DNA of 64,000 nucleotides, from NCBI GenBank assembly GCA_026770705.1, contig JANJGN010000014.1, positions 128,526,001 through 128,590,000 on the forward strand, in the 5' to 3' direction. Numbering within the stretch: the stretch's first letter is position 1; every line of letters starts with the position of its first letter. The position numbers were made by a program, and so were the translations under genes. This DNA comes from Isurus oxyrinchus. Taxonomy: Eukaryota. This document shows positions 1-64,000 of the stretch, one piece after another. Under the pieces are notes generated by a model. It ran no database searches. It saw only the letters and a list, made by a program, of their open reading frames with translations, and was not told where the DNA came from.

Positions 1-984
1 GGTCTTTGTGCCATAAGATGTTGTGGGAGGCTGAGACAAGATACATAACATAATTATATTGTCATGATTTGTTTGATGTAATTTTGTGATATACTTTCAT
101 TAATCTGTAGAACTCTTATCAAATCACTATGATCAGATAACATGTATGCCTTGAAAATGGGCTCCCTGAGTATTGGTGGAGCACCATCAACATGATTATA
201 TGAAGCTCCCTCGTCTGCTATTTTAGAGACAGCAAGTCATTTTTTTAAAAAGGGGGCCTATTGTTCAAGTAGGCCAATTTTAAGTCTGCAATGTGTTACA
301 GTACAGCATCACATTAACAGGTTGAGATGACAAAACAAAGTCTGAATGGCTTACTGACCATGTATCAACTCATTATTGTCTTGTAATGAGCTTGAGCTTT
401 AAAGTGGAATATTCTATCTAAACTACTGTGCTTTTGTAACATATTTTGTTTTCTCTTTGCCTTGGCCATTATCCCACAGAAGCAACAAATGTTAGGTATC
501 TGTATTGATTTGATAAGTAGCAACACTGAATGGTAGAGGACAATATTGTAGCTTTTGGTCATACAATACAAAGCAAGGTTTATCTATAACACAGCAATGT
601 TGGATTATTGCATTTGCAGTCAAGTTGAAGGCTACGTGAACCTTTCACACAGAATGACTGACAGATCTGGCTGAATCTGATCTCAACCCAAAATATATTA
701 AACTGTGCCACAGTGTTGAGTTTGGAGAAATGCAGCAGTGGAATTTTAACCAATTTTGTTTGTAAGGTACCGAACCAGAACATTTGTCCATGCCATGCCA
801 TATGCTGCCAGAGAATGGAGCTGTTGCACTATGCAAATTTCTTGGTGATTAGTTCAGTACAAAAAATTAGAAACTTAGAAAATATTTTAATATCATGAAA
901 ATTTCACTGCTTAATTTTATTTGCAAAAAAGAACTCTTCAGTTAATTGGTTATTTCCTTTACTCTTATGGTCTCTGACTTATCT

Positions 985-1155
985 TGGCGCCTGGTCTGAC
1001 AGTGCCTCAATTTTAAATTTCCCATCCTTGTTTTCAAACCCCTCTGATTTTGTTCCTCCCTATCGCAGTATCTGCCCTCCTCCAATTTTGACTTCTCGTG
1101 TATCCCAGTTTTCATCAGCTAAACATTAGCAGCCGTGCCTTCAGCTGCCTAGGCT
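985..1155 (+). mobile_element. Degraded L2-type LINE 3' fragment
   Basis: Motifs ttttaaatt..catccttgttttcaaa and gccttcagctgcctaggc, shared with L2-like pieces at 5420-6110 (minus) and 11480-11970. Confidence 0.45.
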
Positions 1156-2876
1156 GGCAGAGGAACTGAATAGGTACTTTGCGTCAATCTTCACAGTGGA
1201 AGACACGAGTGACATCCCCAAAGTTCAAGAGAGTCGGGGGGGGGGGGGGGGCGGGCAGAGGTGAGTATGGTGGCCATTACCAAGGAAAAGGTGCTAGGAA
1301 AACTGAAAGGTCTGAAGGTGGATAAATCACCTGGACCAGATGGATTACACCCCAGAGTTCTGAAGGAGATAGCTGAAGAAATAGTGGAGGCGTTAGTGGT
1401 GATCTTTCAGGAATCACTGGAGTCAGGGAGGGTCCCAGAGGACAGGAAAATCGCTAATGTAACTCCCCTGATTAAGAAGGGAGTGAGGCAAAAGACGGGA
1501 AATTATAGGCCGATTAGCCTGACCTCGGTCGTTGGTAAGATTTTAGAGTCCATTATTAAGGATGAGATTTCAGAATACTTGGAAGTACATGGTAAAATCG
1601 GGCAAAGTCAGCATGGTTTCATCAAGGGGAGGTCATGCCTGACAAATCTGTTAGAATTCTTTGAGGAGGTAATGAGTAGGTTAGACAAAGGAGAGCCAAT
1701 GGATGTTATCTACTTGGACTTCCAGAAGGCCTTTGACAAGGTGCCGCACAGGAGGCTGCTCAGTAAGATAAGAGCCAATGGTGTTAGAGGCAAGGTACTA
1801 GCATGGATAGAAGGAGGCAGAGAGTGGGGATAAGGGGGTCCTTCTCAGGATGGCGTCTGGTGACTAGTGAAGTTCCGCAGGGGTCAGTGTTGGGACCACA
1901 ACTTTTCACTTTATATATTAATGATCTAGATGAAGGAACTGAGGGCATCCTGGCCAAGTTTGCAGATGATACCAAGATAGGTGGGACAGTTAGAATTGAG
2001 GAGGCGGGGAAGCTGCAGAAGGATTTGGACAGGTTAGGAGAATGGGTAAAGAAGTGGCAGATGGAATACAATGTGGGGAAGTGTGAGGTCATGCACTTTG
2101 GTAGGAAGAATAGAGGCATAGACTATTTTCTAAATGGGGAGAGAATTCAGAAATCTGGAGTGCAAAGGGACTTGGGAGTCCTAGTCCAGGATTCTATTAA
2201 GGTTAATTTGCAGGTTGTGTCGGTAGTTAGGAAGGTAAATGCAATGTTGGCATTTATTTCGAGAGGACTAGAATATAAAAGCAGGGATGTGCTGCTGAGG
2301 CTTTATAAGGCTCTGGTCAGACCACATTTAGAATATTGTGAGCAATTTTGGGCCCCGTATCTCAGGAAGGATGTGCTGGGCCTGGAGAGGGTCCAGAGGA
2401 GGTTCATGAGAATGATCCCAGGAATGAAAGGCTTAACATATGAGGAATGTTTGAGGACCCTGGGTCTATACTCGATGGAGTTTAGAAGGATGAGGGGGGA
2501 TCTGATTGAAACTTATAGAATACTGAAAGGCCTGGAAAGAGTGGATGTGGGGAAGATATTTCCATTAGTAGGAGAGACTAGGACCCGAGGGCACAGCCTC
2601 AGAGTAAAGGGAAGACCTTTTAGAACAGAGATGAGAAACTTCTTTAGCCAGAGAGTGGTGAATCTATGGAATTCATTGCCATAGAAGGCTGTGGAGGCCA
2701 GGTCATTGAGTGTATTTAAGACTGAGATAGATAGGTTCTTGATTGGTAAGGGGATCAAAGGTTACGGGGAGAAGGTGGGAGAATGGGGTTGAGAAACTTA
2801 TCAGCCATGATTGAATGGCGGAGCAGACTCCACCGGCCGGATGGCCTAATTTCTGCTCCTATGTCTTATGGTCTTA
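1152..2876 (+). mobile_element. 5'-truncated CR1 LINE (HER1-like), relatively young
   Basis: RT motifs KSPGPDG, NYRPISLTS, QHGF..GRSC.TNL, YLDFQKAFDKVPH, VPQGSVLGP.LF, KFADDTK; CR1 3' UTR ending atgtcttatggtcttat. Confidence 0.95.
1261..2684 (+). pseudogene. CR1 ORF2 reverse transcriptase, frameshifted near 1810
   Basis: ORFs 1261-1833 and 1803-2684 are consecutive halves of one RT; a short deletion after 'LAWIE' shifts the frame. Confidence 0.9.
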
Positions 2877-3154
2877 TAATGCTTGGGATGTGTGAAATTG
2901 AATCATGATTTTTGATTTTTGGGCAATGGGACCATAATTCGTAGTGTGCCCTTGTTCCTTCAGATGGAGGTGAGAACGATAGATATTTTATCTGCCCCGC
3001 TTATCCGAATGGTTCTTGCACCTCCAGCACTGGTCTCATCCTCCAAACTCTGCCAGTGAGTTCTGCAAACAGTAAGGGCTCAGGCAGCATTATTGCAAAC
3101 CACTTTTATTAAAGGCAGGCTGCCCCTTTTAAAAAAAAAAAAATTTCTGCAGTG

Positions 3155-3790
3155 GAAATTCTGGCAAGCTGTACAGACAGAGGAATCCAGACTGAGAAGC
3201 CGCACTAGAGGCATTAGTGGTGCAATTGGGTAGGTGGAGAAATGGCTGCCATTCTATTGGTAGGGGGAGAAAGGTGTGATAGAGCTGGGGTGGGGCGGGT
3301 GGGGGGGTGCGGGCGTTGGTGTGTAGGGCAATCAGGAGACCGTCAATAACAACCCTCAGAAGATGCTGGAGGCAGCTGCTCGGGTAGGTCAAATCCTAGA
3401 GTCTGGATCCAAGGATATGGCAGTGATGCCCCAAAAATTCTAATTACCCTGTGGGTAGTCAATGCCACTGAATGTCTTCACATGGCATCTGATACCCACC
3501 ACACCATCAACTCCTCATACTGTACATTCACTCACCTGGCGCACTCTCTGGCACTCAGGACTCATGCCTAACAATTGGATACTCCACCTCCCACTCACAC
3601 CGGCCACTGCTGCCAATCTCGCGCCCCCTTCTCACTGCCAGCACATGCCTTCACCTTCAGCTATTCAGCTATGGCAGGCACATCACCCAAACGCAGAGCG
3701 ACACACCCACTGATATTCTGCCCTCCTTTCTGTCTTGCAGGATGAGGTGAGACACTGTAGAGGAGAGCAGAACAGACCTTTACACCTGTA
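3155..3790 (+). mobile_element. Possible PIF/Harbinger Myb/SANT-gene remnant
   Basis: GC-rich start, C/A-rich intron-like tract, acceptor ctttctgtcttgcag followed by a degenerate 'EKVAHN.RE..RT'-like segment; weak. Confidence 0.3.
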
Positions 3791-4864
3791 GCTCATTCTC
3801 AGTTGAAGCGTTTAAAAGATGTGGGATCACATGCTTACCAGTAGTATTGGAGCTCGCTTCCTCGTGCATGTACCATTTTGCTGAAGGCTGATACATTGAG
3901 TCATAATTTGGAAGCCATCTTACTGTGCCTGCCTCAAGCTCAGCTTGCCTTTCCTCGCTTTAATTTTTCAGGATTTTTCTGTGGCAGTTTGCAGGACGTT
4001 TGAGCTGAAACCATCACGGTGAGGGGAAGCCTGTGTGCTGAGTGAACTGGGCATCCAAGAGCATATCTCCTTAACCAATGAGGTTGAAGGATTGTGAGAT
4101 TAACAGGGCAAAGATTGAAATGGAAGTGCACCTCAGGGTGCTTGAATTCAATGCTGAATTGGGTGCAGAAGGAGAAATAAAGAGAAGGAAAGAAAGATTG
4201 GCTTAAAAGAAAGGGAGAAATGAGACGAAGGAGAAGTTGAAAAAAAGTTTACCTTTTTTAATCTCCCAACAACAATTAAAACTGAAGGAATGAGACTCCA
4301 TTATTTTAATAGTTAATTTTCAGCACCAGAGAGCTTGACTGGCAATAATTAAGTTTTATCATGTCATTGAATGGATACTTGGACTGACATGAACAAGACT
4401 TTCTATGATGAGTTTGTTTCTACACCGTGTCAATGATGAGACAGACAGCAAAATTCTCTTTTTTTTGCGAATTTAACAGCTGAATGGTACAACTTGTCCA
4501 GCAACCTCTGAATATTTGCATTTAACTTGGAAGTTGCTGTAGCCTCAGCACATAAATAATGATGAGCACCATTAGTCTCAGTTTATTTTAGCAGCAAATT
4601 TTGGTCATTGCACTGACTGACACAAAGCAGGGAACAGCAAGCTTCAGCAGTGCAATTGTTATGCTTCAGTCCTTCAGTCTTGCGTGAAAGCAAGAAAACC
4701 AGAGGAAGCAAGCCAATTTAATCCAGTAGCTGGAAATATGGTGTCATCATTCATGTTTGCAGCACAAGTGGACAGTGATCTCTCATTATAACTCAGTCAG
4801 GCAATACCAACGCATGATGGTATTCTATCTTTCCAATTTGGTGGAAACAAATGATTTAATATGG

Positions 4865-5415
4865 GGACAGTTTTTTTGTGTGAAGGTTTGCTGTGAATTG
4901 AGTGGTCAGGATTTGGAATGCACTGTCTGATAGGCTGGAGAATATGCATCCAAATATAGCCTTCAAAAAGGAATTGGAGAAATACTTGAAGGATTAAAAA
5001 ATTGTTGGCACGTAGAGGAAAAAGTGGGCAAGTGGGACGAACTGGATTGTTCTTTGAAAGGGCCAGTGCAGATTTGATGGGTTGAATGGCTTCTTTCAGT
5101 GTTGTACCATTCTACAATTCTATGATTTTACCTGATCTTGTGCAAAGTTATGTACAATAGACATCTTCTATAAACTGCAGACAGAATCAATCTTTCTCAC
5201 ATTTAGGGTGAAATGGAACGATTTAGTTGGGTAAAAGAACTGATTTAAAGGGTGAGAAACCTCTAGTTATCCGGAGGTACTTGACATGCTGGGACTATTT
5301 TTGCTGGAGCAGGGGAAGTTAAGAGGGTGATGGGATTTAAAATTATGAAAAGGTTTTGATAGATTAAATAGGAAAGAGTATTTCTTTTGATTAGAGGATC
5401 AGGACTGAGGGCTTA
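4865..5415 (+). mobile_element. Two old CR1 3' fragments
   Basis: tggaatgcactgtctga..ttcaaaaaggaattgga..gatgggttgaatggc; second piece ends at aggactgagggc. Confidence 0.65.
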
Positions 5416-5419
5416 CAAT

Positions 5420-6110
5420 AACAGCATTTCACATTTAAATGACAACTTTAACATAGTAAAATGTCCCAAATGTTATCAAATAAAATTTCTCACCAAAATG
5501 CATAAGAGATATTAAGCCAAATAACCTAAAGATTAGACCGAGGTAGGCTTTAAGGAGCAAATTAAAGGGAGAGATAGAAAGAAAGGTGGAGAGATTTAGG
5601 GAGGGAATTCCAGAGTGTAAGGCACAACTGCCAGTGCTGGAGTGATTGGAATTAGAAACGCTCAAGAAGCCAAAATTGGCCAAATGCAGCGATTTCTGGG
5701 GGCAGTCAGGCTGATGGAGATCGGAGATAAGGAGGAATGAGGCTGAATGAGGTGGAGATCAGAAATAGGGAGGAAAAACAGGAATGATAATTTTAAAATC
5801 AAGTTATAGCTTCACTGGGAGTCACTAGATCAGTGAGCGTGTGATAGGAAAGCAGAACTTGGAGCGAGCGTAAGGAAATGGGCAGCAGAGTTTTGAATGG
5901 CATCAATTTTGCATAGGTAGAATGTGGGAGGCTGGTCAGGACAGCACTGCAGTAGTCAAGTCTAGAGGTAGCAAAGGCATGGATGAAGGTTTCAGTAGCA
6001 GATGAGCTGAGGCGAAGGTGGATTTGGGTGATGCTGCGGAGGTGGAAAGAGGCCGTTCAGTACAGATGTGTGATCAAAAGCTCACCTACATCATTACGAA
6101 ACAATTGAAA
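5420..6110 (-). mobile_element. L2 LINE 3' fragment
   Basis: Reverse strand reads HAFATSRLDYC (L2 RT C-terminal motif), ctctggaattccctccctaaa and an L2-type tail. Confidence 0.75.
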
Positions 6111-6944
6111 GGAGAGGAGACATTTTATAGATTTATAAAGTACTAAATTGAGTAAGATTGGTACATTATTACAAACAGATTGTGTAACCATCTGCCTCCT
6201 TGGTGTTTGGGGGGCCTTGCTGTGCATAGCTGCTGATATTACTGCTCTCTGGTATGCAAAACAAAGCTGATATCTAATATGTGGCGTTACTTTGGCCCCT
6301 TTTATCAGACAGGCTTTCAACCAACACAGTTTTACTTAGCTCTTGCCGGAGTTCCTAGTTTTCAGTCATAGCTACACAAAAGTGTTTTAAACCCAAGGAT
6401 TAACTACTGAATCATTTTCATATCTTGCTGAGAACAGCAAGTCTCAACTATTGATTCAGGAGCCACTATGAAAACCTTCATTTTGCCTTATGCCTTTCAT
6501 GTATAGGAATACTTTTTTCTATTAACCAGCGATTAGAATAAGTCCTACAAGTATCTCAGTGATAATGCCTACAATACAATTCAATTCAGAGCCTCTATTT
6601 ATCATTGATTCTTGGAGGATAATGCATATGACTTATTTATACCTTGGTCCAACAAAGTTTATAGGTGCAAATCTCCTGGAGAGTAAACAAATTCTTCTAG
6701 TTGTTCGAACCAAAATGTTATCATCTCCTGGAGGATGCATGACATTGAAAATGAAGGACATTAGACTTCCATTGTGTCCTTGGAATTTAAAATATCTATG
6801 AGAGTTTTATTTTTATCTCTGGTTTTTTACCTTTGACTTATAACTGATGAAAAGTTTGCAATTGCTCCATAACAGATTTATTGAAAGTGCAGACATCAAA
6901 TAACAAGGAACACTGATTGAGTGTCTAAGGTTACCAGCCTGTAG

Positions 6945-7790
6945 AAATGTAGAACATTTACCCCATGGAAAGAAGCCATTTCGTCCATTGTGTCTATGCC
7001 AGTTGAGAGAGATCCATTCAGTCAAATCCAGTTTTGCAGCCCTTGGTCCGTAGCTATATGGATACAGCACTGCAAGTGCTTATACAAGTATTTTTTAAAT
7101 GTGATGAATGTTTCCGACCTCACCATTCTTTCAGTGAATTTCCGACCCGCACCACCTCCTGATTTAAAAAAAAATCTCCTTTAATGTTTCTGCCAATGAC
7201 TTTAGATCACAAATCAAATACTTCCGTTAACTCATTTGAGTCCCTGGCTTGTAACCAGAAGGCAGAAGGCTCATCCAGGAAGGTACTGAACACATTGAGA
7301 GGCTCCACTGGGAATAGGCAGAAGCAAAGTCGTGGCTTCGGGAGGAGCGCACAAACCCTTAAACGACCCATCCCTTCAAACACCACCTGCCCTGCATGCG
7401 GCAGAGTCTGCAGATCTTAATGGACTTATCAGCCATCTCAGAACCCATCGAGCTGGAGTGGAAACAAATCATCCTTGATCCCGAGGGACTGCCTAAGAAG
7501 AAAGGAGAAGAGATGATCTCCGGTTATTGATCACTCTGCTCAGGGAATTAAATCTTTCCTATCCATTATGTCTATACCCCTCAACTTTATACACCTCAAT
7601 TAAATTTTCCCTTTGCTTCTTCTGTTCCAACAAAAACAACCCCAGCCTATGCAATCTTCCCTCATGACTAAGATTCTCCATTCTTGGCAACATCCTCATA
7701 GGAAAAATGATATTGCAGAGGAGATCTGTGATGCGGTGAGCAGAACACAGTCATCATTTTTTAGTACTCTGCTCAAAGGCAGGTCCAACC
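6945..7790 (-). mobile_element. CR1 3' fragment interrupted by an RTE insertion
   Basis: Reverse-complement CR1 3' UTR (gccatttcgtccatt) and RT C-terminal remnants on both sides of 7210-7512. Confidence 0.65.
7210..7512 (+). mobile_element. RTE-clade LINE 3' end
   Basis: Encodes ESLA...TTCPACGRVCRS..GLISHLRTH (RTE C-terminal Cys/His motif); short UTR and AAG-type tail. Confidence 0.8.
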
Positions 7791-8639
7791 CACAGCACTG
7801 CAAACACCACCATGGGTAGGGCAAAGAAGCAGGTCTTGAATCCACCCCATCAGGACAGGCTATTGGCACCAATCTGACCCACAGTGACCGTCCAATCACA
7901 CTGCAAGTCTGATAATCTTTATTGGTTGTTAATGCAAGTCTTAGCACAATAGGGATTGTTTAATAAGTGTTGTCCAATCATGGGAGCCAAATCTAATGTT
8001 GAACACTGTTCTGAGTTTTGCAAGCACGGGCTGGTTGAGTACAGTTAGTACTTTCTGTTGCGAACAGCCAAAGTATGGCTCACTTACATGTGCTTAGAAG
8101 TTGTACAAATTCACTCACACACAGGGGCCCTTTCCTTTGTAAACAGAACATGTCCATGCATTGTTCCTTTTTCAACCAAATAAAAGCTTGGGGATTAGCC
8201 ATTCGCTGGTCCCTTCTGCATGGCAATGCTTTGATCAATCAGTCAACTTTGCCTGGTTTGAATTGAAACAAAAGCTTGGCAGTTAACAGTTCCCTGGTAT
8301 ATTCTCCATGGGAACACCTCTGCCAATCAGAGTCCACTTGCCAACCACTCAGCACCATCTTTTGTGCAGCATAAATTGTTCTTGCGATTCTGTCCTGATC
8401 GGTGCAAGACAAAAATCTTTGACAGCATGTCTCTCTCTTTTTCAGCAATATTCAAAGTTCTGTACAATCAAACGACTATTTGTTTCCAACAATACTGGGA
8501 ATGCATTTCATTCTGCCATCCTTTTTTTAAAGTTGTACTTTTCAAATGCTGGATGTTCGTGTGACTGGAATGGGACACTTCTTGGATAACCAGTGATAGC
8601 ATTTTCAAGCTCTTTCACTTTCAACCGCCAATCTCATTG

Positions 8640-8810
8640 GAACATAGGAACTGAAGTAGACCAATTCAGCACCTCAAGCCTGTTTCCCCCATTCAACAGG
8701 ATCATGACTGATCAGCAACCAAATTCCATTTATACGCATTGGCTTGAGACCCCTTAATATGCTTAGCTAGAAAAATACCTAACCATCTCGGATTGAAAAT
8801 TGTTAACCTT
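8640..8810 (-). mobile_element. CR1 3' UTR fragment
   Basis: aacataggaactgaagtagacc..tcaagcctg..ccattcaa..gatcatgactgat is the reverse complement of the CR1 end. Confidence 0.6.
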
Positions 8811-9109
8811 GTGCCAGTTCGGTAAAACAAGGTGACATTTTAAACTGAATCAAGAGGCATTTTTAACCTGTAATCTCATGTTCACTGGAAATTGGATTGT
8901 AACTCCCAAAGCCCATTAAATAGCAATTAATATTGTCAGCATGGGATACTAATGTACTTTACAAGAACAATATGTATTAACTGATTAATGCTTCTCAAAA
9001 CAAAACAATTGAAAAATACCTGTTCCCTTCCTAGAACTTGGCAGTCAAAGCTACTTGATACCAAGTATTGTATTTTCTCATACACTAACTCTTTGGTATA
9101 ACATCAAGG

Positions 9110-9655
9110 GAGTTCTCTGGGGTTTATAAGAATGAGAGGCGATCTCATTGACAGCTACAGCGTTCTGAAAGGAATTGACAGGGTAGACACCAAGAGATTG
9201 TTTCCGCTCACCAAGGAATCTGGGACATCTTGAGATAAGGGACTGATCATTTGGGACTGAGATGAGGAGAAATTACTTCACTCGTAGGGTAGCGAATCTT
9301 TGGAATTCTCTACCCCACAAGGTTGTGGATGCTTCATCGTTGATGCTTCATCGTTGAATAGGCTTAAGGCTGGGATCGGCAGGTTTTTGGTGTCTCAGGG
9401 AATCAAGGGAACTGGGGAGTGGGCAGGAAACTGGAGTTGAAGCCCAAGATCAACCATGACCATATTGAATGGCGGAGCAGGCTTGATGGGCCGTTGAAAA
9501 GCAAAATACTGCAGATGCTGGAAATCTGAAACAAAAACTAATATTGCTGGAAAAACTCAGCAGGTCTGACAGCATCTGTGGAGATAAAGACAATGTTAAC
9601 GTTTTGAGCCTGTATGTCTGTGTTGATGGGCCTTCGACTCCTAGTTCTTGTGGAA
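9110..9655 (+). mobile_element. CR1 3' fragment carrying a Penelope-derived insertion
   Basis: agaatgagaggcgatctcattga..tggaattctctacc..ttgaatggcggagcaggc. Confidence 0.8.
9493..9622 (-). mobile_element. Short non-autonomous Penelope pseudo-LTR fragment
   Basis: Reverse strand aaaacgttaac..gatgctgtcagacctgctgagtttttccag..gatttccagcatctgcag matches 14088-14185; flanked by ttgatgggcc repeats. Confidence 0.85.
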
Positions 9656-10094
9656 GCATATTTCCCTTTGCACTGTATTCAGCACACCAGGTAATAGGTT
9701 TCTGTTAAATTCCTTTGTGTATTGTTTTTTAGTGCTGTTTAAAACAAAATAGATTAATGACTGTGCGCAGCGATTCAGAATGAATGAATCAACTTGTGCT
9801 GAAAACTTGCCATTGCAATATTGAAATATTCAAACTGAAGACTGTAACATGTTTCCAATTCCCCTCAGAATTCAACCTCTTTGGAAGTGCAGGAGTAGCA
9901 ACAATAAAATGAGGACTGCAGTGTAGTGTCTGCCCTAATGCTGTCATGGGAATGTTCAACAATAGAGTTAAGAATTCAGAAGGAGAAAACAATTTGGACG
10001 AGCACTCTTATTTACCAGGTGTTCCAGTTTAAGGTATACAAGACCAATTTGGACCCAGTATTCTTATTTCCTCAGTTTTTACTTTTTTGTTCTG

Positions 10095-10360
10095 GCAAAG
10101 AAAGAACATGCATTTGTGTAGAACCTTTCATGGCCTCAGGACATGCTCAAGCGCTTTAAAATGCTTTTTGAAGTGTATTTCCTGCTGTAACTTGCTAGGG
10201 CTCAGTCAAAAATGAATCCACAGATTGATTTTTGAATGTTTACAACCACCTAAAAGGTCAGACTATGTTACATCTTATTCAAAAGGCAGCACCTCCAATG
10301 GTCCTTCCCTTAATGTTGGCCTCGATTATGTGTTCAAATCTCTGGAGCGGAATGTAAACT
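10095..10360 (-). mobile_element. Degraded Deu-domain SINE (SacSINE1/AmnSINE1-like)
   Basis: Reverse complement of tail and Deu core seen at 10758-11140. Confidence 0.5.
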
Positions 10361-10757
10361 GAAGTGGAGAGAGCTGCTTTTAACAGGTAGTTGACTAATA
10401 TCTGTTAGGTTAAACTTTTACAATAAAAAATACTCAATTCCAAGAATGTAGAACTCAAAGGTTCATGTGCTAAAGTCCTGGACTGGGGCTTGAACCCATA
10501 AACCACTAATCTGGATATTATCCTGTCTGACTGGATGGGTTCAGGACAATTTCTGAATTCCATTTTCTAGGCTTTATTAATGGAGCCAGTGATTCAATTG
10601 CATATATCAGATCGCAGCTTATCTTGAGGAAGAAAGGTTTAAAAATCAGAAGATTGTGTATTTTTCATGAAAGATTATGCAGATAAATGCACCCTCTGGA
10701 GATTAGCGCTCTTACTTTCCCATCCTGTTAATCGTTGTGTGTTTCTTCTCATTGTAT

Positions 10758-11140
10758 CAACTGTAGCTCAGTTGGCAGTGTTCTTGCCTTTAAGTCAGAT
10801 TAAAGTCCTACTTGAGTATAAAATCTAGAGGTGTTGCCTTTTGGATGAGATGGTAAACTGAGTCCCTGTCTGCCTTCTCAGGTGGAGATAAAAGATCCTG
10901 CGGCACGATTTTGATGAGGAGCAGAGGAGTTATCCCTGGCGATCTGGCCAATCCCTTGATCCACACAGCAAAAATAGATTTGCTGGCCGCTATTACATTG
11001 TTGCTTGTGACAGCTTGCTGTGTGCAAGTGGGTTGTTGCATTTCCTGCATTACAACAATGACCTGCACTTCAAAATGACCTCATTAGCTTTGAGAGGTCC
11101 AGTGGCCGTAAAAAGTGCTGTATAAATGCATCTCTTTTCA
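10758..11140 (+). mobile_element. Deu-domain tRNA SINE (SacSINE1-like)
   Basis: A-box tagctcagttgg, core ggatgagatggtaaactgagtccctgtctgcc..aggtgga..aaaagatcc, tail gctgtataaatgca. Confidence 0.8.
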
Positions 11141-11479
11141 TTTTGAGTGGTAACATTTGGATTAATCTCATAACAGTAAACTGCACCTTGAGTCGGATGA
11201 TGCTGTTCCTAAAGATATTGGAAAGCAGTTAGCTTCAGTTGAGATTAAATGGATGGTTTCTACTTAAAGTGGTTCTGTATTACGTTGGGATCCTGATGTT
11301 CTATTTCAGCATTGGTGGCAGTTGAGGAAAAAATGGGTGTCATTTCCTGACCCCACACCTTTTCCCCACCCCCACGGTATGAAAAGGCTCATATGGGGGA
11401 AAAGTGCATTGCTTTCTTCTACGGGCCAAATTGAGTACTCAGCCAACTGCAAAAGTGGTCACAATAACACCTGCATGAC

Positions 11480-11970
11480 CTGTCTACATCCAATACTGTT
11501 CCAACACTCTCCTGACTGGGCTCCTATCATCTATCCTTCATCAATATGTGCTTATCCAAAGCTCGGCTGCCCTTATCCTAACTGGCACCAAGTCCCCTTT
11601 ACCTGTCACCCTTATACTTGACCTCCATTGGCTCCCGGTTCCTGATTGCCTCCATTTTAAAATTTTCAGCATGGTCAAATTGCAAAAATGGCCTTGCTCT
11701 CTCCCTATTTCTGTAACCTCCTTAAGTACAACAACCTGAGATCGCTTGTGCTGCTCCAATTTTGACCTAATATGCATCCCTGACCATTTGTGGCTAGGTC
11801 ACTCCAACTCTGTCTCCTCCTTTAAGACCCTCCCCTTTGACAGTCTTTTCTTACCCATTCTAAAGTTCCTATTTTGGCCCAGTGACAATTTTTTGCCCTC
11901 ATATAAGTCTGTGAAATGCCTTGGGGTGTTTTACTAAGGCGCTTACATAATTGTAAGTTGGTTTTGTCAC
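11480..11970 (+). mobile_element. L2 LINE 3' fragment
   Basis: ORF 11548-11739 reads ..DLHWLPVPDCLHFKI.. (L2 C-terminal LHWLP motif); L2-type tail. Confidence 0.75.
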
Positions 11971-12764
11971 CGAAAAGCAGCTTCAGAACTGGTGCTTGGC
12001 TTCTGCAGCAGTATTCACTCTGCCTTATGTCCATGGCCATGTTGAAGTCAGGGTTGCAGTCTCTGGTAACAATAATATGAAGGAGGTACAAGAAGCATAA
12101 AATACTGGCTTCAGAGACATGACGTGGAAATCCAGAATCTATGCCGTATCCAGTTAATGTGGCCTGGCATCAACTTTTGTTTGATATCACTCCTGTAAAG
12201 TGCCTTGGGATATTTTTATTACATTAAAGGCGCCATGTAAATGCAAGTTATTGCTGTGAATGGTTTTGTACTTGGACTGGAAATCGCTGCATTTTTCTTT
12301 CTTGCTTTATTCACTTATACTTCACGCTAAGTACAAGAAGCATATGAAAACTGTTTAAAAGATATACTTAGTACAAAGAGTGCAAAAGTGTTGCTGAGAA
12401 GATTGCAATCAAAGTGATTATATCTTTGTGCAATGAATCTGAAGTCTGACTCCAAATATATGGAGCTGTACTTAATGTAAATAAGGTTCAAAGCGATACC
12501 CCACTGCTATCATCTCAGGGTAACCAGGGATGGGCAATAATAACAGTCTTTCCAGCATCACTGGATAAAATAAAATTCTACCTGGCTTTGAGATCCTTTG
12601 TTGGTGTTTCCTGTTGTAATTTGCATTTAACCTTGAAGATCTACTCTCATGTCACATTACATTCCAACAAAAGAAACTGTTTCTGATCCTGAAGTGAACA
12701 TTCAAGCCATAATTTGTCTTCCAATTTCGTCTTTTCATTTCCACTTGTTTGTCTTTGCCGTAAA

Positions 12765-12935
12765 CCTAAAAGGAGGAGGGTGAAAAGGAAGATCCCATTT
12801 AGTTACTTAATGCAGAGGAGTGTGAATGTATGGAATGGACTGCCTCGAGAGGCTATGGAGGCTGATGTTAGCGGTGAGTTCAAGAGCTGCATATTTACAT
12901 GGAGAAAAAATTGATAGAAATGTGAGATAACAAGG
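12765..12935 (+). mobile_element. Old CR1 3' fragment adjoining the Penelope insertion
   Basis: Translates QRSVNVWNGLPREAMEAD, the CR1 ORF2 C-terminus. Confidence 0.6.
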
Positions 12936-12941
12936 ATAACA

Positions 12942-14160
12942 AGGTTTTCCACCCACGGTCGTTGACAAGGCCCTCAACCGTGTCCGGCCCATCTCCCGTG
13001 CATCCACCCTCATGCCTTCTCCTCCCTCCCAGAAACATGATAGGGTCCCCCTTGTCCTCACTTATCACTCCACCAGCCTCCGCATTCAAAGGATCATCCT
13101 CCGCCATTTCTGCCAACTCCAGCATGATGCCACCACCAAACACATCTTCCCTTCACCCCCCCTTATCGGCATTCCGTAGGGATCGCTCCCTCCGGGACAC
13201 CCTGGTCCACTCCTCCATCACCCCCTACTCCTCAACCCCCTCCTATGGCACCACCCCATGCCCACGCAAAAGATGTAACACCTGCCCCTTCACTTCCTCT
13301 CTCCTCACCGTCCAAGGGCCCAAACACTCCTTTCAAGTGAAGCAGCATTTCACTTGCATTTCCCCCAACTTAGTCTACTGCATTCGTTGCTCCCAATGTG
13401 GTCTCCTCTACATTGGAGAGACCAAACGTAAACTGGGCGACCGCTTTGCAGAACACCTGCGGTCTGTCCGCAAGAATGACCCAAACCTCCCTGTCGCTTG
13501 CCATTTTAACACTCCACCCTGCTCTCTTGCCCACATGTCTGTCCTTGGCTTACTGCATTGTTCCAGTGAAGCCCAACGCAAACTGGAGGAACAACACCTC
13601 ATCTTCCGACTAGGCACCTTACAGCCTTCCGGTCTGAATATTGAATTCAACAACTTTAGGTCATGAGCTCCCTCCCCCATCCCCACCCCCTTTCTGTTTC
13701 CCCCTTTTTCCCCTTTTTTTTCCCTATAAATTTTATAGATTTTTCTTTTCCCACCTATTTCCATTATTTTTAAATATTTTAAAATCTTTTATGCTCCCCC
13801 CACCCCCCACTAGAGCTGTACCTTGAGTGCCCTACCATCCATTCTTAATTAGCACATTCGTTTAGATAATATCACCAACTTTAACTTTAACACCTATGTG
13901 TTCTTTTGTACCATTGTCGCTGACATCTTTTGATGATCTACTTCTATCACTGCTTGTTTGTCTACACAAGCACCTCTCTCTCTCTCTCTATCCCTCTGCC
14001 CCCCCACACACACACCTTAAACCAGCTTATATTTCAACTCTTTCTTGGACTCGAAATCAAGTTCTGTCGAAGGGTCATGAGGACTCGAAACGTCAACTCT
14101 TTTCTTCTCCGCCGATGCTGCTAGACCTGCTGAGTTTTTCCAGGTAATTCTGTTTTTGTT
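12942..14160 (+). repeat. Upstream pseudo-LTR (5'-truncated copy: GIY-YIG region plus UTR)
   Basis: Direct repeat of 16266-17485 with about 20 substitutions and a few indels. Confidence 0.95.
14060..14098 (+). ncRNA. Minimal type I hammerhead ribozyme-like motif
   Basis: AGTT-CTGTCGA-A-GGGTC-atgag-GACTC-GAAA-C-GTC-AACT: stem I, core, stem II, GAAA, palindromic ACGT stem III, GUC site; core has U at canonical A6. Confidence 0.7.
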
Positions 14161-14233
14161 TTGGATTTCCAGCATCCGCAGTTTTCTTTGTTTTTATCTC
14201 TGGTTTTAATTGACTGCCACTGCTCTTCAAGAA

Positions 14234-16986
14234 ATGCCTACCTCCTTGAAGAAGTTCTGTTCCTCTCTGCGACAAGATTTCCGTATCTCTCTGTTGCCTT
14301 GTTCACCTTCTTTGCTTTCCATTTCCCTCCTGGTGTTTGACAAGGTGTTTACTAAAACCCGCTTTCACAGCCATATCTCCTTTCTCAGTGACTGTCTCCG
14401 TCTCTGACTTAACCCACGTGGATTTCAACTGAAATTCCACCCCTCATCTTTCGAACCCACCCAGGATTACCGGTATCTCCGGGATATAAAACGTTTCTCA
14501 GACTGCTGTTCCCGTCACATTCTGAAATCCACACTCAGTGCCATGCGCCGCCATATGAACACACTCGACCTCTCCCTCCAGCAGCACCGCCGTACCCTTT
14601 TTCAAAGCTGCGCGTGCCCCCAGTTTCATTTTATCCTTCGGCTCATCTGACGCCTCAACAAGAAACTTTTTCTCTTTCTCTCAACTGCTAAGGAACGCAA
14701 GCTCCAACAACTCATTGACACCAACACCCATCTAGGACCCTCCACCCCAGCCTGTCCCTCCGTCCCCACCCCATCTTCCAATCCCAGCCCCAGCCGTGTA
14801 TTCACTATACCCCCTGACCTTCCCCTCTCTGATGCTGAACGTTCAGTGCTCAGCAAAGGACTTAGTTTCATACCCTTACGCCCTCACCTCAATGAATTTC
14901 GGGCTCGGCATGATACTGAACTCTTCTTTCGCCGTTTTCGTCTCCGGGCTCACTTCTTTGGGCAGGAGTCCACTCCCAGTTCAACGGATCCTTTTCCCAT
15001 CTCCAATATTCTCCCTCCACCTGGACCCCTCCCTCTGGATTCTTACGTTCTCTTGATCTTTTCATTGAGAACTGTCGGTGCGACATTAGTCGTCTCAATT
15101 TCTCTGCTCCTCTCACCCATTCTAACCTGTCTCTCTCTGAACTTACTGCACTCCATTCTCTCAGGTCCAACCCTGACATTGTCATCAAACCCGCTGACAA
15201 GGGTGGTGCTGTTGTTGTCTGGCGCACTGACCTCTACCTCGCGGAGGCTGAGCGTCAACTCACAGACACTTCCTCCTACCTCTCCCTGGACCATGACCCC
15301 ACCACTGAACATCAAGCCATTGTTTCCAGGACTGTCACTGACCTCATCTCCTCTGGGGATCTCCCTCCCACAGCTTCCAACCTGATAGTCGCCCAACCTC
15401 GGACGGCCCGCTTCTATCTCCTACCCAAAATCCACAAACAGAACTGCCCCGGTAGACCGATCGTCTCAGCTTGCTCCTGCCCCACAGAACTCATTTCTCA
15501 TTATCTTGACTCCCTTCTCTCTCCCCTTGTCCAGTCCCTTCCCACCTACATCCGTGATTCCTCTGACACCTTACGTCACATCAACAATTTCCAGTTCCCT
15601 GGCTCCAACCGCTTCCTCTTCACCATGGACGTCCAATCCCTCTACACCTCCATCCCCCACCAGGATGGTCTGAGGGCCCTTAGCTTCTTCCTCGAACAGA
15701 GGCCCGAACAATCCCCATCCACCACTACTCTCCTCCGTCTGGCTGAACTTGTTCTCACGTTGAACAATTTCTCCTTCAACTCCTCTCACTTTCTCCAAAT
15801 AAAAGGTGTGGCTATGGGTACCCGCATGGGCCCCAGCTATGCCTGTCTCTTTATGGGGTATGTGGAACATTCCTTGTTGCAGTCCTACTCCGGCCCCCTT
15901 CCACAACTTTTTCTCCGGTACATCGATGATTACTTCGGTGCCGCTTCATGCTCTCGTCGGGACTTGGAAAAATTTATTAATTTTGCTTCCAATCTCCACC
16001 CCTCCATCATTTTCACGTGGTCCGTCTCTGACACTTCCCTTCCCTTCCTTGACCTCTCTGTCTCAATCTCTGGTGATAGACTGTCCACCAATATCCATTA
16101 CAAACCCACCGACTCCCACAGCTACCTCGACTACAGCTCCTCACACCCCGCTTCCTGTAAGGACTCCATCCCATTCTCCCAGTTCCTTCGCCTTCGTCGC
16201 ATCTGTTCCGATGATGCTACCTTCAAAAACGGTTCCTCTGACATGTCGTCCTCCTTCCTTAACCGAGGTTTTCCACCCACGGTCGTTGACAGGGCCCTCA
16301 ACCATGTCCGGCCCATCTCCCGTGCATCCGCCCTCACGCCTTCTCCTCCCTCCCAGAAACATGATAGGGTCCCCCTTGTCCTCACTTATCACCCCACCAG
16401 CCTCCGCATTCAAAGAATCATCCTCCGCCATTTCCGCCAACTCCAGCATGATGCCACCACCAAACACATCTTCCCTTCACCCCCCTTATCGGCATTCCGT
16501 AGGGATAGCTCCCTCCGGGACACCCTGGTCCACTCCTCCATCACCCCCTACTCCTCAACTCCCTCCTATGGCACCACCCCATGCCCACGCAAAAGATGTA
16601 ACACCTGCCCCTTCACTTCCTCTCTCCTCACCGTCCAAGGGCCCAAACACTCCTTTCAAGTGAAGCAGCATTTCACTTGCATTTCCCCCAACTTTGTCTA
16701 CTGCATTCGTTACTCCCAATGTGGTCTCTACATTGGAGAGACCAAACGTAAACTGGGCGACCGCTTTGCAGAACACCTGCGGTCTGTCCGCAGGAATGTC
16801 CCAAACCTCCCTGTCGCTTGCCATTTTAACACTCCACCCTGCTCTCTTGCCCACATGTCTATCCTTGGCTTACTGCATTGTTCCAGTGAAGCCCAACGCA
16901 CACTGGAGGAACAACACCTCATCTTCCGACTAGGCACCTTACAGCCTTCCGGTCTGAATATTGAATTCAACAACTTTAGGTCGTGA
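14234..16986 (+). pseudogene. Penelope RT / GIY-YIG endonuclease ORF with two in-frame TGA stops (14405, 14648) and a frameshift near 14995
   Basis: Motifs LSKGLSF, KPADKG, FYLLPKIHK, RPIVS, MDVQSLYTSIP, GVAMG, RYIDD, VY..C..YIGET.R.L.DRF.EH, PSGLN; frame open from 15001 to 16986. Confidence 0.93.
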
Positions 16987-17485
16987 GCTCCCTCCCCCAT
17001 CCCCACCCCCTTTCTGTTTCCCCTTTTTTCCCCTTTTTTTTTCCCTATAAATTTTATAGATTTTTCTTTTCCCACCTATTTCCATTATTTTAAAATATTT
17101 TAAAATCTTTTATGCTCCCCCCACCCCCACTAGAGCTGTACCTTGAGTGCCCTACCATCCATTCTTAATTAGCACATTCGTTTAGATAATATCACCAACT
17201 TTAACTTTAACACCTATGTGTTCTTTTGTACCATTGTCACTGACATCTTTTGATGATCTGCTTCTATCACTGCTTGTTTGTCTACACAAGCACCTCTCTC
17301 TCTCTCTATCCCTCCGCCGCCCCCCCCCCCACACACACACCTTAAACCAGCTTATATTTCAACTCTTTCTTGGACTCGAAATCAAGTTCTGTCGAAGGGT
17401 CATGAGGACTCGAAACGTCAACTCTTTTCTTCTCCGCCGATGCTGCCAGACCTGCTGAGTTTTTCCAGGTAATTCTGTTTTTGTT
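16266..17485 (+). repeat. Downstream pseudo-LTR
   Basis: Second copy of 12942-14160; ends tgtttttgtt. Confidence 0.95.
17385..17423 (+). ncRNA. Minimal hammerhead-like motif, second copy
   Basis: Identical to 14060-14098. Confidence 0.7.
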
Positions 17486-19719
17486 AAGGAATGATACTTG
17501 TTGACCATAACCATATTATCCAATGCTGTACTTCGCTATATTCATATAATTTACCTTCCATGATTACTTCTATTCATTACTTCACTGACATTCTGAAACT
17601 CTGGACAACGGGGAGACACAAGAAAATAGCAAGGATCTTTTAAAAAATGTGATGTTTCAAGAGAATGAGCTTTGCAAGTAACATGTATACAACTTATTTC
17701 TTCCACTGGCTAATTTCAAATCATAGTGTGGATTGATAGGAAACGTGTGGGGGACCCCTTTAGCCCTCTTTCTTTACAGGTTCCATCTTATCAGAACAGA
17801 AAACAATGTTGAATGGTTAATCTTCCATTGAGGCTTTAAAAAAACTCAAGTTTTTCAAAGCATTGGGTTAACAGTATTCTACCATTTGTTAATCAATAGT
17901 ATGTTTTTTCTTCTGCTTTGAGTTCGGGGGTTAGTAATTAAAACTACTAAATTAAATGTGGTTTCCTTGCAGATTTTATGGATTGTTGATAAGTGGATAA
18001 TGATGGTGGAGAGGGTTCCTGAGGTGCATTTCATAAAAAATGTTACTGCACAAATTTTACAGTCAATAACTTCAATTAAAAGGAAACTTTATCATCCTTG
18101 TACGTACAGGTAAAAGTTGATGAAGTGCTTTATAGCCTAGCCTCATTATGCATGCATTTCTGGACTGCATTCAGAATTTGTGTTTATATCTCAACAGCAA
18201 TTAATTTACAATTTCCTGCACTAAAATTCCTGGAGCACTAATTAAAGTGACATTATTTCTGTAAACAAATTAACATTAAACTAATTTGCTGTGCAACAGC
18301 TTTAGAATTTCTCTGCAAAATTTTCCATATAATTAATTTTGAACCGGTAATAACTTCGGGGACTTGGAAAATTATCAGTTGCCTACCATTAATGGATGTT
18401 ATGCAAGGTCAATGTTTTTAACACCGTATACCCACCAACAGTTTGGGTGAATGACAGGGCAGTTTTACCAGGATCTGCACACATGCAGGGCACTGTTTCC
18501 CATGATCAATGAATATTATTGCATTGACAGTGTGACCTACACCTGTCTGCCTGTCATTGTTTAAATAGGTACTGGTAACCAATTGATTTTGATAGTGTGT
18601 TAGTATCTTAAGGCTGCATTTTGCTTGTCTGTGAGTAGAAAGCGAATTACACATTTTTAAAAATCAATTTTTAAAAGACTCCAAATGAAAATGACAGGTG
18701 ATTTAGTTGGTGTTTGCTTCATGTAATATTAGTCCCTTTGCAACAACAAAATAAAACCACAATGTTTCTCAGTTAAACTTCTCATATTACTAATTAATCA
18801 CTTAAGCTTTATTTCCAATTTCTAACTGTTGTCATAGGATCATACAGCACAGGAGAAGGCCATTCGGTCCATCCTGCCTTTGCTGGTTCTGAAAAAACTA
18901 TCCAAGTAGTTCCAATATACCCAGCCCCACACACATACATGCTTTCCCCACGATCCTGTAAGTTTCGAAAGTCACTATTGTACTTGCATGCAAAAAAAGT
19001 AAATGAAAAATAAATGTGGATTTACTCACTAGGCTCAGAATTTCCAATAAATAGATATTGGCTTGATCTTTTGATCTGATCGCACTCACTTCCACTGAAG
19101 TTGTAAAGTGTTCTGACTGGCACACATTGGCAGGAGGATGGCTCAGGGTCCAAAGAGAGGGCACACAGGCTCTCCGATGCATCACTGGTCCTGGTGGAAG
19201 AAATCCAGAGCATGAGGGCTGTCCTGTAATCTGCAGTAGGGGCAGAGCACCATGCCATCCTTCTGTCCCCCTCCAGCGACTGGTACAGCTCAGCTTGACA
19301 TCATCAACTTTCATCATTCAGTCTAAGGGGGATCCCAAGCAAGGAGCCCAAGTCCAAGCATTTCCTTTATCCTGGTAGAATAACACAGCACCCAGTCTTT
19401 TTAGGTGAAGTTCTCAGGAGAAGTTTTATAATAAATGTTGCTCGAGTGCTGACAAAGCCTTGATGAAGAAGGCCTCCTGACATGTTTTAGCAGTCCACTT
19501 TACAGCTCCAGCAGCAATGAATATGAAATGGAGAGCGACCTTTTAACCACCGCTTGAAATTGACAATGCTGTATTTACACACAGACAGCCAGTTGCTGTT
19601 GGAGAGGGCATTTGTTGAGAACATTAGTGCTGGGAGATTATGTAGGAACTGAATAAACACTAGTTGGGCACAGTTGGGCAGTTTTGGTGACGGCAGTGTA
19701 GCTAAGTTGTGATTGGGCT

Positions 19720-20780
19720 ACAGGGGTGACTTAAGAGAATGTTGCCTGAACTGGAGAATTTTTAGTTATGAAGAAGGATTTGAAAGGCTAGGGTTGTTTC
19801 CTTTGGCCAGGGCTTTTGGATGGCAGAGTTTGCCTTCCCACCATCTGAAGAATGGGGCGACATAACACATCGCCGCCGATGCTGGTTACCCTCCAGCCAT
19901 TTAATGCTCCTAGGAGCTGGAGGCTGAACTTCCGCCCCTCACTCAGACATAAGTCCCGTCTCCGAGAGCTACCAACCAATTGGTATGGTCAGTAGCTCTC
20001 TGGTCCCAGCAGTGCTAGAAGCTGCAGTGGACAGGTTTAATTCCCAGGAGTCCAGGACCAGGTAGGTTTCAGAGATCTCGGGGTGAGGAGGTGCAGAGGG
20101 TTGAGAGGGAGCACCTGCAGAGCCCAGACCTTATGGGGGAGGGCCCAATGTTAAAAGGAGCCGTTGGAGGGCCCCCCTCCTCTTCCTGGCTGAGCAGTGT
20201 CCCTTTTCGGGTTCCCTCACCCCTGAACTCCTCAACTGGGACAAGGGTTGGCGGTGGAGGTGTGAGTGGGGATGGCAACCTAGGCCTCACACTTACACAG
20301 TAAAATTACGGAGAGCCCAGGTTGGGTAAGAACTCAGTGGGAGGGCCATCGGAAGAATTTTATGCCCACCCAACCGTCCCTCACCTACAAACTTGCCAGT
20401 GGGGGCTTGTAAAATCTGCTCGTTGGAACAGAAGAGGCTGAGGGGAGACCTCATTGAAGTCTATAAAATTAAGGGGTCTGGATAGAGTCGATAAGAATGC
20501 CCTATTTCCCTTGGTTGAGGGGTTTACAACCAGGGGACATAGATTTTGGGTAAGAGGTTTAGCGTGGATTCTGGGGACAATATTTTTCCACCCAGAGGGT
20601 GATGGGGATCTGGAACTCACTGCCTGAAAGGATAGTGGAGGCAGAAACCCTCATGACATTTAAAAAGTACTTGGATATGCACTTGGTCATGGACCGAAAT
20701 AGAAAGTAGGAATAGGCTGATGCTGACATATGGGCTGAATGGCCGACTTCTATGCTGTAAGTTTCTAAGATTCTATGTTA
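19720..20780 (+). mobile_element. CR1 3' fragment split by a GC-rich MITE-like insert (~19810-20420)
   Basis: agttatgaagaaggattt..ctagggttgtttcctttgg resumes as ttggaacagaagaggctgaggggagacctcattga; insert ends gtaaaatctgc. Confidence 0.75.
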
Positions 20781-21049
20781 GCCACCAAAATGTGGTACTC
20801 TTAATGAGTCTCTTAACGAGCAGTCACAGGCATTTAAACTGGCAAATGAGCCCTTAATGAGCCTCTGAGCTATTGCTCCTGATGGTGAAGATGGCTTCTT
20901 GTCCTAACTGTGGGCTGGACTTGCATTTTGGCTTAAGGCCCCATCTTGTTCACTTTGAAGTCTCTTTACCATCTAAGGTATTCGGCCAAAGATGATCTAA
21001 GGATTTGGGTTTTAAGAGCTTAAATTTGTGGAACATCTTTCACGTTCTC

Positions 21050-21865
21050 AAGGGGGTGGCAAAAATGTTTCATATCAAATAAATTGCTGTTGAACTGTCG
21101 TCATCGTATTTTGTAGGTAAATGAGGCAAATAATTTGCACATGACAAGTTCCCAGAAACTGCCGTGAAATAAATCGCTAAATAATCTGTGCCTGGCAGCT
21201 TTAGTTGAGGGATAAATGCTGGGCAGGGCACCAGAACTAACCTGCTCTTCCTCAAATGATGCCAACATTATCATTGCCTACCTGAGAGGGCAGATAGGGC
21301 CTTCTTTAAAGTTCCATCTGAAATTCAGCATCTCCAACAGTGGAGCACTCCCTCAGTACCACTCTGAAATGTCTGTTTGCATTTAAGCCCTTCTGAGAAC
21401 CAACTGACTCAGACACGGTTGCTAACATTGAGCAAGAAGTGGCAACCAGGAAGGTTCTTTTTCCAAAAGGAGGAGAGACTGGTGTCCAGATGAAAGGTTT
21501 TGGAAGGGAAGTCCAGAGCTTTGGGTTGAGTTGACTGAAGGCTGTATCAAAAATGATAGAGGGGAGTGTGGAAGGGAATGTGGAATAGACCAGAGTAGGA
21601 AGATTTGAGATTAGGGAAGGGACGTAGGACAGAAGGATGCTACAAAGTAGAGAGAAGGGAGACCATGGAGAGATTTGAAGACAAGGATTTTGAAGTCTAT
21701 TCACTCAGGGATCGGGAGTCAATGGAGGCTGGCAAGGAGAGGATGACAGGAGAGTGGGATGTTCTAAACGTGAACATATGAGCATACATACGAACATAAG
21801 AAGTAGAAGCAGGAGTAGGCTATTTGGCCCCTTGAGCCTGCTTGCCATTCAATAAGATCGTGTAT
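21050..21865 (-). mobile_element. Cluster: Deu SINE (21050-21432), L2 piece (21440-21770), CR1 3' end (21775-21865)
   Basis: Reverse complements of the families identified above. Confidence 0.65.
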
Positions 21866-21901
21866 GCACTGGAAAAGGATACACTGCACTTGTTAATTAT
21901 G

Positions 21902-23047
21902 TGTTACGACTGGTACCCGGGTGAGGTTCCCACAATGTATCATGATCCCGGATGAGGTACCCCAAATTGTTAAACACCCAGTGAGCAGGATTGAGCTGGC
22001 TCCCTTTCTTTATTCAACCCACTCAGTTGGTCGCAACATGGTTAATTTAAAAAGGATCCCTTCCGTTGTGGATACCTTTTCCCAGTCCAAATGTATTTAT
22101 TTTTTAAAAGGAACCAATTTAATCAGGGTGTCTTGAGTCAAAGAGAGGGTGATTTTATTGGTTGCTAAATGTGAGGAAAAAAATAATAAAAATGCAACGC
22201 ACACACACACACACACATTAGAAATGAGAACGTGAGTTCAAAAATGCAACGCACACACACACACACATTAGAAATGAGAACGTGAGTTCAAAAATAAAAG
22301 TTAAAAAGATATACCAATCAGTCCTTTGGCTCCTCTGTGAGGAGCAAATGGTGAAACTTTGCGGCCATTAAGTTGGGTGATTCCAGTAGTGCTGACTTTG
22401 ACAGTTGAGCAGTTGGTTTGGAGATTCTTGGTTTTGCAGGTTAGCTGAAAGGAATTGTCCCGTTTCCTTTTTGACTGCGGCTTTACTGTCTTGTGACTTG
22501 CTTCCAGCAATAAGAATTTTTTTAAACCTGCGAGCACAGGGATGCCCAGTTGGTGTTCTTCAACTGCAACCTTCACAGCACAGGCACACCAGGCTAACAC
22601 ACCAAACTAGGGTTGTAGTTGGCTTTTTTTAAACCCCTTTCCTTGTGTATTCCTGGAAGTGAAAAAACAAACACCTTTTGCTCATATCTGTTTTCTTTTC
22701 AACTTCGTTCATGTTCGCAGTCTTGGATATAAATCAACAGGAGGTGGTTTTGGCTGAGATGGTAATAATTTTCCATTATCTCTGCAACCACAGGTGATTA
22801 CAATGCAAACTGAATTGTATCTTTTCCTTTTTGAAGTGCCCCTGTTTGAAATAGGCTGTAGGTGTGACATTCCAATCTCTCTGAACGAGTTGGTCAAGTA
22901 ATCCGCATAGGACTTTTCCAGCAAGTGGTTACCTTTCATTCCCAGCCAGCTTTTGCTTGTATGTCCTTTTTTTAAAAAAACACATGCCTGACTTAAAAGT
23001 TGAATATATCCATAAGTAATCTGGGGCTAGGATCCGTTGTCATGACA
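21902..23047 (-). mobile_element. Solo LTR (Gypsy/ERV-type) with 4-bp target site duplication
   Basis: TGTTACGAC...GTCATGACA termini; perfect TATG at 21898-21901 and 23048-23051; AATAAA on the minus strand near the left end. Confidence 0.85.
22188..22294. repeat. ~50-bp tandem duplication containing (CA)n
   Basis: aaaaatgcaacgc(ac)nattagaaatgagaacgtgagttc occurs twice. Confidence 0.95.
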
Positions 23048-23744
23048 TATGAAAAACTCTGTGAATGCAATTTTTGAACATTAAGTTTGAATCTATTGCA
23101 AATCTTACCACAGTTTTCATTGGCTGAGTTGTGTTTTTAAATTGGCACTGGTTAACTCCTTTTAAATAGTAATTTAGTAACTGTTTATTTTAATACTTCA
23201 TTTTGACACATGATGGTCTTGAAAAGAAGAGTTAATGATTTCAACTGACAGCAATTTCAAAAACCTGACTAGGTCAGTAACAGACCTATCTGTGGTAAAT
23301 GTCAAGAGCTTACTGTTAAATGATTAATGGTGTTGGGATTCATGAGCTGACACAGAAGAAGTGATCTGAGCAGGTAGATTACAACAGTGGGATCAAAATA
23401 ATTTTTCAATTTAAATTAAATTGGGTTAAATCACATCTCGGCCAGTTAATGAAAGTGTAAGAATTGCCGATGCTGTTTTGTTTGTATTTTGGTATATCAT
23501 ATTTAATCATATGTGCTTTGCATTGATTTATAACTTAGAAATACCCAAGATGCAGGTTCCTGAAGCAGGACTGGCAGTGTGTAACACTCTTGGGATCACA
23601 TCACTTGGTCTACGATTCCACTGTAATGCTAAGAGCTTAACGCCTTTGACCTTCTATTTTTAGCATTTTACCTTGAAATGTGTCCCTCTTTAGTCTTGCA
23701 ATAAGAGCAGCAATCAGACTGCCATTGTCTGGTGTTGTGACAAG

Positions 23745-24130
23745 CGGGTCAAATTTTCCTGGCTCCGTGTTAGTGAGCTTGGAGCTGGGGGGTGAGGGCA
23801 GGGAAAATAGCATGGAGACGGGCCAAGGTTGGTCCCCAGTGCATTCTCACTGTCACCCAGGGTGGCTGCAATGAGGTGGGCATCCGATTTGCACAGGTAG
23901 GGTGCAATTCCGAGGGCTCGCCAGCATTTTGCTGCCAGTGGAGCATGCCTATTTTTCCCCCTGCTGCCTCAAACAGAGGGTACCAACTCCATGGAGGTAA
24001 CCTCTTTGTGGCAGGGCTGGGGTGGGGGGGGGGGGGGGGTGCGGTTGGGGGTGGTGGTACCATCAGGGTTGGAGGCTCCTTACCACGGAGATGGGGCCTC
24101 CAGTAGCAAAGGCCGCAATTGAGGCCCAAA
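23745..24130. mobile_element. GC-rich MITE-like element
   Basis: Starts gggtcaaattttc, resembling termini at 36913, 44678 and 63503; abrupt GC shift. Confidence 0.4.
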
Positions 24131-24163
24131 TGCTGCCACCTAAGGCTTTTCTCTTCTGGTCTT

Positions 24164-24500
24164 GGGGGAAGACAGTGGTGTAATGGTCATGTCACTGACC
24201 TCGTAATCCAGAGGGCCTAGCTAATGCTCTGGAGCCACAGGTTCAGATCCCACTGCAGCAGCTGGTGAAATTTAAATTCAAAAAATACAAAAAGGATCAA
24301 GAGTGAGAAGCCATGACAACCATCATTGACTGTTGTGTGGTTCACTAATGATCTGCTAGGGGAGGAAATCTGCCATCCTTCCCTGGTCTGGCCCAGATGT
24401 GACTCCAAACCAACGGGAATGTGGTTGACTCTTAACTGCCCTCTGAAATGGCCTAGCAAACCACTCAGCTCAAGGGCAATTTGGGATGGGCAACAAATGG
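24164..24500 (+). mobile_element. tRNA-headed SINE, internal-deletion derivative of the LINE at 50762-53912
   Basis: Head and body match the LINE 5' UTR up to ccactcag; joined near 24470 to the LINE 3' tail caagggcaatt.gggatgggcaa. Confidence 0.85.
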
Positions 24501-24509
24501 TGGAAAATA

Positions 24510-24845
24510 GGTCGAGGGTAGTTAGTGCTGCTGCCCCATAGCTCCAAGGACCTGGGTTTGATTCTGATCTCAGGTGCCTGTCCGTGTACAATTTGCATGT
24601 TCTCCCAGTGTCTGTCAGGTGCTCAGGTTTCCTTCCACTGTCCAAAGACATGATGGTTAGGTGAATTGGTTACAGTGAATTGCCCCCCCGTGTGTAGCGT
24701 CTGTGTGCGCATGCATGTGAGTGCGTGTCCTGTGATGGACTGGCATCCCATCCTGGGTATACCCGCCTAGCACCCATTGCCTTTCGGGACTGGCTCCGAC
24801 TCCCCGTGACCCTGAATTGGATGAAACAGCTCTGGAAAAGTGAGG
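24510..24845 (+). mobile_element. V-domain SINE with DANA-like 3' part
   Basis: V core tttgcatgttctccc.gtgtctg..ggtgctc.ggtttcct.ccac..tccaaagacatg..ggttagg; tail cctgtgatggactggc..ggctcc..gaccctg. Confidence 0.8.
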
Positions 24846-25384
24846 GAGGGAGAGAAAACAGCTTTGCGGACCGGCTCCCAGCAAGTGTGGGCTTGGGACG
24901 TCCATTTATTCCCAATGCTGAGGTCCCTGAACCTGTGGGGAAAATCCTGCTTAATAGTTCAAAATTGAAGAATAATTCTGGTTTCCTTCCCAGTCCCCTG
25001 TAATGTTCTCTTTTGTGCTTACGGATATTGGAACAGTATTCATTACTGGATAGAGCCTGTCATTGACTTAAACTAATTACAGTGCTAAACTGTGGAGAAT
25101 AGCCATTCTAAATCAGGTACATTAACCTGCCAACATAGTTTTAATCTTCACAAATGAGAGAGGTATTGGGAAACCGTTTCCATTTGCATCGGCTCTTATT
25201 AGTTAATGAAAAAACCTTTGCTTTCTAATTTTTAATTAACATTTGTAATAAGTTTCAAAAACAGCACAGCCACTTCCTGACCCTGAGGCATTGATAAATG
25301 AATCTAATTCATGCTGCTTCATAACGAGGGGTAGGGGGTGGGCAGGGGTTGGTGGTGGGGAACACATTTGCTTTATATTTATTA

Positions 25385-25548
25385 GAAAACAAATAGCTGC
25401 AGATGTTAGAAATTAGTAAAAAGAAGTGGCTGGAAATGTACAGTAGGTAAATTAGCATCTGTGGTTGGGACAAAGGATTGTGTTGGGCGCAGGAACCTGA
25501 ACAGATGGTGACTGACCTGCTATATGTTCCCAGTTTCAGCTTTATTTT
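25385..25548. mobile_element. Penelope pseudo-LTR-derived inverted-repeat element
   Basis: Arms 25429-25462 and 25501-25534 are inverted (24/34 match) and both resemble gatgctg..gacctgctgag..ttccag of the pseudo-LTR end. Confidence 0.6.
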
Positions 25549-25809
25549 AATAATGTTCTGGCTTCTGTTGTCTGTGTGCATGGGTCCCCGGTGGTTTGCA
25601 CAGTTTCTGTTCAACCTTGCCTGTGAGATGGTGCATGCTGGGGCTCCGTTGTTGAAAAGTGCTTGCCCAGAAACTCATTTCGTGTAGCATCTTAGCGCTG
25701 TCAGCATGTTGATGTCAGAATGGATTCTGTGGTGTCACAGGCCATTCACAAAACTGGTGCTCTTGCTGAAGACACTCCACTTAGTCTGAGTGATTTTTGA
25801 AGCCTGGTC

Positions 25810-26045
25810 ATATGGACATACGAACAAAGAGCAGAAGTGGGCCATTTGGCCCCTCGAGCCTGTTCCGCCATTTAATAAGATCATGGCTGATCTGATAGTA
25901 ACCTCCAATCTGCGTCCTGCGTATACCAGCTAACCTATCACCCCCTTGCTTACCACAAGTCTCTCCACCTCTGCCTTAAAAATATTCAAGGATTCTGCTG
26001 CCACCACCTTTTCAGGAAGAGAGTTCCAAAGACTCATGACCCGTA
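25810..26045 (-). mobile_element. CR1 3' fragment
   Basis: ggccatttggcccctcgagcctgttccgccattt..gagttccaaagactc. Confidence 0.8.
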
Positions 26046-26239
26046 GTCTATAGTCCTTCTGCACTTTGTAATATGTGACCAGAGTTATTAAATTCTGGTA
26101 GCACCAATGATTTACACTTTGCTTTGTATCTCTATCTGGTTACTATTGCAACAGTGTTTACATGTGTTTTTTTGCAGGTTAAACTATTCCTTCACATATT
26201 ACAGCTAAACATGTAACTGTCATCTTACCCGACTCCTGC

Positions 26240-27204
26240 TGTCACAAACAGAACTTATATGTTTCCTTTATCACCCATGATCAGTATGTTTTGAGTGTAA
26301 GAGGTGTGTATCAAAATTAAACAATTCCAGCAGCAAGCTTTTGTGAGTTTAAAAATAGTTTATTTATTCATACACACTTATTACGAACTAAATGCAACAT
26401 CTCACACACACACATAGATTAGATACAAATTAAGATAATATACTGTTACAGATTATAATTGTCACTGATTTAGGCTTCCTCAAGGCAGGCCTATAGTTTC
26501 TTGGATGGCTTTGATGCTTTGAAGTTGAAGTGAGATATTTATAAAATGAAAGATTCTCAGCAGGCTCAGAAGTTTCTCGTAGCTGAATTTCGAGGAGGTT
26601 GCTTCCTCGGTAAACTTGAAGTTAGAACAAGTTTTGGGGGCGGGTGTTGGGTGGGGTGGGACCTGCTCTCTGCTGGGATATTGCTCTTTCAAGATATTTA
26701 TGTTTATTACTTTGGCTGCTTGGATGACTTGCAGCTAATTTAATAACATTCTGGTGGAACTCTTGCTGACTTAAGAGCAGACTGCTCTTTGTGATTTTCA
26801 CAAAAGCTTTTTTCCAAACTAAAAGGTGGTGTGTATGTTGGTTCGAATCATCCTGCCTTGTCATTTGACCCATTGAGATTTACCCAGCCTAGTTTGGATG
26901 AGGTAAACCATCATAATACAATGGTAGGTTGATAGGATCCATCCTACACACAGAGTTTCAATGTCCCCTTTTGTCCAGGGTGAAACAGTGAGTCATACTG
27001 GCTGGAATTCTATGATCCTTTACAGTTGGTCCGCCCTTAAACAGAGGGATGTGTGCATTCCCCAGATGGCTTTGAGGGTCCATTTTTAATTAGGTATTTG
27101 CTTGAGTCTTAAGACTGTCTGATTTTCAGCGGCCATTTTAATAGCTTGTGCATGTGTCTGGCTTTAGATGTATTGACTGAAAGTTCATAACATGGGATGT
27201 GACA
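26240..27204 (-). mobile_element. Solo LTR
   Basis: TGTCACA...TGTGACA perfect 7-bp inverted termini; flanks CTGC/CTAC; minus-strand AATAAA and (CA)n laid out as in 21902-23047. Confidence 0.7.
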
Positions 27205-27699
27205 CTACTAATAGTTAAAATAAAAACACATATTTATGGAATAAAAAAGTAATTGATAGTGGAGAAACTATCGTTGCAATATAAACAGAGCTGGAATTGG
27301 ATTGATTAACAACAAATAATTTGACAGACTGTAGAACTCCCTCATGACATTGTTGCTTTTGAATTATTACATTTCACAAATCCAAGATAATTGGTGTCCC
27401 ATCAATTTCTCATCTTGTGTCCTCTCTTTATATCCTGCAAGTTGCCATGTAAACCAATGACACCTAACAGCAGTTATATCAATCAAATTAACTTGTGATT
27501 GATGGTGTACAATAACGATGGTGCATGGCTGCTCTTCTCATTCAGAGTTACTAAGGATTGTTTTACAGGAGGTGGGTTCCTATTGGAAACTTTGCTAATG
27601 ATTATAAAATGCTCAGATGTGCCTTCCTGTTGCAGTTTGTTCACGTGTTAGGTAACAATTACTGGGAGAGGTTACTGGGAAAGACAATACAATTTTTAA

Positions 27700-29910
27700 A
27701 AATTGATTCACGGGATGTGGGCTTCGCTGGCTAGGCCAGCATTTATTGCCCATCCCTAATTGCCCTTGAAGGTGGTGGTGAGCTACCGCCTTGAACTGCT
27801 GCAACCCATGTGGTGTAGGTACACCCATTGTGCTGTTAGGAAGGGAGTTCCAGGATTTTGACCCAGTGACAGTGAAGGAATGGATATATATTTCCAAGTC
27901 AGGATGGTGTGTGGCTTGGAGGGAAACTTGCAGGTGATGGTGTTCTCATGTGTCTGCTGCCCTTGTCCTTCTAGATGATAATGGTCATGGGTTTGGACGG
28001 TGCTGTCTAAGGAGCCTTGGTGAGTTCCTGCAGTGCATCTTATAGATGGTACACACTGTTGCTACTGTACATCAGTGGTGGAGGGAGTGAATGTTTGTGG
28101 ATGTGGTGCTAATCAATTGGGCTGCTTTGTCCTCAATGGTGTCAAGCTTCTTGAGTGTTATTGGAACTGTGCTCATCCAGGCAAGTGGGGAGTATTCCAT
28201 CACACTCTTGACTTGTGTGTTGCAGATTGTGGGCAGCATTTGGGGAGTCAGGAGATGAGCTACTCACCACAGAATTCCCAGCCTCTGACCTGCTTTTGTA
28301 GCCACAGTATCTATATGGCTAGTCCAGTTCAGTTTCTGGTTAATGGTAACCCCCCAGGATGTTGATAGTGGGGGATTCAGTGATGGTAATGTCATTGAAT
28401 GTCAAGGGGGCGATGGTTAGATTCTTTCTTGTTGGAGATGGTTATTGCCTGGCACTTGTGTGGTGTAAATGTTACTTGTCATTTGTTAGCCCAAGCCTGG
28501 ATATTGTCTAGGTCTTGCTGCATTTGAACACGGGCTGCTTCAGTTTCTGGAGAGTCGCGAATGGTGCTGAACATTGACATCTCCTTCCATCATAAGGTCA
28601 GAATTGGGGATGCTCGCTGATGATTGCTCATTGATGAAGCAGCTGAAGGTGGTTGAGCCGAGGACTCTACCCTGAGGAACTCCTGCAGTGATGTCCTGGA
28701 GCTGAGATGACTGACCTCCAACAACCATAGACATCTTCCTTTGTGTTAGATATGACTCCAACCAGAGGAGAATTCTCCCCCTCCACCACCCCCTCCCACC
28801 CCAATTCCCATTGACTTCAGTTTTGCTAGGGCTCCTTGATGCCACACTCGGTCAAATGCAGCCCTGATGTCAAGGGCAGTCACCCCCATCTCATCTCTAG
28901 AGTTCAGTTCTTTGTCCATGTTTGAGGCTAGTGATTGTGGTTGAGTACAATTATGCTGCTGCTGATGGCCCACAGCACCTCCTGGATGCCCAATGTTGAG
29001 TTGCTAGATCTGTTTGAAATCTACCCATTTAGCATGGTGGTAGTGCCACACAACATGATGGAGGGCATTCTCAATGTGAAGACGGGACTTTGTCTGCACA
29101 AGGACTGTGCGTTGGTCATTCCTATAGATACTGTCATGGACAGATGTATCTGTGGCAGGCAGGCTGGTGATTATGAGGCTAAGTATGCTTTTTCTTGTTG
29201 GTTCCCCCACCACCTGCTGCAGACCCAGTCTAGCAGCTATGCCATTTATGATTTGGCCAGCTTGGTCAGTAATGGTGATACTGAGCCACTCTTGGTGACG
29301 GACATCCGGAGTACATTTTGCATCCTGGCCACCCTTGGTGCATCCTCCAAGTGTTTTTCAACTTGAAGGAGTACTGATTCATCAGCTGAAGGGGTAGAGG
29401 GGTGGGTGGGGTGGGGGGGGGGGGGGGGTGGTAGGGTGGCAGACGCAGCACATGGTAATCAGCAGGAAGTTTCTATGCCCATGTTTGACCTGTGGCCATG
29501 AGACTTCATGGGGTCTGAAGTCAATATTGAGGATTCCTAGGATAGCTCCCTCCTGACTGTATACCACTGCCACCACCTCTGCTGGGTCTGTCCTGCTGGT
29601 GAGATAGGACATGCCCAGGGATCGTGATGGTGGTGTCTGGGACATTATCTGTAAGGTATAATTCCATGCATCTGACTATGTCAGGCTGATGCTTGACTGG
29701 TCTGTGAGACAGCTCCCCCAATTTTGGCACAAGCCTCAGATGTTGGTAAGGAGGGCTTTACAGGGTCGGCAGGGCCTTTGCCCTTTTTTGGTGCCAAGGT
29801 CGATCCAGGGTGGTCAGTCTAGTTTCATTCCTTTGAGACATTTTAGTTGTTTGATACAACTACGTGGCTTGCTAGGCTATTTCAGAGGACGTTTAAGAGT
29901 CAACCATATT
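27700..29910 (-). mobile_element. ORF1-less CR1/L2-group LINE, copy 2 (internal deletion, head lost)
   Basis: APE start (KLGELSHR.VK.QPDIV), EPTR..ILSLI.T, ALDIRAAFDRVWHQG, AGVPQG.VLG; 29850-29910 continues into the SINE-body sequence. Confidence 0.9.
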
Positions 29911-30104
29911 CAATCCAATTGCCAATTAGATAACTTTCTGAAGAGAGTAAAGATTGAAGAGCAAAGGATTTGCACTCATATATAGCACCTTTCATGACTT
30001 TGGCTGTAATGCGCTTTAGGGCATCCTATGGTTTACTTTTAACATGTAGCCACTGTCATAAATGTAGGAAATGGGACAGCCAATTTGCACAAAGTAAGAT
30101 TTTT

Positions 30105-31232
30105 TTCATTCATTTATGGGATGTGGCCGTCATTTACAAGCCCAGCGTTTATTTCCTGTCCTTAATTGCCCTAAAGAAGGTGGTGGTGAGTTGCCTTTTT
30201 TGAACTGCTGCAGTCTATGTGGTGAAGGCACTCCCATAGAGTTAAGAGGGATTTCCAGGATTTTGACCCAATGGCAAGGAACAGTTATGTATTTGTGAGA
30301 CTTGCAGGAGGTGGTATTCCCATGTGCCTGCTGCCCTTGTTCTTCCAGATGATAGAGGCTGTGTGTTTTGGAGGAACAGGCAAAGAGGCCTTGTGAGTTG
30401 CAATGCATCTTGTAGATAGTGCATACTGCAGCCGCAGTGCACTGGTGTGGAGGGAGTGAATGATTAAAATGTTGCATGGGGTGCCAATCAAGTGCGCTGC
30501 TTTGTCTTGGATGGTGACAAGTTTCTTGAGTTTTTCTGGAACTGCATTCATTCAGGGAGGTGGAGAGTGTTCCATCCTAACTTGTGCCTTATTGATGATG
30601 GAAAGCCTTTGGGGAGTCAGGAAGTGAGTCAGTCACTCAGGGAATAGGCCAGCATTTATTGCCCAGAGTCACATCTGAGAGGGGACAGCAGATAAAGGAC
30701 ATCAGTGAACCAGATGAGTTTTTACAACAATTTACAAAGGTCTAACGATGACCATGAAACTTTTAATTCCATCATCTGCAGCGAGATTTGAACCCGGGTT
30801 CCCAGACCATTAATCTGGGTCTCTGGATGACTAGTCCAGTGACAATATCACTATGCCATCACCTCCCCTGTAAATGCCCAGCCTCTGACCTGCTCTGTTA
30901 GCCACAGTTTTTATGTGGCTGGTTCAGTTAAGTTTCTAGTCAATGATGTGGCAACCCAATGATGTTAATGCCTTTGAATCTCAATGGAAGGTAGTTTAGA
31001 CTCTTTCGTGTTGGAGATGCCAGTTAGCAGCCTAAAGCTGAATGTTGTCCAGGTGTTGCTGTGTGCGGGCATGGACTGCCTCAGTATCTGAGGAATTGCA
31101 AATGAAATTAAACACTGGGCATCGGCAAACATTCCCACTTCTGACCTTATGACGTAGGGACTGTTGTTGATAAAGTAGCTGAAGGTGGCTGGACCAAAGA
31201 CTCTACTTTGCGGAACTCCTGCAGCAATGTTC
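30105..31232 (-). mobile_element. 3' part of the same LINE family with a nested tRNA-headed SINE (30647-30868, minus)
   Basis: AGVPQS.V.GP.TFSYFIN..IRSEVGMFAD; nested copy carries the A/B-box head. Confidence 0.8.
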
Positions 31233-31234
31233 CA

Positions 31235-31490
31235 CAAGCAACAATCTGATAATGACCAGATAATCTGTTTCAAATATTGATCAAGAAACTCTAGTTGAGC
31301 TCCCCTGCTTTACTTTAGTAGAGCACCACGAGATCTTTTACATATATCTGAGAGGGGAGATGGGGCCCCGGTTTAATGTGTGATGAGAAAGGTCACACCT
31401 TCGGGATTTTGAGCTTAAAATGTCTTGCGTGGGTCTTTAGCCCACAATCTTCTGACCTAGAGGCAAAAGTGCTACCACTGAGCTACAACA
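31235..31490 (-). mobile_element. Deu-domain SINE fragment
   Basis: ggggccccggtttaatgt..gaaagg; head aaagtgctaccactgagcta on the plus strand. Confidence 0.65.
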
Positions 31491-32674
31491 GAGACAATAG
31501 AGTGGTTATGATGAGAAGGTGGATAGATGGTGTCAGCCCATCAAGAGAGGGATAAAATTTGAGTCAAATGAATTTTCCTGTTGTAAAAAAAGATCCTTAT
31601 TGAATCGAACAAAAAACTTTGCAAACTCCTAATGAAAGTAGGGCCCATGGAATTTGAATATTTGACATAATTTAGTATTCTGTGTTTATCACTTGGAAAG
31701 AGGAACACCATTTATTTTGCAACAAAAGTCCTTTTTTCCCAGTAGCAATGAGCAACAACTTGAATTTTGGCTCATATGATTGGAAGATTATAATCATTTT
31801 CTAACACAAAAAATAAAGTGGATTTAAAAAAAAAATCCACCAGAACTCCTTGATTTAAAAAAAAATCCTTTATTTTAAATTGCTTATTCCTTAAGAACTG
31901 GCTTTAGTATTCTACATTGAAATTTCCATTGATTGCTAAATGGTCTTGACATTGCTTGTTTTTTTCCCATAATAGCAATGTAAACTTGCTCTTCAAAGTG
32001 ATGAGTCTTCAGAAAGAGTAAGATCTAGGGAAGTTCTCAGATAGGGAAATCAACTGTAATTTCACTTGAAGTTGGCATTGTTTTTATGTGAGAAGTTGGT
32101 CATTAATATGATAATTTTGATTGATTTTGGAGTAGAAAGTACTGGGTTCTAAGAGTCAATTGCAAACAAGTAGACATTTATTGGAGTTGCACATCTCCAG
32201 GGATTGTAAAGGGGAAAGGGACACCATGACCTGAAAATTGATTAAAAGAAAGATGAACTTAAATTATAGCTCTTTTTAGCAAAATCGATAATAATTAAAG
32301 TGAGGCTTATACCCTTAAGTGATTATATATACATCAGCACTCTTTTAGTTCTTATGAAGCACCAAGTAAGTTTAGCAGTTCATCTTGTGTGAGATGATAC
32401 CATTTATGGCGAGGTTGATACTGTTCGTAAAACAAAAAATATTGAAATCCCAGAAGCAAAAGCCAGTAAAACTTGGAAATGAAGGGCACCAGTAAATCTT
32501 GGTCTTGTATGCCTTAAAATGGAACTCCAGTATTACTGATTTTTACTGGGATTTGTGAATATAGAACTGTTTTTTCCTTCTGGGATATGTATAATAAATC
32601 CTCACATCTGCAAATGGTAAAGACCGATCAGGACTATAGGTGGAGATCCTTCATTACAGCAAGGTGAAAAAAGG

Positions 32675-33070
32675 AACCTGTTAGCATGTTTCATGATCTC
32701 AGGACATCTCAAAAGTCCTTAGAAACCAGTGAATTAATTTTTGACGTGTTAGTTGTTATTGTAAATACAGTTGTTGTCAATTTGCACACAGCAAGGTTCT
32801 ACAAAACCACTGAGATAAGTGGTCAGACAATGGTGATTGAGGGCTGGATGTTGCTCAGGACACCAGAAAAACTCCCTTGCCCTTGTTTAAATTGCACCGA
32901 GATAGTTTGCAGGTGGACGTTGGATTAAAGACTTATCCAGGAAAGCAGCTTCTTCAGCACTACAGTGAAGAGTCAGCCTTGGTTTAGGTCTTTAAATCCT
33001 TGACCGGGACTTTGGACCCACAACCTCTGACTGAGATGTGAAAGTGCTACAAACTGAGCCAAAGCTGACA
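32675..33070 (-). mobile_element. Deu-domain SINE, degraded
   Basis: Reverse-complement tail, aatttgcacacagcaag, head aagtgctacaaactgagcc. Confidence 0.65.
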
Positions 33071-34064
33071 TCTTGGCGGGCACAGTTGTTGGATGTAACA
33101 TGAATCCGTCCTTTCTCATTCAGCTGCTGCTTGTCCCATTTCAGCAATTCTAGCATTTTCTGGATCTATTTCATCTTAACGCACATTCTACTAATAGAAG
33201 TGTGTTCCTACATTTTTTCACGTGCTCTATGGTTACAAACACATTGATCATGCATTACATTGATGGTGTACAAACACATAGTAAAGTGTCTATGGTGTAA
33301 ATGAGTGAGACATAGAGTGGCTTGCATATAGCTCTGGACACTGGCTAATTGCAGATTGGGTTCCTTCATTGAGCCACTGTTGTCTGGATATTTTTGAATA
33401 TACCACCATGTGATTTTTTTTTTTAAGGATCACTACTTGGTTGGGATGATGAGCATCCTTCCCAACACCCTTCGACATAGAAGACAGTCAAAATCTATAT
33501 CTGTAATGATCATCTATAGTGATTATAAAAATTGCCTTCAGTGAAAACTTTCTGTGAAGTAAGATAGGAATCATTTAGTAAGCAAAATAAAATTACTGAG
33601 AAAAGAATCATTAATTAAAACTGAAAGCTGAAAGGAGACCACTCAAATGTGCGTGAAGCCCTTTAGGGAGTGCTGCTGCTGGGCCAGCCAGTCACTGGCA
33701 CTAAGCCAGGAATAGAGATTGGATTTTAAAACAAAAGCTTCCACTAATTCAGCCATTCATATATTTTCTTTAATAATAATCACCCATCAGAATTGCTGGA
33801 GACATGTAAGCTACCATGTTGCCATTGGATCAGCCACACTTGATTAGTTTTATAATATTCACAAAATTGCAGTGAATGAGAAAAGGCTAATTGTCCCAGG
33901 TAGCTCATCCATCTTGAAAGAAACGAGTCCCACTGTGACCACATCCATCTGTTTCTTCAGTTATTTTGGGGTTGTTGTCTCCATTACCTCACTTGAGATT
34001 ACTATCTGAAATACTTTTTTCTTAATGTGCCAAGAGTGTATTGTTCATTTTCTCATACAGACCA

Positions 34065-34465
34065 ATCTCCATCATAAGATCAGATATGGGGGTATTCACT
34101 GATGATTGCAGTGTTCAGCTCCATCCACTGCAACTCAGATAATGAAACAGTCCTTGCCTGCATCCTGTGACCTCTATCACCTGGGAAGACAAGGAAAACT
34201 GCTGCCTCCAAGTTTCCCACCAAATCACACACCATCCTGACTTGGAATTAAGACACTGTTCCTTCATCACCGCTGGATCAAAATCCAAGAACTCCCTTCC
34301 TCAATGCACTGCAGATGTACCTACACCAAATGGACTGCAGCAGTTCATAACCATCTTCTTTAAGGGCGATGTAAGTGTTTCCCCCAAATGCTCAAGTTCA
34401 TATTGTTTGCCACCTTCTTTAAGTGATGGGCAATAAATGCTGGCCTTGCCAGCAATGCCATCCAG
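34065..34465 (+). mobile_element. Fragments of the ORF1-less LINE 3' region
   Basis: ccatcataagatcagat..gatgattgca; caccatcctgacttggaa; gatgggcaataaatgctggcc. Confidence 0.7.
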
Positions 34466-34754
34466 AGAGTGTCTTCAGTAGTTTTTTGCATCTTGTGCTT
34501 AACTCTTCGCCTCAGTCTGTGATTTCCCCCCATGTGCTCAAGTTCATATGGTTTGCCGACACTCTTGGATTGTCTGGGAGTCTCCCAGAGCCAGTGATTA
34601 GTCTCTGGGGCATTGCTTGGAGAAATGACCCTTATTTACAGTTCCCAGCCTTCCTGTTTGACCAATTAGCAAAACACTCCATGGATCCTAGTGCAATGTT
34701 CCACCCCTGATAATGTATCCTGCTCTGTTTTTGGTGAAGTGGAGGACGAACTGC

Positions 34755-35197
34755 TGAGGAGAGCAGGAGGATTCCGAATTTTGAAGACAGAGAGAAGTAA
34801 GAGATGACTTGGTTGAAACCTTTTAAGATCCCGAGGGGTCTTGACAGGGGTGAATGTGGGGAGGATGTTTCTTCTTGCGAAGGAGTCTAGAACTAGGGGT
34901 CACGGTTTTAAAAAAAAAAAGGGGTTGCTCATTTGAGATGGAGATGAGGAGAATTTTTTTTTTCTGTAAGGGTCGTGAGTCTTTGAAACTCCCTTCTTCA
35001 AAAGGCAGTGAAGCGGAGTCTTTGAATATTTTTAAGGCAGAGCTAGATAGATGTTTAACAAACAAGGAGGTGAAAGGTTATCGGGGTAGGCAGGAATGTG
35101 GAGAGGAGGTTATAATCAGATCAGACATGATCTTATTGAACAACGGAGCAGTCTTGAGGGGTTGAGTGGCCTACTCCTGGTCCTAATTTGTATGTGT
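34755..35197 (+). mobile_element. CR1 3' fragment
   Basis: RVVSL.NSL-like segment and UTR ending ggcctactcctggtcctaatttgtatg. Confidence 0.8.
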
Positions 35198-35335
35198 GTT
35201 TATTTGTAAGAAGAGAGGATTGCAAGGGCCTGAATGCCTGGATGATCCATGTACACTACATGTAGCCAGTCCTGACGATAAATGCTCTGCTTTTCATAAT
35301 TTCACTGTGATAATCTCTCACTTGGGAAGGACTAT

Positions 35336-36790
35336 TGGCCTAGAATTTCAATTATGCCACACCCGTATTTCAGGCACTAAATCAGTGCAGAAGCATAAAG
35401 TAATAGTAGGATTCGCCTGCTCGTTTTCGTCAGGGACCTGCCTTTGGGCACAAACCCGAAGAGGAATAAGGAGTTGGATTTTACGAGTGTGGGAGGGGCC
35501 TTCACATCAGGGGAGAGCACCGGGTGTACTCTGTTGGCCTCCCATCGTGTTCCCGGTTCGCAGCCCTCCTTTATGGTCATTCCATAGAACAGAGGTTTCC
35601 TCTAATGGTAATGGACAACCTGCAGCTACAGCCCTGCCGATGGGTGTGCCTACCTGCCCCTGGCACAGTTAAAAACAAAACTTACCTTGGCGCAGCATCT
35701 CTCTGAGGCGGGCTCGTGTCCTCAATTGGACAATGTTCCATCTGAGGGCCTCTTAATTCTGTCGGTAAAATGTTGGGTCCTGTCTCCTCGGAGTTGGGGT
35801 CTGCTTTCGACCCTGGCAGCAGAGCTTCTTTCCTGCTCAAAGGATTCAGCCCAAGGTTTCTACGCATGTCGGATGACTCGTTTCCAATTTTGGCATGGCC
35901 CAGTGCGTATCATTGCCAGGAGCTAAACTTGCTGAGCAACTCATAGTGCTCATGGCAGGAAGGACCCATCGCTAGTATTATTTAAGGAGATTACGCAGTA
36001 CTCAAGGTTAATTGCTGGTTTGTCATCCCAGGCTTCTGGTTAACTTCTGGACTCTTTTTGACCTGTTTTCTGATGGTGGGCATTTAGTTTTAACTGCTGG
36101 GAAGATCATCCTGCTGGTGCTGCACTTTTTTTTAACCAATTGACTGTAGCCATTGATCTCATACCTCTGCTTTCAGGACTGGAAGTCAAGGGGGAGCAAC
36201 AAGGAGGACAGCACACAACAGGAGAGACTACAGCAAAAGGCAGGAAAAGGAGGAGGGCATTGTGCTGGAGACCATACCCACAGTGGTTAAACAGGCAGCA
36301 TTTCTCCTATGTGACTGTTGCCAAGAAGCAAATACAAGAGGCGTCTTCGCCTCATGGAGCAGGCCATCACAGCGCTCTGTCACCTGCTTTAGCCTCAACT
36401 CGAGCCTCGATCCTGGGTGAAAGTGTCAGTTTTGCTTGCAAGATTTGAGCCTGCACACCTAGACGGCCTGGACTCTCAATTCCCACCTGACACATTCCTG
36501 CATTCCACCGATCGTCGATTTTCAGTTGAGCAGTCTCATTTGTTCATTTCATGCTTGGTTGCACTGCTGAAGGAAATGCAAAGTTACAGTGTTCATGTGA
36601 CCGAGGGTCACATGGATTGGGGTGTGGCAGGATCAACTCTCCTGAGCCTTCTGTTGGCACCCACGTGACCTCAGCAGCACCCCACCAAATTGCAGCTTTC
36701 TGTTTGCGAAAGTGCAGGAGGTTGCACAATGAAAAACGACCCGTGCTGAACTCCCAAAACGTTTCTGGCAGGCGTATTATTTACAGCATG
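35336..36790 (+). mobile_element. Non-autonomous PIF/Harbinger-like element with transposase N-terminal remnant (~36240-36400)
   Basis: RRRALCWRPYPQ..RQHFSY then, after a frameshift, RRLRL..AITALCHLL, resembling HARBI1-type N-termini; starts ggcctagaattt. Confidence 0.5.
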
Positions 36791-36912
36791 AGAGTCTGCT
36801 GGTTCTAGTTCTGCGTGGTAGACATTGACCCTTCTACAATTCAATCCCTTGCAGCACTACACAGCTCCCAGCACAACAGCAATTTTTGGTTTGTTTTATG
36901 CTTCTAAACACA

Positions 36913-37029
36913 GGGCGGAATTTTCTGGCCCCATCATGGTGGGAGCGGGACCATAAAATGTGGTGAGCCATTCAAAAAACCATTGACTTTGGCGGGACAG
37001 TAAAATCCTGCCTGCGTAAAATTCCATCC
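36913..37029. mobile_element. Small MITE
   Basis: gggcggaatttt...aaaattccatcc inverted termini. Confidence 0.6.
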
Positions 37030-38214
37030 ACTTAACAGGCAATTTCCAGTACTCTTTATTATTTGGCTTTATGCTCATAAAATGGTGTGCAGCAAATGGA
37101 ACCTAATGCACCTATTTTTCATCCACAAAATGAAGGCAAAAAGCACTGATTTCTGGGTGCTGTCTGCCCTACTCCAAGGGTGCTTGGAAGATGTCCGCTG
37201 ACCTATTGTGTTGATGATATCCAGACTTTCCTGCTGTCCCCTAAAACTGGCATTAAGGTATATGTTCATGATTAACGCTTGTTTCAGAATTTCTGGAAAT
37301 TCGACAACAGCCAGGAGAAGGCTCGTTCTGTGGCCTAACTGGCTATGTCCCAAACTTAACGGGACCGCACGAGGCCGATCCCAAAAAAGGGTAAGCTCTT
37401 TTTTTTTAAAGCTTTGCCTTTATATGCCAGAAGGAGCAGGAGTGCTCCCTGGGTTTACAGCGCTGCCATGAGCTGTTAACCAGTAAGGCAGCCAGACAGA
37501 ATTGGTACTGTGGGTTCTGCTGAGCTGCCTCTCAATATTGATTGGTGTCTTGAGCTTGGCAGAAATAATGCTAGTGAGGACTAGGCCTAATTTTGTTCAC
37601 CAATCATGCTGCACCAGAAACTAGCCAAATCGAATCTCTAGGCTGCATGTCTCTACATGTTATTGAACAGTATCACTGGTCTAGTTTCTTCCTCCCATTT
37701 TACAGTTTGGGGGCAATAGTTCTACCAATGTCCATCAATATATAGCCACTACACCATAGTGCACATTAACAATTGTCTCCACCTTAGCTAGAAAAACTAG
37801 GGCACTCTGTATATACAAGGTGCTAGATAGGAACTGATAAGTGTTTTGCCTTTTGCACAGTAGAACAGGCTCTCCATTCAAAATCTACTTCCCCACATTT
37901 ACGTCCAATTCAGAATTTTCATCCCTCCTTCATACAGTTATTAGGTGGGTAGCGTTGTGGCTTGAGCAATAAGATGCTTAAAGCCAGAATAAATGGTTAA
38001 CTGTGATTGGGATTCAAACTATTCCCTCAGTTGAGGTGCAAAATTGCTCCATGTATTGTGACCTCAATATTTGTGCTCATGATCTGAGTTCTTAGCAACG
38101 ATGTGTCCGACAGTGAATTCCACTTCTTAGCTATGTGTCTATGGAAGCGACTGCGATAGAGACTAAAGTCTTAGCCACAGTTACAGAATCTGCTACATGT
38201 ATTCATTTAAACAT

Positions 38215-38580
38215 CTGTTGAGTATGATTTCTGGGAGAACGTGGCCTATTCTCTGTAGTGTTGAACTGACAGAGTTGCCATCTTTAGAATGAGATGTTAA
38301 ACCGAGGGCCTAGTCTGCTGTCTTGGGTAAAGTATCCCAAGATACTATTCGGACAAAGAGCAGAGAAGTTCCTCCAGTTTTATGGCCAATATTTAATCCT
38401 CAGCCAACATAACAAGAACAGATTTTCTGGTCATTATCACATCACTGTTTGTGGGATTTTGCTGTGTACAAATTGGTTGTTGCATTTCCTACATTACAAC
38501 TGTGACCACATTTTTAAAGTACTTAATTAGCAGTAGGAGGCACTGACGTGGTGTAAAGACAAGTCAGTCTTTCTTTCAAG
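38215..38580 (+). mobile_element. Deu-domain SINE
   Basis: gagatgttaaaccgagggcc..ggccaatattt..cattatcacatcactgtttgtggga..tttcctacattacaac. Confidence 0.75.
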
Positions 38581-40554
38581 TAGCTGTATGAGAGGAAACA
38601 ATGGATCCTTGCCCTACTTAGGTCAAAAGTCCGAGAAGAAACAAATTCCATTTAAGGAAAAAAAAAACAAATATTATGTCAGTTTAAAGGTAATTGGCTG
38701 CTTATAGGTCAACTAGCATTCTTCTAAAGTTTATATGACTCTACATTCCAATGCATAACTGAAGTAATTGTCTGAATGTCCGAGTGTGGACATGTCTCTA
38801 TCATTGTAACTGACAATTAGCTACACAATTGGTTTTTATTTACATTTTAAAAAATTCACCTTCCCTATGAAACTCTGAAAATTGAATGTGGATGCAAATC
38901 ATTTACATGTTGCTCCCATCCTTATACCCTTTAGCCCAACATCTCGTGATTGGGCGATTTAGATATCAGTTTACAGGTGAGGATTTTAATTGTCTTTGAC
39001 CTCGGCGATGCTGTTCCAAATGGCTTGTTAGAAATGAATCATCTGTGACTCCTGAAATGTCATTTGTCACTGGTGATGGCCTTTGGCATTTGGCTGATCT
39101 GAGGACTGTCACTGTCTCGAGTTGCTGATTCTTTTCATACAGTTTAGATTTCTAGATGGTTATCTTTCCCAATAATGACTGTGTGGTTGTACAATTTCTT
39201 GTTTTGGGAAATAAATAATTGCTGGTTCCAGGAAGGTTTGAAGTATCTATCGTAATGTACTAGCTTTAACAATATAACTGGCTGCTATGTTGTAACCTAA
39301 TAGCATGTGTTTTCTATTCACGATGGCTATAGGACATCCAATTGGAGTACATCAAATGAGACAAATCATTTTTTAATTGTTATTGATGCTGGATATTGCT
39401 AATATGAGTGATCTACAAAGTATGGCTCTCTGCCTGTGACTGACTCAACCATGTCTGTGCTGCTTCCTAATGGATCAGCAGTTCACAAGGGGTGAATGTT
39501 AAATGTGGTATTTACTGTAAATGACTAATGAAATTGATATCCTAGGGATAATGAGGGTCTCTTTGAAAGCTTGAACTATTCTGCACAATAGATGGCTGCA
39601 ATTCATTGTGATTCTTTTCAAAATACAATGTCTTGGTTTTTGACCTGTCAATAGAGAATTTCATTTGGAGAAAAAAAAAAGTTCTTATTTTTCGTAAGGG
39701 CCACCCACCCTAAAGTACATATACTTGTGTACTAATTTTAATCTGTAAAATTAATCTCTGCATGTTAGCACCTGCATTAAAGTACCAAGAACCAGTGTTT
39801 TTACGAGCTTCTTCGATTGCAGTTGTTACTGAATAGGGCAAATCCCTGTGCAAGTTGTTTTGTGCAGCAAGCTAATTGATAAACTGTGGAAATCAAACCC
39901 TTCCTCATTTAACCTTGATGAGCATTCACATCTTGTTATTTATTGCATAAAATCACTTGAGTGTGAAGGGAAAATAGAATTTCCTGGGTCATTAGCAAAA
40001 GAATCTGCATTAAAAAACGCAGATTTGTTGGTATCTTTCACAGGGTAAATGGAATAAGTTAAAAGCAGTTTCTCGGCAGATGCATCATGTAGTATTATTC
40101 AGCTATGTCGGTAACTATAATTCTGTATATGTACTGAAGAGTAAGTTAAAATGCACTATAGAGATGTAAGTATGATTTTCATTGTGTCATTAAAATCCAT
40201 TAATATGTCACTGGGCTTTCTGCGCTGTTTTTATATAACATTATTATGAGAAAAGCAGAGTAACTGTAGAAAACAGGATCCCATCGGAGCAGAAACAAAT
40301 GTTTTGATCTCATTCAGTTTGAACTTTAATCGTAAATAATTGCTCTGCATCTGTTTTAATCTTGGCTTCATCTTCTATTTCCACTGTATTGTTTAAAGTA
40401 AAATATTATTACCTTTTCCTGGCTGAGATGGGTTTGGTTTGTTATATATATTACAAACTAGAGTTTCCTCCAGGTTTTAAAATATTTTCTGCCTCTTTCT
40501 TTCTGTTTTAGATTTTAGCCACATATTTAGGAGTGAGAGTTGTGTTTTGAGAGT

Positions 40555-40800
40555 GTCAGTTTATCTCGGTACCTTTTTCCTCTGAGTTTAAGTAGTTGTG
40601 GGCTCAAGTTCTCTCCCAGGAGTCTCGGACATAGGCTGACAATGCATAGCTGAGGCTATGCTACCCTGTTGGAAGTACTATCCTTCAAATGAGGTGTTGT
40701 GAAACTAGGCCCTCTGTATCTGGCCCCTGCTTTAGATGGATACAAAAGATCCACTGGGATGAGGTCAAGAAGAACTGGAATTTCTTCCAAGTGTCCTATT
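40555..40800 (+). mobile_element. Deu-domain SINE 5' part
   Basis: gttgtgggctcaagt..taggctgaca..aaactaggccct..aaaagatcc. Confidence 0.55.
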
Positions 40801-40857
40801 CCTTATTCTCCTTTCATTCCTTCCTTCCTATCCTCCGCCAACGTCATTGGAAGAAAT

Positions 40858-43800
40858 GACTTTCCTCCTCATCATAAGGACAGAAGTGGGATGTTTGCCA
40901 ATGGTTGCATAATGTTCTGTGCCATTCGTGACTTCAGATACTGAAGCAATCTGTATCTGCATACATTCAATCCTTAAATAATAGCCATTCATAATTCATA
41001 AATTCATCATTGTGCCTTTTAATGAAGTTCTCCAATATATCTTGGCAACTCACGCCTCATACCTTTGTAGACTGTTTAGATTTAGATTAATTTAGATTTG
41101 TTTAAATTTGGATCTAGATATAGATTGGGCAAACCAAATTATTAACAACACTATGGCGGATGAATTCCTGGAGCGTGTATGTGATGGTTTTTTAGACCAA
41201 TATGTCGCGTAACCAGGTTGGGGATAGGCTATCCCAGAATTGATATTGTGCAGTGAGAAGGGGTTAATTAATCTTCCGTGGAGTCCTTTAAGGGACAGTA
41301 ACCATAACAAGGTAGAATTCTTAATTAAGCTGGAGAGTGAAGTAGTCAGGTCCAAAACTAGGATTCTAAATCTAAACAAAGGAAGCTATGAAGGAATGAG
41401 GTGTGAGTTGGCTAAGATAGATTGGGGAACTTCATTAAAAGGCGTGACAGTGAATAGACAATGACTAATATTTAAGGGACAAATGTATTCATTGCAACAG
41501 TTATACATTCCTTTCTGACACAAAAACACAACAGGCAAAGTGGCCCAGCCATGGCTAACAAAAAAAAATTAAGGATGGTATTAGATCAAAAGAGGAGTCA
41601 TATGAAGTTGTTAGAAAAAGTAACAAGCCTGAGGATTGGGAGCAGTTTAGAATTTGGCAAAGGAGGACCAAGAGATTGATTAAGAGGAGAACAATAGAGT
41701 ATGAGAGTAAACTTGCAAGGAACATAAGAGTGGACTGTAAAAGCTTCTATGAGGATAAATAAAGGAAAAGATTAGTGAAAACAAATGTAGGTCCCTTACA
41801 GCCCGAAACAGGAGAATTTATAGTAGAGAACAAGGAAATAACGGAGAAATTAAACAACAATTTTAGTTCTGTCTTCACAGAGGAAGACACAAATAACTTC
41901 CCAGAAATGCTATGGAACCAAGGGTTGAGCAAGAAGGAGGAATTGAAGGCAATAAAAAAGTAGTGTTGGAGAAATTAACAGGGCTGAAAGCTGATAAATC
42001 CTTAGGGCCTGATAATCTATAGCCCAGGGTACTAAAGGAGATGGCCATGGAAATAGTGGATGTGTCAGTTGTCATCTTCCCAATTCTGTAGATTCTGGAA
42101 CAGTCCCAGCAGATTAGAGGGTGGTAAATGTAACCCCACTATTTAAAAAGGAGGAAAGAAGAAAACAGTGAATTAAAATAACATCAGTAGGAGGGAAAAT
42201 GCTAGAGTCTATTACAAAGTATGTGATAACAGGACACTTAGAAAAGATCAATGGGATTAGACAATGTCAGCATGGATTTATGAAAGGGAAATCATGTTTG
42301 ACAAACCTCTTGGAGGTTTTTGAGGACGTAATTAGCAGAATAGATAAGAGAGAACCAGTGGATGTTGTGTATTTGGATTTTCAGAAAGCTTTTGATAATG
42401 TCCCACGTAAGAGGTTAGTGTGTAAAATTAAAGCACACAGGATTGAGGGTAATATATTGGCATGGATTGAGGATTGGTTAGCAGGCAGGAAACAGTAGGA
42501 ATGAATGAGTCTTTTTCAGAATGGCAGGCAGTGACTAGTGGGGTACCACAGGGATCAGTGCTTGGGCCCCAGCTATTCACAATATATATCAATGATTTAG
42601 GTGAGGGCTCCAAGTGTAATCTTTTCAAGTTTGCTGACGACATGAAACTTGGTGGGAATGTGAGTGGTAAGGGGGGTGTTTAAAGGCTTCAAGCCTCCAA
42701 GTTGAGTGAGTGGGTAAATACATAGCAGATGTGGCATAATGTGGCATAATGTGGATAAGTGTGAAGTTATCCACTTTGGTAAGTAAAACAGGATGGCTGA
42801 GTATTATTTAAATGGTGATAGATGGGGAAATATTGATATACAAAGGGACCTAGGTACACCATCACTGAAAACAAGCATGTAGGTGCAGCAAGCAGTTAAG
42901 AAGGCAAATAGTATGTTGGCCTTCATTGTAAGAATATTGAGTACAGGAACAAGGCTGTCTTACTGTCGCTTTATAGGGCCTTGGTGAGAGCACACCTGGA
43001 GTATTGTATGCAGTTTTGATGATCTCACCTAAAAAAAGATATACTTGCCATAGAGGGAGTGCAGCGGAGGTTCACAGGCTGATTCCTGGGATGGCACAAT
43101 TCTCATATGAGGAGAGATTGAGTTGACTGGACCTGTATTCACTGAAGTTTAGAAGAATGAGGGGATCTCATTGAAATGTATAAAATTCTAACTAGGATGG
43201 ACAGACTGGATGCAGGGATGATGTTTCCTGTGGCTGGAGAGTCTAGAACAAGAGGTCACAATCTCAGGATACGGGGTAGGCCATTTATGACTGAGATCAG
43301 GAGAAACCTCTTCACTCAGAGGTGGTGAACTGTGGAATTCTCTACCACAGAAGGCTGTGGAGGTCAAGTCACTGAATATGTTGAAGAAGGAAATAGATTT
43401 CTAGACTCTAAAGGCATCAAGGGGTATGGGGATAGAGGTGGATTATGACATTGAGGTAGAATATCAGCCATGATCATATTGATTGGTGGAGCAGGCTCAC
43501 AGGACTGAATGACCTACTCCTCCTATATTCTATGTTTCTATGTATGCAGCAAGGTCTGGACAACATTCAGTTTTGGGCTAATAAGTGGCAAGTAAACTTC
43601 ACACCACACAAGTGCCAGGCAATGACCATGTCCAACAAGAGAGAATCTAGTCTTCTCCCCTTGACATTCAACAGCATTACCATCACTGAATCCCCACTAT
43701 CAACATTCTGGGAGTTGCCATTGACTTGAAACTGAATTGGACTAGCCATATAAATACCGCGGCTACAAGAGCAGGTCACAATCTGGGAATTCTGTGGAGA

Positions 43801-44280
43801 GTAACACATCTCCTGACTCCCCAAAGCCTGTCCACAATCTACAAGGCAGGAGTGTGACGGCACTGTCCATTTGCTTAAAACTGCAACTTCAAACAGCACT
43901 CAAGAAGCTCAACACCATCCAGAACAAACAAAGCGCCCACTTGATTAGCATCCCTTTGACCACCTTAAACACTCACTCCATCCGTCACTGATGCACAGTG
44001 GCAGCAGTGTGTACCATCTACAAGTTGCATTGTAGCAACTCACCAAGCCTAATTCCAACAGCATCTTCCAAACCCACGACCTCCACATATCATCCTGACT
44101 TGGAACTATATTAGCTGTTCCTCACTGTTGTTGGGTCAAAATCTTGGAACTCCTTTCCTAACAGCACTGTGGGTGTACCTGATACAAGAGGGATGCTCAC
44201 CACCACCTTTTCAAGGGCAGTTAGGGATGACAATAAGTACTGGCCTAGTCAGCGATGCCCACATCCCATGAATGGATACA
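40858..44280 (+). mobile_element. ORF1-less LINE 3' half (40858-40962 and 43538-44280) split by a CR1 insertion
   Basis: catcataaggacagaagtgggatgtttgc..gatactgaagca resumes as atgcagcaaggtctggacaacattcag and runs to the tail gcccacatcccatgaatg. Confidence 0.8.
40970..43537 (+). mobile_element. Degraded CR1 LINE (APE C-terminus, RT, 3' UTR) with an inverted 5' segment
   Basis: DS.HNKVEF, QHGFMKGKSCLTNL, YLDFQKAFD.VP, SGVPQGSVLGP, KFADD; many stops; tail ctatattctatgttt. Confidence 0.92.
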
Positions 44281-44677
44281 TTTAAAAAAAATTAAAAACA
44301 AAACACATTAATTGGTCGATCAACTCATTGATATGTTTGTGGTATCATGCTTCATGCAAAATGGCTACTTTCACCACTGCCCCCCCCCCCACCCTGATGC
44401 ACAGCACCAACTATATTTCAAAAGTAATTAATTGATGGAAAGTACTTTGGGCTAATTCAACTCGTAGGACAGGTTGTGACATTCCTTGCTGAATTACAAC
44501 ATGTAATTACACTTCAAAAAGTTCATAATTGGCTGCAAAGTCCTGCTCTAGCTTCGGCTGCTACGTAAGTCCAATTCTCCTGTTCTCCAGTGGTGGCTAC
44601 AAACTACAAAGGCAAAGCGTGCCTCGTGTATGATTCGTTTGCTTTCTCTACTTTTCCGATACACTTGTATTAGACAT

Positions 44678-44803
44678 GGGCTGGGATCTTCTAGCCCCGC
44701 CAATGGCAGGCGTTGCCACGGGTGGGATGGGGACATTTGGAGGGCAGCCATCACATCCCACCCGCGATGATACCTGCTGCTGAGAGGGCTGGAAAATCTG
44801 CCC
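44678..44803. mobile_element. Small MITE
   Basis: gggctgggatcttc...ggaaaatctgccc imperfect inverted termini, GC-rich. Confidence 0.5.
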
Positions 44804-45132
44804 GTCCTGGGCAATGAAGGTTGTTCTTGGCTTGACTGGGTTCCCTGTTTTCAAAGAAAACTACTCAAAATAACTAATAATATTTTGTATTTTTATAACT
44901 CACGCAGTTGCGTTTTTACGTCACTCATCTTGTTATTATCTAGAGTCTTCTAAAGTATTCAGTTTTTGGTATCATCAAAGAATCCTTTTGTTGCTGTGTA
45001 GCAAGTTTTTGTGTTAGTAAGAGTGATGGAAAGACACTTTGAGGATTTTGTTGATTGAGAAGTGTTAGATTTCCAGTTATGTGGGCTCAGCATTCTCATA
45101 GAGACCTCACAGAATGATTTTCTTGCTTTATC

Positions 45133-47703
45133 TGTAGTAGAAGTGTCTGGCATGTACAGGGTTAATGTCATACTGAGTACAGTATGGCCGCACAGTGATG
45201 TAAGAAGACACATCACGTTGACTCTAGGTCGAGGTCGTGTTGACCAGACACATGTTAAAGCCTATGATGGGGATAGCTCCATTCCTGTACCCTTTACTGT
45301 ATGTTTGTAAATAGTGACAAGTAGTTAATAAAGACTTGCTGTTAATACACAGAAGACTACGAAGATTTCTTTAACAGACATGTACTGTAACCAACATGAT
45401 CCCAACATCGTGCCAGCTCCAGATTAAAAGCCCCCATCCTCACGGAAATTCTGAAAGATGGAAAAGGATATCTTCAACGGGTTCTAAACTGAGAGAGTCT
45501 CCCAACTGAAGCTACAGACGCCGAGAAAATTCACCAGAAAATGTTCCAGGGAGAAGAGCCTGGAAGCTAAGGGAAGACGTTTTACTGCAGCAGAAGACCT
45601 CATACAATTTCGCTTGGAAGTCCAGCTTCAGCACGCAGAGCTCATCGCCTGCAAGGATGAGCTAAATCTTTATTCAGGCTGCAACCAGTCCTGAGAAGCC
45701 CTTTTCTCTAAGTCAGTCAGAAGCATTGTTTTGAATGAAACCCGTTGCTAATCCTGGTTTACTGACTCAGAGGCTCAACAATTGGCCTCTGGGTCGAACA
45801 GAAAAAACAAATTAATAATTAACTTAACTCAGGAACCTCGTGACCATCTGAATCCTTACACAGCAAACCGGCAGTCCATTCAAATGCCTCGCTACTCGCA
45901 AGGTTACATCATTGATTAAATCAAGTTGGCAGACCGTCGACCCAAGGAGCCGTTGTTGGACATTATTCGTCCTGACGCATGCCGCCACCATTTTGTGAAG
46001 CCGACCAAAACTGGCAAGCAAGGGAAATCCATTGTTCTGCAGTGAACGGCGACGCCGTCTTGGAAGCCTGAGAGCTCCTAAGGCTGTATCCACCACACTT
46101 TTAAAATTTCCAGCATGGATCACAATTGTGTGCTTCCAACTCCACTGGGATTCACCCAAGGCCCAGACCAGTTACAGAATTAGGGTATTTAGAGGAAGCG
46201 ATTATTAAGATACAGCATTGCTACAGGTATCATTAGTGAAAATCTGAAGCGCAACAAGTAAACACACTTCTTTATTCAACAGGGCCAATTGCAGACAACA
46301 TAATTGCATGACAGGATATTGATGAGTCAACTGCCAAATTTGAGAGTTTTCAAATCCTTTAATGTTTATTTCAACTTGAGATCCAACAAAATATTGGAAA
46401 GAGCTAAATTCAATAAGAGTCCAAATGCCCGGAGAACCTGTCGATTCCTTCATAAACGATCTCTACAGGATCTGTAACCAGCCTTTCTCTCTTCTGAGCA
46501 GGATTGCCTGCATAGCCCTGGATCTCCTCCAGAAGGCAGAGGATGTAAAGACTGCCACTGTTGTTAGCCGGCTAGAACAGCACAATCCCAATTGCTCAAA
46601 CACTAAAGAGTATTCATTCTTGGATTTCTCCTTCAATCTGTCATCTCTCTTTGTGCAGTAGGTTTGTCCATTATCATTCCGGATCCTAAAAGTTCTTCAT
46701 GGTCAGACCAACCTACCATCCACAAGACTACCATGACATCTCCAGTGGAAGTGGTCCAGAGAACGATCAGTCTAAGAAGCCCCTACCACCAAATACGATA
46801 ATGGTACAGCTGGTCAACATAGCAACCACCGTGTGCACATATACTACAGCTCCAGCCAAGGATGCTGCAGCAGGGTAGCAGTCTACTGCCATCAGCCTCA
46901 AAAAACAGAGGTAAGCACAGCACTCAATCATTTTGTTGCAACAGGAATGCTCTTCCTCAGCCTCAGAGGGCTTCCAGATTTCCCACTAGAAAAAGCAGAG
47001 CCAAGGAGATGAATACCATCTTCGTCCACCTCACAATAAACAACCAAGAGTAACAGCAACCATGGGTCAACGCAACAGCCAAACTGACCATGCGTGGTTC
47101 AGCACTAAGCAATCGAAGAAAAGAATGAAAGCATACCCAAATGCCAGTCCAACCTCCCAGCCAACAGCAAGAACCAGACCAAACAGAGCCTACCACTCCT
47201 CCGACAATGGTGAATGAGATATGGAAAGGTTATAAGGCCTCCAGACTGTCTGAGCCTCTAACTTCAATGACTTGAAAGGGGGAATTGGAGTATTGAGAAA
47301 GTTGTTAATGCTAATACCATAATGGCAATAATGCTGGAATAACATTAAGGCTGTGACAACAAGGTAAATGCACAAGACATGTAACAATGTAAGACCTGAA
47401 CTAAACTAAATAATTCTATATCCATGGGATAAAGACTTGGCAGAGGTTTAGTAGAAGGGTCTGGCACATACAGGGTAAATGTGAGACTGAGTACAGTATG
47501 GCCACACTGTGATGAAAGAAAGCACATGATCTAGAGTTAGGATCAGTATGGTGTTGATTAGAGGTGTGCTAGGACATAAGATAGCTTCATGCCTTTGTAA
47601 CTTTTTACAAATATACAGTAGAATAAAGTAGTTAATAAAGACTTGCTGTTGACATTCAGAAGACTATGAAGATTTCTTTAACAGACATGTTCTGTAACCA
47701 ACA
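45133..47703 (+). mobile_element. Internally deleted Ty3/Gypsy LTR retrotransposon
   Basis: LTRs 45133-45396 and 47447-47703 (TG..CA, AATAAA); gag remnant ERAKFN..PGEPVDSFINDLYR fused to protease end NQPFSLLSRIACIALDL; pol end GKVIRPPDCLSL*; purine-rich tract before the 3' LTR. Confidence 0.88.
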
Positions 47704-48306
47704 CCATCCTAAAATATCTTTATCTGTTTGCAGTTTTGTGGCCAGAGTTTACTACTTAAATTTCATCTTCACACTGCATACCTACAAAGACATGAGGATT
47801 GAGTTGCATAAAGCGCACATGAAGTTGATGACGTTGGTTTCTTTATTGATGTTTGTTAATGAAATGGTGAAGGTCGATTTTTGCACTGCATAAAAGTCTG
47901 AAGTACTAGGTTGCAAAACAATCACAACAGTTGGTGCTGCACACCCCCACCCTTGGATTTGCAGGCTCTGAGAGTCTGGCCGGAGGTGTAAATTATGTAT
48001 TGGATTTTACAGTCTGTTCTATTAAATTCCAAACCTGTAAAACAATTTATGCAGGCAAATTTGACTTGTCGACACCCCTTGACTTTTCCCAATGCTTGGT
48101 TCCTTGAGTAATCAATAGCAAAATGTTCTGAAAGGGTAGGTCCTGTCTCACTATGCTGAAACACAGAATTGGATTGCATAGAAGTGGAGCATATCCTCCA
48201 CCATGCTGTGTTACCTCTTCTGCTTTTGCCCAATCAGTTCATCTCCCCTCCCATGTCAATTTGTTAACATATTTCCCTGAGCAGGGACATTAACGTTAGA
48301 GACAAT

Positions 48307-48984
48307 GGCTCAGATCTTTCTGCCTCCAGACAGTCGGAGTCCTGATATACGACCCATTATGTGTGCGGGACACCGCAGAAGTCCAGACACGCTGACCCCC
48401 AAGTGAATTACCCGGGAAGCTTGCACTACCGATCGGAAATTCCTCTGTTCCCTGGGACCCTCCACAAACATCTCCTACTCTGAAATAGAGTCAGAGATTT
48501 CGGCCAGTTGCACAATACTTACCTGGATAGATACCCAGGAAATGTTAGGCAGAAAAATCCTACATAACTGACACCCCCAATCACTCACACTGATGCCCCC
48601 CACCCACCCGAATAACCCTCTGACCTGACCTGACTACTTCCGACCATCAGGCTACCAACCCCCCATCCGACCTGACTGGCCTCCGATTTGACTTCCCCTC
48701 CCCGACCCTACCCGCTGTTGCCCTACCACTCTACCTATTCACTCATTCATCCGTTCACCAATTAATCCATTCATTAACTAGCTAGTGCCATAAAAGGAGG
48801 CATGCGCTGTCTTTCCCTAAAGCTACTCGGCTGCAATGGACTTCTCCGATGCACTGTACGCTTCATGTCTGGAAAGCCGGGCTTAGGAGACCTGGCCAGA
48901 AATACAGAGCTGTGTTAGGGTGCAGAAAAGTACTGTTGGAGCAGCAATCCAATGGTGATTGCTGCTTCGCAGGAGATCTGGGCC
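48307..48984. mobile_element. MITE / non-autonomous DNA transposon (Harbinger-like termini)
   Basis: ggctcagatctttctgc...gcaggagatctgggcc, ~16-bp inverted termini; flanks aat/att. Confidence 0.7.
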
Positions 48985-49546
48985 ATTACCTTTGGTTCTG
49001 CACTTTGACCTGTGGGTTTACAGTATGTAAAATTTTTTTTCATTCAGGGGACATTGCTGGCTGGGCCAGTGTTTATTGCCCATCCCTAATTGCCCTTGAA
49101 AGTGGTGGTGGTGAGCTGCCGCTTTGAACCTCTACAGTCCATGTGCTGTTATGGAGCGAGTTCCAGGATTCTGACCACTGCCCCTGCTCCACCACCCCCC
49201 CCACCCACTCCTGAATTTTGACCCCCTAACCAACACCCCCTACCCTCTGACCAACCCTCTGACCAGACCTGACTACTTCCCACCACTCGACTACTCCCCT
49301 GTCCCACCCCCGACCATACCTGACTAGCCCCCAACTAGGTTCAGCTCACCTGCCCTCCTACCCACCTGTCACCCTAGCAGAAATGCAAAGGAGTGTTGAA
49401 CAAACAGCATTCCAAATCATTGATTTCCCCACTACAGAGCGAATACTGAATTAAATTTGTTTTGTTTGTTTTGAACACATCCATGTTTCTTGCATGCCTC
49501 CTAGTTGCCTATTCCTAATATCGTTTTACATTTTCCTTTCTCAAAT

Positions 49547-50729
49547 TGTTACAGGCAGGACAGACTGTTCAAACTGCACTGATTTCCTCTCACCACTTTC
49601 CCATAAGCAGAAGGTGTTTTGAATTAGTTTTTAAAGATTAAACAGTGATGTGTTTCCCAAACCCCTTGGATTTTGTGATGGAGTTTTACAACTAATCCAC
49701 AGCAACCTTGAGTTAGGATTAACTCAGAAGGTTAGTTTGTTTTCACATGTTCAAAACCCATGATAAGTAGTGTCCACAACATCCCTCTCCATACATTCAC
49801 ACAATAAAGGGAGGGATAAATAAAAGGAGTTTTACAATGGAAGAAAAATGAATATTGGTTCACATGAGTTCCAGGGTCCAAAGTCTGAATCCAATGGGGA
49901 ATTCTTTCAAGTGAGCTTTCGTGTTCAGCTGGCTGAATACTGACATTGTAAGATTTGCTTTTCCATTTGGGCTGATGTCACAAGGTGAGGTAGGCATGTG
50001 GAGACTGAGTCAGCTCTGTAGGCAATGGTACAAGATCTTCCAGCAGGGTCAGGTTCGATGGGTAGGTTGTTCTGCCTGGAGGAGCCTGCTTCTTTATCTC
50101 TTACCAGTGGGATGTTAATCAGCAGATTGGCTGTGAAAATCAAAGATGTAATATTAAACTGACCAGAAAGCCAGAGGCTTGGGCCATGTGACCTACCTTC
50201 TGTGCAATGACTTCAAAGGATTTTTATCCATCATCTGAAATTGGCTTTGGTTTCAGGACTGATAATGTCTCAGTCATTAGTTGTTGAAAGGGGTTCCATT
50301 TATGCTGAGGGCATGGTGTTTGGGAAGCCATTGTCTCCACAGACCCGCTGACTCCACTAACAAGATTGGTTTATCAAATGCAAATGACATCCCTGTAGTT
50401 CTCTTTGCAATTGGTCAAAACAGTCCCAGGTTTGATGTGAGTCTGTTAGTCATTCTCTAGGCACGTGTGACATTCCAGAAACTGAGGAAAGAATTATTTG
50501 TCCTCGTAACTCCTGGGGATAGCTCCCAGTGAGAGGATCATCTCTGTGATCAGGTGACTTGTAGCAGCCATCTTAATTTTCTTGAGTGCAAAAAGACCAG
50601 TTCTAAAAATAGGCAGCAATAAGGATAAAGTTTTTTTTTTGAAAATATATAGTGGTAGGTTTCTTTCTGTGTTGTAGGAACCAACAAATTACTTCTCCAC
50701 AGTCTTTTGAAAAGCTATTGGGTATAACA
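49547..50729 (-). mobile_element. Possible old solo LTR
   Basis: TGTTA...TAACA termini and layout similar to the other solo LTRs; no target duplication seen. Confidence 0.35.
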
Positions 50730-50761
50730 TCCAGCACTTTTTGGTGAGATATTCTATGTTT

Positions 50762-53700
50762 TCTTTCATTCATTCACAGGATGTATGCTTCAATGGCTGA
50801 GCCAGCATTTATTGCCCATCCCTAATTACCCTTGAGAAGCTGGTAGTGAGCTGCCTTCTTGAACTTCTGCAGTCCATGTGGACTGCATAGTTACACCAAT
50901 AGTGCTGTTAGGAAGGGAGTTCCAGGATTTTTACCCAGCGACAGTGAAGGAATGGCGATATATTTCCACATCAGGATGGTGAGGGACTTGGAGGGGATGT
51001 TCCCTATCTGCTGCCTTTGTCCTTCTAGGTGGTAATGGTCATAGGTTAGGAAGGTTCTGTCTAAGGAACCTTGGTGAATTCCTGCAGTGCATCTTGTAGA
51101 TGGTACACACTGCAGCTACTGTGCATCGGTGGTAGAGGGAGTAAATGTTTGTGGATGTGGTGCCAATCAAGCGGACTGCTTTGTCCTGGATGATGTCCAG
51201 CTTCAATGTTGTAAGAGCTGCACATACAGGCAATTGGAGAGTATTCCATCACAATCTTGACTTGTGGCTTGTGGATGGTGGACAGGCTTTGGGGAGTCAG
51301 GAGGCAAGTTATTCATCGCACGTTTCCTAGCATCTGACCTGCTCTTATAGCCACAGTATTTATATGGCTAGTCCAGTTCAGTTTCTAGTCAATGGTAACC
51401 CCCAGGATGTTGCTAGTGGGGAATTCAGTGATGGTAATGCTGTTGAACATCAAGGAGCGATGGTTGGATTCTCCCTTGTTGGAGATGGTCATTGCCTAAC
51501 ACTTGTGTGGCATGAATGTTACCTTCCACTTGTCAGCCCAAGCCTGGATATTGTCCAGGTCTTGCTGCATTTGGACATGGACTGCTTCAGTATCTGAGGA
51601 GTCACGAATAGTGCTATTGTGCAATCATCAGCGAACATCCCCACTTCTGACCTTATGATGGAAGGAAGGTCATTGACGAAGCAGCTGAAGACCTTTGGGC
51701 CTAGGACACTACCCTGAGGAACTCCTGCAGTGATGTCCTGGAGCTGAGATGACTGATCTCCAACAACCACAGCCATCTTCCTTTGTGCTAGGTATGACTC
51801 CAACCAGCGGAGAGTTTTCCCCCTGATTCCATTTTTGCTAGGGCTCCTTGATGCCACACTCCGTCAAATGCTGCCTTGATGTCAAGGACAGTCACTTTTA
51901 CCTTACCTCAGGAGTTCAATTCTTTTGTCCATGTTTGAACCAAGGCTGTAACGAGGTCAGGAATTGAATGGCCCTTGCAGAACCCAAACTGGGCTTCAGT
52001 GAGCTGGCTATTGCTAAGCAAGTGCTGCTTAATAGCACTGTTGATGACATTTTCCATTATTTTACTGATGATCGAGTGTAGACTGATGGAGCAGTAATTG
52101 GCTGGGTTGCATTTGCCTGGCTTTTTGTGTACAGGGCAATTTTCCACATAGCTGTGCAGATGCCAGTGTTGTAGCTATACTGGAACAGCTTGGCTAGGGG
52201 TGCAGCAAGCTCTGGAGCACAAGTCTTCCGTACTATTGCCAGGGCCCAGAGCCTTTGCGGTATCCAGTGCCTTTAGCTGTTTCTTGATATCACATGGAGT
52301 GAATTGAATTGGCTGAAAACTGGCATCTATGATGATGGGGACCTCTGGAAGAGTCCGAGATGGATCATCCACTCATCACTTCTGGCTGAAGATTGTTGCA
52401 AATGCTTCAGCCTTATCTTTTTCACAGCTGTGCTGGGCTGCTGCATCATTGAAGATGGGCATACTTGTGGAGCCTCCTCCTCCAGTGAGTTGTTTAATTG
52501 TCCATCATCATTCACGACTGGATGTGGCAGGACTGCAGAGCTTAGATCTGATCCGTTGGTTGTGGGATCGCCCAGCTCTGCCTATCACTTGCTGCTTGGC
52601 ATGCAAGTGGTTCTCTTTTATTGCTCCACCAGGTTGACACCTCATTTTTCTGTATGCGTGGTGCTGCTCCTGGCATGCCCTCCTGCACTCTTCATTGAAC
52701 CAAGGTTGATCCCCTGTCTTGATGGTAATGGTAGAGTGGGGGATATGCCAGGCCATGAGGTTACAGTTTGTGTTGGAGTATAATTCTGCTGCTGCTGATG
52801 GCCCACAGTGCCTCATGGATGCCCAGTCCTGAGTTGCTAGATCTGTTCGAAATCTATCTCATTTAGCACAGTGGTAGTGCCACACAACACGATGGCGGGT
52901 ATCCTCAATGTGAAGGCTGGGCTTCATCTCCACAATGACTGTGCAGTGGTCACTCCTACCGATACTGTCATAGGCAGATACATCTGCGGCAGGCAGGTTG
53001 GTGAGGATGAAGTCAAGTATGTTTTTCCCTCTTGTTGGTTCCCTCACCACCTGCCGCAGACCCAGTCTAGCAGCTATATAATCTAGGACTCAGCCTGTAG
53101 TAGTGCTACAGAGCCACTCTTGGTGGTGGACGTGGGTGTCTGACTTCATTCTGGGCCCTCTTGACACCCTCTGTGCTTCCTCAAGTGATATTCAACATGG
53201 AGGAGCACTGATTCATCAGCTGAGGGAGGGCAGTAGTTGGTAATCAGCAGGAGGTTTCCTTGCCTATGTTTGACCTGATGCCATGAGACTTCATGGGGTC
53301 TCATGTCAATGTTGAGGACTCACAGGGCAATTCCCTTCCGACTGTATACCACTGCCATCACATCGGCTGGGCCTGTCCTGCAGGTGGAACAGGCCATACC
53401 CAGGGATGATGACGGTGGTGTCTGGGACTTTATCTGTAAGGTATGATTCTGTAAGGATGACTATGTCAGGCTGTTGCTTGACTAGTCTGTAAGACAGTTC
53501 TCCCAAGCTTGGCACTAGCCCCAGATGTTGGCAAGGAGGACTTTGCAGGGTCAACAGGGCTGTGATTGCAGTTGTTGTTTCTGGTGCCTAGGTCAATGCA
53601 GGGTGGTCCATCCAGTTTCATTCCTTTTTTGTGTCCTTGGAGTGGTTTGTTACAACTGAGTAGCATGCTAGGCCATTTCAGAGTCGACCACATTGCTGCT

Positions 53701-53912
53701 GTGGGGGTCTGGAGTCACATGTAGGCCAGACCAGGTAAGGACGACAGATTTCCTTCGCTAAAGGACATTAGTGAGTGAACCAGATTTACAACAATCGACT
53801 TTTAATTCCAGGTTTTTTACTGAATTCAAATTCCACCATCTGCCATGGTGGGATTCGAACCCACGTCTCTGGATTACTAGTCCAATGACAATACCATTAT
53901 GCCATCGCCTTC
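50762..53912 (-). mobile_element. Near full-length ORF1-less APE-RT LINE (CR1/L2 group) with tRNA-derived 5' head
   Basis: Head 53842-53912; ATG at 53621; APE (QPDIVILTESYL, EPTRG.NILD.ILTN, SDH); RT (AQFGF..GHS, DI.AAFD, VPQGSVLGP, MFADD); stop near 50822; (TGAA)n tail; disrupted by indels. Confidence 0.92.
53842..53912 (-). promoter_or_regulatory. tRNA-Thr(AGT)-like Pol III internal promoter at the LINE 5' end
   Basis: A-box TGGCATAATGG (53894-53904), anticodon arm TGGA-CTAGTAA-TCCA, T arm GTGGG-TTCGAAT-CCCAC with a consensus B-box (53851-53861). Confidence 0.8.
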
Positions 53913-54119
53913 CTCTTTTTCAAAAAAGAAATACTCCTAATTTTTTCCCTTTTGTGTTTTTTAGTGAAGATTTCAAAAATTACACTCTGGCACACTGGCC
54001 ATGGGAATTTTTTTTCCCTGATTTGCTTCATTGGACCTCATATAGTTTTGATTGCCTTGCAACCTTTTTTCTAATTCAAAGTGTCTGTATAACTAAAGCC
54101 AGCACCATAAGGCATCACC

Positions 54120-54320
54120 TTAAGTGATTTTTTTTTTTTGCACTCTCCATGGTCTTGACATCTTTCCTAACGTAAGGCACCCAAACCTGCCCACAATACT
54201 CTAATGTTGACCTGACCAATGATTTGTATATTTTTATCAATGAAGATACTGAAGCTTTTGTTTCTTTCTTATAAGAATGTAATGAAATAGGTTGAACGCC
54301 CTTCGTATCTTTTAAATTTG
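54120..54320 (-). mobile_element. Old CR1 RT C-terminal fragment
   Basis: ORF 54115-54336: IYKSLVRSTLEYCGQVWVPYVRKDV. Confidence 0.75.
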
Positions 54321-54684
54321 AACATACTCCGGCCAATCAATTTGCCTTCTCCGACATGTCGATCTGTTTGTTCCATGTCTTTACGTATAAACATCAACAT
54401 TATAAATGTATTACTGTTTGTTCTGAACCAACTCGTGTTGAACAACAGCACTCAAAATCACTGATTAATTTTCCAACTGCAGAGAAGATGCTGCATTAAA
54501 TCTGTGTGTATTTGTGTATGTTCTATATGGCTTTGATATAATTTCCATAATATTATCGTGGTTTGAATTAAGAGTGTAATCTGCCTGATATCAACGCTGT
54601 TGCATTTAGCACCACCTTTTTGTCTTTCATGTCATTACATTTTCTTTCACCAATGCAAGAAATTGTGTAGTGCCACCATAAGTG

Positions 54685-55090
54685 TCAACTGTGGCTCAAC
54701 TGGTATTGCTCTTCCCTCTGAATTAGAAGGTTGTAGATTCAAGTCCCACTTCAGAGCTTGAGCATAACAGCCCAGGCTGGTGTTCCATTGTAGCAGGCGT
54801 GCTGCACTGCTAAGAGGTGCTATCTTTCAAATAAGTTAAACCGAAGCCCTGTTTGCCCTCTTGGATGAATGTAAAAGACCCCTCAGCACTATTTTGAGGA
54901 AGAGCAACTAGCATGTCAAAAAACAGGATTATTATCGCATTGCTGTTTGTGGGAGTTTGCTGTGTGCAAATTGGCTGCCGTGTTTGCTATGCTACAACAG
55001 TGACTACTCTTCAAAAGTACGTCATTGGATGTAAAGTGCTTTGGGACATTCAATGGTCATGAAAGGCATTATATCTGTGAAATACATTTT
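54685..55090 (+). mobile_element. Deu-domain tRNA SINE, near full length
   Basis: gtggctcaactggta..gattcaagtcccact..gttaaaccgaagccc..cttcaaaagtac..gaaaggcattata. Confidence 0.85.
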
Positions 55091-56353
55091 TTTTAAAAAT
55101 AACGATTTCCCGTAAAATGTTCTTTCCATTTTTTTGCTACTTCTCAATAAACTCTTGTGAACAGCAAACTCCATATGCGAGGGTTAAAAAAAAGATGATA
55201 AATCATTGTTGTGATTTTTCTTGCTTGCTTGACAATTAATTTCTTTTGATTTCCTGAGGGCATGCACTTCTTTGACCATAACTGCTGGTGTTGTGCTCCC
55301 AGACCTCCTCTTGGACAGTTTTTGGTGGTGATGTTTCCTGATCCCTCTTCCTTGCTCAGCATTCTAAGTAAAACAATTGGGATGAACAATTCAGTGACGC
55401 ACCAGGATCAACCAAGCTCTTCCCCATTCCATAGCACTCTGCATTGCTGCCACAGGGATAGATTTTACTCCTCTAGGCTCTTTAAAGGAAAATTCATTTT
55501 AAAACTAGTTGAAATCATTTTATTCCTAATTAAAATTGTGTTTTTGACTGCAAATAGCCCCAAATTACCTAATGCAATAATTAATAATCAAACATTCATT
55601 GCATGCTCACTTGTTTTCTCTTTATCTTCATTAAAAACAGTTAATATCTGTCCAATGAAGGCCCCAAGAATGCACATTATGTAGAAAGGCAATTCCTTTA
55701 AGCAATCCAGGTCAGCCCAGTTCAGTTCCGTTTCAATGCCATCTCCACTGTGGGTTGACAGAGCAATAATTACCAAAGACTCAATGGAGACTGTAATAAT
55801 AATTGTGTGAAGGTCACAGCCAATGAGGCTGAATATTGCTGAGCACCTTCATACTAAACCACATTCAGAAGGTGTTACCACTTTGTGAATTAATCTGGCA
55901 AATAATTTCAAGGGTCCGCTACTAAATGACTTTTGCTTGAGATGGAACTGTACTCTATCGACCATTACTGGAATTTTTATATAGGTGATTATCATAATGT
56001 CCTAATGTTTTGTATTGATTTAGAACAAGGTCAGCAGCATCCACACAAGGACTCAGTAGCTAAGTCCGGCCCATGTTGGCTAGGGAGGTACCTGGCCTGA
56101 TTACTGGTCCATATTGAGTTCTCTGCTCTCGGGTTAGGTGATGATTAGAGGGCCACAGTCGTTCCATGCTCTCTTTAGGCTGAGAGACAATGAGTCAGGA
56201 CCATGCTCTTCCGTGACTCATCCCTTGGTTAAATAGCTTGCTGAAGTTTATTTCAGGCTGGTATGGGTAACTGGTCTGGTCAGAAAAAAATTAGAAAGGG
56301 GGGAGGATTCAAGTCAGTCTCGATAGGTAGCAAATGGTAACGTTTTCTCCTTG

Positions 56354-57425
56354 AGTAATGGATGGGGAGGGATATGGGATAATTTCCGAACCCCCCCCCA
56401 CTCCCCTTTTCTGACCTCTCAGCTAACTGCAACAAGATATATTTTTAGAGAGAGTGTTTTAACCTCTTGAATACTGTGACCTCAACAAACAGACGTGAAA
56501 TGGGCTTTCTTGTAAGTTGAAATTAAAAAAAAATCAACGGTTATTCCCCTCAATGAAATCTAATTGCAGTATCACTCTCCCCTCACATGCTAGATACACA
56601 CACATACACACACACACACACACGTGTGCACACATGCACAGATGATTTCTAAAGATGTACCATGCACTTAAATAACTTGAAGGCTCTTTAGAAAAAAAAG
56701 GAAGCAGGTCACTTCCTTATATAGTCCTTAAGACGATGGTTGAAAAGTTACAGGCCTGAAGGATTCTCTCGTTTCACTGCCACAAACAAGATTGGAAGTT
56801 TTTTTTGTCTTTTCATTTTAAGTTGTGGTTGAGCTTCTATACTGAAGAAATATTATCTTGCAGGTAAAACAAATAAGCCCCAATACTCTGCCTAAGGTGG
56901 CTTTTGAGGCAGGGTCCGCCCTTGCGCTGGACAAAAGATGGCTTCCCTCTAATCTTTGTATTCCAGACTGACCAGCTGGGCTGCTCTGTAGATTAATAAA
57001 ACATTGGCAATCTCCAGGCAGTTTAAGTCATCTGACGCCAGTATCGCTGTTTTTCCAATGCTCACACAATGGGTTGATGGCAGATATAATTGACAGACAA
57101 TGGGGAATGAGTGATATCCCAGCAACATTCCTGAAATGTTTTATTTGAAATCTTCATGGACCAGCCAGTCTGGCAGCCTTTGTCATTTCAAATATTGTCC
57201 TTTGAAATGGTGAGGGGGTAGTCAATCAGCATAGGGGAAGGCAATTTGCATTTTAAGTATCTTCTCAGAGATATGTTCAGACATGTCTGTCACTGTACAG
57301 AAACCATAAAAAATCACCTGTCTCTCTAGAGTGAACGTACGTGCCCATAACCCATGTTTTTCTTTTAAGAAGTAAAATGCCCATCTGTCAATAAGCTTTA
57401 CAGGGTATATGATGTAACCATAACA
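56354..57425 (-). mobile_element. Probable solo LTR
   Basis: Right end CCATAACA, degenerate left end aGTaATGG, flanks CTTG/TTTG, internal (CA)n at the same relative position as in the other solo LTRs. Confidence 0.5.
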
Positions 57426-58629
57426 TTTGCTTGATCGTTTTCATGTTGCAGGTGGAGCAAGCGGCATAACTTTCAGCGTTTGCGCCTCAGTAACGCACTG
57501 CTGATTTAGCTATAGTCCATGTCCTGCAAATCACGGAAAAAGAAATTAATTTAAAAGAAGCAAATTTATTTGCAGAGATAGTTCCCCTTTTAAAAATAGT
57601 ACAACTGTAATGAAGCTTTGAAATAAGGCCAAAAGAAACTTGGATTTTTTTGATTAAGTCTGATGCCCGTCAAGAGGTTCAAGCACAGCAGGGAAAGCTT
57701 TGCGCTCATTTGTCCTGAAGTGATGGCTTCTGATGTAAAATGCTGCTAGGCTTTGTCGGAAATGTTTAATGTTCAATCAGTGGGAAAACGTCAATCTGAT
57801 TAAAAAAAGTATTGGTGTCAGTTGAAAGCTTGACATGGGAGGGCTGTAAATTCTAATAGTTTTCACGCTTCCTCTGAATTACGGCACATTCCCCAGGAGG
57901 AACGGGAAAGGATTGCTTCCAGGAATTTAGGGCACTGAAAATAACTGCAAGAGCTGCACCACTCCTCAAGGTGGATGCCTTAAATTGAATGCGCAAGAAA
58001 AATTCTGTATTCCCAACATTTGGTGCATCACTTATGTTGCCAGTAAATCATTAATTCCAGGTTGATGTTTTCTCTGTTATAGCAAAAGACCTTCAAATGT
58101 GCAAAGTTTAATTTAAGAAGATAAACACAGACTCTGTGGTGCCTTCACTATCCAGTGAGAAACTTAATTTCATCAGGAGATTTGTTGGGTAGGGCATAGC
58201 GTAGAAGGGGTCGTAAGTGGCCGACAGAAGGAACTTGCATGATGGGTCAGTCTTGTGAACATATGCTGTGGATTGTCAGTGGCCAAATTAAGATGGGAAA
58301 TAAAATAAACTTGTGCAATCGCTCTGTACAGAGTTGGTGTGCAGCAAAATTGGGTCTTTTTTTTTTTGAACAATTTCTGGAAGATCACAGTGAAGCTTAA
58401 TAATATAAGATACTCATCTGAAAGTAGAAAACAGAAATAAACTAGTTCCAATCTGGTATTACCAGGATAATTATTGCAAAAAGTTTCTCAACTTGGGTCC
58501 TTTGCTCAAAACTTAAAACTCTTTAGAAACAGAACTTCATATTGATTTAAAAGTTGGTGGTATTATGGGAGTTTTCAAGAAACACAAGCTGGGAATGAAA
58601 AAAGACCAGAAGCTATTGAGAGGAAGGAA

Positions 58630-59100
58630 GGGCATAAATTTACATAGTGCTTACTGGAAACATCCTAAGGTGAGTTATTTTAAAGTGCAGTTAATGTTGG
58701 CTTTTAGGAAAATGCAGTGCACAAAACAGTTACTGTAAGTTCCAGAATAGCAATAGTACGAACGGACAGCTCAGCATTTTGATAATGTTGCTTAGGGGAG
58801 GAATATTGGCCAGGACATCAGGAGAACTCTCAGCTGTCCTTTGAATAGCTCCATTAGTTCTTTAATGTCCATCTGGGAGGAACTAATTTGTCTGGTAGGT
58901 GATTCCCAGGAGAAGGGAATAAAATCTTAAAGTTTAAAAAAAAAATAGGCCATTGAGGAGCAAGATCAGGAAGCATGTTTTCACACAAAAAAAATTGTGG
59001 AAATCTAGAACTTTCTTCTCCCAAACGCTATGGATGCTGGGCTTCAGTTGGAGCTTGAAAGGCTCCGGTCAATAGATTTTCCGAGGGTAAGGGCTTCTTG
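58630..59100. mobile_element. Deu SINE fragment (minus, 58630-58880) and CR1 3' fragment (plus, 58905-59100)
   Basis: aatattggccaggacatcaggagaact; aggaagcatgttttcacacaa..gtggaaatctagaact. Confidence 0.55.
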
Positions 59101-59334
59101 TTCAAAATGTCAAATCAATGGAGAACAGCAATCAACAAAGGCAAAAGAATGTTGAAGTGTTCAGCCAGAAGAGCAGAACAGGGAATAGCAAATGTAAGAA
59201 ATAAGTAGTGACAGTGTTCTGGCTAAGCAATCATAGACTTTCTTTGTTACTGGTCACTAACGGACGTGAAAGACCTTCAAGCTGTGCAGGCACTGTAGAG
59301 GAGCCACAATTTTGAGGTAAAACTGGAGAATCTT

Positions 59335-60505
59335 GAACTCTTCCGCCCTCCCCAAGTGCATTACCTCACACTTTTCAGAGTTGAATTCCACTTGCTCTAC
59401 CCACCTGACCATTCCATTGATATCCTCCTGCAGTTTATGGTTATCCTCCTCACTATTTACCCCCCTACCAATTTTCATGTTATCCGCGAACTTCTTGATC
59501 ATACCCCCTACATTTAAATCCAATTATTTGTGTACTCCACAAACAACAAGGGCCCCAACACTGAGCCCTGTGGAACCCCACTGGAAGCAGGCTTACAGTC
59601 ACAAACATCTCTCTACCATCACCCTTCTTCCTGCTCTCAGCCAATTTTGGATCCAATGTGCCACTTTGCCTTGGACCCCATGGGCTCTTACTTCCTTGAC
59701 CAGTTTGCCTTGTCAAGAGCCTTGTTAAAATCCATGTAGACCACATCAAATGCATTGCCCTCATGAACCCTATTGGTTACTGCCTCAAAAAAAATGATCA
59801 AATTTGTCAAACGCGACCTTCCCTTAACAAATCCATGCTGACTATCCCTGATTAATCCGTGTCTTTCCAAGTGCGGATATACTCTGTGTCTCAGAATTCA
59901 TTCTTGTAACTTCCCCACCGCTGAGGTTAGACTGACTGGCTTGTAATTTCTTAGTCTATCCCTTCCTCCCTTTTTTAAGAATGGGACAATGTTAGTGGTC
60001 TTCCAGTCCTTTGACACCTCACCTGTACCAGGACCCCTAATATCTCTTCCCCTGCCTCCCTCAACAGCCTGGGATACATCAGGGCCTGCAGATTTATCCA
60101 GTTTTGAGGCTCTAAACCAGCTAGTGCCTCTTTATGTTAATTTCCTCTAATATTTCACAGCCCTCCATCCTGATGTCTATACCTGTGTCGTCCATTTCCA
60201 TTGTGGAGACCGACACAAAGTATCCATTGAGGACTGTACTCACATCTTCTGGGTCCACACACACACTACCTCTACGGCCCCTAATTGGCCCTACTCTTTC
60301 CCTAGTTATTCTCCTGCTCTTTATATATTTTTAAAAACCCTTTCTTAGTGCCCTCAGCTGCCGCTCAAGCTGCAAAACCAGGAGCTTGAGTTGCTCCAGT
60401 TGGAGGCACCTCTTGTAAGCATGGTCATCCAGACAGCCAGGAGCATCTAGGATTTCCCACATAGTGCAGGATGTGCAAATCAGAGGACTGAGCTCCCCAG
60501 ACATA
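59335..60505 (-). mobile_element. CR1 fragment: RT piece adjoining an ORF1 N-terminal piece
   Basis: SQHGFVKGRS.LTNL, YMDFNKA.DK, KFAD; 60350-60480 reads CTSCTMWE..DDH..KRCLQLEQL..LVLQLERQL (CR1 ORF1 zinc finger/leucine zipper). Confidence 0.85.
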
Positions 60506-60529
60506 TCTTAACTTTCTGAGAGCCAATCA

Positions 60530-60910
60530 TAGTATCTAGAATTTCAAAATGTGGACATATGGAAATTTATTAAATTCTCAGAGTAGGACAAAGAGATGCA
60601 AACTAGTAAAGGCCAAGTTTAAGATGACAATCGGGAAACAATTATTCATGCAAAGAATGGTCAACGTATAAATGGGCTTCCAGTGGAAGTAAAAAAAAAA
60701 CCTGGGAATCATTAACCACAAATTGGAGCCATCGGACAATTTGGAGTTTTCAGGACTGAGTTTTCTTAGGTTAGGATATCAAAGGAGGGTATTGGAGCAA
60801 AGGCAGAAAAATAAAGTTGCGGGGCTAGGTTGACATGACCTAATTTAATGGCAGAATTGGACTGAGGGAGCGAATGGCCTACTACCTGTTTCTAAAGTTG
60901 CCATGTTCTT
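60530..60910 (+). mobile_element. Old CR1 3' fragments
   Basis: tcatgcaaagaatggtcaacgtat; gaatggcctactacctgtttcta. Confidence 0.55.
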
Positions 60911-61019
60911 AAACACTTCAATGAGGGGACTTTAAGAGCATTCTTGATGGACAAACCGAGATGGGGGCCTGACCGTCTCATCTGTAATTCTGCTGTAATC
61001 ATGGGAAGTCCTTTTTTTC

Positions 61020-61825
61020 AACTCATTCATTCATTCATAGAATGTGGGTGTCACTGGCAAGGCCAACATTTATTTCCCATCCCTAATTGCTCTTGAGAAG
61101 GTGGTAATGAACCACCATTCTTAGCTGTTTTGATATCACTGAGTGGATTGCTAATTTATTTCAGAGGGTGGTTAAGAGGCAAACACATGACTGTTGGCCT
61201 GGTGTTACATATGGGGCAGAGCAGATAAAGGTCACACATTTAAAAGGGGTGGTGATGGCGGAGTGGTAATGTCACTGGGCTAATAATCCAGTCGCCCAAG
61301 CTAATGCTCTGGGGACACTGGTTCAAATCCCACCATAGAATTCAAATTTAATTAATAAAATCTGGAGTTGAAAGTGAGTCTTATTAATTGAGACCTTGAA
61401 ACTGTCATCAATTGTCGTAAAAATCATCTGGTTCTCTTAATGCCCTTTAGGGAAGGAACTCTGCTGTCCTTGTCTGGTCTGGCCCACATGGGACTCCAGC
61501 CCCATAGTCATGTGGTTTGTGGTTGACTCTGAAACGGCCTAGCAAGCCATTTAGTTCAAGGGCGTCTAGGAATGGGCAGTCAGTTTTGGTCTTGCCAGTG
61601 ATGCTGACATCCCATGAATAAATAAATACATTTCCTTCCCTGGAAGGGATTCCTGAGCCAGTTAAGCTTTTGCAATAATACAGTAGTTTGGTGGCCACCA
61701 CTGATAATGCTGTTTTAAAAAATTAATTGGCTGAATTTAAAATTCCCAGCTGCTATGGTGGGATTTGATCTCATCTCCAGATTACTATCCTGCAATTACT
61801 AGTCCAGTAACATGACCATTGTGTT
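61020..61825. mobile_element. Three tRNA-headed LINE-derived SINEs (minus 61020-61240, plus 61246-61628, minus 61630-61825)
   Basis: Central copy is complete: A-box tggcggagtgg, B-box ggttcaaatcc, body, junction near 61556, tail cccatgaataaataaa. Confidence 0.85.
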
Positions 61826-61899
61826 AACCTAAAGCAGGGATGGGATCCACAAAATGGTTCACAAGGAAGACTGCTCCAAAGAGAGCCAAGCTGACATAA

Positions 61900-62540
61900 G
61901 AGGCTGTAATTTACTGGTCACTGGATGTGAGTACCGGGCAGAGTCCGTAAAATAGTGAAGGGCCATCAGGATAGCATCCCAACATTGGGGAAGCTTCCCA
62001 GTGGTGGGCAGAAGATGGGTGGGGGTGTGGGACCATTAAGTGGGGCTGTCGCCATTTTGCTAGTTGTGTTGTCATTCCCTACCCTGTAGGGGGGCTGCCA
62101 GGTTCATGAAGTTGGCCTCCCTCTGGCAGCCTGGTTGGCCATTAGAGCCAGAAGCTCAATGACCCAAAGAGGGGGCTGCAGGCAGGGAAGACGGTCCCAA
62201 CGCTCCTCACCCTGCCACCTCTTTTTCCCCTGAAGGTGCTTCCCCCTCTGACCCTCAGCTCCTTGACTCTTTTATTTTTAATTTACTGACCTGGAGGTGC
62301 CCCTGAGATTGCCTGCCTCGGTGCCCATCCTGCCCGGTGGCACTGAAACTGAGGCTTCGGATCTGGGACTGGGCTGGCAGCATCAGAAGCCAACCCACTA
62401 TCCTAAATTGAACAGTGGGTCCAGAGGCGGCCAACTAAGGGGCTGCATCTGATAAAATTGCTCAGCCAGCCCTGTGGGTGCTCAGGAATTAAATTTGGTC
62501 CCGATGCCAGGGCCCCAAAGCCACGCTGAGATCAAGCCCA
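61900..62540. mobile_element. GC-rich MITE-like element
   Basis: Starts ggctgtaattt; composition and motifs resemble 19810-20420. Confidence 0.4.
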
Positions 62541-63164
62541 AAGGCGTATCTGCTCTCTTGCACTAACCAATGTTTGAAAAAAGAATACTGCTGTCAGAAA
62601 TCTTTCTGCCAGGGTGTGATAACTTCGATTGATGGAGATCTAGGACAAGAGGATTAGAAAGGAAAAGCAGTATTCTGGAGTGCTTTTATTGGATATTCGT
62701 GTTATGTTGGAGATCTGCAGATACTGAACATCAGTGCTCCGTTACCCTTACATTTATTTAAGATTACAGTCCTTATTTGCCAGCATTGACAACTGCCTGT
62801 GAGATCAATCAAAATTTGTATTCCAAGCCTGGTGCAACTTCAAAAAAAAAAATACATAATGTAGTCCTTGTTGAGACAAGATTCTCTGCACTGAATGTTG
62901 TCTCTCCCTAAATTCCAGATAAAAAAACTTTCTGGAAGATTTATCTCACCCAGTTGACGGGAGCAGTTCAAATCACAATCGATGGTTTAAAACCGAAGCA
63001 GAAAGATTTGGTAGTGTTGCGAGGCTGCTTTTATTCCATATTCCGACTGCTTTTCAATTTTCCTTCCATGTTGATGACATTCAATTTAAGTCGTCCCTCA
63101 GCATCATAATGAACAATATCAACAGATTCAGTGCCACAAGTTGGTTTAATTGAATAAGACGGGA

Positions 63165-63500
63165 TTATACAGCACAGGCTATCCAGCACAGAAACAGGCC
63201 ATTCAGCCCAACCAGTCCATGCCAGTGTTTGTACTGCACTCGAGCCTTGTCCCAATTTCTCATCTAAATCTACCATTGTAACCATCTATTTACTTCTCCC
63301 TCAAATGCTAGTCTAGCTTCCTCTTAAATGCATCTATACTATTCACTTCAACCACTTCATGTGGTAGCAGGTTCCACATTCTCACTACACTAAAGGAAAA
63401 TAGGTTTCTTCTGAATTCTCTATTGAATCATTTGATGACTAGTTTATATTGATGGCCTCTATAGTTACGCTCCCCCACCCCCCCCACAAGAAAAAACATT
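63165..63500 (-). mobile_element. CR1 3' fragment
   Basis: cagcacagaaacaggccattcagccc..ttccacattctcactac. Confidence 0.75.
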
Positions 63501-63502
63501 TG

Positions 63503-64000
63503 GTGGAATTTTCCGCCCCTGTTTGCGGTGGGTGTGTTTGGTTGCGTGACCTGAAAATATCGCGAGATGGCCCTAGTCATGTTTCCCGGTGAGATAAATC
63601 CAGGGTGTGTGATTGTCCCCTCCCACCATCAGCGGTGGGACACGTTTCCCTCCATCAAGCATTGGGAACTTATTGTTAATGCATTTGCATTTTATTATTG
63701 TGCCCGCACACCGGAATGATCCCTCCGCGTCAAATTTAATTCCCATGTCAGTGTGACTTCAGAACAGCGTGATTTACGATCAGGCTTAAAAGGTGTACAC
63801 CTGGTGAGCTGGACGCTGAGGGGAACTCGGAGGTGAGTGCACACAACCTTACGAAATGATTGCAAGGAACACCGGTAGGACATCAGGGAAGAGGGGCTGT
63901 GCATTCAATGACTGGGTGGGGTGGTGGGGGTTACAAGCAAGTTGCTTTTCCCCCACTGGCTTTCAGTGCAATGCCGGGGTAAGGGCTCCAGTGTGGGTGG
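63503..64000. mobile_element. GC-rich Harbinger/MITE-like element running off the window end
   Basis: Starts gtggaattttccgcccc, like the other MITE termini; CpG-rich. Confidence 0.45.

Follow-up and report, generated by a model that had tools for sequence, protein, structure and literature searches.

The locus studied here, a window of 64,000 nucleotides from Isurus oxyrinchus, contains a LINE that starts with a tRNA-derived head, and raises the question of whether RNA polymerase III (Pol III) could transcribe such an element along its whole length. The initial annotation had noticed that its sense strand is poor in runs of three or four T (T3, T4), and had proposed selection for Pol III read-through of an entire coding region. 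The one T4 and about eight T3 runs that it gave for the 3.1-kb copy were recovered: we counted eight runs of three or more T (T3+), against 25.7 ± 4.3 in mononucleotide shuffles, where roughly 20 or more had been anticipated, and 15.2 ± 2.9 in dinucleotide shuffles (p = 0.013). The single T4 compares with 5.5 (p = 0.013) and 2.5 (p = 0.24) expected, respectively. For the 2.2-kb copy, the absence of internal T4 stood (3.3 expected, mononucleotide shuffle), but the T3+ runs number five rather than about four (16.3 expected), the fifth being the start of a tail T5 that extends past position 27700. Neither copy is short of A or G runs (A3/A4, G3/G4), and a deficit of C3 shows up solely with the dinucleotide shuffle (p = 0.007). 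The T4 runs reported for the CR1 element were found again (Table 1), as were two in the older plus-strand copy, at 43571 and 44208, where the family consensus has no T-run. Taken alone, the T4 deficit of a single copy is weak, and it is the T3 deficit together with the family-level tests that carries the result.

Table 1. Features of the window relevant to the T-run analysis
Feature	Position	Strand	Remarks
Full-length dead Zenon copy (3.1 kb)	50760..53912	-	87.9% identity to family consensus
tRNA-derived head	53840..53909	-	ARAGORN tRNA-Thr; box A 53904-53894 and box B 53861-53851 read from sequence
Non-coding body, common to local SINE	53655..53839	-	sequence comparison
Broken single frame (endonuclease + reverse transcriptase), no ORF1	50822..53650	-	RVT_1 match
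3' tail	50760..50821	-	predicted stem-loop, AATAAA 50813-50808, TGAA repeats, A tail
Sole sense T4 of the full-length copy	52316..52319	-	C>T change relative to consensus
Second Zenon copy	27700..29910	-	5'-truncated within body; ~850 internal nt missing; T5 in tail, no internal T4
Older Zenon 3' fragment	43544..44290	+	~79% to consensus; two T4 runs not in consensus
Very decayed Zenon 3' fragment	30100..31320	-	~70% to the other copies; shows no T3 deficit any more
SINE: first ~297 nt of the LINE joined to its last ~69 nt	24176..24500	+	sequence comparison
Second SINE copy, same kind	61256..61578	+	sequence comparison
CR1 LINE, control	1152..2876	+	26 T3+, 5 T4
Penelope-like reverse transcriptase frame, control	14920..16986	+	25 T3+, 8 T4

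We assign the tRNA-headed LINE, from its sequence, to the elasmobranch Zenon LINEs of the CR1 group (Stuart et al. 2026, PMC13343379), which are also about 3.3 kb long, devoid of ORF1 and A-tailed. The family consensus (3.27 kb) opens with a head that carries boxes A and B, followed by a body of about 200 nt, a single endonuclease-reverse transcriptase frame of 969 codons and an A tail. Two Zenon traits are present: the frame stands without ORF1 (its homologs carry PF03372/PF14529 and PF00078, and the window copy matches RVT_1), and short A tails follow TGAA repeats. A motif of the window occurs in three Zenon rows of the PMC13343379 supplement, and, as judged by eye, the elasmobranch consensuses agree with the shark consensus over their first 400 printed letters. 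In a reverse transcriptase tree that holds no named reference Zenon sequence, the nearest nodes have supports of 0.54 and 0.16, and the closest protein matches reach 43 to 45% identity. The element does not fit the 'short, non-coding' description of SINE2, given its length and a frame under purifying selection: dN/dS is 0.18 between subfamilies, and common variants comprise 28 synonymous against 19 non-synonymous changes. The copies themselves are dead, with stops in all 30 loci selected by protein similarity and no intact copy found. No clear target-site duplication was seen among 12 full-length copies. A search of one genome for a divergent sister family returned only the same Zenon family, and viral contigs yielded one weak locus.

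As a type-2 Pol III unit would, the consensus has internal boxes near its 5' end, box A at nt 8 and the box B core at nt 73, according to the usual patterns of these boxes. Among the 30 protein-selected copies, 12 begin at nt 28 or earlier and none has a different 5' end, and five of seven extended copies selected by their reverse transcriptase begin within the head. The tRNA-derived head is therefore the fixed 5' end of the family, and the sole one among copies selected without it. Box conservation in dead copies (0.90 and 0.92, against 0.90 for the spacer) is uninformative, because these copies decay neutrally. Across five species, both boxes are kept by eye in the printed sequences while the spacer varies. 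Within the first 400 letters printed in PMC13343379, again by eye, all seven elasmobranch consensuses have the head first and no T4, although box B is imperfect in the ray, whereas the three from hagfish and coelacanth are headless and contain T4+ runs. Rfam returned one chance snoRNA match in the head region and nothing on eight loci, so that no ribozyme was found. The available main text of PMC13343379 has no mention of 'tRNA' or 'polymerase III', and leaves head and T-run purge unremarked; our literature search found neither feature described.

The depletion seen in the window proved much stronger across the family. The consensus of 27 copies has no sense T4, conserved T4+ runs having been sought as evidence against the proposal, and six T3 (five after CpG correction). 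Its coding sequence holds three T3, against 11.6 ± 2.5 under synonymous shuffling, a value as low as this being reached in 0 of 2000 shuffles; runs of A, C and G are normal in the same test. Where codons leave a synonymous choice between C and T, T is taken in 152 of 328 cases if it stands isolated (46%), in 45 of 143 if it gives a run of two and in 3 of 40 if the resulting run is longer (p = 7e-7; 4/40 and p = 3e-6 without CpG correction), with p = 0.07 for the A/G mirror. TTTT, TCTTT, TATTT and TGTTT, the shortest terminators according to the available text of PMC8466645, are all absent from the sense strand and occur 21, 3, 3 and 6 times on the antisense strand; the consensus agrees here with the lack of internal T4 or TVTTT expected of a type-2 Pol III unit. 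A second consensus, from the 30 protein-selected loci (98.4% identity), and the older subfamily are also free of T4, as are 27 of 62 near-full-length copies. Judged by the codon usage of the element itself, the lack of T4 falls short of significance (1.75 expected, P = 0.12). A third-position model does make it significant (4.1 expected, P = 0.01), but with that model A3 and A4 are likewise fewer than expected. The T4 common to 26 copies sits at a TTTCG site, as fits CpG decay. Among 165 copies, C>T changes that create T3+ are rarer (synonymous p = 3e-5), but the non-synonymous C>T class and its G>A mirror trend alike, so that mutation context may contribute to this rarity.

The depletion was not matched in the elements used for comparison. 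T usage shows no such effect of runs in the shark CR1 (83/140 versus 36/61, p = 1.0) or in the Penelope element (101/256 versus 29/97, p = 0.11). In 112 related invertebrate LINE frames, a set that leaves out the closest protein matches, the log-odds average -0.05 (SD 0.36, minimum -0.80), against -2.2 for the shark, computed by hand. Three relatives of 51 to 56% GC (L221, L168 and L156) have 15, 37 and 31 T3 for 18.9, 31.8 and 32.7 expected; L221 has a single T4 in its frame, and another relative, L209, has none, like the shark element. Zenon and related CR1-group LINEs of hagfish, coelacanth and invertebrates resemble the shark element in their frame of about 950 amino acids, in many cases lacking ORF1 and in several A-tailed, but have ordinary T-runs and no head (0 of 60 loci with ARAGORN, 0 of 85 with the box A/B pattern).

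Several known elements share part of this architecture. The tRNA-derived SINEs, including T+ SINEs such as B2 (PMC8466645, available text), likewise have a box A/box B head, a G-rich start and no internal terminator, and may also resemble the shark element in a variable T-run that lies close to an AATAAA ahead of the A tail; the shark element is ten times longer and protein-coding. Persaeus (PMC6740152), internally deleted from a lepidopteran Zenon, is a short element made of two Zenon ends like the shark SINE, but has neither tRNA homology nor a Pol III promoter, which the shark LINE and SINE both carry. Cassandra, Helenus and Ajax (TRIMp3), described in the available text of PMC10886601 as non-SINE retroelements with a Pol III promoter, are, unlike the shark LINE, short non-coding LTR elements. 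DeuSINEs (SacSINE1, AmnSINE1) include a tRNA-headed shark SINE with a CR1-group tail, as here, but apparently with a different body. Set by eye against three domains in the printed supplement of PMC7245038 (Deu, Meta and UCON3), the body showed likeness to none of them, a comparison that covers these domains rather than the SacSINE1 sequence itself. A DeuSINE/SacSINE1 identity of the body finds no support in the Deu alignment.

Head and sense strand together are probably best explained by Pol III making the 3.3-kb RNA, since it would stop at T-clusters. This supports the proposal of the initial annotation, the depletion being strand-specific, acting on synonymous codons and extending to non-canonical terminators; Pol III as its cause is what we infer. 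TFIIIC and Pol III would initiate at the G-rich start, and a source copy that gained a T-cluster would yield a shortened RNA lacking the 3' tail on which reverse transcription depends, and so leave no offspring. The RNA would also give the protein in cis, and might end where the tail or flank has a T-run. AATAAA is present at the 3' end, and of 87 tails 18 have T4+ ahead of the As and 44 a single T, with no age trend (p = 0.98). As the frame has no in-frame ATG over 284 codons, translation might start by some non-standard route; an out-of-frame ATG lies at nt 330. We give even chances to the fuller reading, in which one uncapped Pol III transcript would be both mRNA and template: a 3.3-kb coding Pol III gene, selectively recoded to drop its terminators, common to sharks and rays, translated with no in-frame AUG, and giving SINEs by simple internal deletion. 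No route was found by which an uncapped Zenon RNA would be translated, which counts against Pol III, as does a depletion that extends to T3 and TT. In addition, Pol III processivity is regarded as a restriction on element length (PMC10886601, available text). Assembled contigs of four presumed-RNA runs from four organisms cover all 30 bins of the element, although contigs cannot reveal start, strand or polymerase.

It is conceivable, although rather unlikely, that a captured SINE head sits on a Pol II transcript and that T-clusters were lost through another RNA-level pressure (U-rich processing, splicing, decay signals or innate sensing). A capped RNA would remove the translation problem, and LINEs are generally regarded as Pol II transcripts (PMC10886601 and PMC5786205, available text). 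Moreover, the depletion reaches down to T3 and even TT, below the measured terminator threshold, TTT being only a weak terminator in mammalian cells (PMC8466645, available text). However, such pressures should also affect CR1, Penelope and the 112 relatives, none of which responds; the boxes persist despite the variable spacer; and an AATAAA lies at consensus nt 112. Still less probable in our view is a dual mode, in which the Pol III RNA would be reverse-transcribed and the protein made from capped Pol II read-through, the element moving as a giant SINE. This would account for the T-run purge while sidestepping translation, and is in keeping with a first in-frame ATG at codon 285 and with the abundance of the SINE that has both ends of the LINE. 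On the other hand, the constraint on the protein indicates that source copies kept their own, as fits cis use of one RNA, and the absent ATG troubles a capped RNA as well.

Composition, mutation bias, CpG handling or the way the consensus was built could also have produced the depletion as a side effect, but this is very improbable and already largely refuted. The frame does contain little T (19.5%) and little Phe (1.9%, near the bottom of the range of 120 homologs), and the C>T bias among copies may be mutational. Against this, T is free at isolated synonymous sites, the effect survives without CpG correction and appears in single copies as well as in three consensuses, relatives of similar GC content have near-expected T3, and the antisense strand is not depleted. 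Avoidance of self-insertion or of UV dimers was rejected because the antisense strand retains its T-runs.

LINEs are classically coding elements transcribed by Pol II, and SINEs non-coding elements transcribed by Pol III. The shortness of SINEs has been attributed to weak Pol III processivity (PMC10886601, available text). If our reading is correct, this division would be broken by a LINE that has succeeded in several species with a tRNA promoter and with no terminators on its coding strand, and Pol III could serve a 970-codon frame. The Zenon LINE would then offer one natural substrate for three questions, namely the range of Pol III, the translation of uncapped Pol III RNA and the possible origin of SINEs through deletions in a Pol III LINE, and the synonymous T-run test a cheap screen for further coding elements transcribed by Pol III.

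The sense strand of the Zenon LINE avoids runs of T, and the family as a whole strongly supports this depletion as a real signature of its sequence. A search of the source genome (G000) with the 5' 616 bases of the element gave 13,554 candidates, 40 of which were scored; 39 loci were fetched and 26 of them aligned with the window copy, 13 being left out because of large insertions or truncations. The resulting consensus (3.27 kb, no ORF1) opens with a tRNA-like head, in which box A lies at nt 8 and the core of box B at nt 73. After a body of about 200 nt comes a single frame, which spans 969 codons if two stops due to CpG decay are allowed for, and then a short tail carrying a predicted stem-loop, an AATAAA, repeats of TGAA and As. 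No intact copy was found among those examined, and dN/dS is 0.18. Homologs exist in sharks, together with many endonuclease-RT proteins of about 950 aa on contigs of 3-4 kb. At loci L080, L081, L093, L094, L096 and L099, LINE nt 3102-3161 have given rise to a 56-bp tandem array, with up to about 16 units inside the stretch covered.

Features of the window and their sense-strand runs of T
Feature	Coordinates (strand)	T3	T4
Zenon, 3.1-kb copy	50760-53912 (-)	8 (T3+)	1
Zenon, 5'-truncated copy	27700-29910 (-)	5 (T3+)	0 (internal)
Tail T-run of the truncated copy	27702-27698 (-)		
Zenon, older 3' fragment	43544-44290 (+)		2
Out-of-frame ATG (consensus nt 330)	~53622 (-)		
CR1 LINE	1152-2876 (+)	26 (T3+)	5
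Penelope-like RT frame	14920-16986 (+)	25	8
Penelope-like element	12926-14160 and 14651-17485		
Short SINE copies	24176-24500 (+), 61256-61578 (+)		
Short element, other junction	61020-61200 (-)		

The counts in the window bear out the initial annotation for the 3.1-kb copy and for the T4 runs of CR1; in the truncated copy T4 is indeed absent internally, and T3 runs number five rather than about four. Shuffling the 3.1-kb copy yields 25.7+-4.3 (mononucleotide) or 15.2+-2.9 (dinucleotide) runs of T3+, its T4 deficit taken singly being weak (p=0.24, dinucleotide shuffles). At the site of its T4 the family consensus has no T-run, nor does it at those of the older fragment, which had been described as absent from other copies.

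Conserved T4 runs, looked for as evidence against the depletion, are absent from the whole consensus (T3 = 6, or 5 with CpG correction), from a second consensus built on 30 protein-picked loci (98.4% identical) and from that of an older subfamily (23 copies picked by eye from 165). Synonymous codon shuffling of the frame predicts 11.6+-2.5 T3 runs, against 3 observed, and runs of the other three bases are normal; for T4 it predicts 1.75 against 0 (P=0.12), and a third-position model, in which A-runs too fall short, predicts 4.1 (P=0.01). The sharpest test is that of synonymous context: at C/T sites, T is used in 152 of 328 isolated positions, in 45 of 143 that make TT and in 3 of 40 that make T3+ (p=7e-7; 4 of 40, p=3e-6, without CpG correction), the A/G mirror giving p=0.07. 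Five-base windows holding four T occur once against 9.6, and TTTT, TCTTT, TATTT and TGTTT, all absent from the sense strand, number 21, 3, 3 and 6 on the antisense strand. Of the 16 common variants that introduce a T, none produces a run longer than two, and dead copies have gained about one T4 per 3.2 kb. An allele-frequency test among copies was confounded by mutation context.

Neither shark CR1 nor related frames match this depletion. The shark CR1 consensus (20 loci) has 32 T3 and 6 T4 and no synonymous context effect, and the Penelope frame gives p=0.11 in the context test. Of the related loci, 161 came from contigs of metagenome, viral and genome origin, which do not include the DNA of the closest proteins, and 112 of the 161 carry a frame of at least 700 aa; their T3 observed/expected ratio is 0.71-1.85, against 0.17 for the shark element, and their context log-odds -0.05+-0.36 (minimum -0.80), against -2.2 (by hand). 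No tRNA was found in 60 related loci tested, and no box A/B pair in 85. One T4 lies in the frame of L221 and none in that of L209 (54-2789; 912 codons, 5.6 expected, 5' end missing), and four close protein relatives (P0013, P0014, P0016 and P0019) have 1.7-1.9% Phe, as low as the shark protein; L209 and these four may belong to further lineages with a Pol III head. Intact LINE frames of animal type also occur in several genome bins of bacteria and archaea (many of L223-L287), where they probably represent DNA of a host or of environmental eukaryotes. The Penelope-like element has a 688-aa open RT frame and a duplicated 3' part (1.2 kb, 97% identical).

The head belongs to the LINE and is its fixed 5' end. 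Among 30 loci picked with a distant invertebrate protein, that is, by protein rather than by head, 12 start at or before nt 28 and one at nt 46, the other 17 being truncated at points dispersed over nt 119-940; no alternative 5' end common to copies was seen. RT-selected copies extended upstream start in the head in five of seven cases and are truncated near nt 375 in two. In the first 400 letters of each row printed in PMC13343379, where the family is already named Zenon, seven elasmobranch consensuses (five species) open with the head, and those of hagfish and coelacanth have none at their start; the imperfect box B of the ray consensus as printed counts against. In 29 of the 30 loci compared, the short SINE corresponds to LINE nt ~8-297 followed by nt ~3198-3266. 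Another short element links LINE body and 3' end at a junction other than that of the SINE, a hint that internal deletion has occurred repeatedly. Assignment of the body to DeuSINEs was not upheld by the Deu alignment printed in the PMC7245038 supplement, compared by eye. Upstream of the frame, L141 and L222 (related loci) carry a short motif that looks similar, by eye, to the 5' region of coelacanth Zenon as printed, without a match in Rfam.

Ahead of the A tail, 40 nt past AATAAA, 87 G000 copies carry a T-run of 1 to 8 (T1 44, T2 19, T3 6, T4 4, T5+ 14), a layout resembling that of T+ SINEs; the length of the run shows no trend with age. It could be a terminal terminator or reflect slippage after insertion. 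At an internal T-A5 site, T4 is reached in 0 of 68.

The family itself is known. We found neither its tRNA head nor its T-run purge described in the open literature consulted; entries in Repbase or Dfam, papers in subscription journals and further supplements may bear on this. The main text of PMC13343379 contains neither 'tRNA' nor 'polymerase III', and the whale shark preprint, in the part consulted, mentions Zenon once.

The initial annotation saw here selection for Pol III read-through. The purge and the head stand, and Pol III is the likely cause, judging from a fixed box A/B head and from T-clusters lost strand-specifically through synonymous codon choice in a protein under purifying selection. 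In mammalian assays the shortest Pol III terminators are TTTT and TVTTT, TTT being weak (PMC8466645). That T3 and TT are depleted as well would also be compatible with another pressure against U; under Pol III, it could come from weak termination adding up over 3 kb, from a margin against mutation or from a termination threshold that is lower in sharks.

As for translation, the first in-frame ATG of the main frame is codon 285, with none for 284 codons. Preceded by an A-rich stretch, an out-of-frame ATG at nt 330 is conserved among copies and present in six of the seven printed elasmobranch heads (by eye; PMC13343379); the frame of 35 codons that begins there overlaps the start of the endonuclease. 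Rfam revealed no ribozyme in the head region and eight loci. Under the Pol III reading, the polymerase would transcribe the whole element, and the same RNA would likely supply the protein; if a T-cluster arose inside a source copy, the RNA made from it would lack the 3' tail and copying would fail.

Follow-up and report, generated by a model that had tools for sequence, protein, structure and literature searches.

A probable family of L2-like shark LINEs with a tRNA-derived, SINE-type head, and its tentative reading as a Pol III-transcribed coding element

We analyzed a 64,000-nucleotide stretch of the Isurus oxyrinchus genome assembly (contig JANJGN010000014.1; 'the window' below). The minus strand of this window carries, from position 53909 down to 50762, the remains of a retroelement of 3148 nt (copy A) that contains remnants of an APE-type endonuclease and of a reverse transcriptase (RT). 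Its parts, from the 5' to the 3' end of the element, are the following:

53840–53909, minus strand: tRNA-derived head with A-box-like and B-box motifs (ARAGORN, Rfam tRNA model, fold, comparison with SINE heads)
53655–53839, minus strand: leader ('body') common to the SINE, with upstream ATGs (blastn to SINE copies at 24342–24442 and 61408–61556, alignment, list of ATGs)
53622–53654, minus strand: end of the leader, LINE-specific and missing from the SINE (in the alignment the SINE copies depart here and go straight into the tail)
53619–53621, minus strand: likely start codon of the single ORF (MKLDG...)
52862–53587, minus strand: APE (endonuclease) remnants in three frame-shifted pieces
52511–52858, minus strand: basic linker from APE to RT, a candidate counterpart of the L2 tail-binding region by analogy to ZfL2 (parts of PMC4176376)
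51388–52174, minus strand: reverse transcriptase remnants on two pieces
50839–51387, minus strand: remnants of the C-terminal region and 3' UTR (C-terminal piece 74% identical to copy B, below)
50762–50838, minus strand: 3' tail, common to the SINE and to 5'-truncated copies, with TGAA-type repeats at its end (sequence comparison)

A reading of this locus made earlier from the sequence only (the sequence-only reading) had placed a tRNA-Thr(AGT)-like unit with an A-box and a B-box at the minus-strand start of the element, and two programs agree with it: ARAGORN called such a unit at 53840–53909, and the Rfam tRNA family (RF00005) matched 53841–53908 with 37.3 bits (gathering score, 29). Read directly from the sequence, the A-box-like motif TGGCATAATGG lies at 53904–53894 and the B box GGTTCGAATCC at 53861-51, both labeled by the usual consensus motifs of the two boxes. 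The head of copy A lacks an extra hairpin of ~21 nt that is present in all three other heads examined in the window, so that its clean 'tRNA-Thr' look is partly a deletion artefact. A 5' head with internal A and B boxes is the hallmark of tRNA-derived SINEs; these are short (under about 600 bp) and non-coding, whereas copy A spans 3148 nt and bears coding remnants.

The 218 nt that separate the head from the ATG hold nothing but the SINE-like leader, confirming the earlier statement that the element has no room for an ORF1. The ATG that had been noted downstream of the head (53621–53619, 288 nt after the head start) also stands, in that four gene-model fragments of the whale shark Rhincodon typus (P0004, P0005, P0013 and P0027) begin at the same methionine and run into APE. 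Nine ATGs are present in the 288-nt stretch between the head start and the ORF ATG. The claim of one APE–RT frame did not survive: copy A is dead, with at least five frame changes and at least six in-frame stops, its longest stop-free stretch is 116 codons, and its ATG and its APE piece stand in different frames. Its RT domain, as found in APE-type LINEs, is recognized by RVT_1 on two pieces (best match 35 bits, E = 1.6e-08, with a cut-off of 29.6 bits; second piece, E = 5.4e-05). The APE assignment is weak, resting on an Exo_endo_phos match to the related protein P0003 that lies below the 24.5-bit cut-off (18.9 bits, E = 0.0014); neither the Pfam comparison of the window's own pieces nor the PDB sequences gave an APE match. 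We call the element L2-like on the basis of its tail type and of the literature link between SacSINE1 and the LINE L2-2_CM (parts of PMC5499810).

The window contains further copies of the LINE and of a SINE that is built from its two ends:

27702–29911, minus strand: copy B, a LINE of the same family (76–80% identity to copy A) with an internal deletion, 5'-truncated inside the shared leader, leader–ATG–APE junction kept
30645–30872, minus strand: shortened SINE nested in LINE copy C, itself 5'-truncated (30100–31306) (sequence comparison, fold)
43544–44277, plus strand: LINE copy D, 5'-truncated, without a SINE head upstream (sequence comparison)
24176–24503, plus strand: SINE copy consisting of a head with the extra hairpin, the leader and directly the tail (sequence comparison)
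61256–61578, plus strand: second SINE copy of the same build (alignment)

The local SINE corresponds to the head and leader of copy A (53909–53655) joined to its tail (50838–50762, the last ~77 nt of the LINE), and LINE and SINE therefore appear to be the long and the short form of one retroposon lineage. Joints of the SINE form (50826–50834 to 53705) are present in the contigs of all four sequencing runs, and such SINEs are very abundant in the contig data. Copy B, which the sequence-only reading had cited as a second instance of the same UTR-to-ORF linkage, bears that claim out in part: it has the leader–ORF junction, but it ends at approximately the equivalent of 53697, with ~50–65 nt of shared leader, and never reaches the head.

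The junction between leader and ORF that copies A and B share is also present in four Rhincodon typus gene-model fragments. In two of these (P0001 and P0026) the reading starts at the equivalent of 53676 and continues into the ORF, and the other two (P0002 and P0006) contain leader-derived residues (equivalents of 53771–53730 and 53758–53652, respectively) joined to APE. None of the Rhincodon typus fragments has a different leader. The join of head to ORF is directly seen in copy A only, since neither copy B nor any database fragment extends as far as the head. All of the database fragments are gene models of this one species, two of them spliced. A search of representative proteins with the N-terminal APE piece gave 23 hits at E ≤ 0.001, 9–13 of them short fragments of the LINE family of copy A and none a full-length LINE protein; a protein search with the leader-to-ORF reading (53714–53469) returned no candidate, and a metagenome scan with the APE-coding stretch of the LINE gave 0 matches.

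Contigs of two DNA runs stack on the head, leader, LINE and tail, and the adjoining bin (53919–54000) is almost empty of them, indicating that the repeat family stops at the 5' edge of the head. Among the matches listed (the best 32 of 654,460 pieces), no contig piece bridges head and ORF. The recurrence of the leader–ORF junction in copy B and four whale-shark fragments, together with the end of the family at the head edge, upholds the earlier argument against a chance SINE insertion. We regard the view that head, leader, single APE–RT gene and tail form one continuous element as supported, and consider it likely that a LINE family carrying a tRNA-derived head is real. Alignments of the flanks around the head-to-tail unit gave no sign of a target-site duplication, with scores at the level of shuffles and of random genomic pairs (P = 0.53, 0.55 and 0.44); a duplicate of ~24 nt noticed by eye in the flanking older LINE is accordingly not supported. 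No other copy of that older LINE spanning the insertion site is present in the window, and a protein search with a piece of its ORF came back blank.

The coding part of the element has close parallels. Like the zebrafish ZfL2-2 and the eel UnaL2, which are ORF1-less 'stringent' LINEs of the L2 clade, it has one ORF for endonuclease and RT with a basic linker between the domains, and just as those elements share a 3' hairpin and short tandem repeats with a partner SINE, copy A shares its tail with the SINE. The parts of the ZfL2-2 report drawn on here describe an element of ~4.2 kb with one ORF that is mobile in HeLa cells (PMC4176376), so that the earlier reading overstated how usual ORF1 is in CR1/L2 LINEs, and only the head of the shark element is unusual. 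The same parts of that report describe a repeat-bearing 5' UTR for ZfL2-2 and no tRNA-derived head (PMC4176376); at ~3.15 kb the shark element is also the shorter of the two, and it has its first ~255 nt in common with the SINE.

On the SINE side, SacSINE1 and LmeSINE1 are tRNA-headed Deu-SINEs of sharks, chimaera and coelacanth, present in Rhincodon typus and partnered with the LINE L2-2_CM (parts of PMC5499810). They resemble the present elements in three respects, namely the tRNA-derived head (A and B boxes included), the conserved body and the L2-homologous tail, but their homology to the LINE is described, in those parts of the paper, at the tail only, whereas here the LINE also bears head and body. 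The build of head, LINE 5' segment and LINE 3' tail is likewise that of the bipartite SINEs Bov-tA, WALLSI and CoeSINE4 (Kojima 2018; PMC5786205). In the portions of that Repbase survey considered here, the LINE 5' parts come only from RTE and Vingi, the head lies outside the LINE, and SINEs are said to be unable to encode protein. In the shark case, by contrast, the head is part of the LINE, and the LINE is L2-like, which would extend the occurrence of LINE 5' parts in SINEs beyond RTE and Vingi. A search confined to a collection of papers turned up no description of a LINE that starts with a tRNA-derived head, be it from sharks or from any other group.

In the textbook division, LINEs are coding elements transcribed by Pol II, and SINEs are non-coding, Pol III-transcribed parasites of LINE tails. 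A LINE family that itself begins with a SINE head makes this division less sharp, and from such a LINE a SINE could arise in one step, by internal deletion. Whether the head might also drive the coding RNA was approached through the distribution of oligo-T, which is depleted approximately 4-fold in the sense strands of the two copies A and B, while three other LINE fragments in the window are not depleted. Runs of TTTT number one in copy A (3148 nt) and none in copy B (2186 nt) versus 9.0 expected from composition, and TTT words number 13 versus about 53 expected, with A-runs at expectation; the three other LINE fragments have 11 runs versus 8.3 expected. The sole T4 of copy A, at 52318, is the minority state among contigs. 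Depletion is smaller or absent in copies C and D, and the loose-end consensus of leader variants in runs X15 and X16 has T5–T7 on the sense strand. The apparent depletion of TTTT depends on the null model: a dinucleotide shuffle of copy A gives 2.5 ± 1.4 runs, and a second-order Markov null gives 0.9 expected with 1 seen, which amounts to no depletion beyond that of TTT, so that codon bias could explain the pattern.

Avoidance of oligo-T fits read-through by Pol III and, with this dependence on the null model, is the only feature of the sequence that speaks for the head as a Pol III promoter. In the mechanism that we envisage, TFIIIC and TFIIIB would engage the internal A and B boxes, which each new copy would carry along, and Pol III would read through a sense strand nearly without oligo-T to the first T-run in the flank. 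Translation of the uncapped RNA, starting at the ATG at 53621, would be inefficient or cap-independent, and the protein, once bound to the 3' hairpin and the repeat tail of either its own RNA or the SINE RNA, would copy that RNA into the genome. We know of no natural 3-kb Pol III transcript and of no Pol III-made mRNA. On the sequence evidence, Pol III transcription of a coding RNA from the head may be called plausible, if slightly on the doubtful side. Our joint reading of 53909–50762 as a dead full-length copy (~3.15 kb) of an L2-like, single-ORF (APE–RT) LINE family of sharks, with this mechanism included, is accordingly worded here as a tentative one. The most specific form of it, an autonomous coding retrotransposon transcribed by Pol III from a tRNA-derived internal promoter, with a sense strand purged of oligo-T and SINE partners that arise by internal deletion, appears possible and rather doubtful. 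If the head did drive the coding RNA, that RNA would be a natural Pol III-made mRNA, with a bearing on cap-less translation and host silencing; for a Pol III-transcribed autonomous element, it would be the first such mRNA of an animal mobile element and would provide a direct route from LINE to SINE.

An unlikely alternative, although one to be taken seriously, accepts the headed LINE family as real and denies the head its role as promoter of the coding RNA, which would instead be made by Pol II, either started by a leader promoter or reading through from host genes. The head might then act as a TFIIIC-bound boundary that keeps new copies open, as an RNase P-type site that sets the 5' end (compare the HDV-like ribozymes of other LINEs), or as baggage that lets deletion derivatives become SINEs. 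All of the architectural evidence serves this explanation as well as it serves Pol III transcription. Translation requires a cap, the nine upstream ATGs disfavour simple scanning from the head, and the depletion of TTTT is not significant under the second-order Markov null. The portions of the Repbase survey considered here also discuss LINE 5' ribozymes and a potential clash of Pol II with Pol III signals (PMC5786205); the Rfam search, however, found no ribozyme or other known RNA family in the leader. Against a Pol II origin of the RNA it also counts that, among the LINE fragments of the window, oligo-T avoidance is specific to the headed family, and that an RNase Z-type cut after the tRNA-like fold would part the head from the ORF, yet the copy keeps its head.

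We consider it improbable that no headed master element existed and that the structure arose as a chimera, either because the RT, on reaching the 5' end of a LINE RNA made by Pol II, switched template to a SINE RNA immediately upstream of the SINE tail, or because SINE and LINE copies recombined, in one or a few events that duplication later spread. The join of head to ORF has been seen directly in a single copy, and template switching is the accepted way in which SINEs and chimeric retrocopies arise (parts of PMC5786205 and PMC5499810). The same junction site is, however, found in copies A and B, which are only 76–80% identical and have unlike flanks, and in the four whale-shark fragments, and a chimera that was later amplified as a family is no longer distinct from the headed LINE family that we favour. 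Copy A does resemble chimeric retrocopies of the U6/L1 type, in which the sequence of a small Pol III RNA is fused upstream of a LINE in one insertion. The joints of U6/L1 chimeras fall at variable points of truncated L1s, and such chimeras are not known to found families, whereas the shark junction is fixed and recurrent; a chimera of that type, with variable and unique joints, was rejected since copies A and B, P0001, P0002, P0006 and P0026 all have the same joint.

Chance neighbourhood, with a SINE (or its 5' part) lying beside or cut by an unrelated 5'-truncated LINE, is very improbable: such SINEs are very abundant and nesting does occur in the window, as in copy C, but leader and ORF are not separated by a SINE tail, and the identical junction in copy B and four database fragments contradicts it. 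Hardly credible at all is a target-specific LINE that entered one SINE site, with the 5' and 3' parts of the SINE merely flanking it; target-specific Tx1 LINEs in small-RNA genes are a known precedent, but all three truncated copies (B, C and D) end in the same tail and none of the three has the SINE 5' part upstream.

The two ends of the headed LINE were also compared with each other and folded. A possible derivation of leader positions 53690–53655 from the LINE's own 3' UTR was rejected, as only two of 16 leader/tail pairings reached P of about 0.03 and the rest lay above 0.09. Folded jointly, seven tails give a weak consensus structure (−2.4 kcal/mol) that lacks compensatory pairs. The better-kept tail of copy B folds into a hairpin of −23.6 kcal/mol (z = −2.3; 5 of 200 shuffles were equally good).

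The headed LINE copy at 53909-50762 on the minus strand (copy A) is dead and most probably represents, at full length, a genuine family of headed, single-ORF, L2-like LINEs, both ends of which are common to a SINE. ARAGORN places the sole tRNA-like gene of the 64-kb window, a tRNA-Thr(AGT), at 53840-53909 (minus strand), and the Rfam tRNA model matches 53841-53908 with 37.3 bits (gathering score 29), confirming the minus-strand tRNA-Thr(AGT)-like unit of the sequence-only reading. Two boxes were read from the sequence of this head, using what we take to be the A-box and B-box consensus motifs:

53904-53894, minus strand: A-box-like, TGGCATAATGG
53861-53851, minus strand: B box, GGTTCGAATCC

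The tidy class-I tRNA appearance of this head stems partly from a deletion, since an extra hairpin of ~21 nt that it lacks is present in all three other heads examined; a contig end diverging at 53867 in X16, one of the four sequencing runs whose contigs were aligned to copy A, likewise has an extra hairpin absent from copy A.

The ATG, which the sequence-only reading had placed ~290 nt from the head, is at 53621, 288 nt 3' of the head start. Downstream of it, stop-free pieces correspond in turn to the N-terminal part of an endonuclease, a basic linker, a reverse transcriptase (RT) and a C-terminal region, and the copy terminates near 50762 with TGAA-type repeats in its tail. The RT gives RVT_1 matches (E = 1.6e-08 and 5.4e-05); support for the endonuclease comes only via a whale-shark relative, P0003 (Exo_endo_phos, E = 0.0014, under the cut-off). 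The space between the head and the APE-RT ORF in copy A is too small for an ORF1, as had been claimed. The single APE-RT frame proposed earlier did not hold: copy A contains at least five frame changes and at least six in-frame stops, its longest stop-free piece is 116 codons, and it is therefore dead. The ATG at 53621 is also out of frame with the endonuclease piece.

The missing ORF1 is not new, because mobile ORF1-less L2 LINEs exist. ZfL2-2, as described in the available text of its report (PMC4176376), is ~4.2 kb long, has one ORF, retrotransposes in HeLa cells, and has an endonuclease-RT linker that binds a 3' stem-loop; like the shark LINE, it has a single ORF and no ORF1. Among the papers searched, we found no description of a LINE with a tRNA-derived head.

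Self-comparison of the window and alignment related the LINE to the following SINE copies:

~24176-24503, plus strand: SINE copy
~61256-61578, plus strand: SINE copy
30645-30872, minus strand: shortened SINE, its head with the extra hairpin, nested in the same orientation in a 5'-truncated LINE copy (copy C, 30100-31306)

The SINE consists of the LINE's head and leader (the shared stretch between head and ORF) to the equivalent of 53655, followed at once by the LINE's last ~77 nt (from ~50838). A second form, found in contigs of all four runs, has an earlier leader-tail joint (50826-50834 to 53705), with 13-40 leader-like letters inside it. Either the SINE may derive by deletion from the headed LINE, or template switching may have transferred the 5' part of the SINE to the LINE; under both origins, the spread of the headed LINE came afterwards. 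Kojima's Repbase survey, in its available text, reports SINE bodies with LINE 5' parts from RTE and Vingi only, and proposes that template switching adds heads to bipartite LINEs (PMC5786205). SacSINE1/LmeSINE1 of shark, chimaera and coelacanth are tRNA-headed Deu-SINEs whose tail matches the L2 LINE L2-2_CM, and the available text describes LINE homology for that tail only (PMC5499810). SINE head, body and tail pieces are also clustered in both orientations within 800 nt, at 61023-61110 (minus), 61139-61224, 61256-61578 (plus) and 61731-61820 (minus).

A second LINE copy (copy B, 27702-29911, minus strand) is 76-80% identical to copy A, with an internal deletion and different flanks. Its ATG survives, as do the 33 LINE-specific nucleotides and ~50-65 nt of the leader common to the SINE; within that leader its 5' end breaks off, and upstream lie unrelated DNA and the tail of another copy. 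Copy B thus confirms the leader-ORF junction, not the head, so that the UTR-to-ORF linkage previously seen there stands only for its leader part.

A search of the endonuclease N-terminus against 1.84 billion representative proteins (E <= 0.001) yielded 23 matches, none a full-length LINE protein, and a word-based search with one matching fragment, P0002, added 8 further fragments. All named fragments are Rhincodon typus gene models (EukProt). Four (P0004, P0005, P0013 and P0027) begin with the Met that corresponds to 53621. In four others the reading passes from the leader common to the SINE into the ORF: contiguously from the 53676 equivalent in P0001 and P0026, and in P0002 and P0006 as models linking leader-derived residues with endonuclease. 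No different leader occurred among the Rhincodon typus fragments found. The LINE endonuclease N-terminus also forms C-terminal or internal residues of P0008/P0024 (XP_048453027.1, Rhincodon typus RIMS1-like), P0009 and P0014, likely as exonised or mis-annotated LINE pieces. Aligned contigs are dense on head, leader, LINE and tail and nearly absent from 53919-54000, and the edge of the repeat family therefore coincides with the head's first base. Among the best-supported contigs listed, none spans head and ORF, which weighs neither for nor against the linkage.

Target-specific insertion of the LINE into a SINE is rejected: it would place a SINE leader upstream of truncated copies, and none of the three (B, C and copy D, 43544-44277, plus strand) has one. 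Chance adjacency of SINE and LINE, already disfavored in the sequence-only reading, is rejected because the junction recurs and no SINE tail lies between leader and ORF. Resemblance of the leader to the LINE's own 3' UTR was not significant. The leader contains no ribozyme or other Rfam family, and no target-site duplication was demonstrated around the head-to-tail unit of copy A. Both flanks of copy A (54115-54336 and 50560-50760, minus strand) resemble, by what we take to be CR1/L2-like motifs, C-terminal coding remnants of an older, different LINE, and copy A therefore seemingly lies inside it.

On the sense strand, copy A (3148 nt) has a single TTTT run where composition predicts 5.8, and copy B (2186 nt) has none where it predicts 3.2; TTT words in both combined number 13 against ~53, and A-runs match expectation. 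Three other-family LINE fragments in the window, serving as controls, gave 11 T-runs against 8.3 expected, and include RT remnants with 37-40% protein identity to the headed LINE:

1465-1982, plus strand: RT remnant of another LINE family
42474-42653, plus strand: RT remnant of another LINE family

The only TTTT run of copy A, at 52318, has another letter in most aligned contigs. A dinucleotide shuffle of copy A expects only 2.5 +/- 1.4 T-runs and a second-order model 0.9 in A and B together, so the signal is a general avoidance of oligo-T and TT, for which codon bias might be an alternative source. T-run depletion is slight in copies C and D, which are older. Pol III transcription of the coding RNA would explain most economically both the position of the head at the very 5' end and the oligo-T avoidance, a tentative reading that we place a little short of even probability. 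Two further observations count against the Pol III reading. Nine ATGs in the 288 nt 5' of the ORF make the leader hostile to scanning. Contig ends of X15 and X16, from two other-species runs and presumably RNA-derived, diverge at 53774 as leader variants with T5-T7 on the sense strand just 5' of the conserved core; from sequence, these would be a Pol III terminator within the SINE body. Pol II and Pol III signals are possibly in conflict, according to the available text of Kojima (PMC5786205). The tail shared by LINE and SINE copies carries an AATAAA hexamer (50795-50800, minus strand) ~30-40 nt 5' of the 3' repeats, which may be part of a hairpin loop and not a polyadenylation signal.
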